Both the position numbers and the translations under genes were made by a program. 64,000 nt of DNA from a virus: IMG/VR virus record IMGVR_UViG_3300043803_002519; one strand, given 5' to 3'. Below the pieces are notes generated by a model. The model worked only from the letters and a program-made list of their open reading frames with translations. It ran no database searches and was not told the DNA's origin. How positions within the stretch are numbered: position 1 is the stretch's first letter; every line of letters begins with the position of its first letter. Below, one piece after another: positions 1-64,000 of this stretch.

Positions 1-1
1 C

Positions 2-1360
2 AACCGCTGCCCCGAGGACTGGCGCAAGGCCCCTGGGGAGTGGCTGCACCCCCAGCGGTTCGGCCCCGAAGAGGCGACCTTCGTGAAGCGGAAGCTGGGC
101 GACGAGGCCTTCGCGGCTCAGTACGAGATGCGGGCCCGGCCGAAGCAGGGAACCCTCGTCCGCCAGGCGTGGGTGGAGCGCTACTACATGGACGCGCCCG
201 AGGCCCTCAAGGCCATCGCCGAGGAGGTGGTCATCGTCATCGACTCGGCGGTGAAGGGCGCGGCCTCCAACGACCCGGTGTCGATGGCGTGCTGGGCGCT
301 GGTGCACAACCGCAAGTACCTCATCGACCTGGTGAACGAGCGCATGGGCTGGCTGGCCCTGAAGAACCGCACCCGGTCCTTCCTCAAGCAGCACCCCGAG
401 GCGCGCATCAAGCTCATCGAGGACAAGGCCTCCGGGTCGCAGCTGGCCGAAGAGCTCAAGGAGGAAGGCGTCTCGGGCGTGGTGCTGTTCAACCCCGGAG
501 TGAAGGACAAGCTGACGCGGTTCAAGATGTGGGCGGTCCCCGACCTTGAGGCGGGTGACGTGCTGCTCCCCTCACCCGAGCGCTTCCCCTGGGTGCGCGG
601 CTACCAGTCGCGCCTCGTGGCCCTGCGCCCTGGCGGTGGCGACGACGACGACGCGGACACCACCGCGATGGTCCTGCACCGGTGGAGCAGTGGTCGGAAC
701 GCCCCGGCCCTCGCCCGCGTCGAGGGCGAGCCCGTCCTCCGCGCGGGGCACCTGACGCGCTGGCAGCGTCGGGACGCCATGGGCTCGTACCGCATGGGGG
801 TGTGCTGCAACTGGTCGCTGAGCAACGCGACGGCGACGTGGGCGGTGGTGGTCGACCATGACTCCGGCGTCGAGGTGTCGAAGCTGGTCGTCCCTGAGAA
901 CGGCGAAGGCGCGGCCGTCGTCGCCGTGGCCGAGGAGGCGGCGTACTGGGGGGCCACCATCCGCGTGGGCTCCCTGAACCCCAACATGGCCTTCCGCTTC
1001 GCCAAGGAGCTCGCACGCAGGCGCGTGCGCGTGGGGGGCCGGGACGGCAAGTACCTGGCCACCGACGGCGAGCGCGCGGTGTGGGGCGCGCGGCAGTCGA
1101 CGGAACTCTGGGCGGCGCTCGAGCGCGCCGGCCGCGAGCGCATCCTCACCCTGCGCTCCATCGACCTTGAGAGCGAGGTGGCCGCGGGCTCCATCGACGA
1201 CACGATGAGCGCCCCGGTGATGGCCCTCGCCCTCGCCGCCGTGGGCTCTCGCGACCCCAAGCCCCCGCCCGCCGGCGGCCCGCGCCTTCAGATTCTGGGC
1301 GCTGGTGGCCCCTCGGGCGATGCGTGGTCGTCGACCGCGACGGTGCCGAGGCGGCAGTGA
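2..1360 (+). CDS. terL: terminase large subunit, 5' end outside window
   Basis: The frame is open from the window edge. It contains ...RFGPEEATFVKRKLGDEAFAAQYEMRARP, then VIVIDSAVKG..NDP, IKLIEDKASG and GGGDDDDADTTAM, which are RNaseH-like terminase nuclease motifs. About 220 extra C-terminal residues follow. Confidence 0.8.
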   Translation, partial: NRCPEDWRKAPGEWLHPQRFGPEEATFVKRKLGDEAFAAQYEMRARPKQGTLVRQAWVERYYMDAPEALKAIAEEVVIVIDSAVKGAASNDPVSMACWALVHNRKYLIDLVNERMGWLALKNRTRSFLKQHPEARIKLIEDKASGSQLAEELKEEGVSGVVLFNPGVKDKLTRFKMWAVPDLEAGDVLLPSPERFPWVRGYQSRLVALRPGGGDDDDADTTAMVLHRWSSGRNAPALARVEGEPVLRAGHLTRWQRRDAMGSYRMGVCCNWSLSNATATWAVVVDHDSGVEVSKLVVPENGEGAAVVAVAEEAAYWGATIRVGSLNPNMAFRFAKELARRRVRVGGRDGKYLATDGERAVWGARQSTELWAALERAGRERILTLRSIDLESEVAAGSIDDTMSAPVMALALAAVGSRDPKPPPAGGPRLQILGAGGPSGDAWSSTATVPRRQ

Positions 1361-1431
1361 CTGTTCGTTTGATGCACTTCGTGGCGCGTTATTCCGACTG
1401 GGTGTAATGTTGTAGCGGAGAGTGCATCCAC

Positions 1432-2250
1432 ATGTCTACCGACTTCGACAAGCTCCTCGACGACGACCAGGTCACCGCGCAGCGCCGCGGGCGCGTGGTC
1501 GACCCTGCCGCGGACAACGCCCCCGAGTACGTGCGCGACTCGGTGCACATGAAGGAGCTCATCTCCGAGGTGCTCGAGCGGTCCAAGCCCCCGGCCGAGG
1601 ACCTGCAGAAGTGGGCCGCGGCGGGGCACCGCACGGTGGTTCTGCACGAGGGGCCCATGAGCATCGAGGGCGTGGTGAGCGCCCCCGAGCGGGTCAGCGT
1701 GAACGGATTCAAGTGGATGATCCGCCGGCTCCTCGACAAGGAGAACCTGTCGACGGCCATCTACGCTGAGTCCCGCAAGCAGTTCACCGGTCGGTGGGAG
1801 GTGGCGGCGTACCGCATCACCGACGTGACGGAGATGAAGCAGGACGTGCGGGTCAGCCGCGCGAAGATGGAGGGGCTCACGGATGAGATCGTCCCGCTGA
1901 ACGCCAACCAGACCTTCGACGACTTCCAGTCCCGCAAGGTGGGGTCGCTCAACATCGCGGTGGTCTGGATTGACGCCGTCAACGGCGAGCCCGTCCGCTA
2001 CGACGTGCACGGCAAGCCCGTGGACGCCCCGACGGTGGTGGTGAACAACGTGCCCGCCGCGGCCGCCCCCGCCCAGCCCCCGCAGGTCATCATCATGCAG
2101 CCCGGGCAGAACCCCACCGTGGAAGAGCTCGTGGCCATGGTCCAGAACAAGACGCGCATCGAGACCCCCCCGGCCGCGCCGTCCTCGGCCTCCGTGCGAG
2201 AGGAAGCCATCCGCAAGGCCGCCGCTGCGGCCGCGGCGAAGAAGGAGTAG
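1432..2250 (+). CDS. hypothetical protein (between terminase and portal)
   Basis: ATG ORF of 272 aa with high GC3 and no motif recognised. Confidence 0.55.
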   Translation: MSTDFDKLLDDDQVTAQRRGRVVDPAADNAPEYVRDSVHMKELISEVLERSKPPAEDLQKWAAAGHRTVVLHEGPMSIEGVVSAPERVSVNGFKWMIRRLLDKENLSTAIYAESRKQFTGRWEVAAYRITDVTEMKQDVRVSRAKMEGLTDEIVPLNANQTFDDFQSRKVGSLNIAVVWIDAVNGEPVRYDVHGKPVDAPTVVVNNVPAAAAPAQPPQVIIMQPGQNPTVEELVAMVQNKTRIETPPAAPSSASVREEAIRKAAAAAAAKKE

Positions 2251-2278
2251 ACTGCGAGGAATCGGATAGAGGGCCCCC

Positions 2279-4646
2279 ATGCCGACGGACCAGTACAATC
2301 CGGACAACGTCCGGCGCCTTCTCGCCCTGCACTCGCGTCGGCTGGACAAGCGCGCCAACGTCTGGAGGATGCTGAACGCGGCGTACCTCACCCGGTTCTG
2401 GGAGTACGTCGGCAACGTCCCCGACACCGCCCGCTGGTCGAAGTGGAACATCAACGGCACCGAGGTCGAGGTCAACCGCCTGTGGCGTCGGGTGATGACC
2501 TACAAGGCGGCCCTGTACCGCAAGACCTCCCGCATCGAGTGCGGACCCGACCCCATCACCGACCGGGGCGACCCGGTCATTGGCTCGGCCGTGGCCAACG
2601 CCATGTGGATGGACGAGTCCAGCGCCGAGCAGATGGACCGGGCCGTGGAGCTCGCCATCCTGTTCCCGGGCTCTGGCTTCAAGGTGGGCGTGGACGAGGG
2701 GCGCGCCCCGGCCCTACGGCGGGTGTGGACCCGCGTCGTTCCGTGGTGGGAGCTCGTCCTGGACTCCGACGTCAGCGACGTGAAGGACGAGCGCTTCCGC
2801 GGCCACCGGTACTGGGCGCCGAAGAACCTCATCGCCGACAAGTACAACCTGACGGGCCTCATCGGCTCCCGCCGCCGGGACTTCCTGGCGCAGGACAACG
2901 ACGTCGTGAACGTCCAGACGACGGACAATCAGGACGGCGACGACGATGACGGCGAGTTCGTCGAGGTGCTGGAGTTCTCCAACCTCGTCGACTGGGTCAC
3001 GGGAAAGAGCGGCGAGAAGTACAAGGGGCGGCAGGAAATCTACGTTCTGAACCAGAACGACAAGTTCAAGGAGCCGGTCGACCGCAGCCCCCTGGCGTTC
3101 GCGGACGCCGACGGCGTGGGCATCTCGCACATCGAGTACCTCATCTTCTGCCACGAGCCGTCGTTCCCCTTGCGTGGGGTGAGCCCTTGCGAGCGCATCC
3201 TTCCTCAGATGCGGGAGACCAACGTGTACCGCACGAAGCTGGCGGAGCTCCTCCGTCGCAACGCGCGGAAGTACTTCTACAAGCGGGGCACGCTGGGCGA
3301 CGACCAGGTTACCAAGCTGCTCGACGGCAACGACCAGTGCCTGATTGCCGCCGAAGAAGCGGGTGACGTCGACCTCCGGACCCTCGTGGTCCCGGTGCCG
3401 CACATTCCCATCGCGTCGGAGTTCTGGCAGTGGATGGGCCAGGTGCAGGCCGACGACGACCAAGCGTGGGGGCAGATCACCCCCGCAAGCGGCGGGTCGA
3501 CGGAGCGCAACAAGACGGCCTACGCCAACCAGATCGAACAGTTCTGGACCGAGAGTGAGATTGGATACCACGGGCAGTGCCTCACCTCGTCGGTGAAGCG
3601 CCTCACGCGGCTGCGGAACCGCGCGGTCATCCACGCCATGCAGAGCGCCGGCGACGCTGTCGGCGGCCATGGGGTCTCCGCAAACGGAGCGGTGCCCGAA
3701 GGAACCGACCTCGCGCCCATTGGAGCCACCACCGGCAAGGACGCCTCCACCGAGGCTGCGATGCGTGCGGATGCCGCCGGCAGCGCTGGCCCCGCAGTGT
3801 CCGCCGAGGAAACCGCCGCGGTAGCCGTCGCCACCGGGGACGCCGAGCAGGCCTCGGCCCGGGAGACGAGCAGCGGCGCGGCGAAGGTCGTGGTCAGCGA
3901 GTTCCTCGTGAAGGACATCGACGGGAACCCCCACACCGTGACCGTGGGGGCCCTCGACGCCGACTTCGAGATCAAGTTCGTGGACGGCGGCCGCACGCCG
4001 ATGGCGGACGCTGCGCTCCTGCAGTTCCTCTCGACGCAAGGCGCGCAGTACTTCGAATGGTTCGCCATGGTGGTGAAGGGCGGCCCGGCCGCGGTCATGG
4101 CCCGCGCGTGGATGCAGGAGGTAGCGGCCATCGCCCAGCTGCCGCCGTCGCTCCACGTCGACACCCTCGAGCGCAAGCTCGCGGAGGAAGGCCAGACCCC
4201 CGAGCAGGCCGTGGCGAAGGAGTTGCCCGCCGGAGCCGAGGAGGCCCCGCCGGATGAGCAGGTCGAGCCCGCTGCGCCCGCGCCCGAGGGCACCGCCGGC
4301 GCGCCGGCCGACCCGCTCGGCATGGCACTGGGGGAGATTGCCCACGCGCTGAAGGGCGCGGCCGAGGGAGCTCCCGAAGCTGCCGGCCCCATTCAGGCCT
4401 CGATGCAGGCGCTGCAGGGGGCCATGACGGCGAAGGAAGCCGGCGACCTCACTGGGGTCATCGAGGCCCTCAACGCGGCGCTCGACGCGCTCGAGCCCCT
4501 CGCCGAGAGCATCCCCGACGGCGCGGCGCCTGCCTTGGCCCGCGCGGTGGAGATCATGGACCAGGTGCGCCGGGCGCTGATGAAGGGCGCGGCCGCCGAG
4601 GGCGCGCCAGCCCCCGAAGAACCCCCCGTCGAAGAGGTTCCCCCCG

Positions 4647-4657
<11 letters not shown>
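2279..4657 (+). CDS. putative portal protein with Ala/Glu/Pro-rich C-terminal tail
   Basis: 792 aa ORF. The call rests on position just after the terminase and on size. No diagnostic motif was read. Confidence 0.5.
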
Positions 4658-5282
<625 letters not shown>

Positions 5283-5284
5283 GC

Positions 5285-5935
5285 ATGCCCCTGTACACCT
5301 ACCGCTGCCCCGAAGGGCACGCCATCGACCACCTCTGCCGCTACGAGCAGCGGCCCGCTACCTTGGCCTGCTCCTGCGGCCGGGACGCCACGCAGGCCCT
5401 CGCCCTGACGGCGCCGGGCATCGTCGTCGGCGGCACCTCGGGGGGCAAGGGGCGCTTCGCTGCCGACCGCACCGGGTACGTCGAGGAGTCCCCCGGAGTG
5501 TGGGTGAAGGGCGCGAGCGCCTTGAACCCCAACTTCGTCGACTACCGCTGCATCGCCTGCTCGCACAAGGATGTCGCCGTGGACGAGCCCGTCCCCGCGG
5601 CGTGTCCCTCGTGCGGCGGCACGCTGGAGACCTACCTCAACACCGCGGCCACGCACGTCGACTGGTTCCCGCACGGTGGCTACTACGACCGGGCGCTCGG
5701 GGTCCACCTCAACAGCAGGGCGCATCGGGCCCAGGTGCTGGCGGAGCGGGGGCTGCGGGAGTCGGACGACGCTGAGATCGACAACAACTTCCGCGCGGCC
5801 TCGGCGCTGCGCGCGGAGCAGGACCGCGACATCGCCGAGATGCTCGACGAGTGGGACGACGACAAGGACCGAGCTCGCCTCGTGGACGAGGGGCGCGCCC
5901 CCGACCACTCCTGGGCCCGGGACGTACTGCGATAG
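5285..5935 (+). CDS. double zinc-ribbon protein (FmdB-like N-terminus)
   Basis: Starts MPLYTYRCPEGH...CSCG, with a second pair YRCIACSH...CPSCGG. The internal ATG at 5285 of track ORF 5072-5935 was chosen because the upstream part is Arg/Gly junk overlapping the previous gene. Confidence 0.55.
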   Translation: MPLYTYRCPEGHAIDHLCRYEQRPATLACSCGRDATQALALTAPGIVVGGTSGGKGRFAADRTGYVEESPGVWVKGASALNPNFVDYRCIACSHKDVAVDEPVPAACPSCGGTLETYLNTAATHVDWFPHGGYYDRALGVHLNSRAHRAQVLAERGLRESDDAEIDNNFRAASALRAEQDRDIAEMLDEWDDDKDRARLVDEGRAPDHSWARDVLR

Positions 5936-5984
5936 TGACCGGCGGGTCAGAATGTGGTATCTTGGAGCGCACTCCGAGAGTTTC

Positions 5985-6587
5985 ATGCCTCAACCCGCCG
6001 ACATGCCCCCCGAGATGCCCGCTGACGCGATGCCCCCGGGCGGTCCTCCGATGGAAGGGCCTCCGATGGAAGGGCCTCCGCCGGGCGGCGCCTCCGACAA
6101 CCCGGTCGCCGAGGTGCAGGCCCCGCCGCCGCCGGCCGAAGGCTACAGCGAGAAGTGCGTCAAGGACCTGCTGAAGGCCCTGGGCCTCGCGCTCAAGGCC
6201 GCGACGAAGGCGATGGGCCGCGAGGCTCCGTCGGTCCCCGAGGCGCCGGCCGAGGTCTTCGAGAAGGGGAAGATGCGCCAGCCGTTCCCCGGCGTCATCG
6301 TGCAGGAGATTGCCATGCTCCTGATGATGGCCTCCCAGATCGGGGGCAAGCACGAGGGCCGCTACGACGGGGACCTCATGGAGCTCCTCGCCTCCGACGA
6401 CGGCCTCGACCGCCTGGCCACCCTGCTCGAGCTCCTCTCCAAGGACAAGGTCCTCCTCTCCGCGCTCAAGGAAGCGCAGAAGGCGGCGCCGGCCAAGGGC
6501 CCCGTGGCCGAGACCGAAGAGGTCGAGGTGGCCGCTGGACCCGAGGGCGAAGAGGTCGAAGCCATGGACGCCCGCGAGTACGCTTGA
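5985..6587 (+). CDS. hypothetical Pro-rich/helical protein (scaffold-like region)
   Basis: ATG at 5985 preceded by GAGAG. N-terminus is MPQPADMPPEMPADAMPPGGPPMEGPPMEGPPPGG. The upstream part of track ORF 5571-6587 was rejected. Confidence 0.5.
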   Translation: MPQPADMPPEMPADAMPPGGPPMEGPPMEGPPPGGASDNPVAEVQAPPPPAEGYSEKCVKDLLKALGLALKAATKAMGREAPSVPEAPAEVFEKGKMRQPFPGVIVQEIAMLLMMASQIGGKHEGRYDGDLMELLASDDGLDRLATLLELLSKDKVLLSALKEAQKAAPAKGPVAETEEVEVAAGPEGEEVEAMDAREYA

Positions 6588-6611
6588 TGGAGCTCCGCGA
6601 AAAATCTCTCC

Positions 6612-6647
6612 AAACTGACTCGCCGGTCAGTTTTGTGTTATCGTTGC
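6612..6647 (+). promoter_or_regulatory. terminator-promoter cassette, copy 1
   Basis: Hairpin AAACTGAC-TCGCCG-GTCAGTTT followed by a T-run, then an extended -10-like TGTTATCGT ending 7 nt before the ATG at 6652. The 27-mer CGCCGGTCAGTTTTGTGTTATCGTTGC recurs at 34777-34803 with one mismatch. Confidence 0.5.
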
Positions 6648-6651
6648 ACCC

Positions 6652-7629
6652 ATGAGCACCTCACTCGACACCACGACCCTGGAAGGCGGAGCCGGCAACG
6701 GCGCCGAGGGCGTGCAGGTTGAGCTGGCTCCTGTCGCCTCGCCGGCGACGGGGCCCGCCCAAGTTGCCGCATCGGCATCTGAGGGCACGCCTCCCGACAG
6801 CAAGACCTTCCTCGAGCAGATCGCCGAGGCCTTCGAAGGCGAGGACGCTGATGCTGTCAAGCAGCACGTCGCCGTCTCGGACATCAACGCCCTGAGCGGG
6901 AAGGAGCGCGGCATCGTCCGCGCTCTCCTCGCCCACCGCCAGGAGGAGGCGTCCAAGAACGCCGCCGCCGAAGCGGAGCGCGTTGCTGCCATCGGCGCTC
7001 GCGAGAAGGCTCTCGCCCAGTCCGCCGCCGACCTCCGCCGCCGGGAAGCCGCGCTCTACGCGCTGGCCAACAGCCCGGAGCTCGACGCCGCGCGCCGTGG
7101 CCAGAAGCCCAAGGTCGACCCCCTGTCGCCCGAGGGCATGGAGCAGCTGGCCGCCTACAACGCCAGCCTCGGCGTGGCCAAGGCTCTCGACCCCATCTTC
7201 CAGCGCAGCGAGCAGGCCCGCAAGGACTACGCCTACGCTGAGCTCCAGGAAAAGTTCCCGGTCATCAAGGAGAAGGATGCGGAGTTCCGCACCTTCATGG
7301 CCGAGCAGAACGCGGGCATCAGTCGCGACGACGTGCTGGCGGGCAAGGCCCGGTGGCGCGTCACCGTGGACGTGGGTGCCCGCCTCTTCGCCGCCGAGCA
7401 GCGGGCCGAGGAGGCCGCTCGCGCCGTCGAGCAGCGCCGTGCCGCCGAAGTGGCCGACCGCGCCGGCGCCGCCCGAGCGCTGAATCGCGTCAACTCCAAC
7501 GGCTTCTCCGAGGCCGACCTCCGCATCCCCGACGAAGTCTTCGAGAAGGGCAACGTCACCGAGTACCTGGCGAAGTTCTCCCCCGAGCGCCGCGCCGCCA
7601 TCGTCCGCTTCAACGCGGCCAACGCCTGA
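6652..7629 (+). CDS. putative scaffolding protein
   Basis: 325 aa, Ala/Glu/Arg-rich helical sequence immediately upstream of the putative capsid gene. No Shine-Dalgarno sequence, so the mRNA may be leaderless. Confidence 0.45.
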   Translation: MSTSLDTTTLEGGAGNGAEGVQVELAPVASPATGPAQVAASASEGTPPDSKTFLEQIAEAFEGEDADAVKQHVAVSDINALSGKERGIVRALLAHRQEEASKNAAAEAERVAAIGAREKALAQSAADLRRREAALYALANSPELDAARRGQKPKVDPLSPEGMEQLAAYNASLGVAKALDPIFQRSEQARKDYAYAELQEKFPVIKEKDAEFRTFMAEQNAGISRDDVLAGKARWRVTVDVGARLFAAEQRAEEAARAVEQRRAAEVADRAGAARALNRVNSNGFSEADLRIPDEVFEKGNVTEYLAKFSPERRAAIVRFNAANA

Positions 7630-7652
7630 GTTTCTTCCGCTCCTGAAACATT

Positions 7653-7669
7653 CCGACCAGTCGGTTTTT
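7653..7669 (+). terminator. weak hairpin plus T5 after the scaffold gene
   Basis: CCGA-CCAG-TCGG followed by TTTTT. The stem is only 4 bp. Confidence 0.3.
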
Positions 7670-7685
7670 CTGAGGATTCACCACC

Positions 7686-8756
7686 ATGCCCGCAGCGACC
7701 ATCACCCCCTCCATCGACCTCGAAGCACTCACCCTGGTCGGCATCAAGGCGGCCGCCAAGTCCACGGACGCCCAGGCGGTGACCAACGGCTGGAAGGCGC
7801 TCTGTGAGTCCGTGCACGGCAAGTCCCCGATGCAGTGGACCTTCGGCGAGCGCCGCACCACCGAGGTGCAGGTCATCGACCACACCGGCGTGACGAACTT
7901 CTCGTCCGGCTTCGAGTCCTACGAGGAGTCGGCGCTGACCACCGGTCGCCCCGCGGCCTACGGCTTCGCCATCTCCGGCCTCGCCGCGAAGATCGGCCAG
8001 CGCCAGATTCGCACCTACCAGAACGCGAAGGCCTTCGAAGAGTGGGTCAAGCGCACCATCGGCAACTGCAACGGCATCCTGAGCCGCGGCTACAACAAGC
8101 GCGTCGTCGCCGGCACCGGCGCGGGCTTCGCCGACTTCCAGACCCTCAACGGCTTCGACAGCTCCACCGGCTTCTTCGAGTCCGGCGCCAAGGGCACCCA
8201 GACCAACGTCGTCGGCGGGCTCTCCAAGGCCACCTACGCCTACACCCCGGGCTGGAACAACATGGTCGTGGACATGTCCAACGCCATGGGCAGCAACTTC
8301 TTCCAGTTCGACGCCGCGCTGAGCTCCATCCGGATTCTCGGCGCCCCCATGGACAAGACCGCGGGCCTCGGCTCGCAGAACTTCATGGACAACGCCAAGC
8401 GCTACCTCCGCGCCTACGAGCGCTACACCGGCGGCAAGTACGACGCTGGCGTGCCCTTCGAGGTCTTCGGCGGGGTGAAGTTCTTCCTCGACTTCTACAT
8501 GCCGTCCACCGGCTCGATCACGATCAACAACGCCATCTCGGCGTACATCATCGACGGCAGCCAGATTCCGGCCTTCTGGATGCCGGCCTGCAAGATCGGC
8601 GACACCGAGCTCCCCGACGGCCACTTCGGCGTCGGCTCCTGGCGCCCGGTCAGCGGCATGCAGGACGTGTTCGTGATGCCCATGGCCTGCGCCGGCCAGG
8701 TCTGCGCCGACCTCCTCGGCACCTCGGGCGTCATCCGCCGCGGCAACACCTACTGA
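7686..8756 (+). CDS. putative major capsid protein
   Basis: 356 aa with GAGGA 10 nt upstream. The call rests on position after the scaffold gene and on size typical of HK97-fold coat proteins. No diagnostic motif was read. Confidence 0.55.
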   Translation: MPAATITPSIDLEALTLVGIKAAAKSTDAQAVTNGWKALCESVHGKSPMQWTFGERRTTEVQVIDHTGVTNFSSGFESYEESALTTGRPAAYGFAISGLAAKIGQRQIRTYQNAKAFEEWVKRTIGNCNGILSRGYNKRVVAGTGAGFADFQTLNGFDSSTGFFESGAKGTQTNVVGGLSKATYAYTPGWNNMVVDMSNAMGSNFFQFDAALSSIRILGAPMDKTAGLGSQNFMDNAKRYLRAYERYTGGKYDAGVPFEVFGGVKFFLDFYMPSTGSITINNAISAYIIDGSQIPAFWMPACKIGDTELPDGHFGVGSWRPVSGMQDVFVMPMACAGQVCADLLGTSGVIRRGNTY

Positions 8757-8807
8757 GCGTAGGCTCGGTCCCCATCAACCGCCCCCTCTGAACTTCCGGA
8801 GTCTTCC

Positions 8808-9305
8808 ATGTCCCTCATCAAGGCCGACGGCTACATCGCCAACGGCGGCACCGGTCGCACCGGCCCCTCCAAGACGCAGGTCTGGATCACCGACCAGACG
8901 GTCACCGTTGGTCAGTGGGTCGCTTCCTACGCGGGCGACACCACGAGCCCTTCGGGTCTCGCGAACGGTCCGCAGGGGTCGTTCCGCCTGGCCGACTCGA
9001 GCAACGCCGACGCGGTCTACAACACCGTGGGCGTCGTGATGGAGGCTGTGGACAACAGCCCTTCCAGCACCGCCGCCGGCTACGTCGAGATCGCCATCGC
9101 CGGCGCCGTCGACACCATGAACCTCGTGTCGGCCAGCGTGGCCGCGGGCGACAACCTGATCATCAGCACCACCGCCGGTGTCGCAACCGTCGTGGGCACC
9201 CCGACCGCCGACGTGCGGGTCATCGGCCAGTGCCTCACGGACGGCGGCTCCGACCAGGGCTCGGGCATCATCTTCCCGCACCCGATGTTCGCCGGCCTGG
9301 TGTAG
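8808..9305 (+). CDS. possible head decoration protein (DUF2190-like pattern)
   Basis: 165 aa directly after the capsid gene. GVVMEAVDN...GYVEIAIAGAV...AAGDNLIISTTAGVATVV resembles the decoration/cement family as I remember it. Confidence 0.35.
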   Translation: MSLIKADGYIANGGTGRTGPSKTQVWITDQTVTVGQWVASYAGDTTSPSGLANGPQGSFRLADSSNADAVYNTVGVVMEAVDNSPSSTAAGYVEIAIAGAVDTMNLVSASVAAGDNLIISTTAGVATVVGTPTADVRVIGQCLTDGGSDQGSGIIFPHPMFAGLV

Positions 9306-9413
9306 TCCTCGCCCTCGGGCGCGTCAGTTGGCGTCGGTTGGCGCGCCCCGGGGAGCCCTTCCTTCCCCTGAGCGTGCTGGCCGACGCCTTCCTCGTTTTG
9401 GAGTACCTTCACC

Positions 9414-10760
9414 ATGTCCTACGGCAACGTCCGCACCCTGCTCGACCGCGTCGGCGTGAAGGTCGAGCACAGTCCGCAGGACCGTGACTCTCGAGCGGCG
9501 CGGCTCGACATCTTCAACCGGCACCTGTCGGACGTGTCCTCGGCCCAGCCGTGGCGCTTCCTGCAGACCGAGGCCGACTTCAAGGTCTGGTACAAGCGGG
9601 ACAACTCCACCACCGCCTTCACGGTGGCGGTCACCAACGGCTCCACCGCGGTCACCGTGAGTGGGGACTTGGGCACGGACTTCGCCCTCAGCAACGCGGG
9701 CATGGAGTTCAACGACGGGCTGGATGCTGTGGGAGGGGCATCGGTCTACACCATCGCGCGCTTCACGAGCGCCACCGGCGCCGCATTCGTTCTGGACCGC
9801 CCCTACGAGGGGGCCACGAACGCGGCCTTGACGACCTGGTACATCGGCAACGACAAGGTTCTGCTCCCCTTCGACTGCGGCCAGCCCATGGGCTTCATCG
9901 ACCGGGTGAACGGCCGTGGCCGGCTCATCTCGTGGGACCGCCGGCGGGAGGAACTCTACCTGTCGACGATGACGGGGACGGGGGACGTGTGGTGGATCGT
10001 AGACGGGGACACCCCCTACGACCGGCCGCCGGACTCCACCTTCGCAGGGGTCCTCAGCACCGCAGCAGGCACGCTCTTGGCGAGCTCCATCTTTCAGTAC
10101 GCCTACACCTTCGAGCAGTTCGGGCGGGAGTCCCCCCCGGCCATCATCGTCGAGGTCACAACGGGGGCCGGGGCCAACAACCAGGTGGTGCTGTCGGGCA
10201 TCGAGAACACCGAGTACTCCGCCGGCGTCAGCGTCGGGAAGCGGAAGTACCTCTACCGCCGGCAGGTGTCGCGGTCGTCCACGACGCTGGGCAACGTCAA
10301 CGGGCCGTGGCTGCGCCTCGCCACCATCTCCGAGAGCGCCACCACCTACACCGACGACGGCTCCATCACCCCGACGCGCGCCGACAACAGCGCCATGTAC
10401 TTCGAGGGGCCGTCCCAGTACATGCGGCCGAAGGCCGACCCTCAGGAGGACGAGGTGCTCCGGGTCCGCTACCTCCAGCGCGTCCGGAAGCTGGTGAGCG
10501 ACTCCGACGTGCCGTCGAAGTGGCCGTCGGAGTACTACGACATGTTCGTGCTGCTCACCGCCATGGACATCGTCGGGAGCAACTCCGAGCTCGCCAAGTC
10601 CCGGAACTGGGAGGTCGCCGCGATGAACATGCAGAAGCGGGCGATGGCCGGCTGGGTGCAGGTGCCGGACCTCCCCACCCAGAAGCAGGGGTGGGGCGTG
10701 GGCGGCTTCGGGTCCTACGTGGTCCGCGCGGGCACGGTCACCTCCGACTTCGGGTCCTGA
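9414..10760 (+). CDS. virion structural protein (adaptor or tail-tube position)
   Basis: 448 aa with a GGAG RBS. The call is by position only. Confidence 0.45.
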   Translation: MSYGNVRTLLDRVGVKVEHSPQDRDSRAARLDIFNRHLSDVSSAQPWRFLQTEADFKVWYKRDNSTTAFTVAVTNGSTAVTVSGDLGTDFALSNAGMEFNDGLDAVGGASVYTIARFTSATGAAFVLDRPYEGATNAALTTWYIGNDKVLLPFDCGQPMGFIDRVNGRGRLISWDRRREELYLSTMTGTGDVWWIVDGDTPYDRPPDSTFAGVLSTAAGTLLASSIFQYAYTFEQFGRESPPAIIVEVTTGAGANNQVVLSGIENTEYSAGVSVGKRKYLYRRQVSRSSTTLGNVNGPWLRLATISESATTYTDDGSITPTRADNSAMYFEGPSQYMRPKADPQEDEVLRVRYLQRVRKLVSDSDVPSKWPSEYYDMFVLLTAMDIVGSNSELAKSRNWEVAAMNMQKRAMAGWVQVPDLPTQKQGWGVGGFGSYVVRAGTVTSDFGS

Positions 10761-10763
10761 GCC

Positions 10764-12839
10764 ATGCAGAGCAAGGCCCTCGTCATCCCCGGCATCAAGG
10801 GCATCGACCAGCGGTGGTCGGCGGGCGCGTCCAGCGCGACTCGCGCCCGAGACCTGCGCTGGGACGGCCGCGGCTTCTGGACCTCCTCCGGGGGCTACGG
10901 CCTCTACATGGAGAGCAACGAGAACGCGAACCCCTTCGCCGGCGTCGGGCGCATCAACTCGGCGCACTACTTCAGCCAGCACAACGGAGCGCGCAGCTGG
11001 CTCATCTACGAGGCGGCCAACGGCAACCTCTACACGTTCAACCCCTCCACTGCGGCGCGGAGCGGCTCCCCTGGCGACATCGCCGAGGACCGCGCGGCCC
11101 AGCAGCAGACCGACCGCGCGAGCCCCACGACCCCGTGGCAGCACAGCCAGTCGGCGACCTGGGGCGACAACTTCTACATCGTCAACGGCATCAACCGGCC
11201 CCTCGTGTTCGACGGGTACTGCTGGGACTACGCGGGGTTCAGTGGACCCGCCGGGTCGCCGTCGGCAGTGGTAATGGCCCGGCCGTTCGCGACCACAGGG
11301 AGCGGAATCAAGCTGACCTCCGTCGGCCTGGGTCCGACGAGCAGCGACGCCGATGTTGATTACAAGGTGGCCTACCGCTGGCGTGTGGCGTTCCGGAATG
11401 TCCGAAAGCAGTTGTCGCCGCTGTCGTCGCCCTCGGAAATCGTGAGCTTCACCAACTCTGGAGGGTCTGAGGAGTCTGACGGGGGGCACCTGGCGGCCCT
11501 CAACCTGCCGATTGGCGGGCCGGAGGTGACTACCCGGGTGCTGTTCCGCACCCAGAACATATACGACTCCACAGGGAACCCCATCCAGGGGTACGCCGAT
11601 CAGTTCTTCTTCCACTCGGAGATTCCGGACAACGTCACCGCAGTGGTTCTCGACGGGTTGCTCGACAGCAATCTCGGCACCCCGGTGGACGACCTGGACT
11701 ACGGGCCGTGGCCGACGGGGGCGAAGTTCATCGCGCCGTTCAAGGGGTGCATGTTCGCCACGGGCAGCACCCAGACGGACGTGTTCTACTCGGCCCCCGG
11801 CTCCCCGGAGAACTTCCCCATCGACAACGTGTTGCCGGTGGGCGACGCCTACCTCGGGCCCATCACGGGCCTGTACGGCACCCGAAACGCGCTGGTGGTG
11901 TTCAAGGAGCACGGCATCTACTTCATCAAGGGCGACCCGGTGAACGGCTTCACCGCCTCGCTCTTCACGAAGACCACGGGCTGTGTGGCGGGCAACACCG
12001 TGCGCGAGGTGCCCGGGCTCGGCCTGGTGTTCCTCGGCAGCAGCGGGGTGTTCCTGCTCCGCGGCACCCTTGAGAACGAGGGGGTGCAGACCGAGGTGGT
12101 GCCCCTGCACGTTCCCATCACGGAGTGGATGAAGAAGCTGAACCGCTCCGCGCTCATCGGGGCGGTGGCCGCGGTCTACCACCGGGACAAGGAGTATTGG
12201 CTGGCGGTGCCATCGGTCGGGTCGGCGGAGAACGACCTGGTCCTCGTCTTCCACTACGAGGTGGGGGAGTGGACGACCCGCGAGGACTTCCCCATCTCGT
12301 GCATGCTCGAGACCCCCGACCACCGGGGGCACCTCGTCTTCGGCAGCTGGGACCCCAACAGCGAGGGCATCCACCTGTACTCCCCCGCCTTCGCCGACAA
12401 GAACGGCACCGCCATCGCGCCGCTGTACCAGACCGGCTGGTTCAACGTGGGGGCCATCTGGCGCTCGATGCGGCCGAAGTACGTGCAGGTCCAGTGCGGC
12501 CTCCACGGCGACAACGGGCTCAACCTCGAGGTCACCACCAACCGAAAGCTCGCTGCCTGGCCCGCCCAGCCCGCCGAGCCACAGCAGTACCCAGGCGACG
12601 CCCAGCCCGTGTACGGCACGGCCACCTTCGACTCCGACATCAACTGGACCGCGTTCCGCCCGGGGACGCTCCGGTTCGACATCGTGGACGCCAAGCAGGC
12701 TATGGTTCACGAGATGAGCGTGGCCTTCACCCCGGACAGCGGCAAGCGGTGGATGTCGCTGGTCGTCATCGACCCCGAGATTTCCCCCGACGACCCCAAC
12801 GAGGCGAAGCCCATCGGGCCCGGCCGAGGGGGGCGCTGA
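10764..12839 (+). CDS. virion structural protein (tail tubular/nozzle position)
   Basis: 691 aa, tightly packed after the previous gene. The call is by position only. Confidence 0.45.
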   Translation: MQSKALVIPGIKGIDQRWSAGASSATRARDLRWDGRGFWTSSGGYGLYMESNENANPFAGVGRINSAHYFSQHNGARSWLIYEAANGNLYTFNPSTAARSGSPGDIAEDRAAQQQTDRASPTTPWQHSQSATWGDNFYIVNGINRPLVFDGYCWDYAGFSGPAGSPSAVVMARPFATTGSGIKLTSVGLGPTSSDADVDYKVAYRWRVAFRNVRKQLSPLSSPSEIVSFTNSGGSEESDGGHLAALNLPIGGPEVTTRVLFRTQNIYDSTGNPIQGYADQFFFHSEIPDNVTAVVLDGLLDSNLGTPVDDLDYGPWPTGAKFIAPFKGCMFATGSTQTDVFYSAPGSPENFPIDNVLPVGDAYLGPITGLYGTRNALVVFKEHGIYFIKGDPVNGFTASLFTKTTGCVAGNTVREVPGLGLVFLGSSGVFLLRGTLENEGVQTEVVPLHVPITEWMKKLNRSALIGAVAAVYHRDKEYWLAVPSVGSAENDLVLVFHYEVGEWTTREDFPISCMLETPDHRGHLVFGSWDPNSEGIHLYSPAFADKNGTAIAPLYQTGWFNVGAIWRSMRPKYVQVQCGLHGDNGLNLEVTTNRKLAAWPAQPAEPQQYPGDAQPVYGTATFDSDINWTAFRPGTLRFDIVDAKQAMVHEMSVAFTPDSGKRWMSLVVIDPEISPDDPNEAKPIGPGRGGR

Positions 12840-12840
12840 G

Positions 12841-13503
12841 ATGGGCCAGCGCTACCGGTTCACCTTCACCGAGACCGGCGACGTCCTCGACCCGGCTGCG
12901 TGGGTGGAGGACAACAACGAGCTCGCCTCGGAGCTCAACGGCTACCTCGACCGCGACAACTTCGCACGGAACGACATCCTTCAGGCAGAGATCACCGCGA
13001 ACGCCTTCACCAAGGTAGAACCGTTCTACTCCACGTCCATCTACACCCCAGACAACACCGTCATCTCCTGGCAGGGCGGCACGGGGAATGACGCGGACGG
13101 CATCTTTCAAGAAGCGGTGACCTGCGAGGTCGACTGCCTCTTGGTGTGCGAGTTGAGCTTGGGGTGGGTGTGGGACAAGGATGTCACGCGGTACTCCCTC
13201 GCGGGCCTCGGTCCCACGACGTCGGGGGACATCTTCGTGAGCGACTCCACCGTGGATACCATCCAGTTCCGCATTGCGGTGGATGGGGTTGAGGTGGCGC
13301 GGAGCGGGCTTTTTGAGGACATGCACCACCGCTACGGCACGTACATCCTCGGGGCCAAGGTGGTCACCTCCGGGGTCCACACGGTGTCCGCGGAGTGCGT
13401 CCTCATGCGTCGCCGGTGGGAGGGGCTTCGGCAAGACGGGGCCAACACCTACACGGTCGACATCTCCAATCGGGTACTGCTGGTGACCCAGGAGAAGAGG
13501 TAG
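12841..13503 (+). CDS. hypothetical virion protein
   Basis: 220 aa. The ATG lies 1 nt after the previous stop (TGAGATG). Confidence 0.5.
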   Translation: MGQRYRFTFTETGDVLDPAAWVEDNNELASELNGYLDRDNFARNDILQAEITANAFTKVEPFYSTSIYTPDNTVISWQGGTGNDADGIFQEAVTCEVDCLLVCELSLGWVWDKDVTRYSLAGLGPTTSGDIFVSDSTVDTIQFRIAVDGVEVARSGLFEDMHHRYGTYILGAKVVTSGVHTVSAECVLMRRRWEGLRQDGANTYTVDISNRVLLVTQEKR

Positions 13504-13504
13504 C

Positions 13505-14137
13505 ATGTCCCGTGTAGTCGTCACCGACCTTGTGCCGGGCACCGAGGCCACCAGCGCCGACGTCAACGCCACGATCACGTCGTGGAACGCTGCTGCTGGC
13601 GCAGGGGACATCGGCCCCAACAATGTGCGTCAGGAGGGCATTGACCGGCGCACCTTGGCTCTCGGGGGGCAGGCGATTCAAGCCCCTCCAGCGGACTTCG
13701 CCGCCTGCTTCGAGAGCGGGTCCACTGCCACGGTCAACGCAATCACAGCGACGTGGGGGATTGTCGACGTAGGGGCCACGCTCTACATCGGCCCGATGAC
13801 CGACCTCTCGTCGTCGTCTTCCGAGACGGTGGTCGTTCGGGCGAGCGTGTGGTTCGCTGGACCAGCGCTGGATGGGGCCACCGACCCCGCGCTGTACGAG
13901 TTCATCATCCAGAGCAGCGTGGATGCCGCGACGTGGGTCGACTACGACGAGTCGTACCAGCCGTTCCAAGTTACGGCGTTCGCCACTGACGTTCAGCCGA
14001 GGTGCGTCGGGGTGTACACGTCCCTTGTGGCCACCACCCCGGCCGGGAGTCGGGTGTATTGGCGGGTGGCGTACAAGGCGAGCGCGGCCGTGGAGTGCGA
14101 CGGCGGCACCATCTACATCGAGGAGTACGCGCGGTAA
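13505..14137 (+). CDS. hypothetical virion protein
   Basis: 210 aa. The ATG lies 1 nt after the previous stop. Confidence 0.5.
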   Translation: MSRVVVTDLVPGTEATSADVNATITSWNAAAGAGDIGPNNVRQEGIDRRTLALGGQAIQAPPADFAACFESGSTATVNAITATWGIVDVGATLYIGPMTDLSSSSSETVVVRASVWFAGPALDGATDPALYEFIIQSSVDAATWVDYDESYQPFQVTAFATDVQPRCVGVYTSLVATTPAGSRVYWRVAYKASAAVECDGGTIYIEEYAR

Positions 14138-14889
14138 TGCCGATCTCCATCAGCACGTTCTCCTCGGGGGCCGTCATCAGCGCCACGGAGCTTCGCTCCC
14201 GCGCAGCGGCCATTGAGGACTACGTCAACAAGCAGATTGAAGCCGGGGATCGCACCACGAACTGGATGACATCCGGGCACGTCTACGGCCCCGATTTCCA
14301 GTACGGCAGCGGCTACGACGCGCACCTGCCCTTCACCGGCGGCCACGCCTACTGGTCCCAGCGCCCCAACGACGACGGCCGCCGCGCCATCTTCTCCTGG
14401 TTCGCTGGGGAAGGACCCGCGATGGTGCCGGGCCTCACGCGCACGATTCAGCTTCCGGAGGCTATGCCTTCTGGGAAGTACCGGGCGTTGGTCCTGGCCT
14501 CGTTCTGGGGCTACGAGTACGGCGGGCTGGGAGAGAACAACACGGCCACCGTGACGGTTACGCCCTTCCAAGACGAGGAGAGCGCCCCCGCGTGCTCCTT
14601 CCGACTCTACGAAGACGGGGCCGAGGTGCCCGCTACCTCGCGGAAGGTGTACCCCTCCAGCTGCGCGACAGACAACGGGTGGGTGGGGGGATCGAGCGGC
14701 ACCTGGGGCGCCGCCTCGGGGCTCATCTACTGCCGGAAGCAGATCAGCATGGTCCACGCGGTGCATTGGGGCACCGCCGGTGTCCACACGGTCGGGGTCG
14801 GGGTCACCTGTCCCGCCGCCGGGGCAGGGCAGTGGAAGCACATTTTCGTGCGCGAGGGGTCGTTCTACGTGCGGTATCGCATCCGGTGA
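14137..14889 (+). CDS. hypothetical virion protein
   Basis: Starts MPISISTFSSG. TAATG overlap with the previous stop. The internal start of track ORF 14002-14889 was chosen. Confidence 0.5.
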   Translation: MPISISTFSSGAVISATELRSRAAAIEDYVNKQIEAGDRTTNWMTSGHVYGPDFQYGSGYDAHLPFTGGHAYWSQRPNDDGRRAIFSWFAGEGPAMVPGLTRTIQLPEAMPSGKYRALVLASFWGYEYGGLGENNTATVTVTPFQDEESAPACSFRLYEDGAEVPATSRKVYPSSCATDNGWVGGSSGTWGAASGLIYCRKQISMVHAVHWGTAGVHTVGVGVTCPAAGAGQWKHIFVREGSFYVRYRIR

Positions 14890-14916
14890 ATATTCTGAGA
14901 GCAGGAAGGTGACTCC

Positions 14917-15177
14917 ATGACTCTGCTTCTGCTCGTCTCCGGTTGCGCTGAGGTTTCCGAGAGCGTCGAAGTCGCCCCGCGGTGGTACGTCTACGAGGCC
15001 GAGTGTGCGGATGCCGCGGCGGTCTGGGAGGCACCCCCGGGGCTGGTCGCTCTCACGATTCGACGGCCGGACTCCGGCGGCGCCGACTTCTACATCGGCG
15101 GCAGCGTCTCGGCAGACGGGCTGCTCTCGGTGACCTGCACCGACGACGTGAGCATCCTGTACGCCGTCGTGGAGTAG
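14917..15177 (+). CDS. small lipoprotein
   Basis: MTLLLLVSGC is a signal peptide with the lipobox L-V-S-G-C. 86 aa. Confidence 0.55.
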   Translation: MTLLLLVSGCAEVSESVEVAPRWYVYEAECADAAAVWEAPPGLVALTIRRPDSGGADFYIGGSVSADGLLSVTCTDDVSILYAVVE

Positions 15178-15242
15178 GACATTGCGGAGTAGGCCCCCGC
15201 GCCGCCAGAAAACGGGGTAGAATCCCCCCGGGGAACTGCGCC

Positions 15243-15683
15243 ATGGCTGAAGCCCAGAAGTACGACAAGACCCGCAACGCCAACGCGGCCGGCACCGGGG
15301 CCTTGACGGGCGCCTCTGGTGGGGTGGCTACGGGGGCCACCATTGGCGGTGCGCTGGGAACGGCGCTGGCCCCAGGCGTCGGGACGCTGATCGGCGCGGG
15401 CATTGGCGCCGCCATCGGCGCGGGCACGGGTGCCGGGGCCAGCGCTTGGATGGATGACGCGGCCCAGAAGCAGGAGATCAAGACCTCCGAGGAGAACGTC
15501 GCCATGGCGCAGAAGGCCGAGAAGGAGGCCGCCATCGACTCCGCCGCCCTGGCGCGGTCGATGCAGAAGCCCGCCTCGGGGCGCGCCGGCGGCGCCGGTC
15601 TGCCCAGCGGCTCGGCGTACCTCCCCGCCTCGGGGGTCACCAGCTACGACTCCTGGAAGTCCCGCATCTCCGGCGGGTACTGA
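15243..15683 (+). CDS. glycine-zipper membrane protein (internal virion protein candidate)
   Basis: GATIGGALGTALAPGVGTLIGAGIGAAIGAGTGAGA. The ATG at 15243 inside track ORF 14982-15683 was chosen. Confidence 0.5.
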   Translation: MAEAQKYDKTRNANAAGTGALTGASGGVATGATIGGALGTALAPGVGTLIGAGIGAAIGAGTGAGASAWMDDAAQKQEIKTSEENVAMAQKAEKEAAIDSAALARSMQKPASGRAGGAGLPSGSAYLPASGVTSYDSWKSRISGGY

Positions 15684-15684
15684 G

Positions 15685-16530
15685 GTGGCCGCGTCGACTC
15701 GCCAGTTCATGTACACGGGGGCCGACGGCAAGCCCGTGTACGTGGACGCTGTGATGGCCCCCGACTACCACGACGAGTACACCACGCCCGGCGACATCAA
15801 GCGGGCGCAGGACGCGGCGTTCGCCGAGTACGGCATGAACGCGGCCGCCGGCGGGCTGGGGCTCCTTGGGCAGACGGCGCTCTCCTACGTGGATACCGCT
15901 CAGGACACCAAGAACAAGTCCGAGCTCAAGAAGCTCGAGGGCCTCGAGAAGCGCGGGAAGCTGGGCCTCACGGGCGAGGAGCGCACCACCTACGAACGGG
16001 GACTCCTGAACCCGGTCAAGGCCGCCGCGGCCGAGCAGGGGCGCCGGGACGAGGCGCGCCTGGCCTCCGGCAGCGCGGGCCGCAGCGCGGCTGACGTGGT
16101 CCGTGCTCAGCGCGAGACCGACCGACGTCTCGACGACGCGGGCCTCTCCGCGGCGCAGAAGATCGAACAGGCTCACCTCGGGCGCAAGGCCGAGCAGCGC
16201 ACCGAGATGGAAGAGCGCCGCAGCTACGAGAGCGGCCGCGAGACCCAGCGCCTGAACCTCGTGGGGCAGACCATCCCCGGCGTGCTCGCCAACGTGGGGA
16301 AGGTCATGGCAGGGGTCGCCGCGCCGGCGGCCATGACCGACGCTCAGGTGCTCCGCATGCAGGCGGCGACCGACGCCAAGGGCCAGCCCCTCTGGCCGGG
16401 CCTGCAGGGCAAGACCCTCGACGAACTCCGGACGCTCCTCAAGGGCGCCGCGTGGCAGAAGAATGCCCTCGGCGCCGCGCAGGCCGCTGACGCAGGCGTC
16501 GCAGACACCTCCACCGGCCGGACGGACTGA
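15685..16530 (+). CDS. hypothetical protein (internal virion block)
   Basis: GTG lies 2 nt after the previous stop. The protein is helical and Ala/Arg/Glu-rich. The start is uncertain, with an alternative ATG at 15709. Confidence 0.45.
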   Translation: MAASTRQFMYTGADGKPVYVDAVMAPDYHDEYTTPGDIKRAQDAAFAEYGMNAAAGGLGLLGQTALSYVDTAQDTKNKSELKKLEGLEKRGKLGLTGEERTTYERGLLNPVKAAAAEQGRRDEARLASGSAGRSAADVVRAQRETDRRLDDAGLSAAQKIEQAHLGRKAEQRTEMEERRSYESGRETQRLNLVGQTIPGVLANVGKVMAGVAAPAAMTDAQVLRMQAATDAKGQPLWPGLQGKTLDELRTLLKGAAWQKNALGAAQAADAGVADTSTGRTD

Positions 16531-16532
16531 CC

Positions 16533-19064
16533 ATGGCGCGCATCCAGGACTACTACCAGAACCGCCGCGACCTCGGCCCGTCGGCGATGGTGGCGTACCT
16601 CGACGCCTGGCTCGACGAGCGCGCGGGGATGAACAAGTCGCTGATGGCCTCCGAGGGGAAGCAGGCCGACCCCAGCCGCCTGGCTGAGCAGGAGGCCCGC
16701 ATCCGCGCGGCCATGGCGGACCTCCTCAAAGCGAAGGTGAGCGGCTCCGTCGAGCAGATGAAGGCCGCCGACGACCTGGCCAAGCAGGCGCTGTCGTCCT
16801 ACGAGCAGGTCACCGTCGCCAACGTCAAGGCGGGCTCCGACCGGGCCGTCGCGCTGATCCAGTCCCGCACGGACCTCTCGAAGCAGGACGTCGACTCCCG
16901 GGCGGCCATCGCCAAGGAGTTGACGCTGACCAACCCGGACGGCATCAAGATCATCGCGTCGGCCTACGACACCGCCACCACGGAGATGGGCGGTGACCCA
17001 GATCGTGTCGCGGACGCGCTCGTTCGGATGGTCACCGACGTCACCAAGACCCACGAGGGCGGGCACAAGGCCAAACGAGATGCGGCAGCTGCTGAGGTCC
17101 TGCGCCAGGCGACCGAGGCCGGGAATGCCCACGTAGTGGCGCGAATCGAGAAGGCGTTCTTCAGCGGCTCCGCGGCCGACGACTACTTTGAGAGGGTCTA
17201 CCCCGGATTCACTCCCGAGGAGCAGGCCAAGGTGTACGAGGAGGTCAAGAAGCTCGGTGCGGGCGCGGACCCGGAGAAGGTCGTAGCCCTCTACGAGAAG
17301 CTCACCGCAGCGGGCAAGGGCGGGGGCGGCACGAAGACCAGCACCTCGTACTCGGACATCGTTCCAGACCTCGACGCCAAGCTCAAGTCCCTCGAGGACG
17401 CCGCCGACGACCTCGCCAAGGCGCGGCGCGAGGCGATGACCTCGCCCAAGCGCTTCCCGCGCCCCAACTACATGATCGCCAACCCCAACACCTTCACCGA
17501 CCCGCGGCAGGTGGCGGAACTCCGGAAGTGGGGGGTCTTGGACCCGACCTACGTCGAGGAGATGGTCACGGCTCGCCAGCGGGAGGGCACCTGGGCGGGC
17601 GCCCTCAAGTCCGTTGGGGAGCGCGGCGGTGCCTCGCAGAGCATCGAGAAGGTCGCCCCGCTGGTCTTGACCGAGGAGCCCGGCGCACAGGTCACCTACA
17701 CCGACGCCGAGGCGGCGTGGCTGGGCACGCTCAAGCGGGCCGGTTCCGGCGAGCCCTTTCCGGGGAAGGGGGGCTACACCTACACCCTGAACGCCGACGG
17801 CTCCATCACGTCTCTGGCCCCGGAGAAGGGCAAGAAGCCCGTGAAGGTGGAGAAGGGTTCCGCGCCCCACACTGCCATCTTGGAGGAGGTGTTCCCCGCA
17901 CCTGGCCTCCCCGACGAGGTCTCGGACCTCTACGCCCCGTCCATCGAACTCGCCAAGGCGGGACAGTGGGCGAAGGCGGCCGAAGCAGCCGAGAAAGTGA
18001 GCCACGACGACGTGCGCTCGGCCTACGCCCAGGCACTAGTCGACGTGGCCTCTGGCCGGTCGGCGTTCTCCGGCGTGCCTTCCGAGGGCCAGATGGAGGC
18101 CATGGCCGCCAGCATCGGCGAGGGCGGCGGGAAGTGGGGAGAGCACTTCCGCGACCTCCTGCGCCTGCCCGTGTCCGACCAGTACGCCAAGAGCAGGGTC
18201 ATGGGCGCCGTCGACAGCCTCGGCAAGGCCCTGCACAAGACCCCGGATGTCGAGCGTGATCTCGACGAGTCCGACATCGACGAGCGGGCGTATGGCCTCG
18301 CCGAACTCCGTGCGGGGCGGGAGTTGAACACCGGCGCCTACGCCCGCGGCGTGGAAGATGCGACCGGTCCGGTCAAGGCCCTCGTAGAGTCCTCGTCGCC
18401 CGAGGTCGTGCGGGAGCAGCTGCGAGGCCTCCCGGCAGAGCGCAAGGGAGTCGTTCCCGACTACGAAGCGGGCGTCCCGCGCGTGGTGGGGGACGCCCTA
18501 ACCAATGCGAGCCCGCGGACGTTCTCTCCGGTCGTCTACTTCGACGAGCCGGAGCGGGAGTCCCCGCTGGCTGCGCCGGACGCGCGTCTCGCGGCGGCCG
18601 ACGGGGCCCTCGGAGAGTCGGGCCCGGGGCTCGACCTTCACGCCGACGTGTCCGAGGCCCAGCGGGTGCTGGCGACCCTGGACCAGTGGGAGAAGGACAA
18701 CCCGCTCTCGGCGGACGCCCCCGCTTCGAAGCAGGACCGGGAGGCTGTGGCGTTCACTCGGAAGGAGTGGGAGAAGAAGCTGGACAGCGCCCGCGCAAAG
18801 GCGCGTGCCTCGCGCGATTACGTCGCTCCGGAGGAGCGCGGCGCGGCACTGCTCCGCGACCGTGTGCAGAAGGAAGCCGAAACGGTGGCGCCCCCGACCG
18901 TCCGACCCCCGATCCGGCAGGCTCCGCCTGTGTCGGCGGCGAAGCCCCCTCCGGCCGCGCTCGACTACGCGGAGCTCTTCAGCGCGTCGGCCACTCCGAC
19001 GGACGAGTTGGACTACGACCTCGACGAACTGATGGGCCGTGCGCCCGCTGGAGCGAAGCGATGA
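16533..19064 (+). CDS. large helical virion protein
   Basis: 843 aa. The ATG lies 3 nt after the previous stop. No motif recognised. Confidence 0.5.
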   Translation: MARIQDYYQNRRDLGPSAMVAYLDAWLDERAGMNKSLMASEGKQADPSRLAEQEARIRAAMADLLKAKVSGSVEQMKAADDLAKQALSSYEQVTVANVKAGSDRAVALIQSRTDLSKQDVDSRAAIAKELTLTNPDGIKIIASAYDTATTEMGGDPDRVADALVRMVTDVTKTHEGGHKAKRDAAAAEVLRQATEAGNAHVVARIEKAFFSGSAADDYFERVYPGFTPEEQAKVYEEVKKLGAGADPEKVVALYEKLTAAGKGGGGTKTSTSYSDIVPDLDAKLKSLEDAADDLAKARREAMTSPKRFPRPNYMIANPNTFTDPRQVAELRKWGVLDPTYVEEMVTARQREGTWAGALKSVGERGGASQSIEKVAPLVLTEEPGAQVTYTDAEAAWLGTLKRAGSGEPFPGKGGYTYTLNADGSITSLAPEKGKKPVKVEKGSAPHTAILEEVFPAPGLPDEVSDLYAPSIELAKAGQWAKAAEAAEKVSHDDVRSAYAQALVDVASGRSAFSGVPSEGQMEAMAASIGEGGGKWGEHFRDLLRLPVSDQYAKSRVMGAVDSLGKALHKTPDVERDLDESDIDERAYGLAELRAGRELNTGAYARGVEDATGPVKALVESSSPEVVREQLRGLPAERKGVVPDYEAGVPRVVGDALTNASPRTFSPVVYFDEPERESPLAAPDARLAAADGALGESGPGLDLHADVSEAQRVLATLDQWEKDNPLSADAPASKQDREAVAFTRKEWEKKLDSARAKARASRDYVAPEERGAALLRDRVQKEAETVAPPTVRPPIRQAPPVSAAKPPPAALDYAELFSASATPTDELDYDLDELMGRAPAGAKR

Positions 19065-20035
19065 CCCGCGAAGAAGCCAAGGCCGCGCTCATGGAGCGCG
19101 AGAAGCTGACTGCCGACGAGGCGGAGGCGCGCATCTCCGCATTCGAGATGAAGAAGCGTGGTGGGGGGGCGGCCCCGGTCGCGAAGCCCGCCGCGCGGCC
19201 GACCCCCGCCCCAGCGCCAGCCCCGGCCGCGCGGCCGACCCCCGCCCCAGCGCCGGCCGTAGCTCGACCGATGGCCCCCACGCCGGCGCCAGCCGTCGCG
19301 CGACCGATGGCCCCCACGCCGGCCATGACCGACAAGGCCCCCGCAGGGGGGTACACCGAGTCCGCCGGCGGGTACACGGAGGGCACGCCTGCCCCAGCTG
19401 CGAAGTACTACATGGACGACCCGGCCCCCGTGACGACTCGGGAGGGGAGGGCCGTGCGCCGGTGGCTGGACCACGGCGGGCAGGCTTCAATCGACGCGGC
19501 GAAGGCTGTGGGGCGAGGGGCGCAGTCGGCAGCGCGGGGCTTCCACCGCGCGGAGATGGACGCAGGCAAGGCCGCGCTCGGGGCGGGAAAGGAGATTCTG
19601 AAGGCCCCGCTGACCGTCTTGCGCGCAGGCGCCGGAATGGGGCATCAGATGCGGGAGCAGCGCGACCTGGCGCAGCAGAGCCGCAGACCGGCATTCGACC
19701 CGAAGGGCGTGGAGGAGGCGAAGAGCGTCCTTCGCGACGCCCTCGGCATGGCCCCCGCGGTGGACCTGCAGGGCTCACAGGGGCCGGACTACTACGACGA
19801 GTCCATCGCCGCCCCGCCCGCGGCGCCCGGACCCCGCCACGGGCCGGAGCGGCCTGCCTCCAGCGCCCCGCCCGCGGCGGGCCTCTCGGCGGAGGCGTTC
19901 GACACGCTCACCGAGGCGGATGCGTACCTCAAGCAGAAGGCCCCCCAGCGGGACATCAACGAGTGGGGCACCCCGGAAGAGCGCGTGACCGTGTACGAGT
20001 ATCTCCGGACGAAGGACGCCGCGCGGAAGAGGTGA
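19061..20035 (+). CDS. hypothetical protein with Pro/Ala tandem repeats
   Basis: Starts MTREEAKAALMEREKL. ATGA overlap with the previous gene. The internal start of track ORF 18686-20035 was chosen. Confidence 0.5.
   Translation: MTREEAKAALMEREKLTADEAEARISAFEMKKRGGGAAPVAKPAARPTPAPAPAPAARPTPAPAPAVARPMAPTPAPAVARPMAPTPAMTDKAPAGGYTESAGGYTEGTPAPAAKYYMDDPAPVTTREGRAVRRWLDHGGQASIDAAKAVGRGAQSAARGFHRAEMDAGKAALGAGKEILKAPLTVLRAGAGMGHQMREQRDLAQQSRRPAFDPKGVEEAKSVLRDALGMAPAVDLQGSQGPDYYDESIAAPPAAPGPRHGPERPASSAPPAAGLSAEAFDTLTEADAYLKQKAPQRDINEWGTPEERVTVYEYLRTKDAARKR
19191..19330 (+). repeat. two adjacent ~36-bp duplications, coding AARPTPAPAPAP x2 and AVARPMAPTPAP x2
   Basis: GCCGCGCGGCCGACCCCCGCCCCAGCGCC occurs twice, and CGACCGATGGCCCCCACGCCGGC occurs twice. 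Confidence 0.85.
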
Positions 20036-20047
20036 TAGACTGGGGGG

Positions 20048-23000
20048 ATGCCGAGCCCGCGATCTCCCCAAGAAATCCTTGATGCGCTGGGGATGACCGA
20101 GGACGAGGTTCTCGGGCCCCTCCCGCCCAAGGACGCCGTCGAGCTCGCACCCGAGGACTACCGCGACCCGGAGGTCCTGCCCGTGGGCGAGGAGCCCCCG
20201 GAGGGTGGCGCGCGGACCCCGCGGGGTCGCATCGCCAAGGGCTACGCGAGTGCCGTCTACGAGGATGGGAACACTGCCCTCCGCTCGCTTCGCGGGGACG
20301 TGGCGGACCACCTCATCACCCAGGGGCTTGCCCCTGAAGACGCCAGGCTCACGGCCTACGAGGACACCCGGCACCTCGAGGCCACCGGCCACGTCGAGGA
20401 CAGCGAGGACGCGGCCGACGCCATCCGCGCGCGTGAGGGGGAGCCGACCGTCGGCAAGGCCCTCACCATGGCGGTCAACCGCGTCACCCCCATCGGGCTG
20501 GACCAGGGCCCGGAGGAGTGGGGTCGCCGCGTCCGCGAGAACGAGAAGGCCACCTGGGGCGAGCGGTCCGACGCGCTCGGCAAGGCCTTGCAGGGCGAGG
20601 AGATCACCGAGGCGGACGCCAAGGCGGCGGGCATTGACCTCCCGCTCGTGCAAGAGCTCAAGAAGGCCTACGTCTCCCACTTCGGGGAGATGGTCTACAC
20701 TGCCGGCTCGGCGGGCATCCTCCCGACCATCGGCTCCATCACGGGGCTGATTCCGGGCTGGAGCGACGTCGTCGAGCAGTCGGGCAAGAACCTCGAGGTG
20801 GCGAAGGAGGGGAAGAAGTATGTTACCTCCGAGGAGCTCGTCAAGATCGCCGCCTACGGCGGGGTCAACTCCCCCATCGGCGACGCCATCCCCTACATCG
20901 TGGATGCCGCGGTCGACTTCCATGACGTGGTCACCGGCGAGGACAAGCAGGGCAGGCTCCGCAGCGCGACCGGCGGGACCGTGGGGGACGTGTTCTGGGA
21001 CTTCGTCTCCAAGGGCCGGCACAACGAGAAGTTCGACCCCGCGGCCAAGGCCCTGTACGAAGAGGGGGATGTCGCTGGCTTGGGGCAGCTGGGCATGGTC
21101 GACATCCCTGAGCACGTTCCGGCGGTCAAGGTTGACCTGCCGACGTTGAAGAGCGCCGTGGAGGCGGGGGGTCTGCTGGCCGAGGCGCCCGAAGCAGATC
21201 GGTTCCGGGTGGGGATGTCCAGTGGTCTGTCCGACGAGGTGCTCCAGACCCTCGCTGACGCCATTCCTCTGGACGTGGTGCGCCGCGCGCAGCCGGACGC
21301 GGGCCCGACGTTGAAGTCCGTGCTCGCGGCCTACACGGCTCGCAAGAAGATTCAGGAGATCGTAGGCACCCCCGAGGCAGACGACGCCCTCAAGGTGGCC
21401 GCGGCCGCGCTCCACGACCGCGAGGTGCGGGAGGACGGCTCGGTGTACTTCGTGCCGTCCACCACGCAGAAGGTCCTGACCGCAATCAATGCGGCCGTGC
21501 CTCTCGTCATCGAGGCAGATGTTCCCGTTCTCGGGCCCGTCGCCGGCGTCTACGGGGGCGTGCTCAAGGCCATGGGCTTCGAGAAACTCGGGGGCATGGC
21601 GGAGTCGGCGAGGTTCCCGACGGCAGCTGGCAACGAGTCCATGGTCGCTTCCGGCGACTTCGATTGGGTCCTTGAGGGCATGGGCCTTCAGGGCAGCACC
21701 TCTTCCGAGCGTCGGCGCGACATCGGGGAGTCTCGGTACATCGACCGCGTGTTGGCCGACATGCAACTGCCCCAGTACCAGAACTGGGGCCTGAAGGAGC
21801 TCGGCCGCGACCTTGGGGTGAAGCCGGGCTCCACGGCGGACGTGGCCCTCGGGACCGCGGACCTTGGGGCGGACACCGTCGTGCCCTTCGAGGAGATGTT
21901 CCTCGGGCCCGCCGGCTCGGCGGTCACCATGGCCTCGCGCGCGGCGACGGCGGCGAAGCTCAGCAAGATGCTCGGGCGGAGCAACTCCCAGGCGGCACGC
22001 GTTGCGGTGCGAGCGGCGCTTCCCCAGTTCCTGGGCGGGTCGACGGATGCCGTCGCGGCCATGGACGCGGCCCTGCGGACGGCCGTCGCCGACTCGGTGG
22101 CGGCGGGCGAGGTGCTCTTCACGGTTGGCCGCGGCGAGGACGCCGTGAAGGGGACGCTCTCCAAGGAGGTCCAGCGTGCCGTCGGCAACCTCCTCGAGGA
22201 CGTGGGCATCCGCAAGGAGGACGTGTTTCGCACGGTCAACGACCTCTCCTTCGCGCAGAAGGCCAAGAACACCGTCATCGTGAAGGACTGGATGGCCCGG
22301 GGCACTCCCGAGCAGAAGGCCCTCCGCGAGACGGCGGAGTGGAAGGCGGTGCGACAGGGGCTGGAGGAGTCGGCCCCGCCAGAGGTCGTGGACGCTGGCA
22401 TGGCGCTCAACGAGTGGATGGCGCACCAGGCAGTGGTGCTGGGCGAGTTCCGCTCCCCCAAGGACTGGTTCGCCGCGCAGCGCGTGGGCAAGGCCATCGA
22501 CGGTGCCGCGCCTCCTCCGCCGCGCCCGACCACGGTCGCTGACGCCCTGCGCGCGGCCGCTACGGATGCGGACGGCGAAGTGTCGGCAATGGCTGCGCGC
22601 CTCTTGGCGATGAACCATCCGGCGGTGACGTCCGCCGCGCTCGACGTGGGCGTGGACCTCGGGCCCGGCGTGCACGGCCGCTACGACATCGCGGACAACC
22701 ACATCGTCCTGTCGCCGAGCGCGACCGCGAGCACCCTCGTCCACGAGGTGGCGCACGCGGTCACGGCCCACGCCCTTCGCAACGTCGACACCCTGTCGCC
22801 CGCCGGTCGCAAGGCGGTGGCGGACCTGCAGGCCCTGTACGCCAAGGCCTCGGAGTCCCCCGACCTGCAGGCCGTCGGCCTGGGTCTGGACAACCTCGAC
22901 GAGTTCATCGCTGAGGCCTACTCCAACCCGGCCTTCCGCGCGGCCTTGCGGAAGGTGAAGGTCACCCCCACCAAGAGCGCCTGGCGGGTGTTCGTCGACA

Positions 23001-26000
23001 CCGTGGGACAGCTCCTGGGTCTCAAGACCAAGCCTGAGCTCGACGCCCTCGACCGGACGCTGAGCAAGATCGAAGTCGTGGCCAAGGAGCGCGTGGTGCC
23101 GGGCCGCGGCGGAGGGTCTCTGGCTTCTCGGGCGGCGCTGGTCAAAGACCCGCCGGCCCCGGAGCCCCCCGACGTTCTTCCAGAGCGGCACCCCGCCGAC
23201 ACCTGGGCGGACGTCCGCGGTCCCATTGGGTGGTGGATGCCTCTCGACGAGGTCGAGTTCCGCATCGGTCAGATGGCGGAAGAGCACGCCATCTTCTTCG
23301 ACCGCGAGGGGCGCCAGATTGCGCGCTTCGGGCCGGAGGACACTCGTCGGGACGCCCCGGGGTACGATCCTGCCACCGCGTGCATCATCTACCCCAAGGC
23401 GCTGGACGACCTCGCGGCCTCGGGTGGCGGGGTCTACACCCACAACCACCCCAGCGGCAGCGCCCCGTCCATCGACGACGTTCTCGTGGCACGTCGCGGG
23501 AACGTGGACGCACTGCGCGCTGTCGCACGGAACGACGGATTCACCTGGGTCGTTCGCCGGCCAGAGGCGGGCTGGCCAGAGACCGATGTGTTGCGAAGGG
23601 CGTGGAAGGACCTCGCGCACACCGTGTACCTGTCTGCCAAGAAGCGCATGGACGCCCGCATCAAGGCTGCGGGGGGGAACCTCTGGGAGGGCGACCGGGC
23701 GGCTGGCTTCTCTGAAACCGTATGGAAGGAGTACCTCACGAATGGCTACGACACCCACTGGGCCGAATACTTCGGGGACCTTGGCATCGTCCTCGAGCGG
23801 GAACGGCACCCCCATCTTGGTCAACTCGGACTGGACGCCCCGGTACGGGGAGCCGCTGGTGCTCCCGGAGCCGGACCCGCAGTTGCTGGAGCCACCGAAG
23901 CGGCCCGCTACCCCGCCGTCGGAGTAGGCGAGCAGGGCAGGCTGTTCTCCCGTGCTGCGCCGGAAGGCGGCACTGTTCGGAAGGGCCGGCTGGGTTCGGA
24001 CCTCCCCCGACTGCTGGACCTGCTCGGAGCGAGCATGTACTCCAAGCCGCTCGCAGAGGTGGCTGTCAAGGAGTTGGTGCAGAACGCATTCGATGCAATC
24101 AAGGCCACTGCCCGCACGGATGGGCAGATTCACGTCACCCTGAACGCCCAGGAGCGCACCCTCTCGGTGGCGGACAACGGCAAGGGGATGACCCCGGAAG
24201 TCGTGCAGGACGCGCTGTTCACGGTCGGAGGAACCAACAAGGAGGGGCTCGCCGTGGGAGACCGCTCGGGCGGGCTGGGGTTGGCCAAGATGGCCTTCCT
24301 GTTCGGGTCCGAGTGGGTCGATGTGGACACGGTGCATGGGGGGGTTCGCACCCGCGTTCACGCCACGTCGGCGCAGATCAAGGCCTCCGACTTTGACATC
24401 GTGACTGAGCCTGCCCCCGGCGCGCCCAACGGAACCAATGTCACTCTCAAGATTCCGGAGACGTACCGAGACCCTGCCTCTGGAGCGGACCGCACCATCT
24501 ACCTCTTCAAGGAGCAGATGACGAGCGAGCAGGGGTCGGGGGTGCTGGACAGGCCGCTTTTCGGGAACGTCGAGGTCCTGTTCACGGAGGTTCCGCGGTA
24601 CGGAACGCCGTCAACCGCCACGCTGCCCGTTGGCAGGAACACTGACCCGCTCGCAACCCCCCTCCTGACCCGCGCAGCGTTCGACTGGGGCTCCGCGGAC
24701 GTCTACATGGGGGACGCCCGGAAGAAGTACCCCCGGCACCGAGTACTGTCTGCGGGACTGCATCAGTTTGATACTGCCATTCTCGCAGGTAACGAGCGCA
24801 TCCCCTACGACATCGTAGTTGACATTCGCCCGGGAGTGGACCCGCTCCACCCACACTACCCGTTCAACAACCAGCGGGAGGGGTGGCGCGGTACGGTCGA
24901 GGCCGACGTCAAGGCCCTGAACGGCTACATCGCCAAGCACTCCAGCGGCCGCGCCGCCGCAGAGACGTCGGACGTGTTCAAGGGGGCCGTCACGATGCCC
25001 CGTGTGGCGCCCGACGACCTGGATGTCGGAGCGGCCGCTCCCGCGGCTGTGAAGGCGTTTGCGCCGAAGGCTCCCCCTTCTCCACCCCCCGAGGGCGCCG
25101 CGGCCCCGAGGGCGCCCGACGTAATCAAGATCAGCGCCGGCGCTGTGGCCCCTTCGGTATCGGAGCGGGCGGCCCCAGACAGCTTCCGTCCCGAGAGGGC
25201 GGCCCCCGACCTTCAGTCCTTCGTCGGGTCCGTGGCCGTGGACCCCCTGAAGCCGCTCTTCCACAACAACACGGGAGTCGACTACATCGGCGCGGTGCGG
25301 GCGGCGCTGCCTGGCGCCGAGCCCGAGCGGTTCCTCGCGGAGATGGGGTCGCTGGTCCTCGACTTCAAGGAGGCCGCGGCCAAGCAGGACAAGTACGGTC
25401 TGGCCGATCTGGTCTCGTTGGAGAACCCCTACGCTGCAGGCATCTCCATCGACAAGGACTACCGAGGGGTTCACGTCAAGGTCCCGTACCGCGCGTTCTT
25501 CCTGAATCCCCTCGCGGCCACCAACGAGACCGCGTCGGGCCTTGCGGAGAGCATGCTCCACACGCTGGTCCACGAAGTGGCGCACACGACCGTGATGGCG
25601 CACAACGAGAACTTCGCTCTCGCGCTGGCGGACGTTTACGACCGGCTCGGAGACTCCGGGGACACAGACATCTTCCGGGCGCGGCTGCGGAAAATACTGA
25701 CGCGGCACCAAGACACCTTCAACGAGATGAGGCGCATCTATGACAGCCCCCGCACAAGCAATCTCCGAGGCGCTCTGGAAAACGGCGAGCAGCTTTCCAC
25801 CCGAGGAGCGCCCGGCCCAGGTGAAGGCGGCCCTGGAGCAGCACCTGGAGATGCTGCAGCAGTCGGGGGGCTCGACGGAGATGCAGGCCCCGCTCGTCGA
25901 GGCGTTGGAGAGCCTTCTGCTCGAGAACTGATCGAGGCGGCTCTGCCGGGTCTCTCCGGGCACGGGAACGCCGCGCGGCCGGGTCCGCTCTACTCCCGCG

Positions 26001-29000
26001 CGGCCCCGGCCCCCTCGGCAGTCCCGAAGCCGTCGCTTCCTGAACCCACCGACGAGGTGCGTCGAGCGCATCAAGCCCTCGTCGTCAAGCGACTGCTGTC
26101 GCCGAGCGCAGAGACGCGCGCGGCGCACCAGGCGTACCAGGCGGAGCACCCCGAGGTGCTTGCATGGGCGGAGTACCGGGCGGCTGTCGCCGACGCAGAG
26201 TTGGCTCAAGCGCGCGAAGCTGCCCGCGCGGAGTACGAGGCCGGAGCCCCCGCCCGTCAGGCTGCAGCGGACGCGAAGGCGGCACGGTATGCGGACGCGA
26301 AGGCGACCGGAAAGAAGCTGCCCCCGGAAGAGCGGGCGATGAATCGTCGCGAGTGGTTCGGGGACTCCGCGGTGACGACCACGGGCGAGGCCGGTGGGAA
26401 GCCGCTGGTCGTCACGCACGAGTCGCCGTCAAAGTTCTCGGAGTTCCGGGCAGGGGAGTTCGGCTTTCACTTCGGGGTCGGCATCCCCGACGGGATGTTC
26501 GGCAGCAACCGGGTGTCGGGGCTGCTCCGCATCAACAACCCGATGCGGATGGCTGACCTCGGGGTGTGGACGCCGGAGCGGGTCCTTGCGGAGGGCGGGT
26601 TCAGCACCGCGGAGCAACCGCGCCTGCTGGCGGAGGTTGAACGGATTCGGGCGGAGGCGGACGCGCCGACGAAGGCCATGGTCGCGAAAGCACGGGCTTC
26701 TGGAGACGTGGCCACGGCCGAGAAGTGGCAGGCCCTCTTGGAAGATGGCAGCGATGCGGCGACCTTCCGCGACCGCCGCGGGAACTACCTGGCGAGCCGG
26801 CCGGTGCATGACGCCCTCCGCGAGAAGGGCTACGACGGCATCGTGTACCGCAACGAGGCGGAGGGGGTCGACGACTCCTACATCGCCTTCGAGCCGCAGC
26901 AGTTCAAGTCGAACAAGAACGTCGGGACCTACGACGCCACCGACCCCCGCTTCCTGTACAGCCGCGCCGCGCCAGCCCGCGCCGCCGAGGAGGCGGCCGA
27001 GCCCCTGCCCGTGTTTCGATCTCCTGCCGCCACAGAGCAGCGCTGGCATCGGATTGGCGACGACCATCAGTACACCGAGTTGACCATCTCCCCTGAGGGG
27101 GCGCTGGACCCGTCGTTGCCGAGCTACGCGAAGCGGGGAAGGATGTCCAGCGGTCGCGGGACAGGGTTCGCCTCTGGCATGTACGCATTCGCTGACGCGC
27201 GCCAGGGGACGGTTCCCGTTCTCCCCGCCCGGAACCCCCTGACGCTTCGGTCGTGGGGGCTTGAGGTGCCCAACGCGGCGGCCGAGTTCCAGCGGGATGC
27301 GTCGTCTCTCCTGTTCCTCGCGGAGCGCCTTCGCGACCTGTCTCCGGCGAAGCGCGCAGAGGCCATCGATCTGTTGCGCGCGAGGGTGTCCTCCTCCTTC
27401 GAGGAAGTGTACGACGCCGAGAAGCGCCTTGCCTCCCCCGAGTTCGGCATTGGTCGGGGTGTGTTTGGCGGGGAGCCCAAGTTCCCGTCCGACCTCGCGA
27501 CCGCCCTTGACCCCCTCCTCTCGCGCTGGCGGAGGGTGGGTGTGCCTGCGGGCCTCGACGGAGCCGGCACGGTGGACGCGCTGATCGATGCGGCGGCGAC
27601 GTGGGGCAAGCACCAGCATGTCCACCCGGTGAACATCCTGCTGAGTCGAATGGGCCACGACGGCATCGAATGGGCGGGAGGGGCGCTCAAGGAAGGCAAC
27701 ACCGGCGCCCACGGCTTCGTCAAGTTCCCGCCCATCACCGCAGACGGCGCTCTCGTTGACGTCGTTCCAGACCCTCGTCATGGCTACGCGGTGACGCACG
27801 GTGGGCGCGACCCGCGGGTGCTGTACTCCCGCGCCGCGCCAGCCCGCGCCGCCGAGTACCGCGGTGTAGACGGCAAGCCCCGCACCGCCACCATGTTCAG
27901 CGGCGGTGGGCTGGTCGAGGCGGGTCTCCGCAAGTACATCGACCCGGTGTTCGCGGTCGAGGTGAGCCCTGAGATCGGAGCCGCGTACAAGGCGGCCCAC
28001 GGCGACCACGTCCGCATCGACGACGTCCGCAACGTCGACCTCGGCGAGGCTGGCGACGTGGACTACCTGCACGCCTCCCCGGTCTGCAAGAACTTCAGCG
28101 CCGCCAAAGCCGTCACGGAGTCCGGTGAGCAGCCCCTGGACCTTGAGACGGCTCGGGCCACCGCCGACGCCGTCCACCGCACCCAGCCCGCGGTCTTCAC
28201 GCTGGAGAACGTGCGGGGCTACCAGGGCACCGAGGCCATGGGGCTGGTCGAAGCCGCGCTCCGCGAGGAGGGCTACACCTTCGACGCCAACGTCTACGAC
28301 GCGGCCGACTACGGCGCGGCCACCCGACGCAAGCGTCTGCTGCTCCGGGCGGTGAAGGACGGGGACCTCCCCCCGGTCCCGGCGCCCACGCACGGGCCCG
28401 GCCGGGCGCAGCCCTACGCCGACTGGTACGCCGCCGTTGAGGACCTCGTAGATGACCTGCCCGACGACGTGGTCCCCCCGTGGATGCGACGGCGCCTCGA
28501 GGCGGCGGGGATCGATCCCGACGCGCCGGCGAAGCCCACCATCGTCATGGGCGGCAGCGCTGGGAAGAACGTGCCCTACGCGGAAGCGGGGGGGCCTGCC
28601 CCCACGTTCAAGGCCACGCCGGGCGAAGCGCACCGCATCATCTTCCCCGACGGGCGGGTCAAGCGGGTCACGCCCCGCGCAGCCGCTCGCATCACGGGCC
28701 TGCCTGACGACTACCCGCTGCCCACCAAGAACGCGACGGCGACGACGGTCATCGGCAACGGCGTGCCCCCGGCCCTGAGCGAGGCGGTGTTCGCGCCGCT
28801 CTTGGCGGGCGACCATGTGCCGGGGACGCTCTACTCCCGCGCGGCGCCTATTGAAGACGCCGCGCCCGGCATCGTGGCCCTCCGCAAATACATGCTGGAT
28901 GCGGCCGGCGACGATACGGCGTTCGACGCCAAGGTCTACGCTGAGCGCAAGCAGGTCTGCGCGTTGACCGGGCACTGCAACGCGGCGGCGTACATCGTTC

Positions 29001-32000
29001 AGAAGCGCTACGGCGGCGAGCTTCTGAGTGCGAAAGTCGACGGCGAAACGCATGTATGGAACCGGCTCGCCGACGGCACCGAGATCGACCTCACCGGTTC
29101 GCAGTACGGCGGGGACGGGTTTCACCCGGTAGCGAAGAATGGAAAGGTGGTGCCACTGCGATCCACGGTGAACCCGCGGTTTGCAGCGTTTGAAGACCGC
29201 GTGGCCGCTGCGGAGCTGCGCGCTGCGCGCGACCCTCGGTTCCTCTACTCCCGCGCCCCCGGCAACCAGACCGACACGCCCGCCTTCCAGCGCTTCATCG
29301 AGGGCACCAAGGCCGTGGACGAGGACGGCGCGCCGAAGCGGCTGTACCACGGCACCACGCACGACTTCGAGGCCTTCGACGCGCAGAGTGGGAACGTCGA
29401 GAACCACCACGGCCGTGGCATCTACCTGACCTCGTCGGAAGGCGACGTCGGGTCCAACTACGCCACCCGCGAGGGGCCCGACCTCAAGAGCCGCATCGAG
29501 TCCCAGATGGAGTCCCTCCTCGACGTCTGGGACGACCCCAGCGTGGCGCAGGACTTCGTCGAGCGGTGGCTGGAGGCGCACCCTGAGCGCGCCGCCGAGG
29601 GCGAGCGGCTGGTCCAGGTGCTGGACGACGGGGGGAACCCCGACGCGAATCTCTTGCAGGAGATCACTCGGTGGGTAGCCGAGCAGGAGATTGCTGGCTC
29701 GCACGGGGGCGCAGTCCTGCCCGTCTACGCCGCCATCAAGAACCCCGTCGATTTGCGGCCCGGCAAGGTGACACGCTTCGACATCGAGACGAAGTGGTCC
29801 GAGGACGGTGAGGACTTCCTCGGCGAGACCGGGGCCGGCGTGGAGGCCATCGACGCCATCCGCCGCATGGCCAACTCCTCCGACACGGCGGACCTGATCA
29901 TCGAGGCGCTCGGGGACATCTCCGAAGGGTTCGACGCCGCTGACCTCGAGCGCGCAGTGCGGGACAACTCCATCGAGTTCCTCGACGACGACTCTTCAGC
30001 GGGGCAGTTCCTTCAGGACGTCTACCGCGAGCTGGGCTTCGACGGCATCGTCATCGACGCCTACAAGACCTTCGGCCCCCGGCGCGCAGGGTGGGGGGTA
30101 AACCTCCCCGGCATGGCGGGGCTGACCCCCGGCACGGAGCACTGGGTCGCCTTCGAGCCCACCCAGGTCAAGTCCGCCACGGGCAACCGCGGCACGTTCG
30201 ACCCGAAGGACAAGCGCCTCTTGTACAGCCGCGCGCCTGACGGCCCGACGTGGACCGCCGAGCCCCCGCCCCCGGGCGACAAGGTCCCCGGCATCGTCGA
30301 CAACCCCGCCCACGCGGCTTGGTCCAAGACGAAGCGTGACCTTGCGAAGGATGTCGCGGACCTCGAGGACGCGGAGCTATCCGCGTGGTGGGAGCACTAC
30401 GGGCCCTCTCCGGACGCGCCGACGGTCGCGCCCAGGCCGAAGAACTTCGCCGAGGCTCAGGCCTACTGGACCGAGCACGGCGACGACCCGGCGGAGTTCC
30501 CCGAGCCCTCCCCCGAGCTCTCTGCGAAGCTGCAGGCCCTCGACGATGCCAACGCCGCGCCCGAGCCCTCGCGCACCACCGCAGGCTTGGTGAACGACCC
30601 GGCCCGCGTCATCGTCCGCTACTTCAAGACCGCCAACATGCAGGCCCTGCTCGAGCAGAACGCTCAGGTCATCCGCATGCTGCTCGGGGAGAAGTGGGCG
30701 GGCGACCTCATGCGCTTCTTCGACCACGAGGTCGACACAGCCTCCGGCCAGGTGCGCCTCACGAAGAAGGGCGAGGAGCAGTTCAACGTGGCCCTCGCCC
30801 GCGTCCTGCGCGGCGACCTCGCGCCCCGCGGCCGGGTGCGGGCGTACTTCGAAGAGCTCCGCGATGCGCTGAGCGACATCTGGCTGAACCTCCGCGGCAA
30901 GCCCATGTCGCTGCCCCCCGGCTTCCGCCAGTGGTGGGACGCCACCCTCGACCCGGCCAAGCACCTCCGCGCCCGGGTGAAGGTCTCCGACGAACGCTTC
31001 GGGCGCCAGCCGCTCGAGGTCAACGTCACCGTGAAGGCGAACGACCCCGACGCTCCCCCGCCGCCGGACCCCACGCGCCTCGGGCGGGAGCTCGCCGACG
31101 TCACGGACGTCATCTACCGAGAGGACTTCAAGCGCGCCAACGCTCTGCACGAGTACTGGAACCTGCCCCTGACGCCCGGGCAGAAGCGCCACGCCCTCGG
31201 CATCCTGGGCAGCGACACCGACGTGGATGCTGTCGAGGCCGTGGCCAAGGCCATCGCGCTCCTCGGCACGACGCAGGCCCGCCGCCGCTGGGGCTTCTCC
31301 GGCAAGGTGGTGCGGGTGGGTCGGCGCAGCCAGGTCTCCGAAGACCGCAAGGAGAGCGTGCTGAAGCGCGCCCGCGAGGCCTTGCACGGGGCCATCGGCG
31401 GCGACGTGGTGGCCGCTCCCGACGGCGGGGTGACCCTCACCCCCGAGCAGGCCAAGGGCCTCGCCGCACACCTCGACCACCTCGTGGACGCCGGGTGGGG
31501 CGAGCAGCTGCCGGACGAGTTGATCAGTCCGCAGAAGGACCTCACCAAGCTGACCGAGCAGGAGTGGTCGGACATCGCCAACACCACGGTCGACGACGTG
31601 GCGGGCCCTGGCAGCTACCGCGACCGCCAGGCCGACCGGGTCGTGGGCAACGCCGCGGAGAGCCTCCTCGGCCGCGCGGTCGACGCACTGTCCACCGTGC
31701 CCATCTTCAACGGCGTGCGCCGGAAGCTGACCGAGGCCTTCGACACGACCTTCGCCGGCAGCAAGAACATCAACCCCGCCGTGGCCGAGGTGGTGGACGG
31801 GTGGCGTCGCGAGTTCAGCGACGTGGCATCCCAGATTGCCCGCCTTCGTGAGCATGTTCGCGCGGGCACTGCAGACGAGACGGCCGAAGTCCTGATTCGG
31901 AAGATTGCCAAGGAACTGCCCGCCGTGGGCCCCGACCCCAAGGTGGTCGACGACCTGGTGGTGCTGAACCGCGCCCTCAACCCTGAGGGGGACGTCACGC

Positions 32001-34762
32001 CGACCGTGCAGACCTTCCTCGACAACAAGGCCGCACTACGCGCGCTGTTCGACGCGACGCCGGCCCACGGTCCCGCGGGCATCGTCGAGGCCGACGCGCT
32101 CCCCCGCCTCCTCCGCCTCGACGCGACGTCGGACATCAAGGACCCGGTCATCGCCGCGGCGATTGAGGTGATCCAGACCGGCATCCGCCGACGCTACGAG
32201 GCGGTGCGTGACACCGGCCTCCGCATCGAGCAGCGTATGTCCGGCCGCGCCGACCTCGGCGTGGCGACGGGCGACCCCAACCTCCCCATCAACGCCTACA
32301 AGCTGTGGTACGCGGGCAAGTACCAGGAGCTCGCCGCTCAAGCCCAGCGCCGCGGCCAAACCACCGACCCAGGCAAGTCCGGCGCGTCGGGGAGCTCGAG
32401 CGACGCGGCGGGCCTCGTGTTCGACCCAGTGTCCGGCGCCCTCGCGGTGGTGACGGGTCTCCTCGCCGACGGCGTGCTGGCCTCGGCGGCGGCCGATATG
32501 ATGCGCCTCGGCCTGCCGGTGCACACCGACAGCGTCAACTTCGGCGGGCGCAACTTCGACCAGTGGGTGCCGCTCGGCAGCACCTCGATGTCCCGGGCGA
32601 AGTACCGGGCGCTGGTGCAGGAGTACATGAACGCCATCCTCAGCTTCCAGGGTTCGCAGTCCAAGCAGTTCAACGAGGCGCGGGAGTTCGTGGGGACCGA
32701 GATGCTCCCGGTCCAGGTGTCGGGGCTGAACGATGGAAAGTTCGACCCGTCCGCCTGGGCAGACGCGCACCGCATCCTCGACTCTTGGGGCATCAAGAGC
32801 AACACCTCCGGGATGGAGACGATGGTCCTCCCGACGGGCGAAGAAGTGTTCATGCCCAAGATCATCAAGGACGAGCTCACCGGACTCTTCGACCGCACGG
32901 CGAAGGCTGGGCTCCCCTGGACGAAGTCGGCGGAGGGCGAGCCCGACAAGATTCTCGGCCGGTTCGGCGAGTTCGTGGACGGGAGGCTCTACCCCAACAA
33001 CAACCTCCAGTACAAGGGCAAGGGGAGCCTCGCCGACAACGTCAACATCGCCGTCCGGACGATGGTCAACATCCCCGGCCGCACTCTCGCCATGGCGCGG
33101 GTCGGCGTCACCACGGGCGTCGGCATCCCCAACCCCGCCTTCTACATCGGCAACGTCTTCGGCGGCCTCCTGCAAGCCGTCCAGAGCAAGGGCGCTGTGG
33201 GCACGGCGCGAATGCTGGGCCGCTACCTGCCCGGCGTCGGCGGAGATGCCGGCAAGGTCCTCCGCAGCGTGTTCTGTCGGGTGTGGGGCGACTCTCAGGG
33301 CTACTTCAAGCCTGCTTCGGGGTCGTTCATCGCCGACAACGGCGCGGTCATCAGCGACGACTTCATCACCAAGACCGTGGTCAAGTACGGTCTGCACACG
33401 TCGCAGCCGCGGGCCGAGTCGGCCATCCGCATCATCGACGACCTTCGCAACCATGAAGGCACGTTCTGGACGCGGGTGAAGCGCGACCGCATCTTCGACG
33501 TGCCGCTCCTCGGCACTGCGGAGAGCGCGGTCCGGACGGGCGTGTCTACGACCTTCCGCTACTGGCAGGGCATCCTCGGAGACGCAGCCACCGCAGTGGA
33601 CGACCTCTTCCGCGTGGCGACCTACGTCGACGAGCTCGCCGGCGGGGTCGCCCCGGCCGAGGCCGCCGCCGTCGCCCGCCGCACTTCCTTCGACTACGCT
33701 GACCTCACGGACTTCGAGAAGGAGCACCTGCGTCGGTTCATCATGTTCTACACCTTCCAGCGTCGCAACGCCGACCTGTTCTGGTGGACGATGCTGAACC
33801 ACCCTTCCCGCATCATGGGCCAGGTGCGTGCGGTGCGGGACGCGCAGGAGCACTTCCTCGGAGAGGACGACTCCGAGAGCATCCTCCCCGAGCACCTCGA
33901 CGGGCGCCTCATCATCGGGATGCGGAAGACTCTCGGCGACGAAGCGGCCCTGCGGGGCTCCCTCGGCACGATGACCGTCGCACCTCCGCTCCCGGCGATG
34001 GACCACCTCGGGCTGTGGGTCTCCATCTTCCGGTCCTTGAACAGCGACGAGCCGCGGGGCGGGCGCGAGATCATCTCCCGCCTGGCCCCCGAGTACCAGG
34101 CGCCGTTCGTCCTCGGCCTGGAGGTCGACATCTTCTCCGGCCGCGACCTCGCCGCCTTCAACACTGTCCCCTCGTGGATGGTGGAGATGGACCGCCAGAT
34201 TTCCGGCGGGGCCATGGTCGACGACCTGTTCAAGGTCCGCAAGACGGAGAACAGCGACCCCTCCCGTGACGAGGCCCCCGGCGTAGATCGCTGGGAGCCC
34301 ACGGGAGAGGGCGCGAAGTGGTGGTGGGTCTTCCGCAACCTCGTGCAGGTCCCGCCGTTCGGCCGGGGCACCGATACCATCACCCAGATGGCTCGGGCGG
34401 ACTGGATTGTCGGGGACGTCGTGAACGGTGCCCGGTGGTATCGAGCCACTCAGGGCCCCGTGGGGGCCATCCGCGACAACCTCACCGACCCCTTCTTCCG
34501 CAGCGTGGTCCGCCCGATGATGGACGCCCTCCCTCACGTCGACCCTTCGGCGGTGCAGGTCTACGAGCCCCCGGCCATCGTGGAGGACCTCAACATTGAG
34601 CGCGCCGGCTACACGCCGGGCCTTGAGGCCGCGCAGCTGTTCGGCGTCAAGAGCGTCATCGTACCGACGGCCGCCATCGCGGCGGACGAGGACGAGGTAG
34701 GTCGCCGTCGCCGCATCAGCACCGCGGCCTCCGAGGAGCGGAAGCGCGACCCCTACCGGTAG
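20048..34762 (+). CDS. giant multi-domain (polyvalent-type) virion/ejection protein, 4904 aa
   Basis: Single uninterrupted ORF with several independent enzyme motif sets (listed below as sub-features). It sits between internal-virion genes and tail-fibre genes, and a hairpin plus T-run follows the stop. Confidence 0.85.
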   Translation: MPSPRSPQEILDALGMTEDEVLGPLPPKDAVELAPEDYRDPEVLPVGEEPPEGGARTPRGRIAKGYASAVYEDGNTALRSLRGDVADHLITQGLAPEDARLTAYEDTRHLEATGHVEDSEDAADAIRAREGEPTVGKALTMAVNRVTPIGLDQGPEEWGRRVRENEKATWGERSDALGKALQGEEITEADAKAAGIDLPLVQELKKAYVSHFGEMVYTAGSAGILPTIGSITGLIPGWSDVVEQSGKNLEVAKEGKKYVTSEELVKIAAYGGVNSPIGDAIPYIVDAAVDFHDVVTGEDKQGRLRSATGGTVGDVFWDFVSKGRHNEKFDPAAKALYEEGDVAGLGQLGMVDIPEHVPAVKVDLPTLKSAVEAGGLLAEAPEADRFRVGMSSGLSDEVLQTLADAIPLDVVRRAQPDAGPTLKSVLAAYTARKKIQEIVGTPEADDALKVAAAALHDREVREDGSVYFVPSTTQKVLTAINAAVPLVIEADVPVLGPVAGVYGGVLKAMGFEKLGGMAESARFPTAAGNESMVASGDFDWVLEGMGLQGSTSSERRRDIGESRYIDRVLADMQLPQYQNWGLKELGRDLGVKPGSTADVALGTADLGADTVVPFEEMFLGPAGSAVTMASRAATAAKLSKMLGRSNSQAARVAVRAALPQFLGGSTDAVAAMDAALRTAVADSVAAGEVLFTVGRGEDAVKGTLSKEVQRAVGNLLEDVGIRKEDVFRTVNDLSFAQKAKNTVIVKDWMARGTPEQKALRETAEWKAVRQGLEESAPPEVVDAGMALNEWMAHQAVVLGEFRSPKDWFAAQRVGKAIDGAAPPPPRPTTVADALRAAATDADGEVSAMAARLLAMNHPAVTSAALDVGVDLGPGVHGRYDIADNHIVLSPSATASTLVHEVAHAVTAHALRNVDTLSPAGRKAVADLQALYAKASESPDLQAVGLGLDNLDEFIAEAYSNPAFRAALRKVKVTPTKSAWRVFVDTVGQLLGLKTKPELDALDRTLSKIEVVAKERVVPGRGGGSLASRAALVKDPPAPEPPDVLPERHPADTWADVRGPIGWWMPLDEVEFRIGQMAEEHAIFFDREGRQIARFGPEDTRRDAPGYDPATACIIYPKALDDLAASGGGVYTHNHPSGSAPSIDDVLVARRGNVDALRAVARNDGFTWVVRRPEAGWPETDVLRRAWKDLAHTVYLSAKKRMDARIKAAGGNLWEGDRAAGFSETVWKEYLTNGYDTHWAEYFGDLGIVLERERHPHLGQLGLDAPVRGAAGAPGAGPAVAGATEAARYPAVGVGEQGRLFSRAAPEGGTVRKGRLGSDLPRLLDLLGASMYSKPLAEVAVKELVQNAFDAIKATARTDGQIHVTLNAQERTLSVADNGKGMTPEVVQDALFTVGGTNKEGLAVGDRSGGLGLAKMAFLFGSEWVDVDTVHGGVRTRVHATSAQIKASDFDIVTEPAPGAPNGTNVTLKIPETYRDPASGADRTIYLFKEQMTSEQGSGVLDRPLFGNVEVLFTEVPRYGTPSTATLPVGRNTDPLATPLLTRAAFDWGSADVYMGDARKKYPRHRVLSAGLHQFDTAILAGNERIPYDIVVDIRPGVDPLHPHYPFNNQREGWRGTVEADVKALNGYIAKHSSGRAAAETSDVFKGAVTMPRVAPDDLDVGAAAPAAVKAFAPKAPPSPPPEGAAAPRAPDVIKISAGAVAPSVSERAAPDSFRPERAAPDLQSFVGSVAVDPLKPLFHNNTGVDYIGAVRAALPGAEPERFLAEMGSLVLDFKEAAAKQDKYGLADLVSLENPYAAGISIDKDYRGVHVKVPYRAFFLNPLAATNETASGLAESMLHTLVHEVAHTTVMAHNENFALALADVYDRLGDSGDTDIFRARLRKILTRHQDTFNEMRRIYDSPRTSNLRGALENGEQLSTRGAPGPGEGGPGAAPGDAAAVGGLDGDAGPARRGVGEPSARELIEAALPGLSGHGNAARPGPLYSRAAPAPSAVPKPSLPEPTDEVRRAHQALVVKRLLSPSAETRAAHQAYQAEHPEVLAWAEYRAAVADAELAQAREAARAEYEAGAPARQAAADAKAARYADAKATGKKLPPEERAMNRREWFGDSAVTTTGEAGGKPLVVTHESPSKFSEFRAGEFGFHFGVGIPDGMFGSNRVSGLLRINNPMRMADLGVWTPERVLAEGGFSTAEQPRLLAEVERIRAEADAPTKAMVAKARASGDVATAEKWQALLEDGSDAATFRDRRGNYLASRPVHDALREKGYDGIVYRNEAEGVDDSYIAFEPQQFKSNKNVGTYDATDPRFLYSRAAPARAAEEAAEPLPVFRSPAATEQRWHRIGDDHQYTELTISPEGALDPSLPSYAKRGRMSSGRGTGFASGMYAFADARQGTVPVLPARNPLTLRSWGLEVPNAAAEFQRDASSLLFLAERLRDLSPAKRAEAIDLLRARVSSSFEEVYDAEKRLASPEFGIGRGVFGGEPKFPSDLATALDPLLSRWRRVGVPAGLDGAGTVDALIDAAATWGKHQHVHPVNILLSRMGHDGIEWAGGALKEGNTGAHGFVKFPPITADGALVDVVPDPRHGYAVTHGGRDPRVLYSRAAPARAAEYRGVDGKPRTATMFSGGGLVEAGLRKYIDPVFAVEVSPEIGAAYKAAHGDHVRIDDVRNVDLGEAGDVDYLHASPVCKNFSAAKAVTESGEQPLDLETARATADAVHRTQPAVFTLENVRGYQGTEAMGLVEAALREEGYTFDANVYDAADYGAATRRKRLLLRAVKDGDLPPVPAPTHGPGRAQPYADWYAAVEDLVDDLPDDVVPPWMRRRLEAAGIDPDAPAKPTIVMGGSAGKNVPYAEAGGPAPTFKATPGEAHRIIFPDGRVKRVTPRAAARITGLPDDYPLPTKNATATTVIGNGVPPALSEAVFAPLLAGDHVPGTLYSRAAPIEDAAPGIVALRKYMLDAAGDDTAFDAKVYAERKQVCALTGHCNAAAYIVQKRYGGELLSAKVDGETHVWNRLADGTEIDLTGSQYGGDGFHPVAKNGKVVPLRSTVNPRFAAFEDRVAAAELRAARDPRFLYSRAPGNQTDTPAFQRFIEGTKAVDEDGAPKRLYHGTTHDFEAFDAQSGNVENHHGRGIYLTSSEGDVGSNYATREGPDLKSRIESQMESLLDVWDDPSVAQDFVERWLEAHPERAAEGERLVQVLDDGGNPDANLLQEITRWVAEQEIAGSHGGAVLPVYAAIKNPVDLRPGKVTRFDIETKWSEDGEDFLGETGAGVEAIDAIRRMANSSDTADLIIEALGDISEGFDAADLERAVRDNSIEFLDDDSSAGQFLQDVYRELGFDGIVIDAYKTFGPRRAGWGVNLPGMAGLTPGTEHWVAFEPTQVKSATGNRGTFDPKDKRLLYSRAPDGPTWTAEPPPPGDKVPGIVDNPAHAAWSKTKRDLAKDVADLEDAELSAWWEHYGPSPDAPTVAPRPKNFAEAQAYWTEHGDDPAEFPEPSPELSAKLQALDDANAAPEPSRTTAGLVNDPARVIVRYFKTANMQALLEQNAQVIRMLLGEKWAGDLMRFFDHEVDTASGQVRLTKKGEEQFNVALARVLRGDLAPRGRVRAYFEELRDALSDIWLNLRGKPMSLPPGFRQWWDATLDPAKHLRARVKVSDERFGRQPLEVNVTVKANDPDAPPPPDPTRLGRELADVTDVIYREDFKRANALHEYWNLPLTPGQKRHALGILGSDTDVDAVEAVAKAIALLGTTQARRRWGFSGKVVRVGRRSQVSEDRKESVLKRAREALHGAIGGDVVAAPDGGVTLTPEQAKGLAAHLDHLVDAGWGEQLPDELISPQKDLTKLTEQEWSDIANTTVDDVAGPGSYRDRQADRVVGNAAESLLGRAVDALSTVPIFNGVRRKLTEAFDTTFAGSKNINPAVAEVVDGWRREFSDVASQIARLREHVRAGTADETAEVLIRKIAKELPAVGPDPKVVDDLVVLNRALNPEGDVTPTVQTFLDNKAALRALFDATPAHGPAGIVEADALPRLLRLDATSDIKDPVIAAAIEVIQTGIRRRYEAVRDTGLRIEQRMSGRADLGVATGDPNLPINAYKLWYAGKYQELAAQAQRRGQTTDPGKSGASGSSSDAAGLVFDPVSGALAVVTGLLADGVLASAAADMMRLGLPVHTDSVNFGGRNFDQWVPLGSTSMSRAKYRALVQEYMNAILSFQGSQSKQFNEAREFVGTEMLPVQVSGLNDGKFDPSAWADAHRILDSWGIKSNTSGMETMVLPTGEEVFMPKIIKDELTGLFDRTAKAGLPWTKSAEGEPDKILGRFGEFVDGRLYPNNNLQYKGKGSLADNVNIAVRTMVNIPGRTLAMARVGVTTGVGIPNPAFYIGNVFGGLLQAVQSKGAVGTARMLGRYLPGVGGDAGKVLRSVFCRVWGDSQGYFKPASGSFIADNGAVISDDFITKTVVKYGLHTSQPRAESAIRIIDDLRNHEGTFWTRVKRDRIFDVPLLGTAESAVRTGVSTTFRYWQGILGDAATAVDDLFRVATYVDELAGGVAPAEAAAVARRTSFDYADLTDFEKEHLRRFIMFYTFQRRNADLFWWTMLNHPSRIMGQVRAVRDAQEHFLGEDDSESILPEHLDGRLIIGMRKTLGDEAALRGSLGTMTVAPPLPAMDHLGLWVSIFRSLNSDEPRGGREIISRLAPEYQAPFVLGLEVDIFSGRDLAAFNTVPSWMVEMDRQISGGAMVDDLFKVRKTENSDPSRDEAPGVDRWEPTGEGAKWWWVFRNLVQVPPFGRGTDTITQMARADWIVGDVVNGARWYRATQGPVGAIRDNLTDPFFRSVVRPMMDALPHVDPSAVQVYEPPAIVEDLNIERAGYTPGLEAAQLFGVKSVIVPTAAIAADEDEVGRRRRISTAASEERKRDPYR
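22625..23080 (+). other. zincin metallopeptidase domain 1 (MPTase-PolyVal-like)
   Basis: TLVHEVAHAVTAH (HEVAH at 22742-22756), plus downstream NLDEFIAEAYSNPAFRAAL, a pattern I associate with polyvalent-protein metallopeptidases. Confidence 0.6.
23225..23580 (+). other. RadC-like JAB/MPN metallopeptidase domain
   Basis: VYTHNHPSGSAPSIDDV (23441-23479) matches the HxHPSG..PS..D JAMM signature, one residue shorter than canonical. An upstream Glu lies in QMAEEHAIFF. Confidence 0.65.
23942..23962 (+). other. inter-module motif a: LFSRAAP
   Basis: Context GRLFSRAAPEGG, aa 1299-1305. Confidence 0.9.
24000..24460 (+). other. GHKL (HSP90/MORC/histidine-kinase-like) ATPase domain
   Basis: N-box ELVQNAFDAIKA (24071...), G1 box VADNGKGM (24173...), G2-like SGGLGLAKMAF. 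Confidence 0.6.
25430..25650 (+). other. zincin metallopeptidase motif region 2
   Basis: HTLVHEVAHTTVMAH (HEVAH at 25571-25585). It shares the octapeptide TLVHEVAH with domain 1. Confidence 0.5.
25988..26008 (+). other. inter-module motif b: LYSRAAP
   Basis: Context RPGPLYSRAAPAPSA, aa 1981-1987. Confidence 0.9.
26009..26953 (+). other. ART-like module 1 (putative ADP-ribosyltransferase fold, divergent)
   Basis: LVVTHESPSKFSEF, GEFGFHFGVG and YDGIVYRNEAEGVDDSYIAFEPQQFKSNKNVGTYDATDPRF. This module is paralogous to module 29261-30220. Confidence 0.4.
26954..26974 (+). other. inter-module motif c: LYSRAAP
   Basis: Context DPRFLYSRAAPARAAEE, aa 2303-2309. Confidence 0.9.
27821..27841 (+). other. 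inter-module motif d: LYSRAAP
   Basis: Context DPRVLYSRAAPARAAEY, aa 2592-2598. 34 of 36 nt are identical to copy c. Confidence 0.9.
27842..28828 (+). other. C5-cytosine DNA methyltransferase domain
   Basis: Motif I ATMFSGGGLVEAG, motif IV HASPVCKNFS, motif VI FTLENVRG, motif VIII YGAATRRKRLLL, motif X IGNGVPPAL. Confidence 0.85.
28829..28849 (+). other. inter-module motif e: LYSRAAP
   Basis: Context PGTLYSRAAPIEDA, aa 2928-2934. Confidence 0.9.
28850..29242 (+). other. small transglutaminase/papain-like Cys-His-Asp module
   Basis: LTGHCNAAAYIVQKRYGGELLSAKVDGETHVWNRLADGTEIDLTGSQ has spacing like the transglutaminase-core pattern C...HxW...D. Confidence 0.35.
29243..29260 (+). other. inter-module motif f: LYSRAP
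   Basis: Context DPRFLYSRAPGNQ, aa 3066-3071. Confidence 0.9.
29261..30220 (+). other. ART-like module 2 (ART-PolyVal-like)
   Basis: RLYHGTTHDFEAFD, GRGIYLTSSEGDVGSNYA and EHWVAFEPTQVKSATGNRGTFDPKDKRL give an H / Y-x-S-T / E arrangement. Confidence 0.45.
30221..30238 (+). other. inter-module motif g: LYSRAP
   Basis: Context KDKRLLYSRAPDGP, aa 3392-3397. Confidence 0.9.
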
Positions 34763-34766
34763 CTGT

Positions 34767-34803
34767 AAAACCTACCCGCCGGTCGGTTTTGTGTTATCGT
34801 TGC
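34767..34803 (+). promoter_or_regulatory. terminator-promoter cassette, copy 2
   Basis: AAAACC...GGTTTT hairpin plus T-run starting 5 nt after the giant ORF stop, then TGTTATCGT. 26 of 27 nt are identical to 6621-6647. Confidence 0.5.
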
Positions 34804-34837
34804 CTCCTCTTCGTTCTCTTCCCTTTCGAGGTCTCCA

Positions 34838-35830
34838 ATGAAGCTCGCCGCCGCCGATACCATCATCGAGGAAAGCCTCCTTCTCGACACCGGCTTCGTG
34901 TTCTACAACCGTGCGCGCACGGCCAGCATCACTGCGGGGACCTCGGGGTTCTCCGTCGTGGGCGACGCCTCTGACACCGGCATCGCCGGTACGGCGGGCT
35001 CCTCGGGTACGGGCACCACCTCCGGCACCGCCGGCGGTGCGATGGCTCGCACCGGCGGCGCGGGGGGCTCGGCCACCTCGACCGCGGGGGCGGGCGGCGG
35101 CGCCGGCGGTGCGGTCGCCAACACCGGCGGTGCGGGCGGCAGTGCCGCAGGCACCTCGGCAGCTGGCGCAGGCGGCGCGGTCACCAACACCGGCGGCGTC
35201 GGCGGAGCGAAGACCGGAACCGGCACCGCCAATGGCGGGGCGGGCGGCGGGGTCTCCTCTCGGGGCGGCGACGGTGGGGCCACGGCCTCTTCCAACGCGG
35301 GCTCCGCGGGCGGCGCTGGCGGCACCGCCGGTCTCCGCGGCGGCGCGGGCGGCGCGGCCACTGCCGGCGCGGTCAGCGGCAACGGCGGTGGCATCCCCCT
35401 CCAGCCCGGCGCGGCCGGCGCGGCCTCTGGTGGAAGCACCGTCGGCAATGCCGGCATCGTCTACGTGGCCACGGCCACCACCCCGGTGGCCGCCACCGGC
35501 GCGGTCGACCAGACCGCCGCGACGGTCGCCAACGCGGGGACCATCTCCGCGGCCCAGCATCGTGGCCAGCAGGTCTACCAGGACGCATCTGGCGGCAACG
35601 TGACCATGACGACCCTGTCCGCCACCCTGTTGGCGGGGGCGCTGCCCAGCCTCCCCACCGGCGGCTTCATCATGCTGTACTGCGCCAGCAATCACGCCAG
35701 CAACACCTCCACCATCGCAGGAGGGACCGGCGTGACCGTGGTGGGCGCCGCCTCGTTCACCCAGACGGGCGCCACCTTCCTCCTCCGCAAGACCGGCGCC
35801 GCGGCCTTCGACCTCATCCGGGTCGGGTAG
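34838..35830 (+). CDS. glycine-rich tail fibre/spike-like protein
   Basis: 330 aa. The central ~170 aa consist of TGGAGGSA-type Gly/Ala/Thr repeats, followed by a globular C-terminus. GAGG RBS. Confidence 0.5.
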   Translation: MKLAAADTIIEESLLLDTGFVFYNRARTASITAGTSGFSVVGDASDTGIAGTAGSSGTGTTSGTAGGAMARTGGAGGSATSTAGAGGGAGGAVANTGGAGGSAAGTSAAGAGGAVTNTGGVGGAKTGTGTANGGAGGGVSSRGGDGGATASSNAGSAGGAGGTAGLRGGAGGAATAGAVSGNGGGIPLQPGAAGAASGGSTVGNAGIVYVATATTPVAATGAVDQTAATVANAGTISAAQHRGQQVYQDASGGNVTMTTLSATLLAGALPSLPTGGFIMLYCASNHASNTSTIAGGTGVTVVGAASFTQTGATFLLRKTGAAAFDLIRVG

Positions 35831-35833
35831 TCC

Positions 35834-36244
35834 GTGGCGAGGGCCTTCTCGGTCAGCGTCGAGGTCTCCGACAGCGGGGACATGAAGTTCCATGTCGACG
35901 TGGCGGACGGCGACGACGTCCGCTTCTACGACGTGGTCCATCACCTGCGCCAGGTGCTGACCGACTGCGAGTCTCGGGGAGCTCTCCGCGTGTCCACGCG
36001 CACGGAGTTCGCCGAGGCCTGCGACAAGGCCGTCGCCCAGCGCGACTGGGCCGAGGGCGTCCTCGCGGACTGGGAGCCCACGCTGGACGGGGTGTCGAAC
36101 TACGGCACCCACTACACGCGGACGTTCGTGAAGAGCGGCTACCTCGAGCACGTCGAGGCACCTTGTGACATCAACGGCGGCGGCACCTTGGCCACTGCTG
36201 CGGTGCTGGCTGAGTGGGTTCCCACTGCAACGGCGGAGGCGTAG
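35834..36244 (+). CDS. hypothetical protein
   Basis: GTG start 3 nt after the previous stop. 136 aa. Confidence 0.45.
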   Translation: MARAFSVSVEVSDSGDMKFHVDVADGDDVRFYDVVHHLRQVLTDCESRGALRVSTRTEFAEACDKAVAQRDWAEGVLADWEPTLDGVSNYGTHYTRTFVKSGYLEHVEAPCDINGGGTLATAAVLAEWVPTATAEA

Positions 36245-36246
36245 TC

Positions 36247-36696
36247 ATGGCGCAGGGGTTCATCAGCGAAGAAGCGGCCGTTGCGAGCATCTCGACGCCA
36301 GCGGCCCTCGCTCGGGTCATCACCCTGTCGGGACGGGCCGCCGCCGTTGCGCGCGACCCCCTGGCGGTGTCGAGCCCTGCGGGCGGGTACTTCTCCCACC
36401 TCGACCTGGTGGTGCTGGCCACGGCGGGCACGCCCACCGGTTGCAGCATCGTCCTCACCTACGACGCCGCGGGCGACGAGGTGTTCGCGGTCATCCCCGC
36501 CACCGACGTCACCTTGGTGCCCGCGCTCACCACGGCGAGCACCTACCTGGCGACTGCCAAGCTCGACAAGTGGTGTCGCCTGCCAACGGGCGGCGTGGCG
36601 GGCATCGTCTACGCCTTCCTCGCGATGACTGGCGGGGCCACGGTGACGCTGCAGACGATGCGCCTGCACTGGCGCGACGGCCACAGCGGAGGGTAG
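36247..36696 (+). CDS. hypothetical protein
   Basis: Starts MAQGFISEEAA. The ATG lies 2 nt after the previous stop. Confidence 0.45.
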   Translation: MAQGFISEEAAVASISTPAALARVITLSGRAAAVARDPLAVSSPAGGYFSHLDLVVLATAGTPTGCSIVLTYDAAGDEVFAVIPATDVTLVPALTTASTYLATAKLDKWCRLPTGGVAGIVYAFLAMTGGATVTLQTMRLHWRDGHSGG

Positions 36697-36697
36697 C

Positions 36698-37639
36698 ATG
36701 CCCCCTCGGCCGAGCCTGACCCGCGCGGACATCGTTCAGATCGTCAACGCCATCGTCGACCGCCTGCACAACCTCCCCCTGGGCCTCGGCGGCCTCCGGC
36801 GCATCGGAACCGACGCGAGCTCGGCCGCGCCTGGCACCCTCGCCGCCAACGACTTCCTGGTGAAGACCGCCTCGAGCACGCTGTCGGCGGAGCGGGTGGT
36901 CACGGACACGGCAACGGTCACCTGGGACTGGGGCACCGCGGGCCAGGCGAAGGCCAACGCCTCAACCTCGGGGCTGTCGGTGCTCACCACCAAGGGCGAC
37001 CTGTGGGGCTTCTCCACCGTCAACGCGCGCATCCCCGTCGGCACCAACGGCCAGGTACTGACGGCGGACTCGACGCAGGCTCTGGGCGTGAAGTGGGCGG
37101 CGGTCGGCGGCGGCTCCGGCGATGTCGTCGGCCCGGCGTCGTCGGTCGTCAACGAGCTCATGGTGTACGCGGACACCAGCGGCAAGCTGGCTGGGCGGGC
37201 AACCGGGACCGGCCTCGCCAAGCTCACGTCGGGCGTGCTCTCGGCGGTGACGACGTGGACCGGCGCGGGGCTCACGGGCACGGCCTCGCGGCTCGCCTCG
37301 TTCGATGGCTCGGGGAACCCAACCTCCGTGGCGATCGGAACCACGGCGGGTACTGTGGCGGCGGGGGACGACTCCCGGTTTACGGACGCGCGGACTCCCA
37401 CGGGTGCAGCGGGCGGCCAACTCGGCGGCACTTACCCCAATCCCGACGTGCGCGGGCTGCGGGAAACGTCCGGCCCCACCAGCCTGACGATGGGCGCCGT
37501 GGCTGATGGGCAGGTTCTCCAGCGGAGCGGCAACACCATCGTCGGCACGTTTCTTCTCCTCGCCGTGGCCGCCATCGCCGCGCCAGAACTGGCCGCCGGG
37601 ATTGACGGTTCGGCCGCTACCACGGGGACTCTCGTATAA
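36698..37639 (+). CDS. tail fibre protein
   Basis: GTNGQVLTADSTQALGVKWAAVGG is a motif common in phage tail-fibre proteins. 313 aa. Confidence 0.55.
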   Translation: MPPRPSLTRADIVQIVNAIVDRLHNLPLGLGGLRRIGTDASSAAPGTLAANDFLVKTASSTLSAERVVTDTATVTWDWGTAGQAKANASTSGLSVLTTKGDLWGFSTVNARIPVGTNGQVLTADSTQALGVKWAAVGGGSGDVVGPASSVVNELMVYADTSGKLAGRATGTGLAKLTSGVLSAVTTWTGAGLTGTASRLASFDGSGNPTSVAIGTTAGTVAAGDDSRFTDARTPTGAAGGQLGGTYPNPDVRGLRETSGPTSLTMGAVADGQVLQRSGNTIVGTFLLLAVAAIAAPELAAGIDGSAATTGTLV

Positions 37640-38649
37640 TGGCACTCCCACTCGCCGCGCTCACGTTCTACCGCATGGCCGACGCCAGCCCCGCTTCGGC
37701 GGACATCAACGGGCTTCTCGACGCCATCTTCACGGCCGGGTCAGCAGCCAACGACTACCGCGGGACCGCGCTTCCATCGTCGCACGTCTGGACGTGGGCG
37801 CGTCAGGTGACCGGCGTCACCGTGGCGACCTACGTCACGCCGCCGGCCGGCACCGGAATGGGGCTCTCTCCGGGGCTGATCTTCGCGGGCGCCACCGGCG
37901 CTCCGACGCCAACGATGGCGAGCCCCGACACGTTCACCGCGTCGAACCTCCTGCTCGGCATCGTAAAGAACCGAGGCGCGTGGAACGACTGGGCCAATGC
38001 GGCACCGTTCACCAGCGGCACCTTCTCCGGATACTGGCGGGCGGCAGGTACGACGTGGAACGCCACGGGCGCAAAGGTGCGCGTCTACATCTCCGAGGAG
38101 GTGATCTTCGTCCAGTTGATCGGCGTGACAGTCACTCAGCAGGCTTGGATGGCTCTCGGCGCTATCGTCGAGCCGCACCAAACCAACTCCGCGTCTGGCG
38201 GGCTTGACGCAGAGACGGACGATCGGCTCTACGGAATGTGGGCAACGGGGGGCGGAGCCACAATGACTACAACCTGGCTGAACTCGAACGCCCCCCAGAG
38301 CCCGTTCAATCATGGCGTCTCTGCTGGCCAGACCCACGGCATGGTCTGGCAGCCAGGGACGAGCACGCTCTACACCAGTGGCCGGAAGATACACTTTTCG
38401 GCAGCGGGCTCTGTAGCAGAAACTACGACCCCAGGGGGCATGTTCGTTGGTGACCTAATGCCCTTCCACAGGTCTACCGGCGGAACAGCGAACAACGGAA
38501 GCCGTCTCGGAATGCTCCGGGGCATCTACCCCAGCGGGCAGTTCCAGAGCGGCAAGACGATCCGCAACGGCTCGACCGACCTCTACCACTGCATCTCGAC
38601 GGATACGAGCGCGACGGCTGACGGCCTCATGCTGAAGGCCGCTGCGTAG
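37639..38649 (+). CDS. hypothetical protein (distal fibre or receptor-binding candidate by position)
   Basis: TAATG overlap with the fibre gene. 336 aa. Confidence 0.4.
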   Translation: MALPLAALTFYRMADASPASADINGLLDAIFTAGSAANDYRGTALPSSHVWTWARQVTGVTVATYVTPPAGTGMGLSPGLIFAGATGAPTPTMASPDTFTASNLLLGIVKNRGAWNDWANAAPFTSGTFSGYWRAAGTTWNATGAKVRVYISEEVIFVQLIGVTVTQQAWMALGAIVEPHQTNSASGGLDAETDDRLYGMWATGGGATMTTTWLNSNAPQSPFNHGVSAGQTHGMVWQPGTSTLYTSGRKIHFSAAGSVAETTTPGGMFVGDLMPFHRSTGGTANNGSRLGMLRGIYPSGQFQSGKTIRNGSTDLYHCISTDTSATADGLMLKAAA

Positions 38650-38698
38650 CCACGTCGAGCCAAGTACCAAAAACGCTAAGAACGTGGTATGCAGACGC

Positions 38699-39100
38699 AT
38701 GGCCGAGCCAGCGACCAGAGACGACCTCCGCGAGATCGCCGACGCGGTGCGCGACCTCGCGAGCGCGATGGCGGCCGGCGCGGGCGCTCGCGAGGCTCAG
38801 CGGCAGGAAGGGCAGGCCCGCGGGGAAACGGTGGTCGCTCAGATCGCCGCCCACCACAGCACGAGCACGGCGATCATGGGCGAGCTTGTGCGGCGGATTG
38901 ACTCGCTGGAGCGCACCAAGTCAGGAGCGCCCTACCTACTTGTTTACACGTTGATTGCCGCGATTGTGGTACAGGGTGGCGTGGTGTTGCACCTTTACGG
39001 CCAATCGAAAGGGCAGGATGCGAGCGCCGCATTCCGTGACGCCTCCCACGCTGCGGAGACGCTGGTGCCGACGATGCCCGGCGAGGAGTCGCCCGAATGA
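38699..39100 (+). CDS. single-pass membrane protein (holin or lysis-regulator candidate)
   Basis: One TM segment, APYLLVYTLIAAIVVQGGVVLHLY, after a 75-aa helical N-terminus. TGGTATGCA lies 5 nt upstream of the ATG. Confidence 0.4.
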   Translation: MAEPATRDDLREIADAVRDLASAMAAGAGAREAQRQEGQARGETVVAQIAAHHSTSTAIMGELVRRIDSLERTKSGAPYLLVYTLIAAIVVQGGVVLHLYGQSKGQDASAAFRDASHAAETLVPTMPGEESPE

Positions 39101-39235
39101 CGACCGACCACGCGACCGAGATGGCGTTGATCGAAGCGGCCCGCGCGAAGGCAGAGGCGGTGTGGCTCCGGTGCTCCTCCCCCGGTGCCCCGTCACAGGC
39201 TCAGCCCGCAAAGGCCAGCGTCACACCACGCCGCC

Positions 39236-39547
39236 CTACCGCCGCTGCTGGCGGGTAGGTCGCTGGCGCACCTTCGGCGCCCGGTGGCGTCGGGCCTCGA
39301 CGGCGGCCACGGCCTCATCGAGCGCGGCGAGGCTCTCCGCGTTCGCGGCATCGATCGCCTGCCGGCGAGCGGCATCCATGGCATCGCGCTCTCGCTCGCG
39401 TCGCAGGTCTGACAGGTAGTCGCGGACGACGGCGGCGAGGATAGCGCCCACGACCAACAGGAGCGACGGCCGGAGGAGCGGTGCCCACGCCTCGCCCGCG
39501 ATCGTCAGCCACGCGGGCGCCTCGATGCGGTGGGGGGGCGTGGCCAT
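39236..39547 (-). CDS. N-terminal TM plus coiled-coil protein (i-spanin-like architecture), opposite strand
   Basis: Starts MATPPHRIEAPAWL, then LLRPSLLLVVGAILAAVV, then a charged helix. High GC3 on the minus frame. The internal Met of track ORF 39236-39625 was chosen. Confidence 0.4.
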   Translation of the reverse strand: MATPPHRIEAPAWLTIAGEAWAPLLRPSLLLVVGAILAAVVRDYLSDLRRERERDAMDAARRQAIDAANAESLAALDEAVAAVEARRHRAPKVRQRPTRQQRR

Positions 39548-39592
39548 TCTGTATGCTACCCCGGTGGAAAGTCGCCGTGCTACACTCGTCGG

Positions 39593-40123
39593 ATGACCGA
39601 CACCGAGCACCTCGCCCAAATGCACCCGTGGCTTCGCGAGCGCGTGGCCGCTGCCATCGCCGACTGGCGGGCGGGCGCTCTCGAGGGGGAGACGATTCGG
39701 ATCGTGGAGTCGGTGCGGGCTACGTCCACGCAGGCCAAGTACTTCGCCGAGGGCCGATCGAAAGCCGACGGCGTGAACCGGCTGAGCCTACACCAGTTCC
39801 GGCCAGCCCTTGCAGCCGATGTCGCCGTGATTCGCGGTGGCAAGGTGGTAGCGAAGGCGTCCGATCCAGCGTGGGCGCTGTGGGGCGTGTGCGCCCTCGC
39901 GCATGGCCTGGAATGGGGCGGCGCATGGACCGGCCTCGTGGACTGCCCCCATGTGCAAGTGCCCGTCAAGCAGCGCGTGCGGCTCGCTCAGGTGGCCGCG
40001 GGCGTCGAGGCCGATGGCCTGTGGGGACCGGCGACCGAGCGCGCGATCAAAGGCCCGTTCCGCGGTGGGAGCGGGTGGGAGCGAATGAGCCTCGCGGCGT
40101 GGGCCGCATTGGAGCACGGATGA
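39593..40123 (+). CDS. endolysin: peptidase M15 (VanY/L-Ala-D-Glu peptidase-like) with PG_binding_1-like C-terminus
   Basis: SLHQFRPALAADV, LEWGGAWTGLVDCPHVQ and LAQVAAGVEADGLWGPATERAIK. The extended -10 TGCTACACT ends 6 nt before the ATG. Confidence 0.75.
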   Translation: MTDTEHLAQMHPWLRERVAAAIADWRAGALEGETIRIVESVRATSTQAKYFAEGRSKADGVNRLSLHQFRPALAADVAVIRGGKVVAKASDPAWALWGVCALAHGLEWGGAWTGLVDCPHVQVPVKQRVRLAQVAAGVEADGLWGPATERAIKGPFRGGSGWERMSLAAWAALEHG

Positions 40124-40362
40124 CCATCCCCGACACCATCGAGGCGCTGAGGCGCAAGGCGATCAACCGCGAGCAGGCGATCGACCTCCTCGTGCCCGAG
40201 CTTGACCGGCTCCTCGCGTTCGAGCTCCTGCCCGTGGTGGGCGGGTTCGCCGAGGCGCTTAGCGATCAGTTCCTTCGCCCGATGGCGGGCGGCATCGTCA
40301 ACGCGGCGCAGGCGCGGTGGGCGAAAGAGCGCCGGGCCGCGAGGGTGGCGGGGAGGCGGTGA
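40120..40362 (+). CDS. hypothetical small protein downstream of the endolysin
   Basis: ATGA overlap with the endolysin stop. 80 aa. Confidence 0.4.
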   Translation: MTIPDTIEALRRKAINREQAIDLLVPELDRLLAFELLPVVGGFAEALSDQFLRPMAGGIVNAAQARWAKERRAARVAGRR

Positions 40363-40393
40363 CCGTCGCCAAGTGGGCGCCCTTGGTCGGGGG

Positions 40394-40648
40394 TTAGCCG
40401 GAGCCGTAGCCGGAGCCGGAGCCGTAGCCGTAGCCGGAGCCGGAGCCGTCGCCGTAGCCGGAGCCGGAGCCGTCGCCGTAGCCGTAGCCGTAGCCGTAGC
40501 CGTAGCCGTAGCCGTAGCCGGAGCCGGAGCCGTCGCCGTCGCCGTCGCCGTAGCCGGAGCCGGAGCCGTCGCCGTAGCCGTAGCCGTAGCCGTAGCCGTA
40601 GCCGGAGCCGTCGTCGTCGCCGGAGCCGTCGTGCTCTACTTCGTCCAC
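40394..40648 (-). CDS. Gly/Tyr/Ser/Asp low-complexity repeat protein (84 aa)
   Basis: The sequence begins with the GTG-encoded start then DEVEHDGSGDDDGSGYGYGYGYGDGSGSGYG... All repeat codons are GGC/TAC/TCC/GAC, the high-GC3 choice on this strand only. The GTG start overlaps the upstream gene by 13 nt. Confidence 0.4.
   Translation of the reverse strand: MDEVEHDGSGDDDGSGYGYGYGYGYGDGSGSGYGDGDGDGSGSGYGYGYGYGYGYGYGDGSGSGYGDGSGSGYGYGSGSGYGSG
40397..40620. repeat. GCCGTA/GCCGGA/GCCGTC hexamer-type microsatellite (~220 bp)
   Basis: Seen directly as long runs of gccgtagccgtagccgga... Confidence 0.9.
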
Positions 40649-41022
40649 GGCGATACCTTGTTCACCGCGTCCACCGCCGCTGACGACATCAGGTGCGCCT
40701 CCAGCACTTCCGCGACGATGGGCGCCGCGGCTGGCCCGATCTTACCGCCGCTCGGCCCGGTCAACGCGAGTGAGGAGCACTCGCCCGCGCCCGTCCACGA
40801 CCAGAGGCGCCGCGCGGTGCTGAGCGTGAGCGTGTGGCCGGCGGCGCCCTCGTGGGCCGACTCGACCACGCCGGCCCACACGCCGGAACCGCGCGAACGA
40901 ACCAGCGCGACCTTGCCGACGAGCGGCGCGAACGGGGAGGCGGTGGGGGCGACGGTCGCGCCACCGAACAGGGAGGCGAGCCGCTTGGCCTCGCCGATGG
41001 TGAGAGAGTCGAGGTCGATCAT
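40636..41022 (-). CDS. hypothetical protein
   Basis: 128 aa. GGAG RBS. Preceded by the conserved 24-nt leader element. Confidence 0.5.
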   Translation of the reverse strand: MIDLDSLTIGEAKRLASLFGGATVAPTASPFAPLVGKVALVRSRGSGVWAGVVESAHEGAAGHTLTLSTARRLWSWTGAGECSSLALTGPSGGKIGPAAAPIVAEVLEAHLMSSAAVDAVNKVSPWTK

Positions 41023-41038
41023 GGTTGCTCCTGGAGTG

Positions 41039-41061
41039 GTCCCCGTCCGTGGGGCAAGGCC
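41039..41061 (-). promoter_or_regulatory. conserved leader element, copy 1 (GGCCTTGCCCCACGGACGGGGAC on the minus strand)
   Basis: Near-identical copy at 62685-62708. Both sit 11-17 nt upstream of a minus-strand ATG. Contains the hairpin CCCC-ACGGAC-GGGG. Confidence 0.5.
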
Positions 41062-41121
41062 CCCATCCTTGCAGGGGGCTACGTCGCCTGGATGGCGATG
41101 CGGGGGCGAGGCCCCCTTCGG

Positions 41122-41283
41122 TTAGGCGCCATCCACCTCCCCCGCCGGCACCCACAGCGCGAGCCCGCACGGCAGCACGACGAGGAGCACCTGACCCGCG
41201 GCGGTGTAGTTGGCGTCGGCGATGGTGACGGGGAGGGAGAGGTAGCGCATGGGATGGGTATCGGCATCGGCGAGGGTGGGCAT
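41122..41283 (-). CDS. possible small ORF (53 aa), below the track cutoff
   Basis: Hand translation: MPTLADADTHPMRYLSLPVTIADANYTAAGQVLLVVLPCGLALWVPAGEVDGA. High GC3. Confidence 0.3.
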   Translation of the reverse strand: MPTLADADTHPMRYLSLPVTIADANYTAAGQVLLVVLPCGLALWVPAGEVDGA

Positions 41284-41463
41284 TAGGGCGACTGGCGGGC
41301 AGCGGCGAGGGCCTTCCGCACTCCTGGAGTAGTTGCCGGGGGGGCATTCCCTGCACCGAGTTTGCCCCCCCGGACCCCGCGGGATTGCGGGGAAGTGAAG
41401 GCGCCAGCCTCGCCCGACCCCAAGGCGGAGAAGCCTGTACGGGCGAGGCCGGCGCGGAGGGGG

Positions 41464-41700
41464 TTACGGAGGGGACGCGAGGAACAGCCAGAGCAGTAGC
41501 GTGCCAACGCTGCCCACGAGGCCGAGGAACACCGCAGGCGGCTCCTCCGAGCACCGCGGGCACTCGTCCTCGACCAGCTCCACGTCCTCGCCACGCGACC
41601 AGCAGTAGCCGCAGAGGGTGCCCTCTTCAGGCGCCCGCGCCTCGTACTCACGCTCGGCGCGGGAGAAGCCGCTGGCCAGGGCTCGGTTGAACGGGTTCAT
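41464..41700 (-). CDS. zinc-ribbon protein with C-terminal TM anchor
   Basis: Starts MNPFNRAL. CGYC...CPRC, then FLGLVGSVGTLLLWLFLA. RBS GGAGAA. Confidence 0.5.
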   Translation of the reverse strand: MNPFNRALASGFSRAEREYEARAPEEGTLCGYCWSRGEDVELVEDECPRCSEEPPAVFLGLVGSVGTLLLWLFLASPP

Positions 41701-41810
41701 CTGTTGTTCTCCTTCGGGGTTCGTGCGGCTCGGTGCCGCCACAGCATCATGCTCCGGCGCCTTTCGCGGCGCAACCCCCCAATGAAGAAAAAAGAACGCA
41801 CGGTGAGTTG

Positions 41811-41839
41811 TTGTGTTCGCAGAGTGAGTCTGTTAGTGT
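41811..41839 (+). promoter_or_regulatory. candidate promoter for the XRE gene (leaderless)
   Basis: TTGTGT-N17-TAGTGT, with the -10 ending 5 nt before the ATG at 41845. Confidence 0.3.
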
Positions 41840-41844
41840 GCAGT

Positions 41845-42072
41845 ATGCCGCTCACCCCGACGACCTCGTTCCACCTTCTCCTAGCCGAGGCGCGACCGCG
41901 CTCCGTCAGCCAGGCCGCCGCCGCCCGCGCCCTGGGCGTTTGCCGCTCCACCCTCTCCCTGTGGGAGCGCGGCCAGCGGAAGCCCCCCTCCGGGGACCTG
42001 GCCAAGCTCCTCTTCTACTACGCCGTGAACGAGCAGGTCCGCCTTCAGGTGTACGATGCCGCCGGTGAATGA
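41845..42072 (+). CDS. XRE/Cro-CI family helix-turn-helix regulator
   Basis: SQAAAARALGVCRSTLSLWERGQRKP. 75 aa. Divergent from the minus-strand gene across an AT-richer gap. Confidence 0.7.
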   Translation: MPLTPTTSFHLLLAEARPRSVSQAAAARALGVCRSTLSLWERGQRKPPSGDLAKLLFYYAVNEQVRLQVYDAAGE

Positions 42073-42682
42073 CGACTACCGCGCCGCCCGCGAGGGGCAT
42101 GGCTCAACCTCCCGTCCAATCCGGGTGGACGAACCACATGGCCTGCCCGGCCTGAGCGCTGCGGAGACGCAGCCGGCGCGACCCCCTTCCTACGTCGACC
42201 CCTTCGGGGGCTCCTTGACCCGTGAGGTCACCCGCTGCATCGACTGCGGCGTCGGCCCCCAGACCTACCCCGGCCGCCGGTGCGGGGGCTGCTGGCGGGC
42301 GTCCACCGGGATTGTGCTGGCCCCGCCGGTGGCGCCTCCCCCGGCCCCCTCGCCGGTGTTGGTGGTGCTCAAGGAGGTCGCTCCCGCGGCGGCGCGGCCC
42401 CCCGTAGCGCGGGCGCCCAGCAAGCGGTGTCTGTGGGCCGGCTGCGACCGCAAGCACGCCCGCTACGGCGCGTGTCAGCGGGACTCCCGGCGGCTCGTCA
42501 GCATGGGTGCGGTAGGGACCGACCCTGACACCTGGCCCTCGGCGTGGGAGGTGTACCAGCAGGAGCTCGACGACCTCGCCGCCTGGAACGGCCAGGTCCA
42601 CCGCGGGCTGGGCCGCGCGGAGTCCCGGCCGATGTTGACCCTCAAAGAATGGCGCGCCCTGCGCCGAAAGGCGGACGTGTGA
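42056..42682 (+). CDS. zinc-ribbon protein
   Basis: CIDCG...CGGC and CLWAGCDRKHARYGACQRDSRRL. 208 aa. Overlaps the XRE gene by 17 nt. Confidence 0.5.
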   Translation: MPPVNDDYRAAREGHGSTSRPIRVDEPHGLPGLSAAETQPARPPSYVDPFGGSLTREVTRCIDCGVGPQTYPGRRCGGCWRASTGIVLAPPVAPPPAPSPVLVVLKEVAPAAARPPVARAPSKRCLWAGCDRKHARYGACQRDSRRLVSMGAVGTDPDTWPSAWEVYQQELDDLAAWNGQVHRGLGRAESRPMLTLKEWRALRRKADV

Positions 42683-43206
42683 GACGCGACAACGATGCCT
42701 ACTTCACGGCCCCGGCGTTAGCCCAGGCCCTCGTCGACACGCTGGACATCCTCCCCGGCGACGAGGTGCTCGAGCCCCACGCCGGCGGCGGGGCCTTCGT
42801 CGAGGCCCTCCTGCGGCGCACGCCGGCGGTGGTCGCCTCTGACATCGCTCCCGGGACGGGGTGGTACGTGCAGGACTTCCTGACGCTGCTGCCCACCACG
42901 ACGTTCGACTGGGTGGTGGGGAATCCCCCGTTCAAGAACTTCGAAGCCCATGTCGCCCAGGCCCTGACCATCGCGCCCCGGGTGGCCTTCCTCCTGCGCC
43001 TCGCGGCGATGGAGTCCATCGGGCGGATTGAGACGTGGAAGGTCTGGCCCCTGCGTCGGGTCAGGGTTCTGGCGGAGCGGCCCTCGTTCACGGGGGACGG
43101 TCGGTCGGACTCCTGCGCCTACGGGTGGTTCGAATGGGACCGGGCATGGGCGGGTAAGCCCGCCGAGGTCGTGCCCTGCTGGTCGTGGCGGAGGGTGGCC
43201 TCGTGA
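42679..43206 (+). CDS. N6-adenine (or N4-C) DNA methyltransferase, small gamma-type
   Basis: Motif I LEPHAGGGAFVEAL and motif IV VVGNPPFKNF. The GTG start overlaps the previous stop (GTGTGA). Confidence 0.7.
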   Translation: MRRDNDAYFTAPALAQALVDTLDILPGDEVLEPHAGGGAFVEALLRRTPAVVASDIAPGTGWYVQDFLTLLPTTTFDWVVGNPPFKNFEAHVAQALTIAPRVAFLLRLAAMESIGRIETWKVWPLRRVRVLAERPSFTGDGRSDSCAYGWFEWDRAWAGKPAEVVPCWSWRRVAS

Positions 43207-44417
43207 AGTACGGCTCCGTCTGCTCCGGCATCGAGGCCGCCACCGCGGCTTGGCACCCACTCGGCTGGACGCCGGCGTGGTTCGCTGAAATCGAAGCGTT
43301 CCCCAGCGCGGTCCTCGCGCATCACTACCCTCAGGTGCCCAACCATGGTGACTTCACCCAACTCATCGACAACTCGCCGGAGGGCGTCGACGTCCTCGTC
43401 GGCGGAACCCCCTGCCAGGCCTTCTCCGTCGCAGGACTCCGACAGGGTCTTGCCGACCATCGCGGCGGCCTCACGCTGGAGTTCCTTCGACTGGCTCGAG
43501 CACTTCGCCCGAAGTGGATCGTCTGGGAAAACGTCCCCGGTGTCCTGTCGCAAGACGGAGGACGGGCGTTTGGAGCCTTCCTCGGGGGGCTGGAAGACCT
43601 CAGGTATGGGTGGGCCTACCGGGTCCTGGACGCTCAGTACTTCGGACTAGCCCAGCGCCGCAAGCGTGTGTTCGTTGTCGGATGTGCTGGAGGAGACTTC
43701 GCGCGTGCCGCAGCGGTTCTCTTTGAGCCGGAGGGCCTGCGTAGGGATTCTCCGCCGCGCCGTGAAGCGGGGGCGGGGGCGGGAGTTGCCGGCGCCATTA
43801 GCACAGGCGCTTCTGGCGGTGGCGGGCGGCTGATCGGGGCTGACGAGGCCGCCGCAAGTCAGATCGTACCGTATGGGGGTGGGGATGTGGCATGGCCCGC
43901 CACGATCGCCCCGACGCTCTACGCTCTGATGGGCGAGAAGATGGGCATGGAGAACCAGCACATAAACAGCGGAGCGGGGCACTTTGTTCCCACGCTATCT
44001 CCGTGCCTCGAAACCCAGGTGGGTGGCCTGCGCCACCCCGACACGCAGGCCTATGTCGTCAACGCGATGCCGGTCTCGCTTGGTAAGGGCCTTGGGCACA
44101 ACAAAGATGACTACTGCGTGCCGTCAACACAGGGCGTCCGCCGCCTGACGCCGACCGAGTGCGAGCGGTTGCAGGGGTTTCCCGATGGCCACACCCTCGT
44201 TAGCTACCGAGGCAAGGCGGCCAAGGACTGCCCCGACGGCCCGCGCTACAAGGCCCTGGGGAACTCGATGGCGGTGCCGGTCATGCGTTGGATCGGAGAG
44301 CGTATCGCTCTCGCGGAAGCCCTCGCGGAAGCCCTCGACCAGGCGCCCCCGGTGCCATCGGTGCCATCGGTGCCTGCGTGGTTGCAGACCTGGTCCGGTC
44401 GGCAGGAGCAGGATTGA
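43203..44417 (+). CDS. C5-cytosine DNA methyltransferase
   Basis: CSGIEAAT, GGTPCQAFSVAG, VWENVPG, LAQRRKRVFVVG and LGNSMAVPV. The GTG at 43203 overlaps the upstream stop as GTGA. The track start at 43185 is an alternative. Confidence 0.9.
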   Translation: MKYGSVCSGIEAATAAWHPLGWTPAWFAEIEAFPSAVLAHHYPQVPNHGDFTQLIDNSPEGVDVLVGGTPCQAFSVAGLRQGLADHRGGLTLEFLRLARALRPKWIVWENVPGVLSQDGGRAFGAFLGGLEDLRYGWAYRVLDAQYFGLAQRRKRVFVVGCAGGDFARAAAVLFEPEGLRRDSPPRREAGAGAGVAGAISTGASGGGGRLIGADEAAASQIVPYGGGDVAWPATIAPTLYALMGEKMGMENQHINSGAGHFVPTLSPCLETQVGGLRHPDTQAYVVNAMPVSLGKGLGHNKDDYCVPSTQGVRRLTPTECERLQGFPDGHTLVSYRGKAAKDCPDGPRYKALGNSMAVPVMRWIGERIALAEALAEALDQAPPVPSVPSVPAWLQTWSGRQEQD

Positions 44418-44435
44418 GCCTCCTTGGCGGGCGCC

Positions 44436-44681
44436 CTACGCGCCGACCTCGCCCTCGTCCACGTCCACGTCCACGTCGAGGACCGGGTCAGGCGCAGGGT
44501 CATTGAGGTCCTCCACGGGTACGTCGAGGATGTGAGCCAGGCCTACGCGCAAGGCCGCCAGCATCGCTGCGTGGCGGCTGACGCGCAGGCCCGTCCGCTT
44601 CGACAGCTTCTCGGCGGCGAGGTCGCCCGCCGCCCTCAGGAGGTCAGCGGCGGCGGTGTTGAAGGTGATGATGCGGTTCAT
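44436..44681 (-). CDS. hypothetical protein, possible ribbon-helix-helix N-terminus, acidic DVDVDVD tail
   Basis: MNRIITFNTAAADLLRAAGDLAAEKL. ATGA overlap with the RuvC-like gene. Confidence 0.4.
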   Translation of the reverse strand: MNRIITFNTAAADLLRAAGDLAAEKLSKRTGLRVSRHAAMLAALRVGLAHILDVPVEDLNDPAPDPVLDVDVDVDEGEVGA

Positions 44682-45178
44682 GGGGTGACTCCGGGGTGCA
44701 GGGCGGGATGGATGCGTAGGTGGTGAAGACCTAGACCGATGGCGTCCCAGGTGTCGAGGGTGCAGGCGCGGCCGGGGCGAATCGCGGCGAGCTCACCCAC
44801 GGACAGGCGGGCCTTCGACCGGGCGGCGATGACCTCCTTCGGGGCCTGCCCCTTCCACGCCGCGGGGTCGTAGTGGACGACCTTCGCGCCCAGGGAGGCC
44901 GCGATGGCCGCGAGGCCCCCCGCCACGCCGGCGACTTGCAGGACATCGTTGGGGTCGGCGACCGCGTGGGGGTAGATGACCTGTCCCTCGAGCACGACGA
45001 CGTCGACCCCGTGGAGCGCCAAGGGGGACCAGATGGCTGCGGCGACCTCCCCCCAGGACTTGGGGCCGCGCCCCGGCACACGCGGCCGCGCGGCGTAGGC
45101 GTCGACCAGACGCCCGTCGACGAAGAGGGCCACGCCCGTCGTGCGGAGGGCGGGGTCGAAGCAGACCAGGTGCTTCAC
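44678..45178 (-). CDS. RuvC-like Holliday junction resolvase
   Basis: VCFDPALRTTGVALF, VVVLEGQ and DTWDAIGLGLHH. GTG start in a GTGA overlap. Confidence 0.65.
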   Translation of the reverse strand: MKHLVCFDPALRTTGVALFVDGRLVDAYAARPRVPGRGPKSWGEVAAAIWSPLALHGVDVVVLEGQVIYPHAVADPNDVLQVAGVAGGLAAIAASLGAKVVHYDPAAWKGQAPKEVIAARSKARLSVGELAAIRPGRACTLDTWDAIGLGLHHLRIHPALHPGVTP

Positions 45179-45567
45179 TCAGTCCACCCGCCCCTGCCGG
45201 AGATATCGGAGCACCAGCCGCCGCTGTCGAGCGTCAGGTGGGGGAGAGGCAACTCTTGCTGCGCGGGGGCCATGGGGTCGCGCGCTTCGCGAAGGCCGCC
45301 ATCCCCCCAAATCTCCCACACCCGCCAGCCGGGGAGCCAGCGTTGGTATGGGTCGGCGTGGTCAATCCAAGGCTCCCCGCTCGCGGAATCAGAGATGCAG
45401 ATGAGGGTCCTGCCCTCGGCCCAGGGGAGCACTGCTGGGTGCGGGTCGGCGGCGGCCAGCTGCTCTCGCGTGACCACGCTGCCGTACTCGGCCTCCAGAG
45501 CGTACCACTTTCCGACGTCGAGTACCTCCTTGCGCTCGAGGTCCACGAGGTAGTAGTCGACGCCCAC
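45175..45567 (-). CDS. hypothetical protein
   Basis: The GTG start overlaps the polymerase stop (TAGTG). 130 aa. The upstream part of track ORF 45175-46056 is antisense noise inside the polymerase gene. Confidence 0.45.
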   Translation of the reverse strand: MGVDYYLVDLERKEVLDVGKWYALEAEYGSVVTREQLAAADPHPAVLPWAEGRTLICISDSASGEPWIDHADPYQRWLPGWRVWEIWGDGGLREARDPMAPAQQELPLPHLTLDSGGWCSDISGRGGWTE

Positions 45568-47462
45568 TACCCCTCCGTCGGAGGTTTGGGGGTCCACACC
45601 TGCAGGCGGCCGTTCTCGTCGACCACCCGCTCGGCGCTCTTCGACCAGCGGTCGGAGGCCTCGGTCTCTACGCGGACGGCGACGTCCGGCATGTAGTACC
45701 GCATGCACTCGACCATGATCTCCTCGAGGCGGACCGCGGCCTCGTGCACCCGGGCGATGGGTGCGGACAGGAGCACCTCGTCGTGCACGAAGGCGTGGAC
45801 CAGGCACCCGTACAGCGGGCTCGGCGCTTCGCCGGGAAGGGGCGGCAGGAAGCACTCCCGCACGATGGCGCGCAGGGCCCGCTTCGCGCCGTCGGCGGCG
45901 AGGCCTTGGAAGAGGCTGTTGCACGCCGCGGTGTAGCGGCACCCGCCCCGCACACGCCCGGAGCGCAGCTGCGTCAGGTCGAAGGTCTCGCCGGTGCCCG
46001 CCAGCTGGGAGATGTAGGCGAAGTAGTCCTTCATCTCCGGGTAAGCGTCGAACCACACCTGCTTCAGCTCGGCGACGAAGTCCCGGTCGAGGACGAGCCC
46101 ATACCCGAGGGCGAACTCCACGAAGGCGTCGGGGCCCATGCCGCCGGGGAAGCCGAAGTTCAAACTTTTCGATAGCTGGCGTTTTTCCTTTGCTTCGGGG
46201 TCTTTGGTCGTGTAACGGGCGAGGGCCTCCTCGTAGGGGATGCCCATGATCTGAGCCGCCGTCACGAGGTGCAAGTCCTTGCCCTCGTTGATGGCGTCCG
46301 CCATCGCCGAGTGGCCGAAGAGGTCAAGACAGACCTGGGCGAGCGCGACGAGCTCCACGGTGGAGTAGTCCGAGTCCACGAAGGCATACCCTTCCGGCGG
46401 CCGGTACAACTCTCGGATACCCCCCTTCCGGGGCATCTGCTGGATGTTGGGGTTGAAGCTGCTCGTGCGCCCGGTCTCCTTCAGCACGTCGTAGCTGGGG
46501 TTCACGATGCCCTGCTTCAGCATCGGGATGAACGCCGACAGCAGCTTCTCCGCGCTGGCGGCTTCTCCAATGGCGACGAGCAGGTCGTCACCAGAGGCGA
46601 GAAGGGTGTCGCCGGCGGTGGACGTCGCGCCCTTCTCCGTGACGGGCAGGGGCACGCCCCGCGCAGCGTAGGCGCGCTCCACGCGAGCCTTCAGCACCTT
46701 CATGTCCTTGGAGCCGTTGGCCCGCAGGATGCCCGCTTGCCGCATCTTGGCGTGCACGTCGGCCACGCTGGCTTGGAGCTCGGCCTCCAGCTTGGCGACC
46801 CCATCGAGGTCGACCTCGAGGCCGGACATGGAGATGAGATGCAGCGCCCACGCGGCGTCCGTCTGGGGAAGCTCGTCCACGAGGGTCTCGGTGCCCTGTG
46901 CGAGGAACACGTCGAGGGTGGTGATGGCGTCCGTCAGGGCGTAGGCCATCGCGTCCTGAGGGTACTTGTGGATGGGTACGCCGTCGAGCTCGGAGTACCG
47001 CAGGCGCCAGGTGTCCCCGCCCTTGTCCATGGGGGTGTTGAGGTAGCGCTCGCTGAGCGCCCCCAGCGAGAAGCTGGGCATCTTGTTGGTGATGGCGTCG
47101 AAGCTCAGCCGGCCCTGGGCCAGCATGAACAGCTTGTCGCGGACCTGTACGTCTCGGATGCGCTCGTTGTCGTAGGCCGCGAACACCAGCCGCATCATGC
47201 GGTCGGGCTCGGGCGCCCAGGTGACGGCGAGGCCGAGGTCATAGGCGACGTTGGCGCCGACGAGGATCACGTCGGTGTCCTCCAGCCAGCCGTAGAGGCG
47301 CTCCCACCCGTCGTCCACGGCGACAAGGTCGACCTCGCCTCCTTCGGCGAAGGACATGCACACCGGCTTGGGTGCGAGGATGCCGGGCTCGATGAGGTAC
47401 GACTCGAAGTCGAACGCCACGTAGCGTGGCGAAGGGGAGGGCATGGGGGTCTCCAGAGACAA
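45567..47462 (-). CDS. family A DNA polymerase with 3'-5' exonuclease domain
   Basis: Exo I AFDFESY and Exo II ANVAYDL. Pol motif A DSDYSTVELVALA, motif B RQLSKSLNFGFPGGMG, motif C VHDEVLL. Confidence 0.9.
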   Translation of the reverse strand: MSLETPMPSPSPRYVAFDFESYLIEPGILAPKPVCMSFAEGGEVDLVAVDDGWERLYGWLEDTDVILVGANVAYDLGLAVTWAPEPDRMMRLVFAAYDNERIRDVQVRDKLFMLAQGRLSFDAITNKMPSFSLGALSERYLNTPMDKGGDTWRLRYSELDGVPIHKYPQDAMAYALTDAITTLDVFLAQGTETLVDELPQTDAAWALHLISMSGLEVDLDGVAKLEAELQASVADVHAKMRQAGILRANGSKDMKVLKARVERAYAARGVPLPVTEKGATSTAGDTLLASGDDLLVAIGEAASAEKLLSAFIPMLKQGIVNPSYDVLKETGRTSSFNPNIQQMPRKGGIRELYRPPEGYAFVDSDYSTVELVALAQVCLDLFGHSAMADAINEGKDLHLVTAAQIMGIPYEEALARYTTKDPEAKEKRQLSKSLNFGFPGGMGPDAFVEFALGYGLVLDRDFVAELKQVWFDAYPEMKDYFAYISQLAGTGETFDLTQLRSGRVRGGCRYTAACNSLFQGLAADGAKRALRAIVRECFLPPLPGEAPSPLYGCLVHAFVHDEVLLSAPIARVHEAAVRLEEIMVECMRYYMPDVAVRVETEASDRWSKSAERVVDENGRLQVWTPKPPTEG

Positions 47463-47518
47463 GTACGGCCCGACCCCCGCGTGAGCGCAGGCCGGGCCGC
47501 CTTGGTGAGGGGTGGGGG

Positions 47519-47953
47519 CTACTCGGTGACCGCGTAGAAGTTGTGCTTGCTGAAGTCGCCGCCGGCCTTGGTCTTGGTCGGCTCGACCACGATGCGGAGC
47601 GCCGAGCCTGCGAGCGCGGTCCCGTCTCCCTCGAGGGCCTCCTCGATGGTCCCCTCGTCCACGTCGTCCTCGTCAGCGTTGGTGGCCGCCATGATGAACG
47701 CCTTGATGTCGGCGAGCGCCATGTCGGGGTACTTCCCGTTGAGCTTGGTCATCCACGTCGCCGCCGTGCCCGCGGGCAGGTCGGGGTTGGTGGACTCCTG
47801 GATGTCGAAGTCGACGACGAAGAACTGGTCGCTGCCGACCTTGCTCTCGACGTGGCGGACGCTGACGACGCTGACGTCGTAGCGACCCTTCGTGAAGAAC
47901 TGACCCTTGGGGCGCGCGGCCCCGACCTTGCCGATTTTGCTGAAGATGCCCAT
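47519..47953 (-). CDS. hypothetical protein
   Basis: 144 aa. Downstream of a sigma70-like promoter and a long leader. Confidence 0.5.
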   Translation of the reverse strand: MGIFSKIGKVGAARPKGQFFTKGRYDVSVVSVRHVESKVGSDQFFVVDFDIQESTNPDLPAGTAATWMTKLNGKYPDMALADIKAFIMAATNADEDDVDEGTIEEALEGDGTALAGSALRIVVEPTKTKAGGDFSKHNFYAVTE

Positions 47954-48016
47954 GTTGTTGTCCTGTTGCGTTGCGGTTTACGTTGTGGTTCCGTCGAACG
48001 GTTGCTCGACTCAGGG

Positions 48017-48044
48017 ATAGTATCAGAGTTCTATGTGGAGTCAA
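48017..48044 (-). promoter_or_regulatory. candidate sigma70-type promoter
   Basis: Minus strand TTGACT-N16-TACTAT, about 60 nt upstream of the ATG at 47953. Confidence 0.45.
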
Positions 48045-48218
48045 GAGGCGTAGCGCGAAGTGCATCATTTTTTCTGGCCACGGCCGGTCGTCCCTCGTCG
48101 GGTAGCAACGCCTCCCCCGCCGCCCGCAGCCGGTCGATGACCAGCGCGCGGGAGCAGCGGGGGATGTTGCGCGACTCGGCGGGGAGGGAGGAGAGGAGCG
48201 CGCGGGCGGCGGCGGGGG

Positions 48219-48422
48219 TCAATAGTAGGAGCCCCCACCGCCAACCCGCTTGTTCCGTTCTATGACCGCAGGGGCGCAGGCTGGGCAGTAGTCCACGCCC
48301 CGGCGCCAGTAGACCCAGCCCTTCGCCTTCAGCGTGCGCCGGGTGGTGTAGGTGTCGGCCGGCGGCGTAAGCCCCTCGACAGCGGCGCATGTGTTGCACA
48401 CGAGGACGGTGCGGGCGCTCAC
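48219..48422 (-). CDS. small zinc-ribbon protein
   Basis: CNTC...CPAC. GTG start in a GTGA overlap. Confidence 0.45.
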   Translation of the reverse strand: MSARTVLVCNTCAAVEGLTPPADTYTTRRTLKAKGWVYWRRGVDYCPACAPAVIERNKRVGGGGSYY

Positions 48423-48637
48423 GACTTCGCCCCGGCGGCTAACCGCAACCGCTCCACCTCGGCGGTGAGTTCGTCCACGCGGGCGAGGGCGGCGCGGAGG
48501 TGCTTCTCCGCGTCGGTCAGTCGGCGGTTCATGGGCGCGGCCTTCATCTTGCCAGACAGGCGCTGGGCTACAATGAAGCGCGTGTGGAGATCGAACGCCG
48601 CCAACGCCTCCCGAGCGGCGGTGAGGGGGTCAGACAT
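48419..48637 (-). CDS. small coiled-coil protein
   Basis: 72 aa, helical and Ala/Arg/Glu-rich. Confidence 0.4.
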   Translation of the reverse strand: MSDPLTAAREALAAFDLHTRFIVAQRLSGKMKAAPMNRRLTDAEKHLRAALARVDELTAEVERLRLAAGAKS

Positions 48638-49019
48638 CGGAGGCTCCCTGGGTGGTGAGGGCGGCGAGCGCCCCGAGCAACCGGCGCACTTCGCCCTCCG
48701 TCAGCTCGACATTCCGATGGCAGCATTCGACACGGGCGGCCGACGCATTCAGCGCGGCATCGCGCCGCCAGAACGCGGCGCTCATGGCGGTGGTCTGGGT
48801 CTGTGGCTCGTCCGCGAGGAGCGCCGTGGCCTCGGCACGGTAGGCGCTGGTTCGGAATGCGTATTGGTCCATCCACGCGATGCGTGAGTCCACCATGGCG
48901 GCCCCCAGCGCGAGCGTTGCCGCTTCGTAGGCGGCGATGGCGGCCTCGATGTTCTCGGGGGTGGGGTCGCTTTTGTGGAGCGTGGTGGCTACGGAGGCGA
49001 TGAGGCTGTCGATGTTCAT
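48630..49019 (-). CDS. hypothetical protein
   Basis: MNIDSLIASVATT start chosen inside track ORF 48630-49079. Confidence 0.4.
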   Translation of the reverse strand: MNIDSLIASVATTLHKSDPTPENIEAAIAAYEAATLALGAAMVDSRIAWMDQYAFRTSAYRAEATALLADEPQTQTTAMSAAFWRRDAALNASAARVECCHRNVELTEGEVRRLLGALAALTTQGASDV

Positions 49020-49060
49020 GGGATGTCCTTGAGGGTGCGAATCTGCCCTTGGGCGCGGGG

Positions 49061-49636
49061 TCACGGCTTCACCGTCCACCCGCGGCGCGTGGCCTCGGCT
49101 TCGATGTAGGCGCGGGCCTCGACCTCGGTGGCGAAGCTACGCACGTTCGGGCGCCAGTGCGCGAGCCACGTCTCGCCGGATGCCCGCGGGCGGTCGACCT
49201 GCGCGAGCCTTCGATTGCTCCTGCCCAGGAGGAGGATGTACCCAGGATAGCGGAAGGGCTCCGTCTCCCACCTCGCTACGTTGGCGGGCTTCTCCGTTGC
49301 CTCCCCCGTGGACGCCCGCAGCCCCTTCATCAAGGACGAGTCCGGATTCAGAAGCTGGTAGCTCAGCCACTCCATCGCGGCATCGCGGCCCTCGTTGTAG
49401 TAGCCCCCCGCCGAGTCGCCGCTGGCGTGCATCGCCTTCGCCGTGGCCTTGGCCTCGGTGGAGATGTCGGAGCACGCGCGGGCGAGGTGGGCGAGGTGGG
49501 CGGGGTTCAGCGGGGCCTTCAGGGCACAGAGCAGGGCCTCCGCCTCGTTGGGGAGAACGGCCCAGGCGTAGCCGCCAGCGACGGCGCGCTCGAGGGCAGA
49601 GATGAGGTGCGGGGGTACGGTCGGCGGCGTCGACAT
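49061..49636 (-). CDS. hypothetical protein
   Basis: 191 aa. The ATG lies 2 nt after the helicase stop. Confidence 0.45.
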   Translation of the reverse strand: MSTPPTVPPHLISALERAVAGGYAWAVLPNEAEALLCALKAPLNPAHLAHLARACSDISTEAKATAKAMHASGDSAGGYYNEGRDAAMEWLSYQLLNPDSSLMKGLRASTGEATEKPANVARWETEPFRYPGYILLLGRSNRRLAQVDRPRASGETWLAHWRPNVRSFATEVEARAYIEAEATRRGWTVKP

Positions 49637-49638
49637 GG

Positions 49639-52353
49639 TCAGGTCTCCGAGGACTGCGAGTAGAACGATGCCAGCAGCAGCTTCTGCTGCTGGCCGGTGG
49701 ACTGTTGAACGTAGGCCGCGTCGTCGCGCGCGGCGGTGAGGTAGGACAGGGCGATGCCGTCCCAGAAGGGCACCTCGACGAGGACGTCGTCCGCGTCCTG
49801 ACCTTCCCTATGCGTGCGCCCGATGCAGTTGCCGACGACAGCGACCTTGCCGTTTCTCCGAGTGATGATTGCTCCGGACGCCACTTCAGCGCACCACACC
49901 CGCTCGGTATCCTGAGAGGGCACTACGCCCCAGGTCGGGCGGCTCAGCCACCTCTTGCAGGACGCCGACCGAGAGGTCACGTCTTCTGAGTAGTGCAAGA
50001 ACCACATCTTCTTGTGGACCGACACGTTGCATCGAATCCCCCGGCGAACGCACAAGGACTGAAGCTGGTCCGCCACGCCCTTCCTGCTGGAGCAGATCGT
50101 GGCCGTGTGCGGAGTGTACCGGTCACCGGTATAGGCGCCATTCGTTTTGTTACCGTCCCCGGCCCACATTCCGTGAAGTAGCACGAGAAGTTGCCTGCGC
50201 GTCAACTGCGTCAGGGTGTCGGGGAGGTCCTTGTTCAAGAACGGCTGGAGCACTCGCCACCCGCGGCACTCCGCGCCATCCTGTCCCCCCAGGTCTCGGA
50301 ACCTGCGGTCCCCGGGAATCTTGCTGTTACCGGAAACTGTCCACTTGTGAAGGGCGAACCGACGCTTTCCGAAGTTCGTCGGCGTAGTCACGAGGACGTG
50401 GCGGAATCGGAAGTTGCAAGCGCGCAGGGTGTCCTCGCAGAGGCGGACTATCTCTGGGTATCGGTCAGACTGAAACAAGCTGATCGTTCCGTTGGTCATG
50501 TTCCCGTCTGTCATGAACAGCCCAATGAACGTCAGTTCTGCATCGGTCAACGGAGCCTCCTCGCCCGGCTGTTCCCCCGCCACAGGAATCCGGAACGCTG
50601 GGGGCATCTCGGACGCCTGCACGAAGCTCCGCGGGCCGTACACGAGGCCGTCTCGCCCCGCAGGGCCGAGGCGCTTCGCGCGCTGGCACACCATTCGGTG
50701 GCCCGCCGTTACGCGAATGTCCAGGTGTGGATTGCTCAGTCCGAACATCTCCTCCTTGCCGAGAAGCCGCTCCACCCTCTTCCCGAAGGACCAGGTGACT
50801 GTGCCGTCTTCCACGGAATATGCCGCCACGTCCTCCCCCGCGGGCCACGGGTCGTCGATCCCTACCCAGCCGAGTCGCGTGAGGATTTCGGTCTTCTCAT
50901 CCAAGCACTGTTCCCACACCTTCCCCGACGACGAGACCTCGGGGACCAGGTTGGTGTTCCAGGCCTGCAGGTTCCGCCCGGTGCCGAAGCTCGAGCGGGA
51001 CAGCGCCACGGTGCGGGGCTTCTTGGGCACGGGCGCGCCGGGGCGGAGGACCGCCATGCCGCACTCCTCCAGCGCGTCGAGCAGGGCGATGGACTCGCAC
51101 CACACCAGCACCGGGCCGCGCTCGCGCTCGAGCCGGTCGACGCAGTCGAGCAGGTCGTCGACGAAGGCGTAGGACAGCCACGTCGTCTTGACCGGCGGCG
51201 GGCGTTGGTACTGCTCGTCCCACCTGCCGAGGGCCATGCTGTCGACGGAGGTCCCTTGCCCGGCGCGCACGCGCTGCTCAACCTGCAGGGGGCTGTCGAC
51301 GCCGGGTAGGCGTCGGGCGAGGGTGTTGCGGACGACGCGGGCCCAGCCCGCGCGGGCCTCCAGCCACTGCTGGTCGGGTCCTTTCGGGCCCCAGTCCCAG
51401 GTGTAGTAGAAGCCGGTCTGGAGCTGGCGCATGGCCGCGGCCTGCTCGCTGGCCCGGAGCAACTCCGTTCCGTCGGGGAGCTCCCAGCGGGTGCGGAGGA
51501 CCTTCATGGCCTCGACGAGGGCCTCGGGCTTGTTGAGGCGGCGGGTCCGCAGGATGATGCTGCACTCCGCCGCGGAGGTGTCGACGGTGCAGATGACGCC
51601 CGGCGCGGAGCGCAGGCGGGCGTAGTAGCTGGCCCGGGGAGTGTTCTCCGGGGTGGGGTAGGCGTCGACGAGGGGCTGCACCGCCGCGCGCTGGTGGTCG
51701 GTGGGCGGGGCCTCGGGGCGCGCGTCGATGCACGCCGCCCAGGCCTGCACCTCCACCCAGTCTCGGGGGAGGGGGCTGCGCTCGCGCAGGGCGAGCTCGG
51801 CGATGTGGTCGTAGTCGAGCAGGCTGCGGTTGGACATCGTCCCGCTGAGCGCCACGAGGCGCGTGTCGGGGTGCTCCTGGAACCACTGGATGAAGCGCCG
51901 CGTGCGCGCCGACTCCCGCCGGGCGAGGCAGTGGACCTCGTCCGCGACGATGAGGTCGGGCGCATGGGCCGTGAGCATCGCCTGCTTCTTGGCGCTGGAG
52001 AGGTCGTCGTAGCTCATCACGAGCAGGTTCTCGTGGATGCGGAAGTGGTCCCTCCACCGGTTCACTTCGGCCTTGGTCTGCGCGAGGAGCGAGGAGGGCA
52101 CCAGCAGCAGCGGGCGGTAGGTGTTGGGGACGACCGACGGCGCGAGCACGGAGATGAGGAACTTCCCCTGCCCGACACCGATGACGCCCAGCAGCCCGTC
52201 GCTGCGCTGGGCCTCCCCGAGCGCGGCGAGCTGGACCTGCCTCAGAGCGTGGGGGGTGCCCGGCACGAGCAGGTCCTCCGCGTGAGCGGGGGGCAGACGG
52301 TCCGCCGCATCGAGGCGGGGCAGCGACAGGATGCGGCGGACCTCAGGGAGCAT
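49639..52353 (-). CDS. SF2 DEAH-box helicase (SNF2/Res-like) interrupted by an intein
   Basis: Motif I GVGQGKF, motif II IVADEVH, motif III LSGT. Motif VI is split as WEQ | intein | CIGRTHREGQ. Confidence 0.8.
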   Translation of the reverse strand: MLPEVRRILSLPRLDAADRLPPAHAEDLLVPGTPHALRQVQLAALGEAQRSDGLLGVIGVGQGKFLISVLAPSVVPNTYRPLLLVPSSLLAQTKAEVNRWRDHFRIHENLLVMSYDDLSSAKKQAMLTAHAPDLIVADEVHCLARRESARTRRFIQWFQEHPDTRLVALSGTMSNRSLLDYDHIAELALRERSPLPRDWVEVQAWAACIDARPEAPPTDHQRAAVQPLVDAYPTPENTPRASYYARLRSAPGVICTVDTSAAECSIILRTRRLNKPEALVEAMKVLRTRWELPDGTELLRASEQAAAMRQLQTGFYYTWDWGPKGPDQQWLEARAGWARVVRNTLARRLPGVDSPLQVEQRVRAGQGTSVDSMALGRWDEQYQRPPPVKTTWLSYAFVDDLLDCVDRLERERGPVLVWCESIALLDALEECGMAVLRPGAPVPKKPRTVALSRSSFGTGRNLQAWNTNLVPEVSSSGKVWEQCLDEKTEILTRLGWVGIDDPWPAGEDVAAYSVEDGTVTWSFGKRVERLLGKEEMFGLSNPHLDIRVTAGHRMVCQRAKRLGPAGRDGLVYGPRSFVQASEMPPAFRIPVAGEQPGEEAPLTDAELTFIGLFMTDGNMTNGTISLFQSDRYPEIVRLCEDTLRACNFRFRHVLVTTPTNFGKRRFALHKWTVSGNSKIPGDRRFRDLGGQDGAECRGWRVLQPFLNKDLPDTLTQLTRRQLLVLLHGMWAGDGNKTNGAYTGDRYTPHTATICSSRKGVADQLQSLCVRRGIRCNVSVHKKMWFLHYSEDVTSRSASCKRWLSRPTWGVVPSQDTERVWCAEVASGAIITRRNGKVAVVGNCIGRTHREGQDADDVLVEVPFWDGIALSYLTAARDDAAYVQQSTGQQQKLLLASFYSQSSET
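49828..50907 (-). mobile_element. intein with LAGLIDADG homing-endonuclease core (360 aa, helicase residues 483-842)
   Basis: N-terminal CLDEKTEILT. Block B TAGH. LAGLIDADG-type LTFIGLFMTDGN and LLVLLHGMWAGDGN. C-terminal VAVVGN followed by Cys +1. GC is visibly lower than in the flanks. Confidence 0.75.
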
Positions 52354-52359
52354 GGCGGC

Positions 52360-54300
52360 TTAGCGCGTCCCGCGCAGGACGAACGCCGCGGTGGGGACGA
52401 GGGCCTGGGAGACCTCCTTCCACACGCCGTTCATGGAGTCGACCAGAAGCAGCGTGCCGTCCGCGGGCAGCGCGAGGCTGGCCATGTACGCCACCGTGCG
52501 CTCGCCGGCGCGGAAGTCCCGGAGGAACGCCGGGCCGCCGGTGGACTTCTCGTAGCTGGCGATGATGGGGGCGAGGTAGGCCTCCATGGTCTGCACCGTC
52601 CACCCCTGCGGTGCGACGACGATGCCCACGTCGACGAGGAGGGCGAAGCCATTCTGTACGGAGGATGCGGGCAGCGTGGGGGTCTCGGTGGGGGTCTCGG
52701 TGGGGGTGGCCTTGACCACCTCGACGGGCTCGGCCCGCGCCACCACGTCGAGTGCGACCGCTTGGGCCACCTCCTCCGTGGGCGTGGTCGGGCCGACGAG
52801 CGACAGGTCGAGGCCCTTGAGCGTCAGGGCACCGGGCCACGCCGCGCAGGCGCGCTCGACGTGGGACCACGCCACGCGCTGCAGGTCGAGGGCCGAGCCC
52901 ACGATGGCGCGCAGATCCTTCGAGGAGATGGTGGTCTTGCCGTCGGCGAGCTCGCGCTCGATGGCCGCTTCGGCCACGGGGTAGTCGAAGCCTTGGTGCG
53001 CCACGGCGCGGGGGCCGGGGGGCGCGGTGGTGGCCCGCTCGGCGACGATGGGGGTGCCGGCCTGTTCTGCGATGGCCTTGGCCTGCGCCAGCGCGGTGGC
53101 CATGGCCTCGGCGGTGGTCTGGGCCTCGGCGCGCCGGGCCTCCTCCTCTTCCTTGGCCTTCGCCTTCTCGGCGGCCGCGCGCTCGATAGCGCGCTGGGCC
53201 TCGACGACCTCCACGGCGGCGGAGTCCCAGCCCTCCAGCCACGCGGTGTCCTTGGCCGAGCCCTCCTTGTACGGGGACTCGCGCCCCTCCTCGGCGGCGT
53301 AGGCCGTGCGCCCATCGAGGCGGAAAGCGACCTCGTCGACCGTGGGGGCGGCCTTGACCGTGGGGGTCTCGACCTGTGCGGCCTCGTCGACCGCGGCGAT
53401 TGCCGCCGCGAGGGCAGGGGCACCCGTCGGGATGCTGGAGGGGGTCGGGGGGGTGCCTTCGGCCTTGGCGAGGGCGGCCTTCTCGGCCCGGGCGCGGATG
53501 AGGTCTTGGAGCTTGGACATGGGGGTTTCTCCTGAGGCAGTGGGAATGGTGGAGGCCTTGATACGGCCGATGTTGGCGAAGGGGGACGAGGGGTTGGCCT
53601 GGCCGCGCTGGCAGTGCGACAGGTACGGGCACCCGCCGAAGGCACTGCAGGCCTGGACGACGGCGGGGACCTTCGTCACCTCGAGGGTGGCCCACTCTGC
53701 CATGCGGTGGCTCAGGGGGACGATGGTCTCCGACCACACCTTGCGGGTGTGCCGGGTGTCGAGGACCGCGGAGACCTCGGCGGTCTGGGCGGTGGCCTTG
53801 TGGACCTGAAGGTGGGCCACCGACACAGCGTTGGGCTTGTAGGTGTTGAGCGCCCACACCGCGTAGGGCACCATCTGCAGGTCCGTGCGGAGCTCCTCCT
53901 CCGTCTTCGCCCACTTCCAGTCCCCGACCGTCTTGAAGTCGACGATGCCCAGGGTGTGGGGCAGAGCGGTCAGGTCGACAAGGTCGATGAAGCCCAACAG
54001 GGGGACGGCGAGGCCGGTGTCCGTCGGGGACAGCTTGACCTCCTGCTCCGAGATGAGCCGACCGTTGCCGTGGCTGCGCGGGGGGTAGTGCCTGGTGAGG
54101 GCCGACGCACGGAGGTCGATGGGGGTCGTGCCGTGCTTGAGGTAGTCCTCCACCTGCTTGTGGATGGCGCTGCCCTCAATCAGGGCGCGGGTTGGCTCGG
54201 GCTTCGGCAGGTCCGACAGCTTCTCAAACCACCACTTGCGGGGGCAGAGCGCCGCCGTCTTGAGCTGGCTGGCGCTGGTGCGGTCATGGGTCTTGGGCAC
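52360..54300 (-). CDS. Cas4/RecB-like PD-(D/E)XK nuclease fused in frame to a ~386-aa C-terminal region
   Basis: SASQLKTAALCPRKWWF, IEGSAIHKQVE, GFIDLVD, IVDFKT and CSAFGGCPYLSHC. GTG start in a TAGTG overlap. An internal GGAGAA-N6-ATG lies at 53520 in the same frame. Confidence 0.65.
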   Translation of the reverse strand: MPKTHDRTSASQLKTAALCPRKWWFEKLSDLPKPEPTRALIEGSAIHKQVEDYLKHGTTPIDLRASALTRHYPPRSHGNGRLISEQEVKLSPTDTGLAVPLLGFIDLVDLTALPHTLGIVDFKTVGDWKWAKTEEELRTDLQMVPYAVWALNTYKPNAVSVAHLQVHKATAQTAEVSAVLDTRHTRKVWSETIVPLSHRMAEWATLEVTKVPAVVQACSAFGGCPYLSHCQRGQANPSSPFANIGRIKASTIPTASGETPMSKLQDLIRARAEKAALAKAEGTPPTPSSIPTGAPALAAAIAAVDEAAQVETPTVKAAPTVDEVAFRLDGRTAYAAEEGRESPYKEGSAKDTAWLEGWDSAAVEVVEAQRAIERAAAEKAKAKEEEEARRAEAQTTAEAMATALAQAKAIAEQAGTPIVAERATTAPPGPRAVAHQGFDYPVAEAAIERELADGKTTISSKDLRAIVGSALDLQRVAWSHVERACAAWPGALTLKGLDLSLVGPTTPTEEVAQAVALDVVARAEPVEVVKATPTETPTETPTLPASSVQNGFALLVDVGIVVAPQGWTVQTMEAYLAPIIASYEKSTGGPAFLRDFRAGERTVAYMASLALPADGTLLLVDSMNGVWKEVSQALVPTAAFVLRGTR

Positions 54301-54719
54301 TAGGTCGCCTTGGCGGGGGTGGTGTGGGGGGTGGCGGGGGTGGTCGCGGGGAACAGCGGCACCTGTGCGCCGGGGCCCTCGGTCGGGGGGTCGACGAGGG
54401 GGTCGGGGGCCTGGGCCGCTGCGGGCGGCGACAGGCGCTCGAAGGCGTGCTGCAAGGCGACGCCGGGGCAGAGTGCAGAGTGGCTGATGATGCTGCCGTT
54501 CTGGTCGACGACCACCCACTTGCCGCCGAAGTGCTCGACGTTCGCGGCGTCGTCGTTGGTGGCGATGCGGAAGAGGTCGAGCAGGTGGCCGACCGTGCCC
54601 GGGTCGTTGAGGTCCGGCTCGGTGTTGGGATCAGCCGGACGGCGGTTGTCCTGGAGGTGCAGGCCGCCGCCGGCGTACCGCATGCCCGCGCGCCAGCGGA
54701 AGTGAGGGTTCTGAGTCAT
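54300..54719 (-). CDS. hypothetical protein
   Basis: MTQNPHFRW start with a GAGGAG RBS. 139 aa. Confidence 0.5.
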   Translation of the reverse strand: MTQNPHFRWRAGMRYAGGGLHLQDNRRPADPNTEPDLNDPGTVGHLLDLFRIATNDDAANVEHFGGKWVVVDQNGSIISHSALCPGVALQHAFERLSPPAAAQAPDPLVDPPTEGPGAQVPLFPATTPATPHTTPAKAT

Positions 54720-54756
54720 CGTTCTGCTCCTCGTCTCGGTTCGGGGTGGTGCTCGT

Positions 54757-54784
54757 AGTGTATAGCGCTGACGGAAGGGGTCAA
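54757..54784 (-). promoter_or_regulatory. candidate promoter TTGACC-N16-TACACT
   Basis: Read on the minus strand. A TATTTAG-TTGCAC box lies just upstream (54802-54818). Confidence 0.4.
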
Positions 54785-54827
54785 GCACTTTGATGCAGAC
54801 AGTGCAACTAAATAAGCAGGGGGCCTA

Positions 54828-57419
54828 TTAGTGAGCGGGGGCGTCTGGGGCTGGGCGCGCGGTGGCTTGGGCGACGTGCACGCCGAGGGTCTGCGGCACC
54901 TCGTAGAGGGCGGGCCAGTTCCGGGCCCCGCCGCCGGCGCGCTCCTGCTTGTGGCCCTTCGACACCATGCGCTGCGTGAGGCGGCGCTGGGAGGGGACGA
55001 AGCGCTCGCCGTTGCGCTCGCACCACGACTTGAACAGGGTGTAGAGGCGCTCGTTGGTGATGGGCTTCGACGCCGAGGTGGGCGGGGTGTCGGTGATGCG
55101 GTCGTCGAGGAACTGCGCCACCACGTCGCCGGCGAGGCGGACCTCGGCGGCCGCGTCCTGCATCGCCTGCGGGATGGCGAGCCCTTGGCGGCGGTAGGCG
55201 TCGAAGCCGTCGACCAGCCAGCGGATGATGCCAGGCCCCTCGGCCCGCAGGGTGTCGCGCAGGGACAGGTCAGGGTTGTCGCGGAAGCTGCGGTTGAAGG
55301 GGATGAGGACGAAGCGACGCCGCATCGCCGGGTCGGAGACGTCAATCTCGTAGCCGGGGTTGGCCGAGAAGAAGAGCGTGAACTGCCCCTTGTACTCGAA
55401 GAAGTTCTCCCTCATCAGCCGCGCGCGGATGGGGTCCTCACCCGTGCAGGTCTTCAGGATGGCGGAGTCCATGCGGCGGTTCTGCGGGAGCTCCTCGGGG
55501 AAGACGAAGCGACGCCCCGCCCACGAGGCCAGGTCGACCGGGACCGCCGGGTCGCCGTGGCGCTCGATGAAGGTCTCCGCCTTCGCCGAGGTCGTGTACT
55601 CCGGGCCGAGGGCGTCGGAGATGGCGCGCTGCAGGACACCTTTGCCGTTGCCGCCGTCGCCCTGCATGAAGAACATCTTCTGCTCGCGGCAGTACCCCGA
55701 CATGGCGTAGCCCAGGGCGCGCTGGAGGAAGGCCGCGTGCTCGGCGTTGCCGTCCATCACCTCGAGGATGAAGCGCTCGAAGCGAGGGCACCGGGCCTTG
55801 GGGTCGTAGGGCGGCATTGACGGCGGCGTCGCCCGGGTGAGGTAGTCCTCGCGCCGCGGCGCGCGGGGGACGATGGGGACGGCGGGGTCGAGGGGCAGGT
55901 GGAGGGTCTGGCCACCCGTGTTGATGACGCCGGGCAGCTGGTCGAAGACCTCGGCCGAGCCGCCTACCTCGGGGAAGCCGCCCATGCGCGCTACGTCCAC
56001 CATCTCCCGGAGGCCCGAGGCGCTGGCCGCGTGGCGGTAGTTGGCCATGCGCTGCTTCAGGGGGGTCAGCGACATGGCGTTGGACACCTCGACACGGTGC
56101 ACGTCGGCTACGCGGTGGGCCAGGTGGAAGACGTCGTTGGCCACGGTGGGGGACAGGTGCCAGTGTCCGCGGGTGGGGGACCACGTCGCCCACTCCTTCC
56201 TCTCCAGTGCCCAGCGGTAGTTGCCCTGCATCAAGGCGACGAGGGACCGGGCGTTCTCGATGCCCGTGCCGTCGGACTGCGGCGCGGCGGGGGGCGGGGG
56301 GTCTTCGTCCTGGACGAGGGACCGGGCGTTCTCGATGCCCGTGCCGTCGGACTGCGGCGCGGCGGGGGGCGGGGGGTCTTCGTCCTGGACGAGGGGCGGG
56401 GGCGCGTCGGCGGTGCGGGCGAGGGCCCGGGCTACCGCGGCGTGGGGGGCGGCGGGCTCGCTGGGGCCGGTCGGGGTGCTCGAGGAGGCCTCGTCCCACC
56501 AGGTGATGTCGCACTTCGAACAGTGCAGGTATCGCTGGTGCACGGTCTCGAAGCGGCCGTTGGCGCCGAGACGGCGGACGGGCTTGGCGGAGACGAAGGC
56601 CGATGGGTGCTGGTCAGGGTGCTCGGGGTTGATGCACCGGGTTTTTTGCTTGGCGCCGGGCTCGGGGTGCAGGTCGACGAGCTCGGGATAGTCGACGAAG
56701 CGGACGTCCACGGTGCGGGCCGGGGAGGTGGCCGCGGCGACGGCCTGCTGGGTGGCAGGGTCGGCGCGGAGCCGAGCCTCGGCCCACTGGGACATGGCGT
56801 CGAGGGTGTGGGTCGGCCCGTTGAAGTAGGCGATGGTCTGGTGTCGGCCCTCGTGGAGGCCGCCGGGAAGGCGCATGCGGCGGGAGGGGTCGGTCAGGCG
56901 ACGGTCGGCGTCGGGGCCGAGGGCGACGGCGAGGGCCGTCTGGGTGGCGCGCCACCGGGTGAGGTCGTGGGCGTTGCGGGGGTCGACGGGGGGGTCAACC
57001 TGCCAATAGGCGTGCACCGACTTCCCCGGGGCGGCGTGGCGAGGGTCACCCGACAGGACCAGCATGGTGGGGTGAGGGATGCGGCCTCGGTCGACGAGGG
57101 TGGCGATGTGGCGGAGCTGCTCGTCGACACGGGCGGCGCACCAGAGGGGGTCTTGTTTCTGCTCGAGCGTGCCCTCGGGGTCGACCTCGGCGAAGCAGAA
57201 GGGCATGGCCACGACGTGGGCGGACGCGGCGCCCTCGCCCGTAGGACCGAAGGAGTGGTCGGCGAGGAATCGGGCCGGCGTCCAGTAGTGACCGCGGGCG
57301 CCGGGGATGTGGCCGTGCCAGTGCGACTGGTCCGGGGGCGGGGTGTAGTCGAGGTCCTCGTCCGTGAAGTCGCCGAAGTCGGGCGCTTCGTGCAGGCCGA
57401 CGGGGAGAGGGAGGGGCAT
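54828..57419 (-). CDS. bifunctional primase (AEP/prim-pol-like) and SF3 (D5/P4-type) helicase
   Basis: LVLSGDPRHAAPGKSVHAYWQV. Zinc-binding CINPEH...CSKC. Walker A GDGGNGKGV, Walker B FVFPEE, motif C FFSAN. The Met at 57419 was chosen over the track start at 57623. Confidence 0.8.
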   Translation of the reverse strand: MPLPLPVGLHEAPDFGDFTDEDLDYTPPPDQSHWHGHIPGARGHYWTPARFLADHSFGPTGEGAASAHVVAMPFCFAEVDPEGTLEQKQDPLWCAARVDEQLRHIATLVDRGRIPHPTMLVLSGDPRHAAPGKSVHAYWQVDPPVDPRNAHDLTRWRATQTALAVALGPDADRRLTDPSRRMRLPGGLHEGRHQTIAYFNGPTHTLDAMSQWAEARLRADPATQQAVAAATSPARTVDVRFVDYPELVDLHPEPGAKQKTRCINPEHPDQHPSAFVSAKPVRRLGANGRFETVHQRYLHCSKCDITWWDEASSSTPTGPSEPAAPHAAVARALARTADAPPPLVQDEDPPPPAAPQSDGTGIENARSLVQDEDPPPPAAPQSDGTGIENARSLVALMQGNYRWALERKEWATWSPTRGHWHLSPTVANDVFHLAHRVADVHRVEVSNAMSLTPLKQRMANYRHAASASGLREMVDVARMGGFPEVGGSAEVFDQLPGVINTGGQTLHLPLDPAVPIVPRAPRREDYLTRATPPSMPPYDPKARCPRFERFILEVMDGNAEHAAFLQRALGYAMSGYCREQKMFFMQGDGGNGKGVLQRAISDALGPEYTTSAKAETFIERHGDPAVPVDLASWAGRRFVFPEELPQNRRMDSAILKTCTGEDPIRARLMRENFFEYKGQFTLFFSANPGYEIDVSDPAMRRRFVLIPFNRSFRDNPDLSLRDTLRAEGPGIIRWLVDGFDAYRRQGLAIPQAMQDAAAEVRLAGDVVAQFLDDRITDTPPTSASKPITNERLYTLFKSWCERNGERFVPSQRRLTQRMVSKGHKQERAGGGARNWPALYEVPQTLGVHVAQATARPAPDAPAH
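56238..56387. repeat. perfect 75-bp tandem duplication inside the primase linker
   Basis: The unit gacgagggaccgggcgttctcgatgcccgtgccgtcggactgcggcgcggcggggggcggggggtcttcgtcctg occurs twice, and the next 8 nt start a third copy. It encodes LVQDEDPPPPAAPQSDGTGIENARS x2. Confidence 0.95.
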
Positions 57420-57641
57420 GGGGACCTCGAGCGGCGGGGACAGGGCGCCGGGCCCCCCACCACCTGCAATGGCGGAGGGCCGGCGGGGGCCACCGTTGGC
57501 CCCTGAACCTGTAGTGAGCAGGGTGTGCGCGGGGGTTGCAGGCCCCGAGGAGAGGAACCTACCACACATTCGCGTGGCGTGGGAGTGGCGTGGGGGTGAG
57601 GGTGGAGAAATAAGTGCCCCCACCCAGGCCCCCGACCCGTC

Positions 57642-57723
57642 GCCTATTTAGCGGGTGTGCCCAGCCTCGGATAGGAGGGCTCGCATTTAGGCGAGGGCGA
57701 CGGGGCCGGGCGCCTAAATAGGC
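57642..57723. promoter_or_regulatory. left cluster of GCCTA-NN-TAGGC boxes (3 sites)
   Basis: GCCTATTTAGCG at 57642-57653. Degenerate CGCATTTAGGCG near 57682-57693. Perfect GCCTAAATAGGC at 57712-57723. Confidence 0.55.
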
Positions 57724-57834
57724 GCTGCGTAAGCCTCGGGGGTGGCATCGGAGAGGGTGTCGCGGGGCCCGCCGGCAGGCCGAAACACCCACACTGGGGG
57801 GTGGTGGGCACGTCGTCGTGACAAGAAGTGCGTG

Positions 57835-58140
57835 GAAATAGGGAAAACGACAGTTTGGCGGCCGATTGTGCACTTGTTGGGTGGGGTGTTGCACTTCCTT
57901 TTAGGGCTTTCTGTAGTTTGGAGGCCGTTTGTGCACTTGTTACGCTTCTTTCGGGGTATGAACGCGCATACGAGAGTGATTGACATGTCAAGTGTAACCC
58001 TCATGTAGTACATCACATGTGAGGTGTATACGGCCGTGTCATACCCCCAAAGAAGCGTAACAAGTGAACAGTTGGCCTCAAACCTACCGAAAGCCCTATA
58101 CCGAAGTGCAACACGAAGTGACACACCCTATTTGGCTGTT
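57835..58140. repeat. AT-richer ~300-bp imperfect palindrome (candidate origin or operator region)
   Basis: 57934-57961 is complementary to 58039-58066 at 27 of 28 positions. The outer arms are related with indels. There are three (G/T)TGCACTT-like 8-mers per arm. The 12-bp perfect palindrome TTGACATGTCAA lies near the centre at 57980-57991. Confidence 0.7.
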
Positions 58141-58156
58141 CGGCGGGGGCGGCCGC

Positions 58157-58263
58157 GCCTATTTAGGCCTCCGGGATGAAGGCGTCCCCGCTTATTTAGG
58201 CGGCCCTCGATAGCGCCTATTTAGGCCACGGGGTGAGGGCGTCTGGGCATCGCCTAAATAGGC
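58157..58263. promoter_or_regulatory. right cluster of GCCTA-NN-TAGGC boxes (4 sites)
   Basis: GCCTATTTAGGC at 58157-58168. GCTTATTTAGGC at 58190-58201. GCCTATTTAGGC at 58215-58226. GCCTAAATAGGC at 58252-58263. Confidence 0.6.
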
Positions 58264-58298
58264 AAGGTGCGGAGTGTTGCAGACCCTGCTACGAGGTG

Positions 58299-58328
58299 TT
58301 GACGGCCACCCCGGCGGCGGAGTAGGCT
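58299..58328 (+). promoter_or_regulatory. candidate promoter giving a leaderless mRNA
   Basis: TTGACG-N18-TAGGCT, with the -10 ending 6 nt before the ATG at 58335. Confidence 0.4.
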
Positions 58329-58334
58329 GTCGAC

Positions 58335-58931
58335 ATGCCCCGAGTGCTGAACAGGCGAGCCACGTTGGACGACCGAGCCAAGCTCGAGACCATTGTTCGT
58401 GAGCAGGGCTGGTCGATTGCCACGATGAACCGCGCGGCGGCGGAGATTGGTCTCCACCCGCGCACGATCCGACGCATCTGGAACAGCACCGTGCGCTACG
58501 TCGCCGGCGGCGAGTCCGTTGGCGACTGGGTACGGAACAAGCGGGACGAGCAGCTGGCTCGGCTCGAGTATATAAGCGCCAAGGCGACGGCCGCGGGCGA
58601 TTTCTCCGCCGCCGCGAAGGTCGAGATGGTCTACGCCCAGGTGGCGGGGACCTTGTCGCCCACGAAAATCCTGCACTCGGGCGCCGTTTCGGTCACGCAC
58701 AGCGCCGCGGTGGCCGCGGTGTCGAAGATGAGCCACGACGAGCTCCGCCTGGCGGTCTACCAAGGCAACGAGCAGCCCCTGGAGGTGCTCGAGGCGGCCT
58801 TTGAGGCCGTTGGGGAGGCCAAGGAGGCCTCGGAGGTGCTCCCGGCGGCCCCTGAGGTGCCCCCGGCGGTGGCCAGGGCCCTCGCGAGGCTCAGCGCGGG
58901 TCGGGGAGGGTCCGGATCAAGCGCCGGATGA
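58335..58931 (+). CDS. HTH DNA-binding protein (candidate binder of the adjacent boxes)
   Basis: GWSIATMNRAAAEIGLHPRTIRRIW is HTH-like, followed by a helical region. 198 aa. The only plus-strand gene in this area. Confidence 0.5.
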   Translation: MPRVLNRRATLDDRAKLETIVREQGWSIATMNRAAAEIGLHPRTIRRIWNSTVRYVAGGESVGDWVRNKRDEQLARLEYISAKATAAGDFSAAAKVEMVYAQVAGTLSPTKILHSGAVSVTHSAAVAAVSKMSHDELRLAVYQGNEQPLEVLEAAFEAVGEAKEASEVLPAAPEVPPAVARALARLSAGRGGSGSSAG

Positions 58932-59310
58932 CCTCGCTGTTGTTGGTTCCCTCCCGTTTGGCCGCCGCCACGAGGCGCTCCCGCTCCTCGGGCAGTAGGC
59001 GAACCGCCACGAGGGGCGTTCCGCCCGGCGTCGACACGCCGTCGAGGCGCACGGTGCGGGGGTTTGGGGCGGGCGAGCCGTCCCGAGGTTGCGAGCCGGC
59101 GAGGAAGAGCAGGCTGGGGTCCACCGCGAGGACCTCGAGCGCCTCGCCGAGGCTCAGGTCGAGGCGCAGGTCCTCGACGGGGTCGGCGTGCTTGTGGATG
59201 GCCAGCCCTTGGGCGTGGGCGTGCTCGAGCGCCTCGCGGAGGCCGAGCCCGAGGGGCCTGGCGAAGGCCACGAGGGCGGAGACGGGGATGGCGGAAGAGG
59301 ACGCGGGCAT
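58891..59310 (-). CDS. protein with C-terminal ribbon-helix-helix domain
   Basis: VAVRLLPEERERLVAAAKREGTNNSEVIRRLI. The MPASSSAIP start has a GGAG RBS. Its 3' end overlaps the convergent gene by 41 nt. Confidence 0.5.
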   Translation of the reverse strand: MPASSSAIPVSALVAFARPLGLGLREALEHAHAQGLAIHKHADPVEDLRLDLSLGEALEVLAVDPSLLFLAGSQPRDGSPAPNPRTVRLDGVSTPGGTPLVAVRLLPEERERLVAAAKREGTNNSEVIRRLIRTLPDPR

Positions 59311-59312
59311 GA

Positions 59313-59693
59313 CTACTCCTGAGGGGTTGGGGTGGGGGAGGGCGTGGTGGGGCGACCGTGGCGGGCGGGCCGTCCCGAGGTTGCGACCGCCGCCGCGGCC
59401 AGGTGGGCCTCGACGGTGAGCACCGCCCAGCCTTCGAACAGGTCGAGGAAGGTGACCCGCCGGTAGCGGGGGTTCCGCAGCTTGCGCGTCAGCCAGGCAC
59501 GGGGGGGCACCTGGCCGGCGTCGAGTTGCTCGCCCACCTCCTCGACGAGCGCCTCGACCATGTTGCGGGCCGTGATCCTGGCGAGGGCGTAGCCCGGGTC
59601 GGGCGCACCGAAGCGCACCAGGCGCGACCGGGCCCGGGCGACGTCCGGCCGACGTTGGACCTGCTCGAGCAGGGCGACCGTGGCGGGGCTCAC
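59313..59693 (-). CDS. hypothetical small protein
   Basis: GTG start in a GTGA overlap. 126 aa. Confidence 0.45.
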   Translation of the reverse strand: MSPATVALLEQVQRRPDVARARSRLVRFGAPDPGYALARITARNMVEALVEEVGEQLDAGQVPPRAWLTRKLRNPRYRRVTFLDLFEGWAVLTVEAHLAAAAVATSGRPARHGRPTTPSPTPTPQE

Positions 59694-60001
59694 GGGGCAC
59701 CCTCGGCAGCGTCGAGGCACAGGGCGCAGGTCGAGCAGAGCACCATGCTGTACATGAGCTCCCCGGTGTCGGCGGTGAAGTGCGCGCGGTAGTCGTGGCC
59801 GGACCACCGGACCACCGGCAGGTCGAGCCAGTCAGGCGCGAGGCGGAGCCGGGCCGCCCGCAGGTGGGCCTCGAGGTACTCGGGCGACTCGGCGCCCAGC
59901 CGGGCCAGCAGTCGCCCGGCGTAGCGGTACACGCTGCGCTTGTGGGCACGCTTGCCCTCGTCGACCTGGTCCTGCGTCAGGAGGGGGCGGGCGGGGCTCA
60001 C
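59690..60001 (-). CDS. hypothetical small protein (Cys-containing C-terminus)
   Basis: GTG start in a GTGA overlap. 103 aa. Contains LCSTCALC. Confidence 0.45.
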   Translation of the reverse strand: MSPARPLLTQDQVDEGKRAHKRSVYRYAGRLLARLGAESPEYLEAHLRAARLRLAPDWLDLPVVRWSGHDYRAHFTADTGELMYSMVLCSTCALCLDAAEGAP

Positions 60002-60240
60002 GGGCGCCACACAGTGCCCCGGCGGGGGGGCTGGGGGTGGTCGAGCATGGACCCGCACAGGTCGGGCTGGCCCGCGCGCTTGCAGGCGAGCTCGTACAGG
60101 TCGACGTAGTGGGCGAAGGCACCGGAGGCCTCGGCCATCTCGTCCTCGTGCCCGTCCTCCTTCGCGAGGGCGAGCGCGCCGGCCCACTGCTGGGCGGCGT
60201 CCCGCAGGCGGTTGAGAACCCGCGCCTCGTCGGGGGTCAC
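59998..60240 (-). CDS. hypothetical small protein
   Basis: GTG start in a GTGA overlap. 80 aa. Confidence 0.45.
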   Translation of the reverse strand: MTPDEARVLNRLRDAAQQWAGALALAKEDGHEDEMAEASGAFAHYVDLYELACKRAGQPDLCGSMLDHPQPPRRGTVWRP

Positions 60241-60536
60241 TGGGACACCTCCCGTGCGTCTGCGACCCTCGAGGGGTGCTCGCGGTCCAGCACCGGGTAT
60301 CCGCCCCACCCGCCGCCGAGGCTGGAGGGGGAGCCGATTCGAGTTGATTGGCACGGTCGACCGGGGCGCGCACCGCACGTCGGGCAGTCGACGGCGCGGC
60401 GCTGCTTCTGGGTGAGGCGGGCGGGGCGGTCCATGATGTTCTCCGAGGGGGCGGGGTGGATGGGCGTGTGCCACGTCGGCGTGGGCTCGCCGGCCTCGGC
60501 GGCGAACACGGCGATCAGCGATGCGTCGCGGGTCAC
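60237..60536 (-). CDS. small zinc-finger protein
   Basis: RAVDCPTCGARPGRPC. GTG start in a GTGA overlap. 99 aa. Confidence 0.45.
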   Translation of the reverse strand: MTRDASLIAVFAAEAGEPTPTWHTPIHPAPSENIMDRPARLTQKQRRAVDCPTCGARPGRPCQSTRIGSPSSLGGGWGGYPVLDREHPSRVADAREVSQ

Positions 60537-60766
60537 GAGGCGGCCCGCGTGCCGAGGCGGTCCATGAGCGCGGCGACGGCGTCCCGCTTCGACGTGTAGG
60601 CGTCCTGCGGCTCAGACTCGCGGCGGTTCTGCCACGCTTCCGCGTCCGTCCGCATGTAGACCCAGCGGTTGACACCTCGGACCTCGCCGTGGTCGTGGAA
60701 CACGCGCCACGTCGTGCCAGACGCGCAGTCGTGGTGCTCGTAGAGGCCGGCGGATAGGCGGTTCAC
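60533..60766 (-). CDS. hypothetical small protein
   Basis: GTG start in a GTGA overlap. 77 aa. Confidence 0.4.
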   Translation of the reverse strand: MNRLSAGLYEHHDCASGTTWRVFHDHGEVRGVNRWVYMRTDAEAWQNRRESEPQDAYTSKRDAVAALMDRLGTRAAS

Positions 60767-60855
60767 GGGCGCACCGACGTGAGGGCGGCGAGCGCCGTCT
60801 CGAAGGCTTCGCCGGCCGCCTCGAAGGCTTCCTTGGCCCAGTAGGCCGCGCTCAC
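60763..60855 (-). CDS. possible 30-aa micro-ORF linking two coupled genes
   Basis: VSAAYWAKEAFEAAGEAFETALAALTSVRP. GTGA overlaps at both ends. Confidence 0.25.
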   Translation of the reverse strand: MSAAYWAKEAFEAAGEAFETALAALTSVRP

Positions 60856-61217
60856 TTGGCACGCTCGGCGAGGTGGCGAGCCTGCCACGCTTGCCACGAG
60901 GGGGCATCGGCCACCCGGTCGGCCCGGTGGGCGAAGCAGGCCGATGCGGTGAGGCGCCAGCGGGTGCCGGCGAACATGCCGTCCGGCACCGCCTCCACGA
61001 GGCCGCGGGCCACGAGCGCCTCGCGGGTCTTCTGGTGCGCGGGCACCGAGAAGGTGTGCAGGTAGAGGCGCGGCCAGCCGCCGCTGCCGGCGTCCATCTC
61101 GCGGGTGCGCTGAAAGCTGCCGTCTGCCCAGTCGAAGGGGTCTGCCCGGAAGGCGGCCCACAGGTCGGCGGTGAGCGCGGCGTAGTCGACCGGGCGGGGG
61201 GTGGGGGTCGTGGACAT
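60852..61217 (-). CDS. hypothetical protein
   Basis: 121 aa. GGAG RBS. A hairpin lies in the leader. Confidence 0.5.
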   Translation of the reverse strand: MSTTPTPRPVDYAALTADLWAAFRADPFDWADGSFQRTREMDAGSGGWPRLYLHTFSVPAHQKTREALVARGLVEAVPDGMFAGTRWRLTASACFAHRADRVADAPSWQAWQARHLAERAK

Positions 61218-61315
61218 GGGGGAACTCCGGGCCCACCCGGCGGGATTGCCGGGGCGACGGACTGGCTACCGTCGGAGCGCCGCGCGGGCGCTTGCACCAA
61301 GGGAGGGGGACAGGT

Positions 61316-61564
61316 TCAGCCGGTGCAACAACCGCAACACGGAGAATCGATGCAGCGGCCGCGGGCGTTGCGGGTGACGACCGCCCCGCTCGCGAAGCGG
61401 GTCTCGACCACGCGCGGACCGGCCGCCCCGACGTCGTCCGCGCACGTCAGGTGGAACACCCGCCACGCCCGGCCGGGGCCCTCGAGCAGGGCGCCGCCCC
61501 GGGCGGGCACCCGGACCCCGCAGGAGGCGCAGGGGGCAGCGTAGCGGTTCACGGGCAGGGACAC
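61316..61564 (-). CDS. Cys-rich small protein ending CCGCCTG
   Basis: GGAGG-N6-GTG. Contains PCASCG, HLTCAD and RGRCIDSPCCGCCTG. 82 aa. Confidence 0.45.
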   Translation of the reverse strand: MSLPVNRYAAPCASCGVRVPARGGALLEGPGRAWRVFHLTCADDVGAAGPRVVETRFASGAVVTRNARGRCIDSPCCGCCTG

Positions 61565-61695
61565 GGGGCACCTCCGGAGGGGAACAGGTAGGCTGAGACC
61601 AGGGCCCACCCCACGAGGGGAAGCAGGGTAGCCGCCACCCCGAAGAGGGCGGACGCCCCCTCGGGGGTCAGGAACCCGAAGAGGGGCCGGCTCAC
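61549..61695 (-). CDS. possible 48-aa membrane peptide
   Basis: VSRPLFGFLTPEGASALFGVAATLLPLVGWALVSAYLF. GTGA overlap with the upstream micro-ORF. Confidence 0.3.
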   Translation of the reverse strand: MSRPLFGFLTPEGASALFGVAATLLPLVGWALVSAYLFPSGGAPCPCP

Positions 61696-61796
61696 CGGGC
61701 ACCCCCGCCGGGCGCCAGCTGGAAGCGGAACCAGTCGGCCCATTCGGGTGCGGGGCAGGGGGCGGGGGTGGTGCGGAAGTCGGCGGGCTTGGTCAT
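61692..61796 (-). CDS. possible 34-aa micro-ORF
   Basis: Hand translation: MTKPADFRTTPAPCPAPEWADWFRFQLAPGGGAR. GAGGA RBS. Confidence 0.25.
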   Translation of the reverse strand: MTKPADFRTTPAPCPAPEWADWFRFQLAPGGGAR

Positions 61797-61893
61797 ATTA
61801 CAGTCCTCGTTGGGGTTGCAGGTCGGTTCGAAGGCCAGGCCCTCGCCACAGCCCACCCCTGCGATAGGGTGGGCTGGGACGGTGCCCGGCCGG

Positions 61894-62382
61894 TCAGGCA
61901 GACTGGGCGACGGGCTCCTCGGCCACGACGGCCGCCCCGATCACCTCCAGCCGGGCCCCCTTGATGGACACCGCGCCGGCGCGGGGCTCCTTCGGCAGGC
62001 TGGCCGCGAACGCGGCGCGCAGGGCCTTGACCTGCTCCTCGAGGGTGGCCGCATCCGGGTCCACCTCCCCGGCCAGTTCGGCGGCCGTGGCCTTGACCAC
62101 GATCGCGGCGATGTGCTCGCGGGTACACCCTGCGTGCTTCAGGGCACGCGCAAGGACCCCGAAGAGGGACACGGATGCCGTGGGCGTGGCCATGCTGGCC
62201 GCCCCGACGGTAACACTGTCGTAGGCGAGGAGGACATCACCCGGCGCGGGGATGTCGCCGTCGGCCAGCTGGCGGAGCGCCCATGCGGCGCCCTCCAGCT
62301 TGCCGGCGGGGAGCGCCGGACGGGGGGGCGCGGCCTTGTGAGCGGCAGCGGCGAGCAGGAACAGGGTCTGGTCGTTGATCAT
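61894..62382 (-). CDS. hypothetical protein
   Basis: MINDQTLFLL start chosen inside track ORF 61894-62466. 162 aa. Confidence 0.5.
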   Translation of the reverse strand: MINDQTLFLLAAAAHKAAPPRPALPAGKLEGAAWALRQLADGDIPAPGDVLLAYDSVTVGAASMATPTASVSLFGVLARALKHAGCTREHIAAIVVKATAAELAGEVDPDAATLEEQVKALRAAFAASLPKEPRAGAVSIKGARLEVIGAAVVAEEPVAQSA

Positions 62383-62432
62383 TGTTGTAGTCCTCGGTGT
62401 GGGGTCGGGGTTTAGTGCGTCGCTACATAGAG

Positions 62433-62476
62433 AGTATAACACACCGTGTAGCGCGATGTGCAACATTTATTTAGGC
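62433..62476 (-). promoter_or_regulatory. candidate promoter with extended -10 and an upstream half-box
   Basis: Minus strand: CCTAAATAAAT-G-TTGCAC-N19 (last three nt TGT)-TATACT. Confidence 0.4.
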
Positions 62477-62674
62477 GGGCCCGCCGGTGGCCAGACGGAT
62501 CAGATCGGCGCTTGCGCCCGCGGCAAGCGCCGCGCGGATGCGCCGAGAGACCGTGCGCTCGCTGGCGTCCCGATCGAGCCGGGCGAGGGCCTGGATCGTG
62601 GCGACTACCTGACGGTCCTCGCCCTCAAGGGCGGTCTCGAGGGCGATGGCCTGGATCGTGGTGGGGGTATCCAT
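62471..62674 (-). CDS. hypothetical small protein
   Basis: MDTPTTIQAIALE start. 67 aa. Preceded by conserved leader element copy 2. Confidence 0.45.
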   Translation of the reverse strand: MDTPTTIQAIALETALEGEDRQVVATIQALARLDRDASERTVSRRIRAALAAGASADLIRLATGGPA

Positions 62675-62684
62675 GTAGACTCCA

Positions 62685-62708
62685 GTCCCCGTCCGTGGGG
62701 CTAAGGCC
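62685..62708 (-). promoter_or_regulatory. conserved leader element, copy 2 (GGCCTTAGCCCCACGGACGGGGAC on the minus strand)
   Basis: See copy 1 at 41039-41061. One inserted base differs. Confidence 0.5.
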
Positions 62709-62789
62709 GGCATCTCTGCAGCTGGCGACGTTCACCGGCGGAATGCCGGGGAATGCGGGCGGATCGGGCCGCCCTTCCCGTGCGCCGGG

Positions 62790-63560
62790 CTACGTGGCCA
62801 TTCCGGGAACCACGAAGCCGGAGCGGTCCTTCCGCGCGTGCCCTTTCGCCCGCAGGCCGGAGACATGCCCGGCCGGGTCGCGATACCGGACGTCGGTTAC
62901 GTCCGCGTCGAACACGGGGAACCCTCGCCACGTCGCCGGGAGGGCCCGGCCCTTAGGAGTGTCGAACACGATCGCGACGTTTCCGCCGGCCCGGAGGTAT
63001 TCGATCGCGTGGCGCTCGCGAGCCGCCCCGACATCCAAGCTGTACACATGGAACACGGGAGCCCCCGGCGTGTGCCGGATCGGGCGTTTCGTGTAGTCAT
63101 AGAGACGGATGCCCAGTGCGGCCGCGGCCGCGAGTACTTCGGGCGCCTCGGTTGCCCAGTCAATATCGCTGGTCCCGTTCAGGCGCGCCGCAGGCTGTAG
63201 CCCGTGTTCCGCCGCGGCCGCGGCAAGGCGGCGCAGGTCGGCCAGTAGACGCCGGATAAACTCCGGCCGATCGACGTGGTAGAGATCGGTCCGCCGGTAG
63301 CGGCCGTACTCCACATTGTTCCGGTACGGCCCCGCGGCATAGCTGGCCATAGGCAACCCGCCGCGACCGGCCGTGTTGAGACAAGTAGCCTTGCAGGCTC
63401 CCGCCCACGGGCAGAGGTTTACCCGGATGGGCTCGAGCCCTTGCGCGGTCCGCAAGCGGTCATACTCGCCCGCGGGCAGGAGATGCACGACGCCGGTAAG
63501 GACGCCGAGAGTCTCACCCTTGAGAGTCTTAGGGTTTGCGAAAGAGAGGATCGAGGACAT
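62790..63560 (-). CDS. Cys-cluster protein (resembles the phage GP88-type family as I remember it)
   Basis: SFANPKTLKGE, NLCPWAGACKATCLNTAGRG, ARLNGTSDIDW and LYDYTKRP. 256 aa. Confidence 0.5.
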   Translation of the reverse strand: MSSILSFANPKTLKGETLGVLTGVVHLLPAGEYDRLRTAQGLEPIRVNLCPWAGACKATCLNTAGRGGLPMASYAAGPYRNNVEYGRYRRTDLYHVDRPEFIRRLLADLRRLAAAAAEHGLQPAARLNGTSDIDWATEAPEVLAAAAALGIRLYDYTKRPIRHTPGAPVFHVYSLDVGAARERHAIEYLRAGGNVAIVFDTPKGRALPATWRGFPVFDADVTDVRYRDPAGHVSGLRAKGHARKDRSGFVVPGMAT

Positions 63561-63760
63561 CGTAAGGCCTGGGTTAGGGTTCGGGGGCTACGTTGCCGCC
63601 CCACATTCATCTATTATCCGAGCGTTATACGCTCGGCCAGCTAAATCGGCGCCGTTTAGTCAAGGGAATGTCAAGAGCCGCGGACAAGCGCGGCAACTCG
63701 CGGCGGACACCCGGGTACGCCACGAAGGCCGCTGATCCGGACAATCTTGGCCGATCCCAC

Positions 63761-63861
63761 CGGACACCGGTGTCCGTTCAAACGCTCGAGCATGCCGGAC
63801 GGGCCGGTCCGGAGCAGGTGGACCCCGGTGTCCGCTCACCCGCTCGAGCATGCCGGACGGG
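63761..63861. repeat. 16-bp perfect palindrome plus two 37-bp direct repeats
   Basis: Palindrome CGGACACCGGTGTCCG at 63761-63776. CCGGTGTCCGNTCANNCGCTCGAGCATGCCGGACGGG at 63767-63803 and 63825-63861. Confidence 0.85.
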
Positions 63862-64000
63862 CGACCGCGCCACGACGGGCGACCGCGCCACGACGGGCGA
63901 CCGCGCCACGACGGGCGACCGCGCCACGACGGGCGACCGCGCCACGACGGGCGACCGCGCCACGACGGGCGACCGCGCCACGACGGGCGACCGCGCCACG
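63856..64000. repeat. 18-bp tandem array GACGGGCGACCGCGCCAC, at least 8 perfect copies, truncated by the window end
   Basis: Counted directly. No spacers between units. Confidence 0.95.

Follow-up and report, generated by a model that had tools for sequence, protein, structure and literature searches.

The open reading frame at 20048..34762 (+) of the 64-kb window, the whole stretch of viral DNA analysed here, probably encodes a virion-delivered polyvalent effector polyprotein (we would put this at about 0.6), in which a constant frame carries an array of cassettes joined by linker peptides that would be cut by zincins of the same chain. The frame would comprise an N-terminal ~820-aa domain, a zincin of the type found in the N4 virion RNA polymerase (vRNAP) and a module of ~1,500 aa at the C-terminus, its final ~580 aa being what characterises the family; such a frame may serve to get the protein into the virion and then out with the DNA. 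Between the frame ends lies a putative payload, consisting of a JAB/RadC-like module, an Hsp90-like GHKL ATPase with a second zincin, a variant ART, a module termed M3, a C5 DNA methyltransferase, a YunG module and an ART-PolyVal module; all of these appear interchangeable, and their targets, right as infection begins, would be macromolecules of the host or the phage. Cleavage at the linkers, in the capsid or after ejection, would release ~8 independently acting pieces.

Judged by its sequence, the 4,904-aa protein is a member of the phage polyvalent-protein class of Iyer, Burroughs, Anand, de Souza & Aravind 2017 (PMC5512222), in which many unrelated enzymatic domains are combined in one giant polypeptide encoded among late or virion genes; delivery with the DNA and zincin-mediated processing were explicitly proposed there, and N4 vRNAP was described as packaged unprocessed. 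The preliminary description of this DNA had arrived at the same class from the unrelated enzymes in one chain within a late/structural block, a reading upheld here by ART-PolyVal, DNA_methylase, HATPase_c_3 and YunG matches above the Pfam cut-offs. As a whole that description is supported in part: the class and the first zincin stand, whereas a transglutaminase and the label 'unusually large' do not. The ART-PolyVal, zincin-like metallopeptidase and DNA methylase themes are shared with the proteins of PMC5512222, which mentions no C5 cytosine methylase, GHKL/Hsp90-like or YunG domain; the 4,904-aa protein also differs in having no MuF domain and in its repeated boundary peptide and linker-to-linker exchange, the word 'linker' appearing nowhere in that paper.

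Both ends, in which no motif had been named, are not filler: by homology they form the frame conserved in a large family of giant proteins that lacks annotation. A profile of the C-terminal module finds 3,614 representative clusters at E <= 1e-3, of which 117 at E <= 1e-30; nearly all are giants, 2,000-7,833 aa in length, that carry the module at their extreme C-terminus, and the protein earlier called unusually large thus has relatives of up to 7,833 aa in its own family. The N-terminal domain (aa 1-820; 20048..22507; this and all features below are on the + strand) belongs to no known family, having no match in Pfam, NCBIfam or PDB, and is common to 16 of the 150 closest family representatives, among which the payload modules are sporadic. 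From residue 1 onwards it shares 51% identity with its counterpart in the TARA giant P0004, and it shares 26-29% with those in P0006 and P0007, the last of which (2,579 aa) matches the 4,904-aa protein in the N-domain and C-module only.

The C-module can be divided into three parts. C1 (aa 3397-3744; 30236..31279) holds a degenerate zincin signature, EQNAQ at aa 3536-3540 (nt 30653-30667) with GEEQFNVA at aa 3575. The corresponding residues, which come soon after the last linker, read HEN[AG]H in twelve relatives (HEQGH in one) and EQNAQ in the 4,904-aa protein and P0003, and several relatives with the intact HENxH carry GEEQxAEA farther on; this third, frame-embedded zincin is intact in relatives and degenerate here. 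C2 (aa 3745-4320; 31280..33007) is of no known family and occurs in 36 of the 150 representatives, while the C3 core (aa 4321-4904; 33008..34759) is the universal C-terminal domain of the family, found in all 150 listed representatives and nearly always at the extreme C-terminus. An AF2 model of C3 (pLDDT 73, pTM 0.71) gave no fold match in the PDB, T7-type internal core proteins included, and 36 matches at E <= 1e-3 in BFVD, which are C-terminal pieces of 'large polyvalent protein associated domain' proteins, among them LPD38 proteins and those of the E. coli phages PTXU04 and phi191. By predicted fold, the core resembles the C-termini of LPD38-type large polyvalent proteins; Pfam LPD38 has no match in it, and the profile similarity to phi24B gp47 is weak (hhalign probability 28%; hmmsearch 11.8 bits).

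Two zincins with an intact HExxH are the protease candidates, and it is these that would have to cut, since the frame-embedded zincin is degenerate in this protein. Zincin 1 (22508..23116), with HEVAH at aa 899-903 (nt 22742-22756) and DEFIAEAYSNP at aa 951-961, matches phrog_2206 (E 4.7e-11) and aligns with N4 vRNAP aa 2220-2324 (hhalign probability 85.6%, E 5.5e-6), so that the earlier zincin call can be refined to a homologue of the N4 vRNAP metallopeptidase region. Its AF2 model places three strands, the HExxH helix and a Glu helix (pLDDT 75-90); Foldseek against the PDB returned nothing significant (N4 vRNAP 9pnr, probability 0.66), and no Pfam model matched, the MPTase-type models included. 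The HExxH is kept in 13 of 13 proteins with a zincin-1-type match (12 representatives and the 4,904-aa protein). Since N4 vRNAP bears a domain of this type and is packaged unprocessed, zincin 1 may serve encapsidation and not proteolysis. The zincin 2 region (aa 1651-1980; 24998..25987) has HEVAH at aa 1842-1846 (nt 25571-25585) and is 28% identical to its counterpart in P0004; the earlier assignment as a zincin fared less well, with only sub-threshold Pfam matches centred on HExxH (Zincin_1 at E 0.023, YgjP-like, WLM) and none to the MPTase-type models. The dead frame zincin and the sub-threshold Pfam score of zincin 2 count against self-cleavage.

The motif strings quoted in the preliminary description are all present. 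The JAB/RadC-like module (aa 1037-1298; 23156..23941) has HNHPSG at aa 1132-1137, and its HNHPSG..PS..D pattern matches E. coli YicR at motif level with a loop one residue shorter. Its predicted strand-HxH-loop-SxxD-helix topology (pLDDT 85-95) is compatible with the RadC/JAB call, but Pfam, NCBIfam and PDB fold searches gave no significant match; counterparts of 46-47% identity occur in P0002 and P0006, to which phmmer adds P0008, P0010 and P0034. The GHKL module (aa 1304-1650; 23957..24997), with ELVQNAFDA at aa 1342 and DNGKGM at aa 1376, was correctly recognised as an ATPase and is of the Hsp90/HtpG type (Pfam HATPase_c_3, 38.6 bits against a cut-off of 25; NCBIfam HSP90 family, E 6.7e-14; PDB TRAP1/HtpG, E 1e-5). 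Likewise supported is the C5 cytosine DNA methyltransferase (aa 2597-2927; 27836..28828; Pfam DNA_methylase, 105.9 bits; phrog_116, E 1.8e-45; M.HhaI and DNMT1 in the PDB), which holds motifs I, IV (P-V-C), VI, VIII and X and the strings FSGGG, SPVCKNFS, ENV, TRRKR and GNGVPP.

Both ART-like modules proposed earlier can be retained. ART6 (aa 3071-3391; 29258..30220) scores 76.2 bits with Pfam ART-PolyVal, contains the H-Y-D strings LYHGTTHDF, GRGIYLT and GFDGIV, and has tblastn matches in polyvalent proteins of Tunturiibacter phage Tunturi_5 and Myxococcus phage Mx1. ARTl2 (aa 1986-2302; 26003..26953), at 27.5 bits, falls under the 31.2 cut-off of the same model and has H-F-D in place of H-Y-D; its matches to phrog_21376 (E 1.2e-22) and, across the whole domain, to a custom ART HMM (E 6e-12) identify it as a true ART-PolyVal homologue with a Y->F change in the triad. 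M3 (aa 2308-2591; 26969..27820) had no match in Pfam, NCBIfam, PHROGs or PDB, and reached only E 0.02 with the custom ART HMM. The region taken for a transglutaminase-like module gave no such match and is instead a YunG-family module (aa 2933-3065; 28844..29242; Pfam YunG, 54 bits against a cut-off of 27), similar to one at the N-terminus of the Mx1 polyvalent protein; in the PDB it resembles repetitive WD40 proteins, but no single stretch is significant, and the similarity is read as inflated by repeats in the targets. GC3 is 0.90-0.94 in the constant frame compared with 0.78-0.83 in the JAB, GHKL, zincin 2, M3 and YunG modules.

What binds these modules together is a short peptide which, like the cassette exchange described below, the preliminary description had not noticed. 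L-[YF]-S-R-A(-A)-P occurs seven times, and once more in degenerate form, at the boundaries of the payload modules; its fuller form is (D-P-R-x)-L-[YF]-S-R-A-(A)-P, and the surrounding segment is flexible and rich in Ala, Gly and Pro. The degenerate L-A-S-R-A (aa 1025-1029; 23120..23134) marks the zincin 1/JAB junction, aligns with an LYSRA linker of P0004 and lies inside a segment predicted to be disordered (model residues 178-203). Linker 1, L-F-S-R-A (aa 1299-1303; 23942..23956), is directly preceded by ~44 residues predicted to be disordered, and the remaining six copies are all L-Y-S-R-A: linkers 2 (aa 1981-1985; 25988..26002), 3 (aa 2303-2307; 26954..26968), 4 (aa 2592-2596; 27821..27835), 5 (aa 2928-2932; 28829..28843), 6 (aa 3066-3070; 29243..29257) and 7 (aa 3392-3396; 30221..30235). 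Linker 7 is the last before the C-terminal frame, and its counterpart precedes the C-module in L011, L012, P0001 and P0002. The pattern [LF][YF]SRA matches seven times in the ORF against 0.013 expected from shuffles, and not once in any other frame of the window. In 22 instances from five loci, Ser is encoded by TCC or AGC and Leu by CTG, CTC or TTG; the linker, as read from these codons, is conserved as a peptide, through synonymous and Ser-family codon changes. In two distant giants, P0044 and P0051, variants of the form L[YF]SRR recur 3-4 times, and since most of the 150 family representatives show no repeated LYSR-type linker, the motif appears lineage-restricted, which counts against the processing model.

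Comparison with related phages shows, at the nucleotide level, that cassettes are gained, lost and exchanged with breakpoints at the linkers. The locus of the TARA giant (L012/P0004) is 64-72% identical to the ORF in the frame, compared with 96.4% in 25988-26968, whose left edge is linker 2, and 92.1% in 29230-30244, each of these tracts extending from one linker to another. In L013 the tracts 25988-26989 (98.7%), 27808-28845 (87%) and 29243-35084 (97.8%, starting at linker 6) likewise have linkers at both their starts and their ends, and the ARTl2 cassettes of both relatives are 96-99% identical to that of the 4,904-aa protein. M3 and YunG are absent from L013, and JAB, M3, the methyltransferase and YunG from L012, which in turn carries one more ART and a module of 510 aa; on inspection of both sequences, this module is also in P0002. 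On either side of M3 lies a copy of a 49-nt direct repeat (26941-26989 and 27808-27856; 88% identity), and linker 3 is part of this repeat.

These observations could also be accommodated if the same build were never cleaved, one intact giant chain being packaged and acting as such in the manner of N4 vRNAP, which shares the zincin-1-type domain and is packaged unprocessed; we regard this as unlikely, though it deserves serious weight. LYSRA would then be a flexible joint that provides in-frame microhomology for recombination, or a site of partner binding, in keeping with the breakpoints at linkers and the repeat around M3. However, the peptide is kept while its codons vary, where selection for DNA microhomology alone would be expected to do the reverse; related variants of the linker persist in distant lineages, and the family retains intact zincins adjoining linkers. 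The disparate enzymes, moreover, presumably have different targets in the cell, an argument made by Iyer et al.

Cleavage at the linkers could instead be the work of a phage head-maturation protease or a host protease. In T4 and phiKZ a prohead protease cuts internal head proteins at short consensus sites, and a similar arrangement would sit well with a degenerate frame zincin and a poorly supported zincin 2. We nevertheless consider it improbable: searches of the structural block turned up no gene of a prohead-protease family, the chain has two intact HExxH domains of its own, and no other virion protein shares the linker site, the motif being missing from all other reading frames of the window.

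The processing model, with zincins cutting in cis, places the protein inside the virion, a location we infer from gene order and remote fold similarity. The context is late/structural, with a terminase at the start of the window, a virion structural protein upstream, and a peptidase M15 plus syntenic genes 3' of the ORF. The labels 'internal-virion' and 'tail-fibre' previously given to the neighbours are weakly supported: a 691-aa upstream product matches phrog_511 'internal virion protein' and phrog_3287, and in weak tblastn matches resembles genes annotated 'phage stabilization protein', but family searches gave no matches for the remaining neighbours apart from those named here. The hairpin and T-rich run described after the stop codon are present (34766..34796) but weak, at -11.3 kcal/mol (z = -1.4), with 19 of 200 shuffles folding equally well and no call by a terminator scan. 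By analogy with phi24B gp47 (LPD38-bearing, 2,811 aa), which mass spectrometry finds in abundance in virions and which is a proposed ejection protein (bioRxiv 10.64898/2026.04.10.717836), a podovirus ejection-protein slot for the giant ORF is plausible. An external tail part of a long-tailed phage, tail-tip/Tal-like or tape-measure-associated, seems doubtful by comparison. A 146-aa upstream glycine-zipper protein weakly matches tape-measure segments (phrog_794, E 8e-6), an 843-aa helical protein is encoded two genes upstream, and some BFVD matches of C3 are labelled Siphoviridae and Myoviridae; yet the larger genes include no match to tail-tube, sheath, terminator or tape-measure families, and the 691-aa protein fits 'internal virion protein' and 'virion structural protein' families. 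Furthermore, the best-characterised fold relatives are podoviral, phi24B gp47 is not visible in the external structure, and ART, methylase and ATPase enzymes require cytoplasm.

The ORF itself is a real, single reading frame, of 4,904 codons from an ATG start to a TAG stop, that takes up about one-fifth of a 70-kb uncultivated phage genome. Over 200 shuffles of the window the longest stop-free run was 414 codons in the median and reached 767 at most, making the ORF 6-12 times longer than that of any shuffle; the other two + frames hold 79 and 53 stops over the same interval, and GC3 is 0.76-0.95 with GC1 > GC2 along the entire frame. At least twelve metagenome contigs of a public assembly collection encode the identical protein, and five inspected copies, from five different JGI metagenome samples, differ by 0-2 nt in 14.7 kb, every change being at a silent third codon position, which excludes a frameshift or assembly chimera and confirms the uninterrupted ORF first described. 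A fusion of several genes by assembly or sequencing error, to which high GC (with antisense ORFs of up to 1,528 aa) and the relative L013, with its ORF split into 1,159 + 3,594 aa, might point, is already refuted as far as such data allow by these copies, the unbroken coding-type GC3, a second full-length giant of 4,881 aa with a co-linear frame, and the N-gap that makes the L013 split only apparent.

Among the closest known systems are gp47 of phi24B and gp25 of PTXU04, the latter required for infection (PMC11879866), which are likewise giant LPD38 proteins of E. coli podoviruses encoded with structural genes. C3 resembles their C-terminal region by fold, with weak profile matches just N-terminal of the gp47 LPD38, whereas the 4,904-aa protein has no Pfam LPD38, LPD1, LPD5 or MuF_C match, marginal sequence similarity and another payload; LYSR-type linkers are not reported for either, a distinction that is drawn from their descriptions only. 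N4 vRNAP (gp50, 3,500 aa) is also giant, virion-encapsidated and injected, by a phage of likewise ~70 kb, and shares the HExxH...E domain, but the 4,904-aa protein has no RNA polymerase module, and C3 has no supported similarity to the N4 vRNAP C-terminus.

Short peptides at the junction of constant and variable regions, VENN in CdiA and PxxxxDPxGL in Rhs, act as recombination joints for module swaps, and that of Rhs is a self-cleavage site too. CdiA and Rhs have one junction and one toxin tip, whereas the 4,904-aa protein has seven to eight serial junctions, multiple payloads and no immunity genes. In MARTX toxins, which are exported from bacteria by type I secretion and have glycine-rich repeats and a cysteine protease domain, conserved N- and C-terminal delivery regions flank a variable effector array; the internal protease cuts the inter-domain linkers so that effectors are released, and the repertoire is reshuffled by inter-strain recombination. 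The likeness is one of functional analogy, with no sequence or fold relationship, and in the phage protein the carrier is the virion, the candidate protease a zincin and the cleavage putative. If the linkers are cleaved, this would be the processing step that Iyer et al. predicted for polyvalent proteins, following a MARTX-like logic.

The giant ORF forms a single ATG-to-TAG frame at 20048-34762 (+), 4,904 codons long, and its translation contains no internal stop. The window has a G+C content of ~70%, so long spurious frames are to be expected, and the antisense strand carries a 1,528-aa ORF; shuffling the whole window 200 times, however, gave longest stop-free runs with a median of 414 codons and never more than 767, and the region's other two + frames are broken by 79 and 53 stops. 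Over its full length the ORF has the pattern of a genuine high-GC gene, with a GC3 of 0.76-0.95 and GC1 greater than GC2. An identical protein was called on 12 contigs of a public assembly collection; the five listed places are five different JGI metagenome samples, mostly contigs of ~70.1 kb with differing start points, and the ORF in these loci differs from the window by 0-2 nt, all at third codon positions. Loci L004 and L006 differ from the window upstream, with neighbouring genes of slightly different length, and the ORF is still near-identical there. P0004, another full-length giant (4,881 aa; TARA Oceans), aligns co-linearly with the window protein from residue 1 to the C-terminus, and the apparent split of the gene in the closely related locus L013 (1,159 + 3,594 aa) falls at a run of N in the ENA GROS21 scaffold, at ~10000-10061. 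Shuffle excess, coding composition, recurrence on contigs, the co-linear P0004 and the gap behind the L013 split together establish that the ORF is real, in agreement with the preliminary description, which had read it as one uninterrupted frame of 4,904 codons. The hairpin reported after its stop is present but weak (-11.3 kcal/mol, z = -1.4), and a terminator scan did not call it. The JGI contigs L003-L007 carry the same genome in 70,131-70,178 bp with different start points, so it is probably complete at ~70 kb, and circularly permuted or terminally redundant.

Judged on its sequence, the giant protein is a member of the known polyvalent class. It combines at least two disparate activities in one polypeptide (ART-PolyVal, DNA_methylase, HATPase_c_3 and YunG in Pfam), it lies in a phage late/virion gene setting, the same ~70-kb contigs encoding a terminase, a virion structural protein, an endolysin-type peptidase and phage replication genes, and it carries signature domains of the class (ART-PolyVal, 76 bits; zincin 1, homologous to the MPTase region of N4 vRNAP, the injected virion RNA polymerase). 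The earlier reading as a multi-enzyme polyvalent protein is therefore upheld; its designation as an unusually large member holds in so far as 4,904 aa makes a giant, but members of its own family reach 7,833 aa. An N4-like virion RNA polymerase is rejected: neither the phrog_2206 match nor the hhalign match extends beyond the zincin region, and phmmer with N4 vRNAP finds nothing else. A zincin-1-type domain is common to the two proteins, whereas the RNA polymerase domain occurs only in N4. Iyer et al. (PMC5512222) found RadC only in conjugative elements, whereas here a RadC-like module sits in a phage-type protein; their account makes no mention of Hsp90-like GHKL, C5-methylase or YunG domains, all three of which are in the window protein.

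The assignment to podoviruses is tentative. The portal candidate had no match in phages, and the structural block yielded no gene identifiable as a prohead protease, tail tube, sheath or tape measure. Just after the portal-sized gene, 4647-5282 (+) encodes a 211-aa product with a long acidic run of alternating D/E followed by PFPYREPLPPYKAPSF... at its end, and without a family match. The first ~130 codons of 5571-6587 (+) are rich in Arg, Ser, Thr and Pro, like an out-of-frame translation, so this gene probably starts near 5970; Pro/Met-rich repeats (PPMEGPPMEGPP) and a helical tail suggest a scaffold-like product. The 146-aa glycine-zipper protein of 15243-15683 (+), with GxxxG runs, weakly resembles parts of tape-measure, tail-lysin and endolysin PHROGs (best E 8e-6), a similarity that is probably due to its Gly-rich membrane-type segment only. 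Directly downstream of the giant ORF, 34838-35830 (+) encodes 330 aa rich in Gly, Ala, Thr and Ser, with many GGAGG-type repeats; in composition it resembles a fibre, and no family matched it. The genes downstream of the giant ORF are syntenic in locus L011 at 75-82% nucleotide identity. On the opposite strand, a replication block (49639-57623) encodes a helicase-like protein of 904 aa, an exonuclease of 719 aa and a primase/polymerase of 931 aa (phrog_1156, E 2e-82), and lies where the GC skew climbs sharply (0.10-0.23).

The two ends of the protein had been described as lacking any nameable motif. This stands to the extent that no Pfam family covers them, but they are not filler: they form the conserved frame of a family of giant proteins. 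The C-terminal 1,508 aa had just two homologues in a word-indexed search, while an exhaustive profile search with this C-module matched 3,614 representative clusters at E <= 1e-3, of which 117 also pass E <= 1e-30; nearly all are giants of 2,000-7,833 aa that match at their extreme C-terminus. C3, the last ~580 aa, is present in all of the best 150 of the 3,614 representatives, C1 and C2 are found in the nearer of these, the N-terminal ~820-aa domain occurs in 16/150, and the payload modules (ART, JAB, methylase, YunG) and zincin 1 are sporadic among them. P0007 (2,579 aa) resembles the window protein in the N-domain and C-module only. Relatives occur on one scaffold each from TARA Oceans and ENA and on one JGI contig. 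Neither megablast nor tblastn matched the N- and C-terminal parts in 50,697 GenBank phages, zincin 1 plus JAB had no match in plasmids, and no locus with the C-module was found in IMG/VR or GTDB genomes, with no prophage copy among 185,579 GTDB genomes. With aa 1-1310 and aa 863-1258 as queries, word-indexed searches gave no match; as such searches missed even the 46%-identical module of P0002, a related giant protein, their negatives are uninformative.

Considering what the frame might do, no Pfam or PHROG family, including LPD38 (PF18857), was found for the C-terminal frame of the window protein and seven distant members. The AF2 model of C3 (27 sequences) is mostly helical, with a pLDDT of 73 and pTM of 0.71, and neither it nor the model of zincin 1/JAB has a significant Foldseek match in PDB. 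Against BFVD the C3 model has 36 matches at E <= 1e-3, nearly all to C-terminal pieces of 'large polyvalent protein associated domain' proteins, including LPD38 proteins and those of the E. coli phages PTXU04 and phi191, and profile comparison places a weak C3 match just N-terminal of the Pfam LPD38 domain in phi24B gp47. On these models C3 may be remotely related to the LPD38 module and may work as LPD38-bearing modules do. No PDB match to T7-type gp14-gp16 ejection proteins was found by sequence, nor by fold for the C3 core. An equivalence of C3 with the C-terminal encapsidation domain of N4 vRNAP was discarded, hhalign at N4 aa 3378-3443 giving a probability of only 0.7% and neither phmmer nor a 172-sequence HMM supporting homology to the N4 C-terminus. 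The phi24B gp47 protein is abundant in virions by mass spectrometry, invisible in the external structure and a proposed ejection protein (bioRxiv 10.64898/2026.04.10.717836), and the PTXU04 polyvalent protein is required for infection (PMC11879866); from these fold relatives we infer, by analogy, that the frame would serve virion incorporation and exit. In the C2 region of P0002 (locus L001) the C-module contains a glycine-zipper-like hydrophobic insertion, GELGGAIGGAALGTALAGPGLGTLIGAAGGAIL, which the window protein does not have and which may be a membrane-active frame element in some lineages.

Several of the enzymes carried between the two ends are recognised directly by Pfam. HATPase_c_3 and HATPase_c match above cut-off at aa 1337-1471 (38.6 and 36.3 bits), with Bergerat-fold motifs at aa 1342 (N-box) and aa 1376 (G1 box), which substantiates the proposed GHKL ATPase. 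PDB matches are to TRAP1/HtpG, and the module matches the NCBIfam HSP90 family at E 6.7e-14, far under the equivalog cut-off, so it is predicted to be an Hsp90/HtpG-like GHKL ATPase and not an HtpG orthologue. DNA_methylase matches above cut-off at aa 2614-2915 (105.9 bits), and motifs I, IV, VI, VIII and X are all there, with P-V-C for P-C and T-R-R-K-R for Q-x-R-x-R; apart from these two deviations, the complete motif set reported earlier is confirmed, and the module is a predicted C5 cytosine DNA methyltransferase. A second, free-standing C5 methylase lies at 43185-44417 (+) (410 aa; phrog_116, E 2.5e-90). The two are only 29% identical, so that the phage carries two distinct enzymes, of which the embedded one is potentially virion-delivered.

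The remaining assignments fared unevenly. The pair of ART-like modules stands in part: ART6 (aa 3091-3390) matches Pfam ART-PolyVal above cut-off at 76.2 bits and has the motif strings LYHGTTHDF, GRGIYLT and GFDGIV, while ARTl2 (aa 1986-2302) is a whole-domain ART-PolyVal homologue (custom HMM, E 6e-12; a phrog_21376 match) but scores under the Pfam cut-off, with F replacing Tyr in the H-Y-D triad, and is for these reasons a divergent, possibly inactive copy. The call of a RadC-type JAB module is supported by the motif HNHPSGSAPSIDD, a conserved Glu upstream and a confidently modelled strand-HxH-loop-SxxD-helix topology, but not by any family match (Pfam, NCBIfam) or significant fold match: the weak, non-significant Foldseek matches are deaminase-fold and Npl4 proteins. 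Its x6 spacing compares with x7 in E...HxH-x7-S-xx-D, the loop being one residue shorter than in E. coli YicR, to which BLASTP aligned the motif alone (23 aa). The supposed transglutaminase or papain-like Cys-His-Asp module had no such match in Pfam, NCBIfam or PDB and is unsupported; the same module is Pfam YunG, above cut-off at 54 bits (aa 2971-3021). This YunG module (28844-29242), ...GHCNAAAY...SAKVDGETHVWN..., resembles one WD40 blade (GH...D...W); its PDB matches, to highly repetitive WD40 proteins, contain no individually significant stretch and were attributed to the repeats of the targets. A module similar to it heads the polyvalent protein of Myxococcus phage Mx1. Module M3 (aa 2308-2591) received no family assignment from Pfam, NCBIfam, PHROG or PDB searches, and its reading as a third ART is unsupported, since it shares only G[HYF]DGI and scores E 0.02 with the ART HMM.

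The junctions between these modules share one short peptide. The pattern [LF][YF]SRA occurs seven times in the giant ORF, at aa 1299, 1981, 2303, 2592, 2928, 3066 and 3392, every copy exactly between two modules and usually in the form D-P-R-x-L-Y-S-R-A-(A)-P; 0.013 matches are found in shuffles of the protein, and the pattern is absent from all other reading frames of the window. An eighth, degenerate copy, L-A-S-R-A (aa 1025-1029), parts zincin 1 from JAB and aligns with a canonical copy in P0004; this copy and the stretch leading to linker 1 are predicted to be disordered. Among 22 instances from five loci, gathered by a pattern that demands S and R and hence informative for their codon variety, Ser is encoded by TCC or AGC and Leu by three different codons. 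Such varied codons behind one peptide indicate that the linker is conserved as a peptide rather than as a DNA repeat. L-[YF]-S-R-R variants occur 3-4 times in the distant giants P0044 (5,508 aa) and P0051 (4,482 aa), and other family members have single copies ahead of the C-module or after zincin 1; a recognisable repeated linker is absent from most family members among the best 150 representatives. That the peptide is merely the tail of ART-PolyVal domains is excluded, since the distant ART-PolyVal proteins of Tunturi_5 and Mx1 share the ...Q[IV]KS..GN.G.F.. end without LYSR, and in the window the motif follows non-ART modules too.

Comparison of the window with its relatives places exchange at these same peptides. 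Against L012, the locus of P0004, the frame is 64-72% identical at nucleotide level, whereas window 25988-26968, which opens with the first codon of linker 2 and closes with the last of linker 3, is 96.4% identical, and 29230-30244, which begins 13 nt ahead of linker 6 and stops 9 nt past linker 7, is 92.1% identical. In L012 these two cassettes are adjacent, with a hybrid junction that reads ...DPRFLYSRTPGNQ..., and in the window M3, the methylase and YunG stand between them. L012 has no JAB module and carries an extra ART-PolyVal; a ~510-aa module of L012 is also present in P0002, by inspection of the sequences. In the comparison with L013, identity across the frame is 84-98%, and linkers again delimit the tracts in common (25988-26989, 27808-28845 and 29243-35084). 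L013 lacks both M3 and YunG, and in it a different stretch of ~757 aa takes the place of JAB, GHKL and most of zincin 2. M3 in the window is flanked by a 49-nt direct repeat, 88% identical, that encodes the linker plus APARAAE. Read as sequence comparisons, these data demonstrate linker-bounded cassettes with recombination at the linkers. GC3 is 0.90-0.94 in the frame and 0.78-0.83 in the JAB, GHKL, zincin 2, M3 and YunG modules (low-GC3 stretches 23156-25987, 26969-27820 and 28844-29242), which suggests that these cassettes were acquired more recently, from lower-GC3 sources. Between its N-domain and zincin 1, L013 carries a further ART-like insert (FYHGSPNANL...) that has no LYSR linkers.

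The candidate proteases for cutting at the linkers are the protein's zincins. Zincin 1 has HEVAH at aa 899 and DEFIAEAYSNP at aa 951, and HEVAH and DEFIAEA are conserved in 13 family proteins. It matches phrog_2206, 'virion RNA polymerase', at E 4.7e-11, its 7-sequence profile aligns with N4 vRNAP aa 2220-2324 (HELVH...NEF) at an hhalign probability of 85.6%, and AF2 models it as three strands with an HExxH helix and a Glu helix (pLDDT 75-90). Iyer et al. (PMC5512222) describe a metallopeptidase domain in N4 vRNAP, to which zincin 1 appears to correspond. Of the two zincins proposed previously, this one has the N4 match and its topology in its favour, though it has no Pfam match and its Foldseek matches in PDB are non-significant, while zincin 2 (HEVAH at aa 1842) has solely sub-threshold Pfam matches. 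A third zincin site is embedded in the frame directly after the last linker: it reads HEN[AG]H in 12 relatives (HEQGH in one), several of which have GEEQxAEA ~35 residues further on, the same HExxH...E logic as in zincin 1. The window protein, and likewise the closely related P0003, has EQNAQ...GEEQFNVA at this site (EQNAQ at aa 3536-3540, nt 30653-30667), with both His and the catalytic Glu lost, so that the site looks like a pseudo-protease within the conserved C-terminal frame; any in-cis cutting of the window protein would have to fall to zincins 1 and 2. HExxH is kept in 13/13 proteins with a zincin-1-type match (12 representatives and the window protein) and, together with the HENxH of the 12 relatives, this suggests that the family tends to retain a zincin beside the linkers.

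Iyer et al. 2017 (PMC5512222) made the general proposal that polyvalent proteins are injected and then cut into working units by their own zincins. Applied here, the giant protein would be packaged in the virion and enter the cell with the DNA, by analogy with the virion proteomics of phi24B gp47, the in-cis zincins would cut the linkers, and the methylase, ARTs, ATPase and other modules would then act separately. The predicted organisation is also that of MARTX toxins and, for the junction motif, that of Rhs/CdiA polymorphic toxins. A more far-reaching possibility, with a probability of about 0.4, is that the LYSRA-type peptide is a dual-purpose 'plug', recognised by the zincins of the same protein and serving also as a joint for in-frame recombination. 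The main rival to cutting at the linkers is a chain that remains whole, like that of N4 vRNAP, with linkers that are joints only; the codon evidence at the linkers and the retention of zincins argue against it.

The polyvalent class itself is already known, as are giant virion-borne members with recent experimental support, and no cleavage sites or assembly rules for polyvalent proteins are given in the literature surveyed. New relative to that literature are the delineation of the N/C-terminal frame, which defines an unannotated family of very large size, the peptide repeated at module boundaries and the direct evidence of cassette swapping at it, the degenerate frame zincin, and the domain set of RadC-like, Hsp90-like GHKL, C5-methylase and YunG modules. 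The locus and its relatives offer 7-8 copies of one peptide as concrete candidate cleavage sites, by which the long-standing idea that polyvalent proteins are processed becomes a specific, testable set of sites, and their comparison is direct evidence that payload enzymes pass from phage to phage in cassettes bounded by linkers. The locus also exposes a giant phage protein family of thousands of clusters, defined by a C-terminal core that neither Pfam nor PHROG models cover; in many uncultivated phages this family is probably a marker of effectors delivered by the virion. Should the linker code hold, it would make the mature products of such giants predictable and would supply a natural scaffold with which phage particles could deliver chosen enzymes into bacteria. 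Were the dual-purpose reading true, this phage lineage would have a plug-and-play effector polyprotein, in which new enzymes slotted into a fixed delivery frame enter the cell together and are then freed as separate proteins; it would be the phage equivalent of MARTX toxins, with the first defined cleavage code for polyvalent proteins.

What the first reader, a model, noticed from the sequence alone, without database searches (positions are those of the whole stretch)
22625..25650. Up to four peptidase-like catalytic centres in one polypeptide (two TLVHEVAH zincins, a JAB, a Cys-His-Asp module)
Seen: HEVAH at 22742-22756 and again at 25571-25585, in both cases within the identical octapeptide TLVHEVAH and followed by another His 4-5 residues later. 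HNHPSGSAPSIDD lies at 23441-23479. GHC...HVW...D lies at 28850-29242. Established: JAB and zincin domains in polyvalent proteins have been proposed as autoprocessing peptidases. Inference: this redundancy is what a self-cleaving polyprotein would need. Alternatively some of these centres target host proteins, for example ubiquitin-like or CBASS/Bil-type conjugates in the case of JAB. The JAB spacer is one residue shorter than the canonical HxHx7Sx2D, so activity is not guaranteed.
Basis: partly seen in the sequence, partly recalled or inferred. Interest (0 to 1): 0.65.

Follow-up and report, generated by a model that had tools for sequence, protein, structure and literature searches.

The report
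Giant phage ejection protein carrying enzyme cassettes
The four motifs are real, intact catalytic centres, but they belong to four unrelated enzyme modules strung along a 4904-residue phage "polyvalent" ejection protein, so they look like separate cargo enzymes rather than back-up copies of a self-cleaving protease.

Summary

The four centres:
- Zincin 1 is homologous to the HExxH domain of podovirus ejection proteins: N4 virion RNA polymerase C-terminal domain and PhiM1 gp48. Its likely third ligand is Glu952, not the nearby His.
- Zincin 2 is unrelated to zincin 1. It is a Wss1/SprT-like HExxHx5H domain at the end of a conserved ~610-aa GHKL-ATPase module, which also exists as a stand-alone phage protein.
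- The JAB is a genuine but divergent RadC-like fold (AlphaFold pLDDT 97). All catalytic residues are invariant, and the shorter spacer is typical of its family.
- The Cys-His-Asp module is a Pfam YunG domain with an invariant C/H/D. Its fold was not tested.

Each centre is an independent cassette. The cassettes are bounded by eight [LF][YFA]SRA linkers; seven match the stricter [LF][YF]SRA pattern, against 0.014 expected by chance. Blocks of 92-96% DNA identity to a relative, whose scaffold is only 70% identical, start and end at these linkers.

This is a new member of the polyvalent proteins described by Iyer et al. (2017). Cleavage at the linkers is plausible but unproven. The "redundant autoprotease" reading is not supported.

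The parts
20048..34762 (+). Giant ORF, 4904 aa: polyvalent ejection (internal virion) protein
   Evidence: ORF list and translation. GC3 is 0.88. Pfam finds DNA_methylase, ART-PolyVal, YunG and HATPase_c_3. The exact protein is on 12 metagenome contigs of about 70 kb. It lies in the virion block, downstream of the terminase and an internal-virion-protein-like gene.
20048..22630 (+). N-terminal scaffold region, shared with relatives P0025 and P0027
   Evidence: BLASTP finds 30-32% identity over aa ~320-620 and 28% over aa ~661-810. phrog_2206 'virion RNA polymerase' covers aa 668-1016.
22631..23083 (+). Zincin 1 (aa 862-1012): ejectosome-type HExxH domain. His899, Glu900 and His903 lie at nt 22742-22756; the candidate third ligand Glu952 lies at nt 22901-22903.
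   Evidence: It aligns with N4-like vRNAP, two copies in L001, P0024 and P0063. H, E, H, T906 and E952 are invariant. Profile against PDB: 9sfn_G internal virion protein, E 1.9e-17; N4 vRNAP residues 2197-2324, E 4.9e-10; PhiM1 gp48 (8vb2), E 1e-7.
23120..23134 (+). Linker 1 (LASRA, degenerate)
23177..23809 (+). RadC-like JAB module (aa 1044-1254). Glu1079 lies at nt 23282-23284. His1132, His1134, Ser1141 and Asp1144 lie at nt 23441-23479. The module has a C-terminal helical extension.
   Evidence: 172 homologues at E<=1e-3. E, H, H, S and D are invariant. Profile against PDB gives RadC 2QLC, E 0.0017. The AlphaFold model has pLDDT 97.1. Foldseek top hits are RadC 2QLC and JAMM1 5LDA, probability 0.97.
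23942..23956 (+). Linker 2 (LFSRA)
23957..25789 (+). GHKL ATPase + transducer + zincin 2 module (aa 1304-1914). The GHKL part is at nt 24056-24460. Zincin 2 is aa 1737-1898 (nt 25256-25741). His1842, Glu1843 and His1846 lie at nt 25571-25585; His1852 lies at nt 25601-25603.
   Evidence: It is one conserved module at 33-41% identity in L001-L004. There are 23 database homologues, including stand-alone proteins of 535-603 aa. HExxH and the GHKL motifs are invariant. The AlphaFold model has pLDDT 74.6 overall and about 85-95 in the zincin part, with a helix / 3-strand / HExxH-helix / helix topology. Foldseek matches Hsp90 and GyrB for the N-terminal part. Profile against PDB gives Wss1, E 0.0035, and Spartan, E 0.0075.
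25988..26002 (+). Linker 3 (LYSRA). It is also the left end of a block 96% identical at DNA level to relative L017.
26003..26953 (+). ART-PolyVal-like module 1 (aa 1986-2302)
   Evidence: Pfam ART-PolyVal E 5.9e-6, below the curated cut-off. phrog_21376. 96.7% identical to L017.
26954..26968 (+). Linker 4 (LYSRA)
26969..27820 (+). Module of unknown family (aa 2308-2591)
   Evidence: No meaningful Pfam, NCBIfam or PDB match.
27821..27835 (+). Linker 5 (LYSRA)
27836..28828 (+). C5 cytosine DNA methyltransferase module (aa 2597-2927)
   Evidence: Pfam PF00145, E 4.4e-27.
28829..28843 (+). Linker 6 (LYSRA)
28844..29242 (+). YunG-family Cys-His-Asp module (aa 2933-3065): Cys2977 at nt 28976-28978, His3002 at nt 29051-29053, Asp3014 at nt 29087-29089.
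   Evidence: Pfam PF24585 scores 54.2 bits against a cut-off of 27. C, H and D are identical in 6 sequences from phages, a metagenome and plasmids.
29243..29257 (+). Linker 7 (LYSRA)
29258..30220 (+). ART-PolyVal module 2 (aa 3071-3391)
   Evidence: Pfam PF18760, E 5.4e-21. 91% identical to L017.
30221..30235 (+). Linker 8 (LYSRA)
30236..34759 (+). C-terminal scaffold (aa 3397-4904). It contains a degenerate HExxH, read as EQNAQ, at aa 3536-3540 (nt 30653-30667).
   Evidence: Shared with P0025, P0027, P0028 and L016-L025 at 31-72% identity. The HExxH is intact in 10 of the 12 family members compared (window included) and lost here and in L022.

Best explanation
The ORF encodes the large ejection (internal virion) protein of a podovirus-like phage, expanded into a polyvalent protein. 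Conserved N- and C-terminal scaffold regions flank eight enzyme modules, seven of which are bounded by linkers on both sides. Zincin 1 has no linker on its N-terminal side and stays attached to the N-terminal scaffold.

The four 'peptidase-like centres' are four unrelated, individually intact modules:
1. Zincin 1 is the HExxH...E domain found in podovirus ejectosome proteins and N4 vRNAP, and is joined to the scaffold.
2. Zincin 2 is a Wss1/SprT-like HExxHx5H domain that forms one unit with a GHKL ATPase.
3. The JAB module is RadC-like.
4. The YunG module carries a Cys-His-Asp.

Shown: domain identities, conservation of catalytic residues, linker regularity, cassette boundaries and cassette exchange.

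Inferred:
- The protein is packaged in the capsid and ejected into the host with the DNA.
- The modules act mostly as separate effectors on host targets, not as redundant autoproteases.
- The [LF][YF]SRA(A)P linkers are the junctions at which modules are swapped, and probably also the sites at which the chain is cut into nine pieces after assembly or ejection.
- If a built-in enzyme does the cutting, zincin 1 is the best candidate. It is the only peptidase-like centre that no linker separates from a scaffold region. The scaffold's own HExxH is dead in this phage but intact in most relatives.
For: Context and kind:
- The terminase and an internal-virion-protein-like gene lie upstream.
- ART-PolyVal, C5 methylase, YunG and GHKL domains are present.
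- Iyer 2017 describes polyvalent proteins with 1-5 zincin domains, RadC, ART and methylases, and predicts embedded zincins process them.
- A 2811-aa polyvalent protein was detected by proteomics in phi24B virions.

The four centres:
- Zincin 1: PDB profile hits to an internal virion protein, N4 vRNAP residues 2197-2324 and PhiM1 ejectosome gp48. The N4 paper notes a conserved HExxH in that subdomain. H, E, H and E952 are invariant.
- Zincin 2: HExxH is invariant in 24 sequences. The model shows zincin topology. Wss1 and Spartan are the best PDB profile hits. Stand-alone homologues span exactly the inter-linker unit.
- JAB. The same fold occurs as cargo on phage 'minor capsid proteins'.
- YunG.

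Linkers:
- Seven are observed against 0.014 expected, and codons differ among copies, so selection acts on the peptide.
- The motif occurs in no other ORF of the window; the only other six-frame match is one off-frame antisense hit.
- Related motifs occur in relatives: LYSRA in P0024 and L017, ILPSRA three times in L001.
- DNA blocks 96% and 92% identical to L017 start and end at linkers, while the scaffold is 70% identical. The window has three modules inserted exactly between two linkers.
- The scaffold HExxH is intact in 10 of 12 family members but reads EQNAQ here.
Against: - No experiment or proteomic data show cleavage.
- N4 vRNAP carries the zincin 1 domain and is reported to be packaged uncleaved. 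The conserved job of zincin 1 is therefore not polyprotein processing.
- Relative L022 has no HExxH at all, so a zincin is not obligatory for this protein family.
- Pfam models for MPTase-PolyVal, RadC and JAB do not match.
- Profile E-values for zincin 2 (0.0035) and for the JAB (0.0017; Foldseek 4e-3) are modest.
- Packaging and ejection are inferred from homology and gene position only.
- The co-occurrence of linkers with a scaffold-attached zincin rests on about six proteins, some of them truncated.
Confidence: 0.6

Rival explanations
1. One reading: the four centres are redundant autoprocessing peptidases that a self-cleaving polyprotein needs, and each cuts some of the linkers.
For: All four have complete catalytic residue sets. 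The protein has eight regular linkers. Iyer 2017 proposes autoprocessing by embedded zincins.
Against: The centres belong to four unrelated families, and each is found without a polyprotein. The eight linkers share one motif, which suggests one specificity rather than four. RadC-type JAB domains are predicted to be nucleic-acid enzymes. Relatives with LYSR-type linkers carry different subsets of these centres: P0025 has none of zincin 1, zincin 2 or YunG.
Confidence: 0.12
2. The protein is never cleaved and works as one giant chain, as N4 vRNAP does. The linkers are flexible spacers whose conserved sequence serves module exchange by recombination, or has some other non-proteolytic role such as folding or translocation.
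For: N4 vRNAP, with the same zincin 1 domain, is packaged intact. High-identity DNA blocks shared with L017 end at the linkers, and the two blocks overlap by 28 nt in the shared linker. Cassette order differs between relatives.
Against: Codons differ among the eight copies, so DNA homology is only short microhomology while the peptide is conserved. The linkers lie in Pro/Gly/Ala-rich segments, and they bound units that correspond to complete autonomous proteins. Both features are typical of processing sites.
Confidence: 0.3
3. The linkers are cleaved, but by a protease outside this protein: a phage head-maturation protease or a host protease.
For: Head proteases process internal proteins at short consensus sites in other phages (general knowledge, not tested here). 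Most neighbouring virion genes have no recognisable family, so an unrecognised protease cannot be excluded.
Against: No protease family was found among 20 neighbouring proteins. The motif occurs in no other ORF of the 64-kb window, so no other virion protein shares the site.
Confidence: 0.12

Closest known systems
Polyvalent proteins of phages and conjugative elements (Iyer, Burroughs, Anand, de Souza, Aravind 2017; PMC5512222)
   Same: A very large phage protein that combines several unrelated enzymatic domains: zincin metallopeptidases (1-5 per protein in that survey), RadC, ART-PolyVal and DNA methylase. Such proteins are predicted to enter the host with the DNA and to be processed by embedded zincins.
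   Different: That paper does not mention a GHKL ATPase, a papain- or transglutaminase-like domain, or any linker or cleavage motif. Pfam's MPTase-PolyVal model does not match either zincin here.
HExxH subdomain C1 of the N4 virion RNA polymerase C-terminal domain, and ejectosome proteins (PhiM1 gp48, PDB 8VB2; 'internal virion protein', 9SFN)
   Same: Zincin 1 is homologous to these (E 1.9e-17 to 1e-7), with the HExxH and a downstream Glu conserved. All are capsid-internal proteins of short-tailed phages.
   Different: Those proteins carry no string of effector cassettes and no LYSRA linkers. N4 vRNAP is reported as uncleaved. No function is assigned to the domain in the papers read.
Wss1 / Spartan (SprT) / WLM zincins
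   Same: Zincin 2 has the HExxHx5(H/E) motif followed by an aromatic residue. Wss1 and Spartan are the best PDB profile hits. There are weak Pfam motif hits to Zincin_1, YgjP and WLM.
   Different: E-values are only 0.003-0.01. Here the domain is fused to an Hsp90/GyrB-like GHKL ATPase in a conserved ~610-aa unit. No DNA-binding part was identified.
RadC / JAB (MPN+) domains (PDB 2QLC; Pyrococcus JAMM1, 5LDA)
   Same: Same fold by Foldseek (probability 0.97). The Glu, HxH, Ser and Asp residues are all present and invariant.
   Different: The spacer is 6 residues instead of 7 across the family. An added ~70-residue C-terminal helical extension is present. No match to the Pfam RadC or JAB models, and only E 0.3 to NCBIfam RadC.
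Polyproteins of eukaryotic RNA viruses
   Same: Several autonomous enzymes are encoded in one chain, separated by a recurring short motif, with embedded peptidase-type domains. Iyer 2017 draws this analogy.
   Different: There is no sequence relationship and cleavage is unproven here. The protein would be delivered ready-made from the capsid rather than translated in the host.

Membership tests
Polyvalent proteins (Iyer 2017) | One polypeptide from a phage or conjugative element that combines several unrelated catalytic domains | tested here: met
   ART-PolyVal (x2), C5 methylase, GHKL ATPase, YunG, two zincins and a JAB lie in one 4904-aa ORF of a phage.
Polyvalent proteins (Iyer 2017) | Delivered into the host with the DNA (virion-packaged) | not testable with these tools
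   Only indirect support: the gene lies in the virion block, and zincin 1 is homologous to ejectosome proteins.
Pfam MPTase-PolyVal (PF18818) | Match to the family model | tested here: not met
   No hit at E<=10 for either zincin segment.
Zincin metallopeptidase, ejectosome / N4 vRNAP C1 type (zincin 1) | HExxH plus a downstream Glu on the next helix, conserved across homologues | tested here: met
   H899, E900, H903 and E952 are invariant in 6 sequences. Homology to N4 vRNAP, 9sfn_G and 8vb2.
Zincin metallopeptidase (either domain) | Zinc binding and peptide-bond hydrolysis | not testable with these tools
   No assay is possible. No zinc site or activity is reported for the N4 or PhiM1 domains in the papers read.
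Wss1/SprT/WLM-type zincin (zincin 2) | HExxHx5H motif and family homology | tested here: inconclusive
   HExxH is invariant, and the residue at +10 is His or Glu. The model has zincin topology. Profile E-values are only 0.0035-0.0075, and Pfam hits are below cut-off.
JAB/MPN+ (RadC clade) | Catalytic motif E...HxHx7Sx2D | tested here: inconclusive
   E1079, H1132, H1134, S1141 and D1144 are all present and invariant. The spacer is 6 residues rather than 7, as in 129 of 150 family members.
JAB/MPN+ (RadC clade) | JAB (deaminase-like) fold | tested here: met
   The model has pLDDT 97.1. Top Foldseek hits are RadC 2QLC and JAMM1 5LDA, probability 0.97. The PDB profile hit to 2QLC aligns the motifs.
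JAB/MPN+ (RadC clade) | Match to the curated Pfam/NCBIfam RadC or JAB models | tested here: not met
   No Pfam hit at E<=10. NCBIfam RadC gives E 0.3.
Pfam YunG (PF24585) | Match above the curated cut-off | tested here: met
   54.2 bits against a cut-off of 27.
Papain/transglutaminase-like Cys-His-Asp peptidases | Conserved Cys, His and Asp in that order | tested here: met
   C2977, H3002 and D3014 are identical in 6 sequences.
Papain/transglutaminase-like Cys-His-Asp peptidases | Papain-like fold and peptidase activity | not tested
The PDB sequence search gave only spurious WD40 repeat matches.
Self-cleaving polyprotein | Recurrent site at module boundaries | tested here: met
   Eight linkers, seven matching [LF][YF]SRA against 0.014 expected. 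The units between them equal autonomous proteins.
Self-cleaving polyprotein | Demonstrated cleavage at those sites by an internal protease | not testable with these tools
   This needs proteomics or in vitro assays.

The most novel reading that the evidence does not exclude
The [LF][YF]SRA(A)P motif is a true site-specific processing signal. If so, this phage delivers from its capsid a ready-made polyprotein that is cut, by a scaffold-attached zincin, into about seven free enzymes plus two scaffold pieces inside the host. That would be a bacterial-virus counterpart of RNA-virus polyproteins. The same linker would also be the junction at which effector cassettes are exchanged between phages.
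Probability: 0.35. Interest if true: 0.7.

Novelty: new member of a known kind. Interest (0 to 1): 0.42.

Why it matters
The main result is a clarification. Several "protease" motifs in one giant phage protein are not evidence of redundancy. They mark separate cargo enzymes of a known protein class, the polyvalent proteins.

Three points are worth keeping:
- The protein gives an unusually clean, testable candidate cleavage motif for polyvalent proteins. Their processing has so far only been predicted.
- The linkers coincide with the ends of recently exchanged DNA blocks, which suggests how such proteins gain and lose effectors.
- Three cassette types are defined that current domain libraries miss or leave uncharacterised: a GHKL-ATPase plus Wss1/SprT-like zincin unit, a RadC-like JAB family with a 6-residue spacer, and YunG as phage cargo.

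Tried and rejected
- **Family scans.** Pfam and NCBIfam scans of each segment at permissive thresholds gave no significant family for zincin 1, zincin 2 or the JAB. The assignments therefore rest on homologue alignments, PDB profiles and models.
- **Searches that found nothing useful.**
  - The first word-indexed homologue search (aa 661-1298) returned nothing.
  - DNA searches against phage and plasmid collections found nothing.
  - IMG/VR has no relatives of the C-terminal scaffold.
  - The zincin 1 alignment was too divergent for a locus scan.
  - A literature search for 'YunG' returned only surnames.
- **Spurious WD40 hits.** PDB phmmer hits of the YunG module to WD40 proteins were rejected as summed repeat noise, because every single stretch had an E-value above 50.
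- **Octapeptide as duplication.** This was rejected. There is no BLASTP similarity between the two domains, the flanks are unrelated, relatives differ within the octapeptide, and the two domains hit different PDB families.
- **Shorter JAB spacer means inactive.** This was rejected because the 6-residue spacing is the family norm.
- **Shared head-protease site.** There is no support for this: the motif is in no other ORF of the window (the only other six-frame match is one off-frame antisense hit), and no protease family was found among the neighbours.
- **Foldseek on the GHKL-zincin model.** Matches came only from the ATPase part, so the zincin 2 fold could not be searched on its own.

Full report
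**1. The observation**

The region lies in one ORF, 20048-34762 on the + strand, encoding 4904 aa.
- Codon-position GC is 0.71/0.49/0.88. The long antisense ORFs show the inverted pattern expected of non-coding frames in 70% GC DNA.
- The identical protein is called on 12 metagenome contigs of about 41-70 kb.
- TLVHEVAH occurs at aa 896-903 and aa 1839-1846. HNHPSGSAPSIDD occurs at aa 1132-1144. The GHC...HVW...D residues are Cys2977, His3002 and Asp3014.
- Two HExxH are seen against 0.11 expected (P = 0.004). Apart from the linkers, TLVHEVAH is the only repeated octapeptide.

**2. Context**

The window is phage DNA.
- Upstream lie a terminase large subunit and an internal-virion-protein-like gene.
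- Downstream, on the other strand, lie a family A DNA polymerase, a D5-like primase-helicase and a PD-(D/E)XK nuclease. A second C5 methylase gene is also present.
- Nothing similar exists at DNA level in the phage or plasmid collections.

**3. Anatomy of the protein**

Pfam finds a GHKL ATPase (aa 1337-1451), a C5 methylase (2614-2915), YunG (about 2968-3022), ART-PolyVal (from 3091 on) and a weaker ART-PolyVal copy (about 2160-2290).

Eight [LF][YFA]SRA motifs lie at aa 1025, 1299, 1981, 2303, 2592, 2928, 3066 and 3392; six are exact LYSRA. They cut the middle of the protein into modules.
- Seven match [LF][YF]SRA, against 0.014 expected in shuffles.
- Codons differ between copies, so the peptide rather than the DNA is conserved.
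- The motif occurs in no other ORF of the window; the only other match in the six-frame translation is a single off-frame antisense hit.

Relatives found through the JAB search (P0024, P0025, P0027, P0028) and a metagenome scan (L016-L025) share the N-terminal region (aa ~320-810) and the C-terminal region (aa ~3520-4904). They carry different sets and orders of middle modules.

**4. Zincin 1 (aa 862-1012)**

- It aligns with the vRNAP of an N4-like Vibrio phage, two copies in IMG/VR giant L001, and P0024 and P0063. H899, E900, H903, T906 and E952 are invariant.
- A profile hits solved structures: an internal virion protein (9sfn_G, E 1.9e-17), N4 vRNAP residues 2197-2324 (E 4.9e-10) and the PhiM1 tetrameric ejection protein gp48 (8vb2, E 1e-7).
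- The N4 structure paper places a conserved HExxH in CTD subdomain C1 (residues 2124-2375) and assigns it no function.
Glu952 is the likely third ligand, as in the zincin description of Iyer 2017.

**5. Zincin 2 (aa ~1737-1898)**

- It is not related to zincin 1.
- It is the C-terminal domain of a module (aa 1304-1914) conserved as one block at 33-41% identity in four IMG/VR giants.
- The module is present in 23 database proteins, 16 of which are stand-alone proteins of 535-603 aa.
- The GHKL motifs and H1842, E1843 and H1846 are invariant. The residue ten positions after the first His is His or Glu.
- The AlphaFold model has pLDDT 74.6 overall and about 85-95 in this domain. It shows helices, a three-stranded sheet, the HExxH helix and further helices.
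- Foldseek matches Hsp90 and GyrB for the N-terminal ~400 residues.
- A profile of the domain alone best matches Wss1 (E 0.0035) and Spartan (E 0.0075).
- Stand-alone homologues begin 0-17 residues after the LFSRA linker and end about 70 residues before the next LYSRA.

**6. JAB (aa 1044-1254)**

- Pfam finds nothing.
- An exhaustive search of 1.84 billion representatives finds 172 homologues. Many are in proteins of 2000-4466 aa and many are small proteins.
- The motif THNHPxGxxxSxxD with a 6-residue spacer is present in 129 of 150 homologues.
- E1079, H1132, H1134, S1141 and D1144 are invariant in a 26-sequence alignment.
- The profile's best PDB hit is RadC 2QLC (E 0.0017), with the motifs aligned across a one-residue gap.
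- The model has pLDDT 97.1. Its best structural matches are RadC 2QLC and Pyrococcus JAMM1, both at probability 0.97.
- In the viral structure library, the whole module, including its helical extension, recurs at the C-termini of phage 'minor capsid proteins' and as small proteins.
- Iyer 2017 argues that RadC domains act on nucleic acids.

**7. YunG module (aa 2933-3065)**

- It matches Pfam PF24585 at 54 bits against a cut-off of 27.
- Homologues are small ORFs on Ralstonia, Streptomyces and Paenarthrobacter plasmids, in a 595-kb uncultured phage, and a metagenomic protein.
- Cys, His and Asp are identical in all six sequences.
- The fold was not tested.

**8. Linkers as junctions**

- Relative L017's scaffold is 62% identical in protein and 70% in DNA. 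Yet it carries ART module 1 at 96.7% and ART module 2 at 91% protein identity, directly adjacent.
- At DNA level, the 96% block spans window 25988-26968, from the first base of linker 3 to the last base of linker 4. The 92% block spans 29230-30244, from linker 7 to linker 8. The two blocks overlap by 28 nt in L017's shared linker.
- The window therefore has the unknown module, the methylase and YunG inserted exactly between two linkers.
- Related motifs recur in relatives: four LYSRA in P0024, three LYSR in L017, three D(D/E)ILPSRA in L001, and looser forms after ART domains elsewhere.
- Other JAB-bearing giants have different recurrent inter-module motifs.

**9. A dead fifth centre**

The C-terminal scaffold begins with HE(N/F/G)xH in 10 of the 12 family members compared (the window included). 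It reads EQNAQ in the window (aa 3536-3540) and PQFAK in L022. L022 has no HExxH anywhere, and no LYSR-type linker was found by the pattern used.

**10. Interpretation**

The protein fits the polyvalent proteins of Iyer 2017, which already include up to five zincin domains per protein, RadC, ART and methylases, and a predicted autoprocessing role for zincins. Packaging of such a protein in a podovirus has proteomic support in phi24B.

- Each of the four centres is a separately distributed module, so redundancy for self-cleavage is not the economical reading.
- Cleavage at the linkers is plausible for three reasons: the peptide motif is regular, its flanks are Pro/Gly/Ala-rich, and the units between linkers equal autonomous proteins. 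It is nevertheless unproven.
- The same linkers clearly serve as exchange junctions.
- N4 vRNAP, with the zincin 1 domain, is reported to be packaged uncleaved. This weakens zincin 1 as a dedicated processing enzyme.
- Zincin 1 is still the only peptidase-like centre that no linker would separate from the scaffold, in a phage whose scaffold HExxH is dead.

**11. Verdict**

- This is a new member of a known kind.
- It has one feature worth an experiment: the linker as a possible defined cleavage site.

Noticed in passing
window 30653-30667 (aa 3536-3540): The C-terminal scaffold carries a conserved HE(N/F/G)xH motif in 10 of the 12 family members compared (window included). It reads EQNAQ in the window and PQFAK in L022, making it a fifth, inactivated zincin-like centre.
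   Followed up: partly
window 25988-26968 and 29230-30244; L017 3242-5209: The two ART modules are 96% and 92% identical in DNA to a TARA metagenome relative whose scaffold is only 70% identical. The blocks end at the linkers. The window has three extra modules (26969-29242) inserted between two linkers.
   Followed up: yes
L007 (contig of P0002), 1-22976: In another phage, the GHKL-zincin module is a separate 991-aa gene. It sits between a 5334-aa gene and a 1978-aa gene, and a GIY-YIG homing endonuclease gene lies directly after it. This looks like a giant protein split into several genes.
   Followed up: no
P0054, P0070, P0056, P0077, P0100, P0107, P0124 (JAB-bearing giants): Other giant proteins have their own short motifs recurring 3-7 times at intervals of 200-2000 residues: PYIGPRGGKW, PTGNPKRPWRYI, GGFRKRDG, KHLPGQHDQS and FDPDQPRDE..GRWT. 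Regular inter-module motifs may be a general, undescribed feature of polyvalent proteins.
   Followed up: no
L012 (LR756511.1, 595-kb uncultured phage), about 2932-3363: The stand-alone YunG-like ORF of this huge phage is preceded in frame, just after a stop codon, by 'RLFLYSRVG', which resembles the window's linker. This may be chance or a remnant of a polyvalent origin.
   Followed up: no
window 26969-27820 (aa 2308-2591): This 284-aa linker-bounded module has no meaningful match in Pfam, NCBIfam, PHROGs or PDB, and no counterpart in the relatives examined.
   Followed up: partly
window 43185-44414 (+): A second, stand-alone C5 cytosine methyltransferase gene lies in the same phage, in addition to the methylase module inside the giant protein.
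   Followed up: no
window 20048-34762: There are only 5 cysteines in 4904 residues (aa 1112, 2680, 2971, 2977, 4410). One is the candidate YunG active-site Cys (aa 2977). Another (aa 2680) lies in the methylase module in a Pro-Val-Cys context and is probably its catalytic Cys, though this was not checked.
   Followed up: no
window 10764-12836 and 16533-19064 (+): Large genes lie just upstream of the giant ORF. The first matches internal virion / virion structural protein PHROGs (phrog_511, phrog_3287); the second matches nothing. They may be the other ejectosome components.
   Followed up: no

Follow-up and report, generated by a model that had tools for sequence, protein, structure and literature searches.

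A giant protein with two backbones and exchangeable cassettes

The window analysed here, a stretch of 64,000 nucleotides, belongs to an uncultured phage of ~70 kb. Its virion-gene block, in a context of terminase, internal virion protein and primase, contains an open reading frame (20048..34762, + strand, as are all features below) for a giant polyvalent protein of 4,904 aa, annotated from the ORF list, its translation and Pfam and PHROG domains. Twelve JGI metagenome contigs carry an identical protein. Polyvalent proteins of phages and conjugative elements were described by Iyer, Burroughs, Anand, de Souza and Aravind in 2017 (PMC5512222), and the present protein resembles them in that conflict domains, among them ART, DNA methylase, RadC and zincin peptidase, are combined in one very large polypeptide whose gene lies within a block of phage virion genes.

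In this protein two conserved backbones, N- and C-terminal, enclose two cassette-filled slots, slot A with zincin 1 and slot B with six cassettes. The N-terminal backbone (aa 1-813, 20048..22486) is common to relatives, and its residues 316-813 align with proteins from Hainich groundwater at 29% identity. Slot A (22487..23119) holds zincin 1, located by its HExxH motif (HEVAH, aa 899-903, nt 22742-22756); PHROG 2206, the family of the N4 virion RNA polymerase, gives a match to this region, and the Hainich relatives have an ART cassette here in place of zincin 1. A RadC/JAB-like domain with the sequence HNHPSG, followed by a G/A/P-rich linker (23186..23941), is 47% identical to the Hainich proteins.

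Pfam and a structure model define cassette 2 (23963..25987) as a GHKL ATPase and zincin 2 (HEVAH, aa 1842-1846, nt 25571-25585), followed by an 80-aa disordered linker; Foldseek matched the model to Hsp90 and GyrB. This cassette has 17 relatives in IMG/VR and also occurs, with the same limits, as a stand-alone protein of ~590 aa. Cassette 3 (26009..26953) is ART-PolyVal-like by Pfam and PHROG. Cassette 4 (26975..27820), without a Pfam match, has an ART-like C-terminal part (modules 3 and 4 match by BLAST at E = 1e-5) and is bracketed by 49-nt direct repeats of repeat family D7 (26941-26989 and 27808-27856, 88% identical). Then come a C5 cytosine DNA methylase (cassette 5, 27842..28828; Pfam PF00145, E = 4e-27), a YunG-like domain (cassette 6, 28850..29242; Pfam PF24585) and an ART-PolyVal domain with a Pfam match and a confident structure model (cassette 7, 29261..30220). 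The C-terminal backbone (aa 3398-4904, 30239..34759), delimited by alignment with relatives, has 1,605 relatives at E below 1e-3, many of them 2,000-7,800 aa long, and a stand-alone homologue of 897 aa on a low-GC phage contig. Its N-terminal zincin, HENAH in relatives, has here lost the catalytic residues (LEQNAQ, aa 3536-3540, nt 30653-30667).

A short motif recurs at the cassette joints

A sequence-only reading had reported seven copies of an [LF][YF]SRA motif, and all seven were confirmed: LFSRAAP at 23942..23962 (copy 1, aa 1299), LYSRAAP at 25988..26008, 26954..26974, 27821..27841 and 28829..28849 (copies 2 to 5, aa 1981, 2303, 2592 and 2928) and LYSRAP at 29243..29260 and 30221..30238 (copies 6 and 7, aa 3066 and 3392). 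Copy 7 opens the C-terminal backbone and is called the resident copy below. The module sizes claimed (about 1298, 675, 315, 282, 329, 131, 320 and 1507 aa) were correct. A basic residue had been noted before the motif in four copies; we find arginine in five, copy 1 reading GRLFSRA. An eighth, degenerate copy, LASRAA (aa 1025-1030, 23120..23137), lies between zincin 1 and the next domain. With a position matrix built from the seven copies, these score 23-33 and the best other site among 35 window proteins 16; LASRAA (15.7) is the best in the giant protein after the seven. Outside the giant ORF, [LF][YF]SRA occurs in none of the six frames of the window.

The motif had been placed at every module boundary. 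This is true of the evolutionary cassettes but does not extend to all domain boundaries: the GHKL ATPase and zincin of module 2, a single unit, have no copy between them, and about aa 813 a copy is missing too.

It could be asked whether the motif is a chance or low-complexity repeat, or an integral structural element, such as a terminal strand or cap, of the domain before it. Chance origin of the repeats is excluded, since composition predicts 0.015 copies against the 7 observed and 2,000 shuffles of the giant protein never gave more than one. As to structure, the same peptide follows the unrelated folds of RadC, zincin, ART, methylase and YunG domains, which suggests a short linear motif with a common partner rather than part of a structural domain. 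Five copies could be inspected in structure models, and all lie in low-confidence regions between confident domains. At copy 1, pLDDT does not reach 50 until after model residue 14 (residues 11-20 have a block mean of 54); it is about 27-32 at copy 2, about 31 at copy 5 and below 50 at copy 6, so that four of the five remain below about 55. Moreover, 43 and 80 disordered residues separate copies 1 and 2, respectively, from the preceding fold. Only copy 7 offers something to a structural role, with a block mean of about 70 (model residues 471-480; next block 43) and one beta-bridge residue. Shuffles and models together largely refute the structural or chance origin, which we regard as extremely improbable. 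Burial inside folded domains, which would have spoken against a self-cleavage site, is not seen in the modelled copies, and the models place the tag in flexible linkers.

Relatives differ by whole cassettes, with breakpoints at the motif

Relatives with the same N- and C-terminal backbones differ in the internal cassettes that they hold, and stretches of identity begin or end only a few residues from the motif. Compared with P0054 at the protein level, the giant protein is 62% identical in the backbone, 97% in cassette 3 and 91% in cassette 7, with block ends -6 to +7 residues from the motif, although block ends at the tag are partly expected if the tag is the sole sequence common to neighbouring cassettes. 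Copy 2 forms the left edge of a block 97-99% identical to P0053 and P0054. The TARA contig L035 (backbone protein 62%) allowed the same comparison in DNA: cassettes 3 and 7 are 97% and 92% identical, and identity ends directly after the LYSR codons, as at copy 3. In this comparison the serine variant, AGC or TCC, goes with the upstream cassette, which indicates that the motif is the C-terminal tag of mobile cassettes.

P0053/L034, with a 99% identical backbone, is without cassettes 4 and 6. Its joint DPRFLYSRAAPARAAEYRG combines the left half of copy 3 with the right half of copy 4, and in P0053 the methylase is joined straight to the ART through ...SAPARLYSRAPGNQ. The Hainich contigs L030 and L031 are 99.6% identical except for a 336-aa methylase cassette in L030, 63% identical to cassette 5, which ends in VLYEGQ (aligned with copy 5) directly before the resident PLFERRAAA. 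No microhomology was found at the breakpoints of this insertion, so that event need not have used tag DNA. Exchange is also not confined to the tag, since the ART-core swap between L031 and L032 has its breakpoints inside conserved domain motifs, away from it. At other joints the tag aligns with divergent sequences: copy 1 with ILPSRAD (L007) and TLLEPTAP (Hainich), and LASRAA, always at its own joint, with VLYSEGG (P0053), ILPSRAS (L007) and PSILRDPSG (Hainich).

The motif is not randomly placed in homologues but tracks cassette joints, and its role as a boundary mark is strongly supported by relatives, beyond what domain signatures alone had indicated. The sequence comparisons show gain, loss and exchange of cassettes between phages, the breakpoints falling within the tag or immediately behind it.

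Selection on the peptide

The LYSRA core of the seven copies shows a single amino-acid difference, F for Y, and is encoded with three Leu, two Ser (AGC, TCC), two Arg and three Ala codons. Copies 3 and 4 share the 12-residue run LYSRAAPARAAE and, as previously noted, 34/36 nucleotides; both differences fall in the serine codon (AGC in copy 3, TCC in copy 4), and these codons are not one change apart. Since the copies differ almost solely at synonymous sites, the codon comparison shows that the peptide itself is under selection.

This bears on whether the motif might be a passive recombination scar, a functionless remnant of joint sequence homogenised by gene conversion in tolerant linkers. Such a scar would account for the long DNA stretches common to pairs of copies (27 nt exact between copies 3 and 4; 27/30 nt between 2 and 5) and for cassette gains and losses at repeats. 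Variation that is nearly all synonymous, including AGC against TCC, is unlike recent gene conversion or a neutral scar. The motif also forms a conserved island in linkers that differ between the giant protein and P0054 (backbones 62%), and the resident copy is still recognisable in relatives at 27-35% backbone identity. We consider a passive scar improbable.

The motif belongs to a wider family of tails

ART-PolyVal domains (Pfam PF18760) are followed by a tail, ...QIKSAxGNxGTFDPxDPxI[LR][FYHR]S..., before which the Pfam model ends. The core of the tag was found in 12/39 unique tails against 0.5 in shuffles, and DPRFLYSRA behind cassette 3 and DKRLLYSRA behind cassette 7 belong to this tail. 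The tag is a lineage-specific form of the ART-PolyVal tail, distinguished from it by being almost invariant and by also following non-ART cassettes (RadC, zincin, methylase, YunG). The sequence-only reading had offered, as its alternative, a shuffled C-terminal cap related to IR[FY]S ends; this is now borne out at nucleotide resolution by the breakpoints in or beside the motif, the upstream-linked codon variant and the membership in the ART-PolyVal tail.

In distant relatives the resident copy reads PLFSRAPDG, PLYSRTGP, LLYSREGE, SILHSRTGP or PLFERRAAA and lies about 25-35 aa upstream of the backbone zincin. Some lineages have their own recurrent version, located between mapped domains or next to them: in L007 ILPSRA three times, P-R-[FY]-S-R-R-A (RFSRRA type) four times in P0114 and [FY]S[KR][ST]F[DE] (FSKSFD type) four times in P0152. 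The pattern [LIVMFR][FY]S[RK] is 1.85-fold enriched in the 99 other backbone relatives. A recurrent LYSRA-type motif is missing in 99/101 long backbone relatives and in most relatives of module 2, so a highly regular tag is not needed for the architecture.

In stand-alone proteins such tails lie close to the C-terminus, 3-25 residues away from it (P0005 ...ISFNRGVR*, L025 ...LSYNRSAR*, P0012), and the small protein P0005 has a joint nearly identical to copy 6, ILYSRAPGNQTDTPAF, between two ART domains. Unfused effectors in arrays have a conserved N-terminal leader as a separate element. In unfused homologues a conserved leader ends in an SRA box, whose position with respect to the beginning of the ART domain is the same.

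Cleavage or docking

The sequence-only reading had preferred self-cleavage into eight effectors. The tag might accordingly be a polyprotein cleavage site, at which zincins or another phage or host protease would cut each copy, probably at LYSR|A, and free some eight or nine effectors, either within the capsid or once ejected. Cleavage is compatible with a cassette tag and would be its biochemical role. Selection on a peptide in disordered linkers fits it, and so does the finding that the arginine is in every case followed by a small residue (A, S or T), even though this residue is part of another cassette. The giant protein holds two intact HExxH motifs, distant relatives have the resident copy a short way before the backbone zincin, and lineage-specific versions are what co-evolution of protease and substrate would give. 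The leader with its terminal SRA box is reminiscent of the capsid-targeting sequence that gp21 removes in T4 and of the AXE sites in phage SPN3US (PMC7411985), and zincin processing of polyvalent proteins was predicted by Iyer et al. 2017 (PMC5512222).

Several observations weigh against a cut. In stand-alone proteins so close to the C-terminus it would achieve nothing. The backbone zincin beside the resident copy is inactivated in this phage, the other two zincins have weak Pfam support (E = 0.02-0.09), and the structure model gives no sign of copy 1 or 2 docking onto zincin 2. The 'JAB' domain, proposed as a peptidase, has an HNHPSG signature of the RadC type, argued to act on nucleic acids and not as a peptidase (PMC5512222). 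N4 virion RNA polymerase, ArdC and TraC1, with such domains, are delivered uncut (PMC5512222). The motif is missing in all other virion proteins of the window, which makes a general prohead protease unlikely. We hold cleavage to be a serious possibility, somewhat short of an even chance.

Alternatively, the tag might be an uncleaved docking peptide. Each copy would bind the capsid interior, scaffold, portal or ejection channel, so that every effector cassette has its own packaging tag and the giant protein retains them all. Encapsulins bind cargo in this way, through cargo-loading peptides. Docking accounts for the linkage of the tag to the upstream cassette and for its presence at the C-terminus of stand-alone effectors, for selection on the peptide in disordered segments and, through co-evolution with a structural partner, for the versions peculiar to single lineages; the leaders of arrayed unfused effectors indicate that this gene pool uses short targeting peptides. 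Yet the backbone should suffice for packaging, leaving seven further tags redundant although invariant, a recurrent tag is missing from most relatives that share the backbone, and docking does not account for the constraint on the residue after the arginine, which is the next cassette's. Docking seems to us rather unlikely.

Discussion

Poole et al. in 2011 reportedly described demarcation motifs of polymorphic toxins, VENN in CdiA and PxxxxDPxGL in Rhs. As here, a short conserved peptide stands exactly where a constant region meets a swappable cassette. CdiA and Rhs homologues share the motif and differ beyond it, and in Rhs self-cleavage also takes place at the motif. There, a single toxin cassette stands at the C-terminus, its immunity gene lies beside it and the motif is part of the constant region, whereas the phage protein, unrelated in sequence, has up to seven tandem internal cassettes, each with the tag at its C-terminus, and no immunity genes. 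In viral polyproteins, such as those of picornaviruses and potyviruses, one translation product likewise contains several enzymes, bears a short repeated motif where they meet and includes peptidase domains; the present protein differs as a dsDNA phage protein packaged in the virion rather than a replication polyprotein, and its processing is putative.

Capsid-targeting sequences and prohead-protease sites are known from head proteins that are ejected: T4 internal proteins and Alt are cut by gp21, and SPN3US proteins at AXE sites (PMC7411985). There, too, a short motif defines the processing of head-packaged, injected proteins, an ADP-ribosyltransferase among them, and a single conserved leader is common to variable effectors, which is also true of the arrays of leader-bearing genes described above. 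In the giant protein, cleavage is putative and the sites are internal and repeated instead of N-terminal; no prohead protease was found in the window. For polyvalent proteins, the original description contains no inter-domain junction motif, nor the word 'linker' (PMC5512222); the specific tag, the cassette slots between two backbones and the exchange at the tag are documented here.

We conclude that LYSRA(A)P is likely the boundary tag of exchangeable effector cassettes. Each cassette closes with ...(D)P-R-x-L-Y-S-R and its successor opens with a small residue, A(A)P. The tag may act as a short linear motif that the same partner recognises in every copy, for which the leading candidate, still a little less than even in our estimate, would be a peptidase cutting at about LYSR|A and freeing the cassettes, followed at some distance by a docking surface in the capsid or ejection apparatus. 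Its common coding sequence would at the same time give short in-frame homology for the deletion and exchange of cassettes.

A recurrent peptide in a giant polyvalent protein

The ORF list and its translation contain a 14.7 kb reading frame on the + strand (20048-34762) that encodes a giant protein of 4,904 aa. A pattern search bore out the seven LYSRA(A)P copies that the sequence-only reading had placed in it, at 23942, 25988, 26954, 27821, 28829, 29243 and 30221: [LF][YF]SRA starts at aa 1299, 1981, 2303, 2592, 2928, 3066 and 3392, with no further occurrence in the six frames of the 64 kb window. The proposed module sizes (about 1298, 675, 315, 282, 329, 131, 320 and 1507 aa) are correct, as is the sharing of 34 of 36 nucleotides by copies 3 and 4. 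Composition predicts 0.015 copies against the seven observed, and at most one was obtained among 2,000 shuffles of the giant protein. With a matrix built from the copies, which score 23-33, the next best site in the 35 window proteins scored 16. The observation of the motif is confirmed.

Motif-like strings also occur about 20-28 residues from the N-terminus of three neighbour products (14134-14889, 34838-35830 and 9414-10760): ELRSRAAAIEDY (compare copy 5, LYSRAAPIEDA), FVFYNRART, from the gene immediately 3' of the giant gene, and DSRAARLD. Two score 12.6 and 13.1, the third is outside the 30 best sites, and all are indistinguishable from chance. Candidate copies of the motif, or of the array leader described below, in other window proteins were sub-threshold look-alikes only and were left uncounted.

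Polyvalent proteins carry at least two distinct effector or enzyme domains in one phage or conjugative-element polypeptide (Iyer et al. 2017, PMC5512222). By this definition the giant protein is polyvalent, with HATPase_c, two ART-PolyVal, DNA_methylase and YunG domains plus HExxH and RadC signatures in one ORF. Pfam and PHROGs place the GHKL ATPase at aa 1337-1471, a weakly matching zincin at aa 1817-1847, ART-PolyVal domains at about aa 2094-2299 and from aa 3091, the C5 methylase at aa 2614-2915 and YunG at aa 2971-3021; the recognisable domains all lie inside motif-defined modules and none spans a copy. Candidates for the zincin-like metallopeptidase domain of this protein class are two HEVAH motifs (aa 899 and aa 1842), and the Pfam matches to Zincin_1, WLM and YgjP are all below threshold. 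Region 668-1016 matches the N4 virion RNA polymerase PHROG. The domain first labelled JAB carries the RadC signature HNHPSG, and Iyer et al. 2017 take domains of the RadC type to act on nucleic acids (PMC5512222).

The giant gene is that of a phage. Genes of the polyvalent class lie among virion genes, and their products are packaged and injected; here, a terminase and an internal-virion-protein homologue are encoded upstream of the giant gene, and a methylase, an exonuclease and a primase downstream. A second, stand-alone C5 cytosine methylase gene lies at 43185-44417 (PHROG 116, E = 2.5e-90), besides the methylase cassette. The identical giant protein is present on 12 JGI metagenome contigs, the longest of about 70 kb, and all members are known from metagenomes.

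Copies lie between cassettes in predicted disordered stretches

Two structure models, covering aa 2918-3410 and aa 1290-2000, span five copies, all in low-confidence stretches flanked by confident domains (block means of about 27-54 at copies 1, 2, 5 and 6, and about 70 at copy 7). The preceding fold is followed by a disordered spacer of about 43 residues at copy 1 and about 80 at copy 2. Burial of the motif inside folded domains had been named as an observation that would count against the sequence-only reading; since the five modelled copies lie in low-confidence inter-domain stretches, the models show no such burial. It is very hard to credit that the motif is a structural element of each domain, given where the modelled copies lie and the five unrelated folds preceding the copies, or that it recurs by chance, given the composition and shuffling figures.

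The idea that copies mark every module boundary stands for evolutionary cassettes and fails for domain boundaries in general, module 2 (ATPase and zincin) having no internal copy. Elsewhere this module is encoded on its own, as a protein of about 590 aa that begins and ends where the motif delimits it here. Between the first zincin and the RadC-like domain there is an eighth copy in degenerate form, LASRAA (aa 1025-1030), which aligns with VLYSEGG in P0053, a close relative of the giant protein, ILPSRAS in the related contig L007 and PSILRDPSG in proteins from Hainich groundwater. The seven invariant copies and this degenerate one sit at cassette boundaries.

Cassette 2 (23963-25987) combines a GHKL ATPase, a transducer-like domain and a zincin. 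It matches PHROGs that bear the annotation 'RIIA lysis inhibitor', and recurs both on its own and within giant proteins of IMG/VR, at least 17 of them. Internal repeats are masked in whole-protein self-BLAST, and module-against-module BLAST was used instead. Cassette 4 (26975-27820) has no Pfam match; it may be a third, divergent ART-like module, because its C-terminal 80 aa resemble the end of ART cassette 3 (BLAST E = 1e-5).

Cassettes are probably exchanged at the tag

Scanning metagenome contigs with module 1 retrieved three Hainich groundwater contigs (L030 to L032). The C-terminal module, run as a full HMMER scan, gave 1,605 relatives, and 101 of the 150 best are at least 1,000 aa long. 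A word-indexed search with the C-terminal 1,100 aa returned no match, self included, and is unreliable for such Ala-rich sequence. IMG/VR scans with modules 1 and 8 found nothing, and the module 8 profile found one distant stand-alone homologue. Among GenBank phages, megablast and tblastn detected no relative of the giant gene or of its C-terminal module; the matches were single-domain only, to methylases and to ART domains in Tunturi_5 and Mx1, whose ART tails lack the LYSR form.

What the relatives have in common with the giant protein is aa 316-813, the RadC region and aa 3519-4881; the stretches in between differ. The last ~800 aa of the giant protein (32000-34759) also have homologues in a stand-alone 897-aa protein on a low-GC phage contig (L033, 5479-8169) and at the C-terminal end of proteins as long as 7,833 aa; they represent a widespread family of virion proteins, for which Pfam has no model and which seems to anchor polyvalent arrays.

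The comparison with close relatives was informative at the joints. The sequence-only reading would have been weakened by homologues in which the motif was absent or randomly placed; P0053 (backbone 99% identical) has six copies, plus VLYSEGG at the degenerate position, and P0054 (backbone 66% identical by HMMER, 62% by BLAST) also has six, where about 0.1 is expected in each, and conserved blocks end at the motif. Relative to P0054, cassette 3 (aa 1978-2306) is 97% and cassette 7 (aa 3060-3399) 91% identical, against 62% for the backbone, and all block ends fall -6 to +7 residues from a motif start. At the DNA level, the TARA contig that encodes P0054 (L035) matches cassette 3 at 97% and cassette 7 at 92% identity, the identity ends immediately 3' of the LYSR codons, and the AGC/TCC serine codon variant tracks the upstream cassette. 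Thus, the motif behaves as a C-terminal tag of mobile cassettes, with the joints at its 3' edge.

Cassettes 4 and 6 are missing from P0053 and its contig L034. The joint left there, DPRFLYSRAAPARAAEYRG, combines the left half of window copy 3 with the right half of copy 4, and 49-nt repeats, 88% identical, lie on both sides of window cassette 4, so that the joint fits recombination within these repeats. L030 and L031 are 99.6% identical save for a C5 methylase cassette, in frame and 336 aa long, which shares 63% identity with cassette 5 of the window. Its insertion point is exactly between ...PPRK(A/D)GT and the motif in its local form, PLFERRAAAVLG, and it ends with VLYEGQ, aligned with TLYSRA of the window. 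The motif is probably a cassette-boundary tag at which cassettes are exchanged.

Two further observations concern these contigs. L031 and L032 differ in the core of an ART cassette (about aa 830-1135) and are otherwise 100% identical in the region; the breakpoints are inside conserved ART motifs (GAGAY..., YIAFRPEQIKS), away from any junction tag, and therefore intra-domain recombination also occurs. In L034, a scaffold gap at about 2900-3060 (Ns, read as XXXX in translation) breaks the giant ORF, so that two genes are called; the N-terminus of P0053 is apparently truncated, its 3,594-aa length being an assembly artefact of this gap.

Could the motif be a passive scar of such recombination? 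Over the five core positions of the seven copies, Leu is encoded by three different codons, Ser by two codon families, Arg by two codons and Ala by three, with a single amino-acid change, F for Y. Around the motif, the linkers of the giant protein and P0054 diverge, leaving it as an island of identity. Because of this synonymous variety around a constant peptide and of the island in divergent linkers, a passive scar or recent gene conversion alone is insufficient, and a scar is improbable. Selection acts on the LYSRA peptide itself.

The tag as a form of the ART-PolyVal tail

ART-PolyVal domains are trailed by a tail of the form ...KSAxGNxGTFDPxDPxI[LRS][FYHR][SN]R..., just ahead of which the Pfam model ends. 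We scored a tail when a hydrophobic, aromatic, polar, basic core followed within about 18 residues of ...KSAxGNxGxF; this core is present in 12 of 39 unique ART-PolyVal tails, against 0.5 in shuffles, and agrees with the ...IR[FY]S... ends of polyvalent proteins to which the sequence-only reading had pointed. Copy 7 has such a tail, as does copy 3 by sequence (KSNKNVGTYDATDPRFLYSRA), and the tag belongs to the tail trailing these domains. Copies 1, 2, 4, 5 and 6 follow folds other than ART, so the tag has spread beyond ART cassettes.

In distant relatives, the resident copy, which opens the C-terminal backbone (copy 7 in the window), is found ahead of the backbone zincin domain even at 27-50% backbone identity, in the forms PLYSRTGPTVHGSIE, LLYSREGETVHGSIE, SILHSRTGPTIHGSIE, PLFQRSAP and RFSRRAGQ. 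Some relatives have recurrent versions of their own: DDILPSRA three times in L007, P-R-[FY]-S-R-R-A four times in the protein P0114 and [FY]S[KR][ST]F[DE] four times in P0152, all between or beside mapped domains. No recurrent version was found in most relatives, including most relatives of module 2 (L008-L023). Among 99 other backbone relatives, [LIVMFR][FY]S[RK] is enriched 1.85-fold (72 observed, 38.9 expected).

On an uncultured huge phage contig (L003; LR756511.1, about 7900-8400), ...KGRLFLYSRVGLGMDD... stands in frame ahead of a YunG-like ORF, immediately after a stop codon; either an alternative start or recoding is at work, and an LYSR-type tag thereby comes to stand at the N-terminus of a small protein. 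The protein P0021 likewise starts with MKGLSPNVPTNYGLRYSRPF.

Arrays of separate effectors share a leader

On five high-GC metagenome contigs, small genes follow one another in arrays, with 6 to 16 called genes per contig (L024, 1-5491; L025, 1-6961; L027, 1193-13986; L028, 1200-13574; L029, 296-20590). They encode separate small ART, YunG, NUDIX, zincin and ParB-like effectors. A hydrophobic N-terminal segment is found in 41 of 56 products, mostly as a conserved leader, MNGxxLxLGxVGALALGAxxxRRGSRA, and a GSRA-like box follows in 27. Relative to the ART start (TPAF...), the SRA box of the leader has the same position as YSRA in the window, and one small array protein has ILYSRAPGNQTDTPAF between two ART domains. 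The leader arrays look like the unfused counterpart of the giant protein. In their common N-terminal leader they resemble the T4 internal-protein loci, which share a capsid-targeting sequence. We found no description of the leader as a family or in the literature. A Sec signal-peptidase site (S-x-A) was rejected: the hydrophobic segment is followed by arginines, and the domains carried as cargo work in the cytoplasm.

Possible roles of the tag

LYSRA(A)P follows five unrelated folds, at times after long disordered spacers, and the best reading is therefore a short linear motif recognised by one common partner. Cleavage and docking are possible roles, both compatible with a cassette-boundary tag.

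That the tag is a cleavage site is a serious though tentative reading. Selection on the peptide, the spacers and the recurrence after unrelated folds all favour it, as do the small residue that invariably follows the motif arginine, the two intact HExxH motifs, the proximity of the resident copy to a zincin in relatives and the SRA box in the leaders of the unfused arrays. Processing of polyvalent proteins by their zincin domains was predicted by Iyer et al. 2017 (PMC5512222), and ejected head proteins with motif-defined processing provide precedents: the T4 capsid-targeting sequence is cut by gp21, and SPN3US proteins are cut at AXE sites (PMC7411985). On the other hand, the zincin that opens the C-terminal backbone (30653-30667, aa 3536-3540) reads LEQNAQ in the window and in P0053, where P0054, the related P0055, the Hainich proteins and many remoter relatives have HENAH (or HEFAH, HEGTH); the backbone peptidase has lost its catalytic residues in the window lineage. 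Pfam support for the other zincins is weak, and several characterised polyvalent proteins are delivered uncut (PMC5512222). Docking of copy 1 or copy 2 on zincin 2 was not seen, both copies being disordered, a null that is uninformative because the model reports no contacts. Moreover, stand-alone proteins carry tails of this type 3-25 residues before their end. An uncleaved docking peptide, like cargo-loading peptides, would account for these terminal tails at least as well, but we regard it as an unlikely role overall.

A bolder and somewhat more doubtful proposal names the enzyme: zincin peptidases would recognise the tag, and a dsDNA-phage polyprotein of about 520 kDa would be packaged and cut between R and A of LYSRA into eight or nine effectors. 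The LYSRA, ILPSRA, RFSRRA and FSKSFD versions would then reflect protease-substrate co-evolution, and the same SRA box would end the hydrophobic leaders of the unfused arrays. If so, one processing and targeting code would serve two phage effector delivery routes, and a new cassette bearing the tag would be usable at once. Literature searches with the motif strings and on polyvalent-protein processing returned nothing relevant, and no proteomic data came to light.

Comparison with known systems and implications

The closest known motifs in logic are VENN and PxxxxDPxGL, which demarcate the toxin cassettes of polymorphic toxins. Like them, the tag is a peptide where likeness between homologues ends and cassettes are exchanged, yet it is not a member: polymorphic toxins have a single C-terminal toxin cassette and an immunity gene, whereas the giant protein has several internal cassettes followed by a 1,500-aa structural backbone, and the genes downstream are not immunity-like. 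As in self-processing viral polyproteins, a conserved site lies at the boundaries, here those of the cassettes; those polyproteins also encode an active protease, for which the HExxH motifs of the giant protein are candidates, its backbone zincin being inactivated and the domain first labelled JAB being of the RadC type. T4-type prohead-protease sites recur in capsid, scaffold and head proteins, whereas other window proteins score at most 16 against 23-33 for the copies. The candidate head genes gave no Pfam match and no PHROG match to a prohead protease, and these proteins are too divergent for exclusion. The literature yielded no account of a comparable junction tag in polyvalent proteins.

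The tag gives an exact site at which to look for processing by proteomics or mutagenesis, making the 2017 prediction of zincin processing directly testable. By defining cassette limits, it allows unknown effector domains to be excised from giant proteins, and it suggests an insertion point for foreign cargo in a protein that the phage presumably packages. Polyvalent proteins are considered major vehicles for the counter-defence enzymes of phages. For these proteins the locus provides a concrete grammar, in which cassette slots lie between two backbones and each joint bears a tag, together with nucleotide-level evidence that cassettes move between phages of marine, groundwater and other metagenomes that share only about 62% backbone identity.
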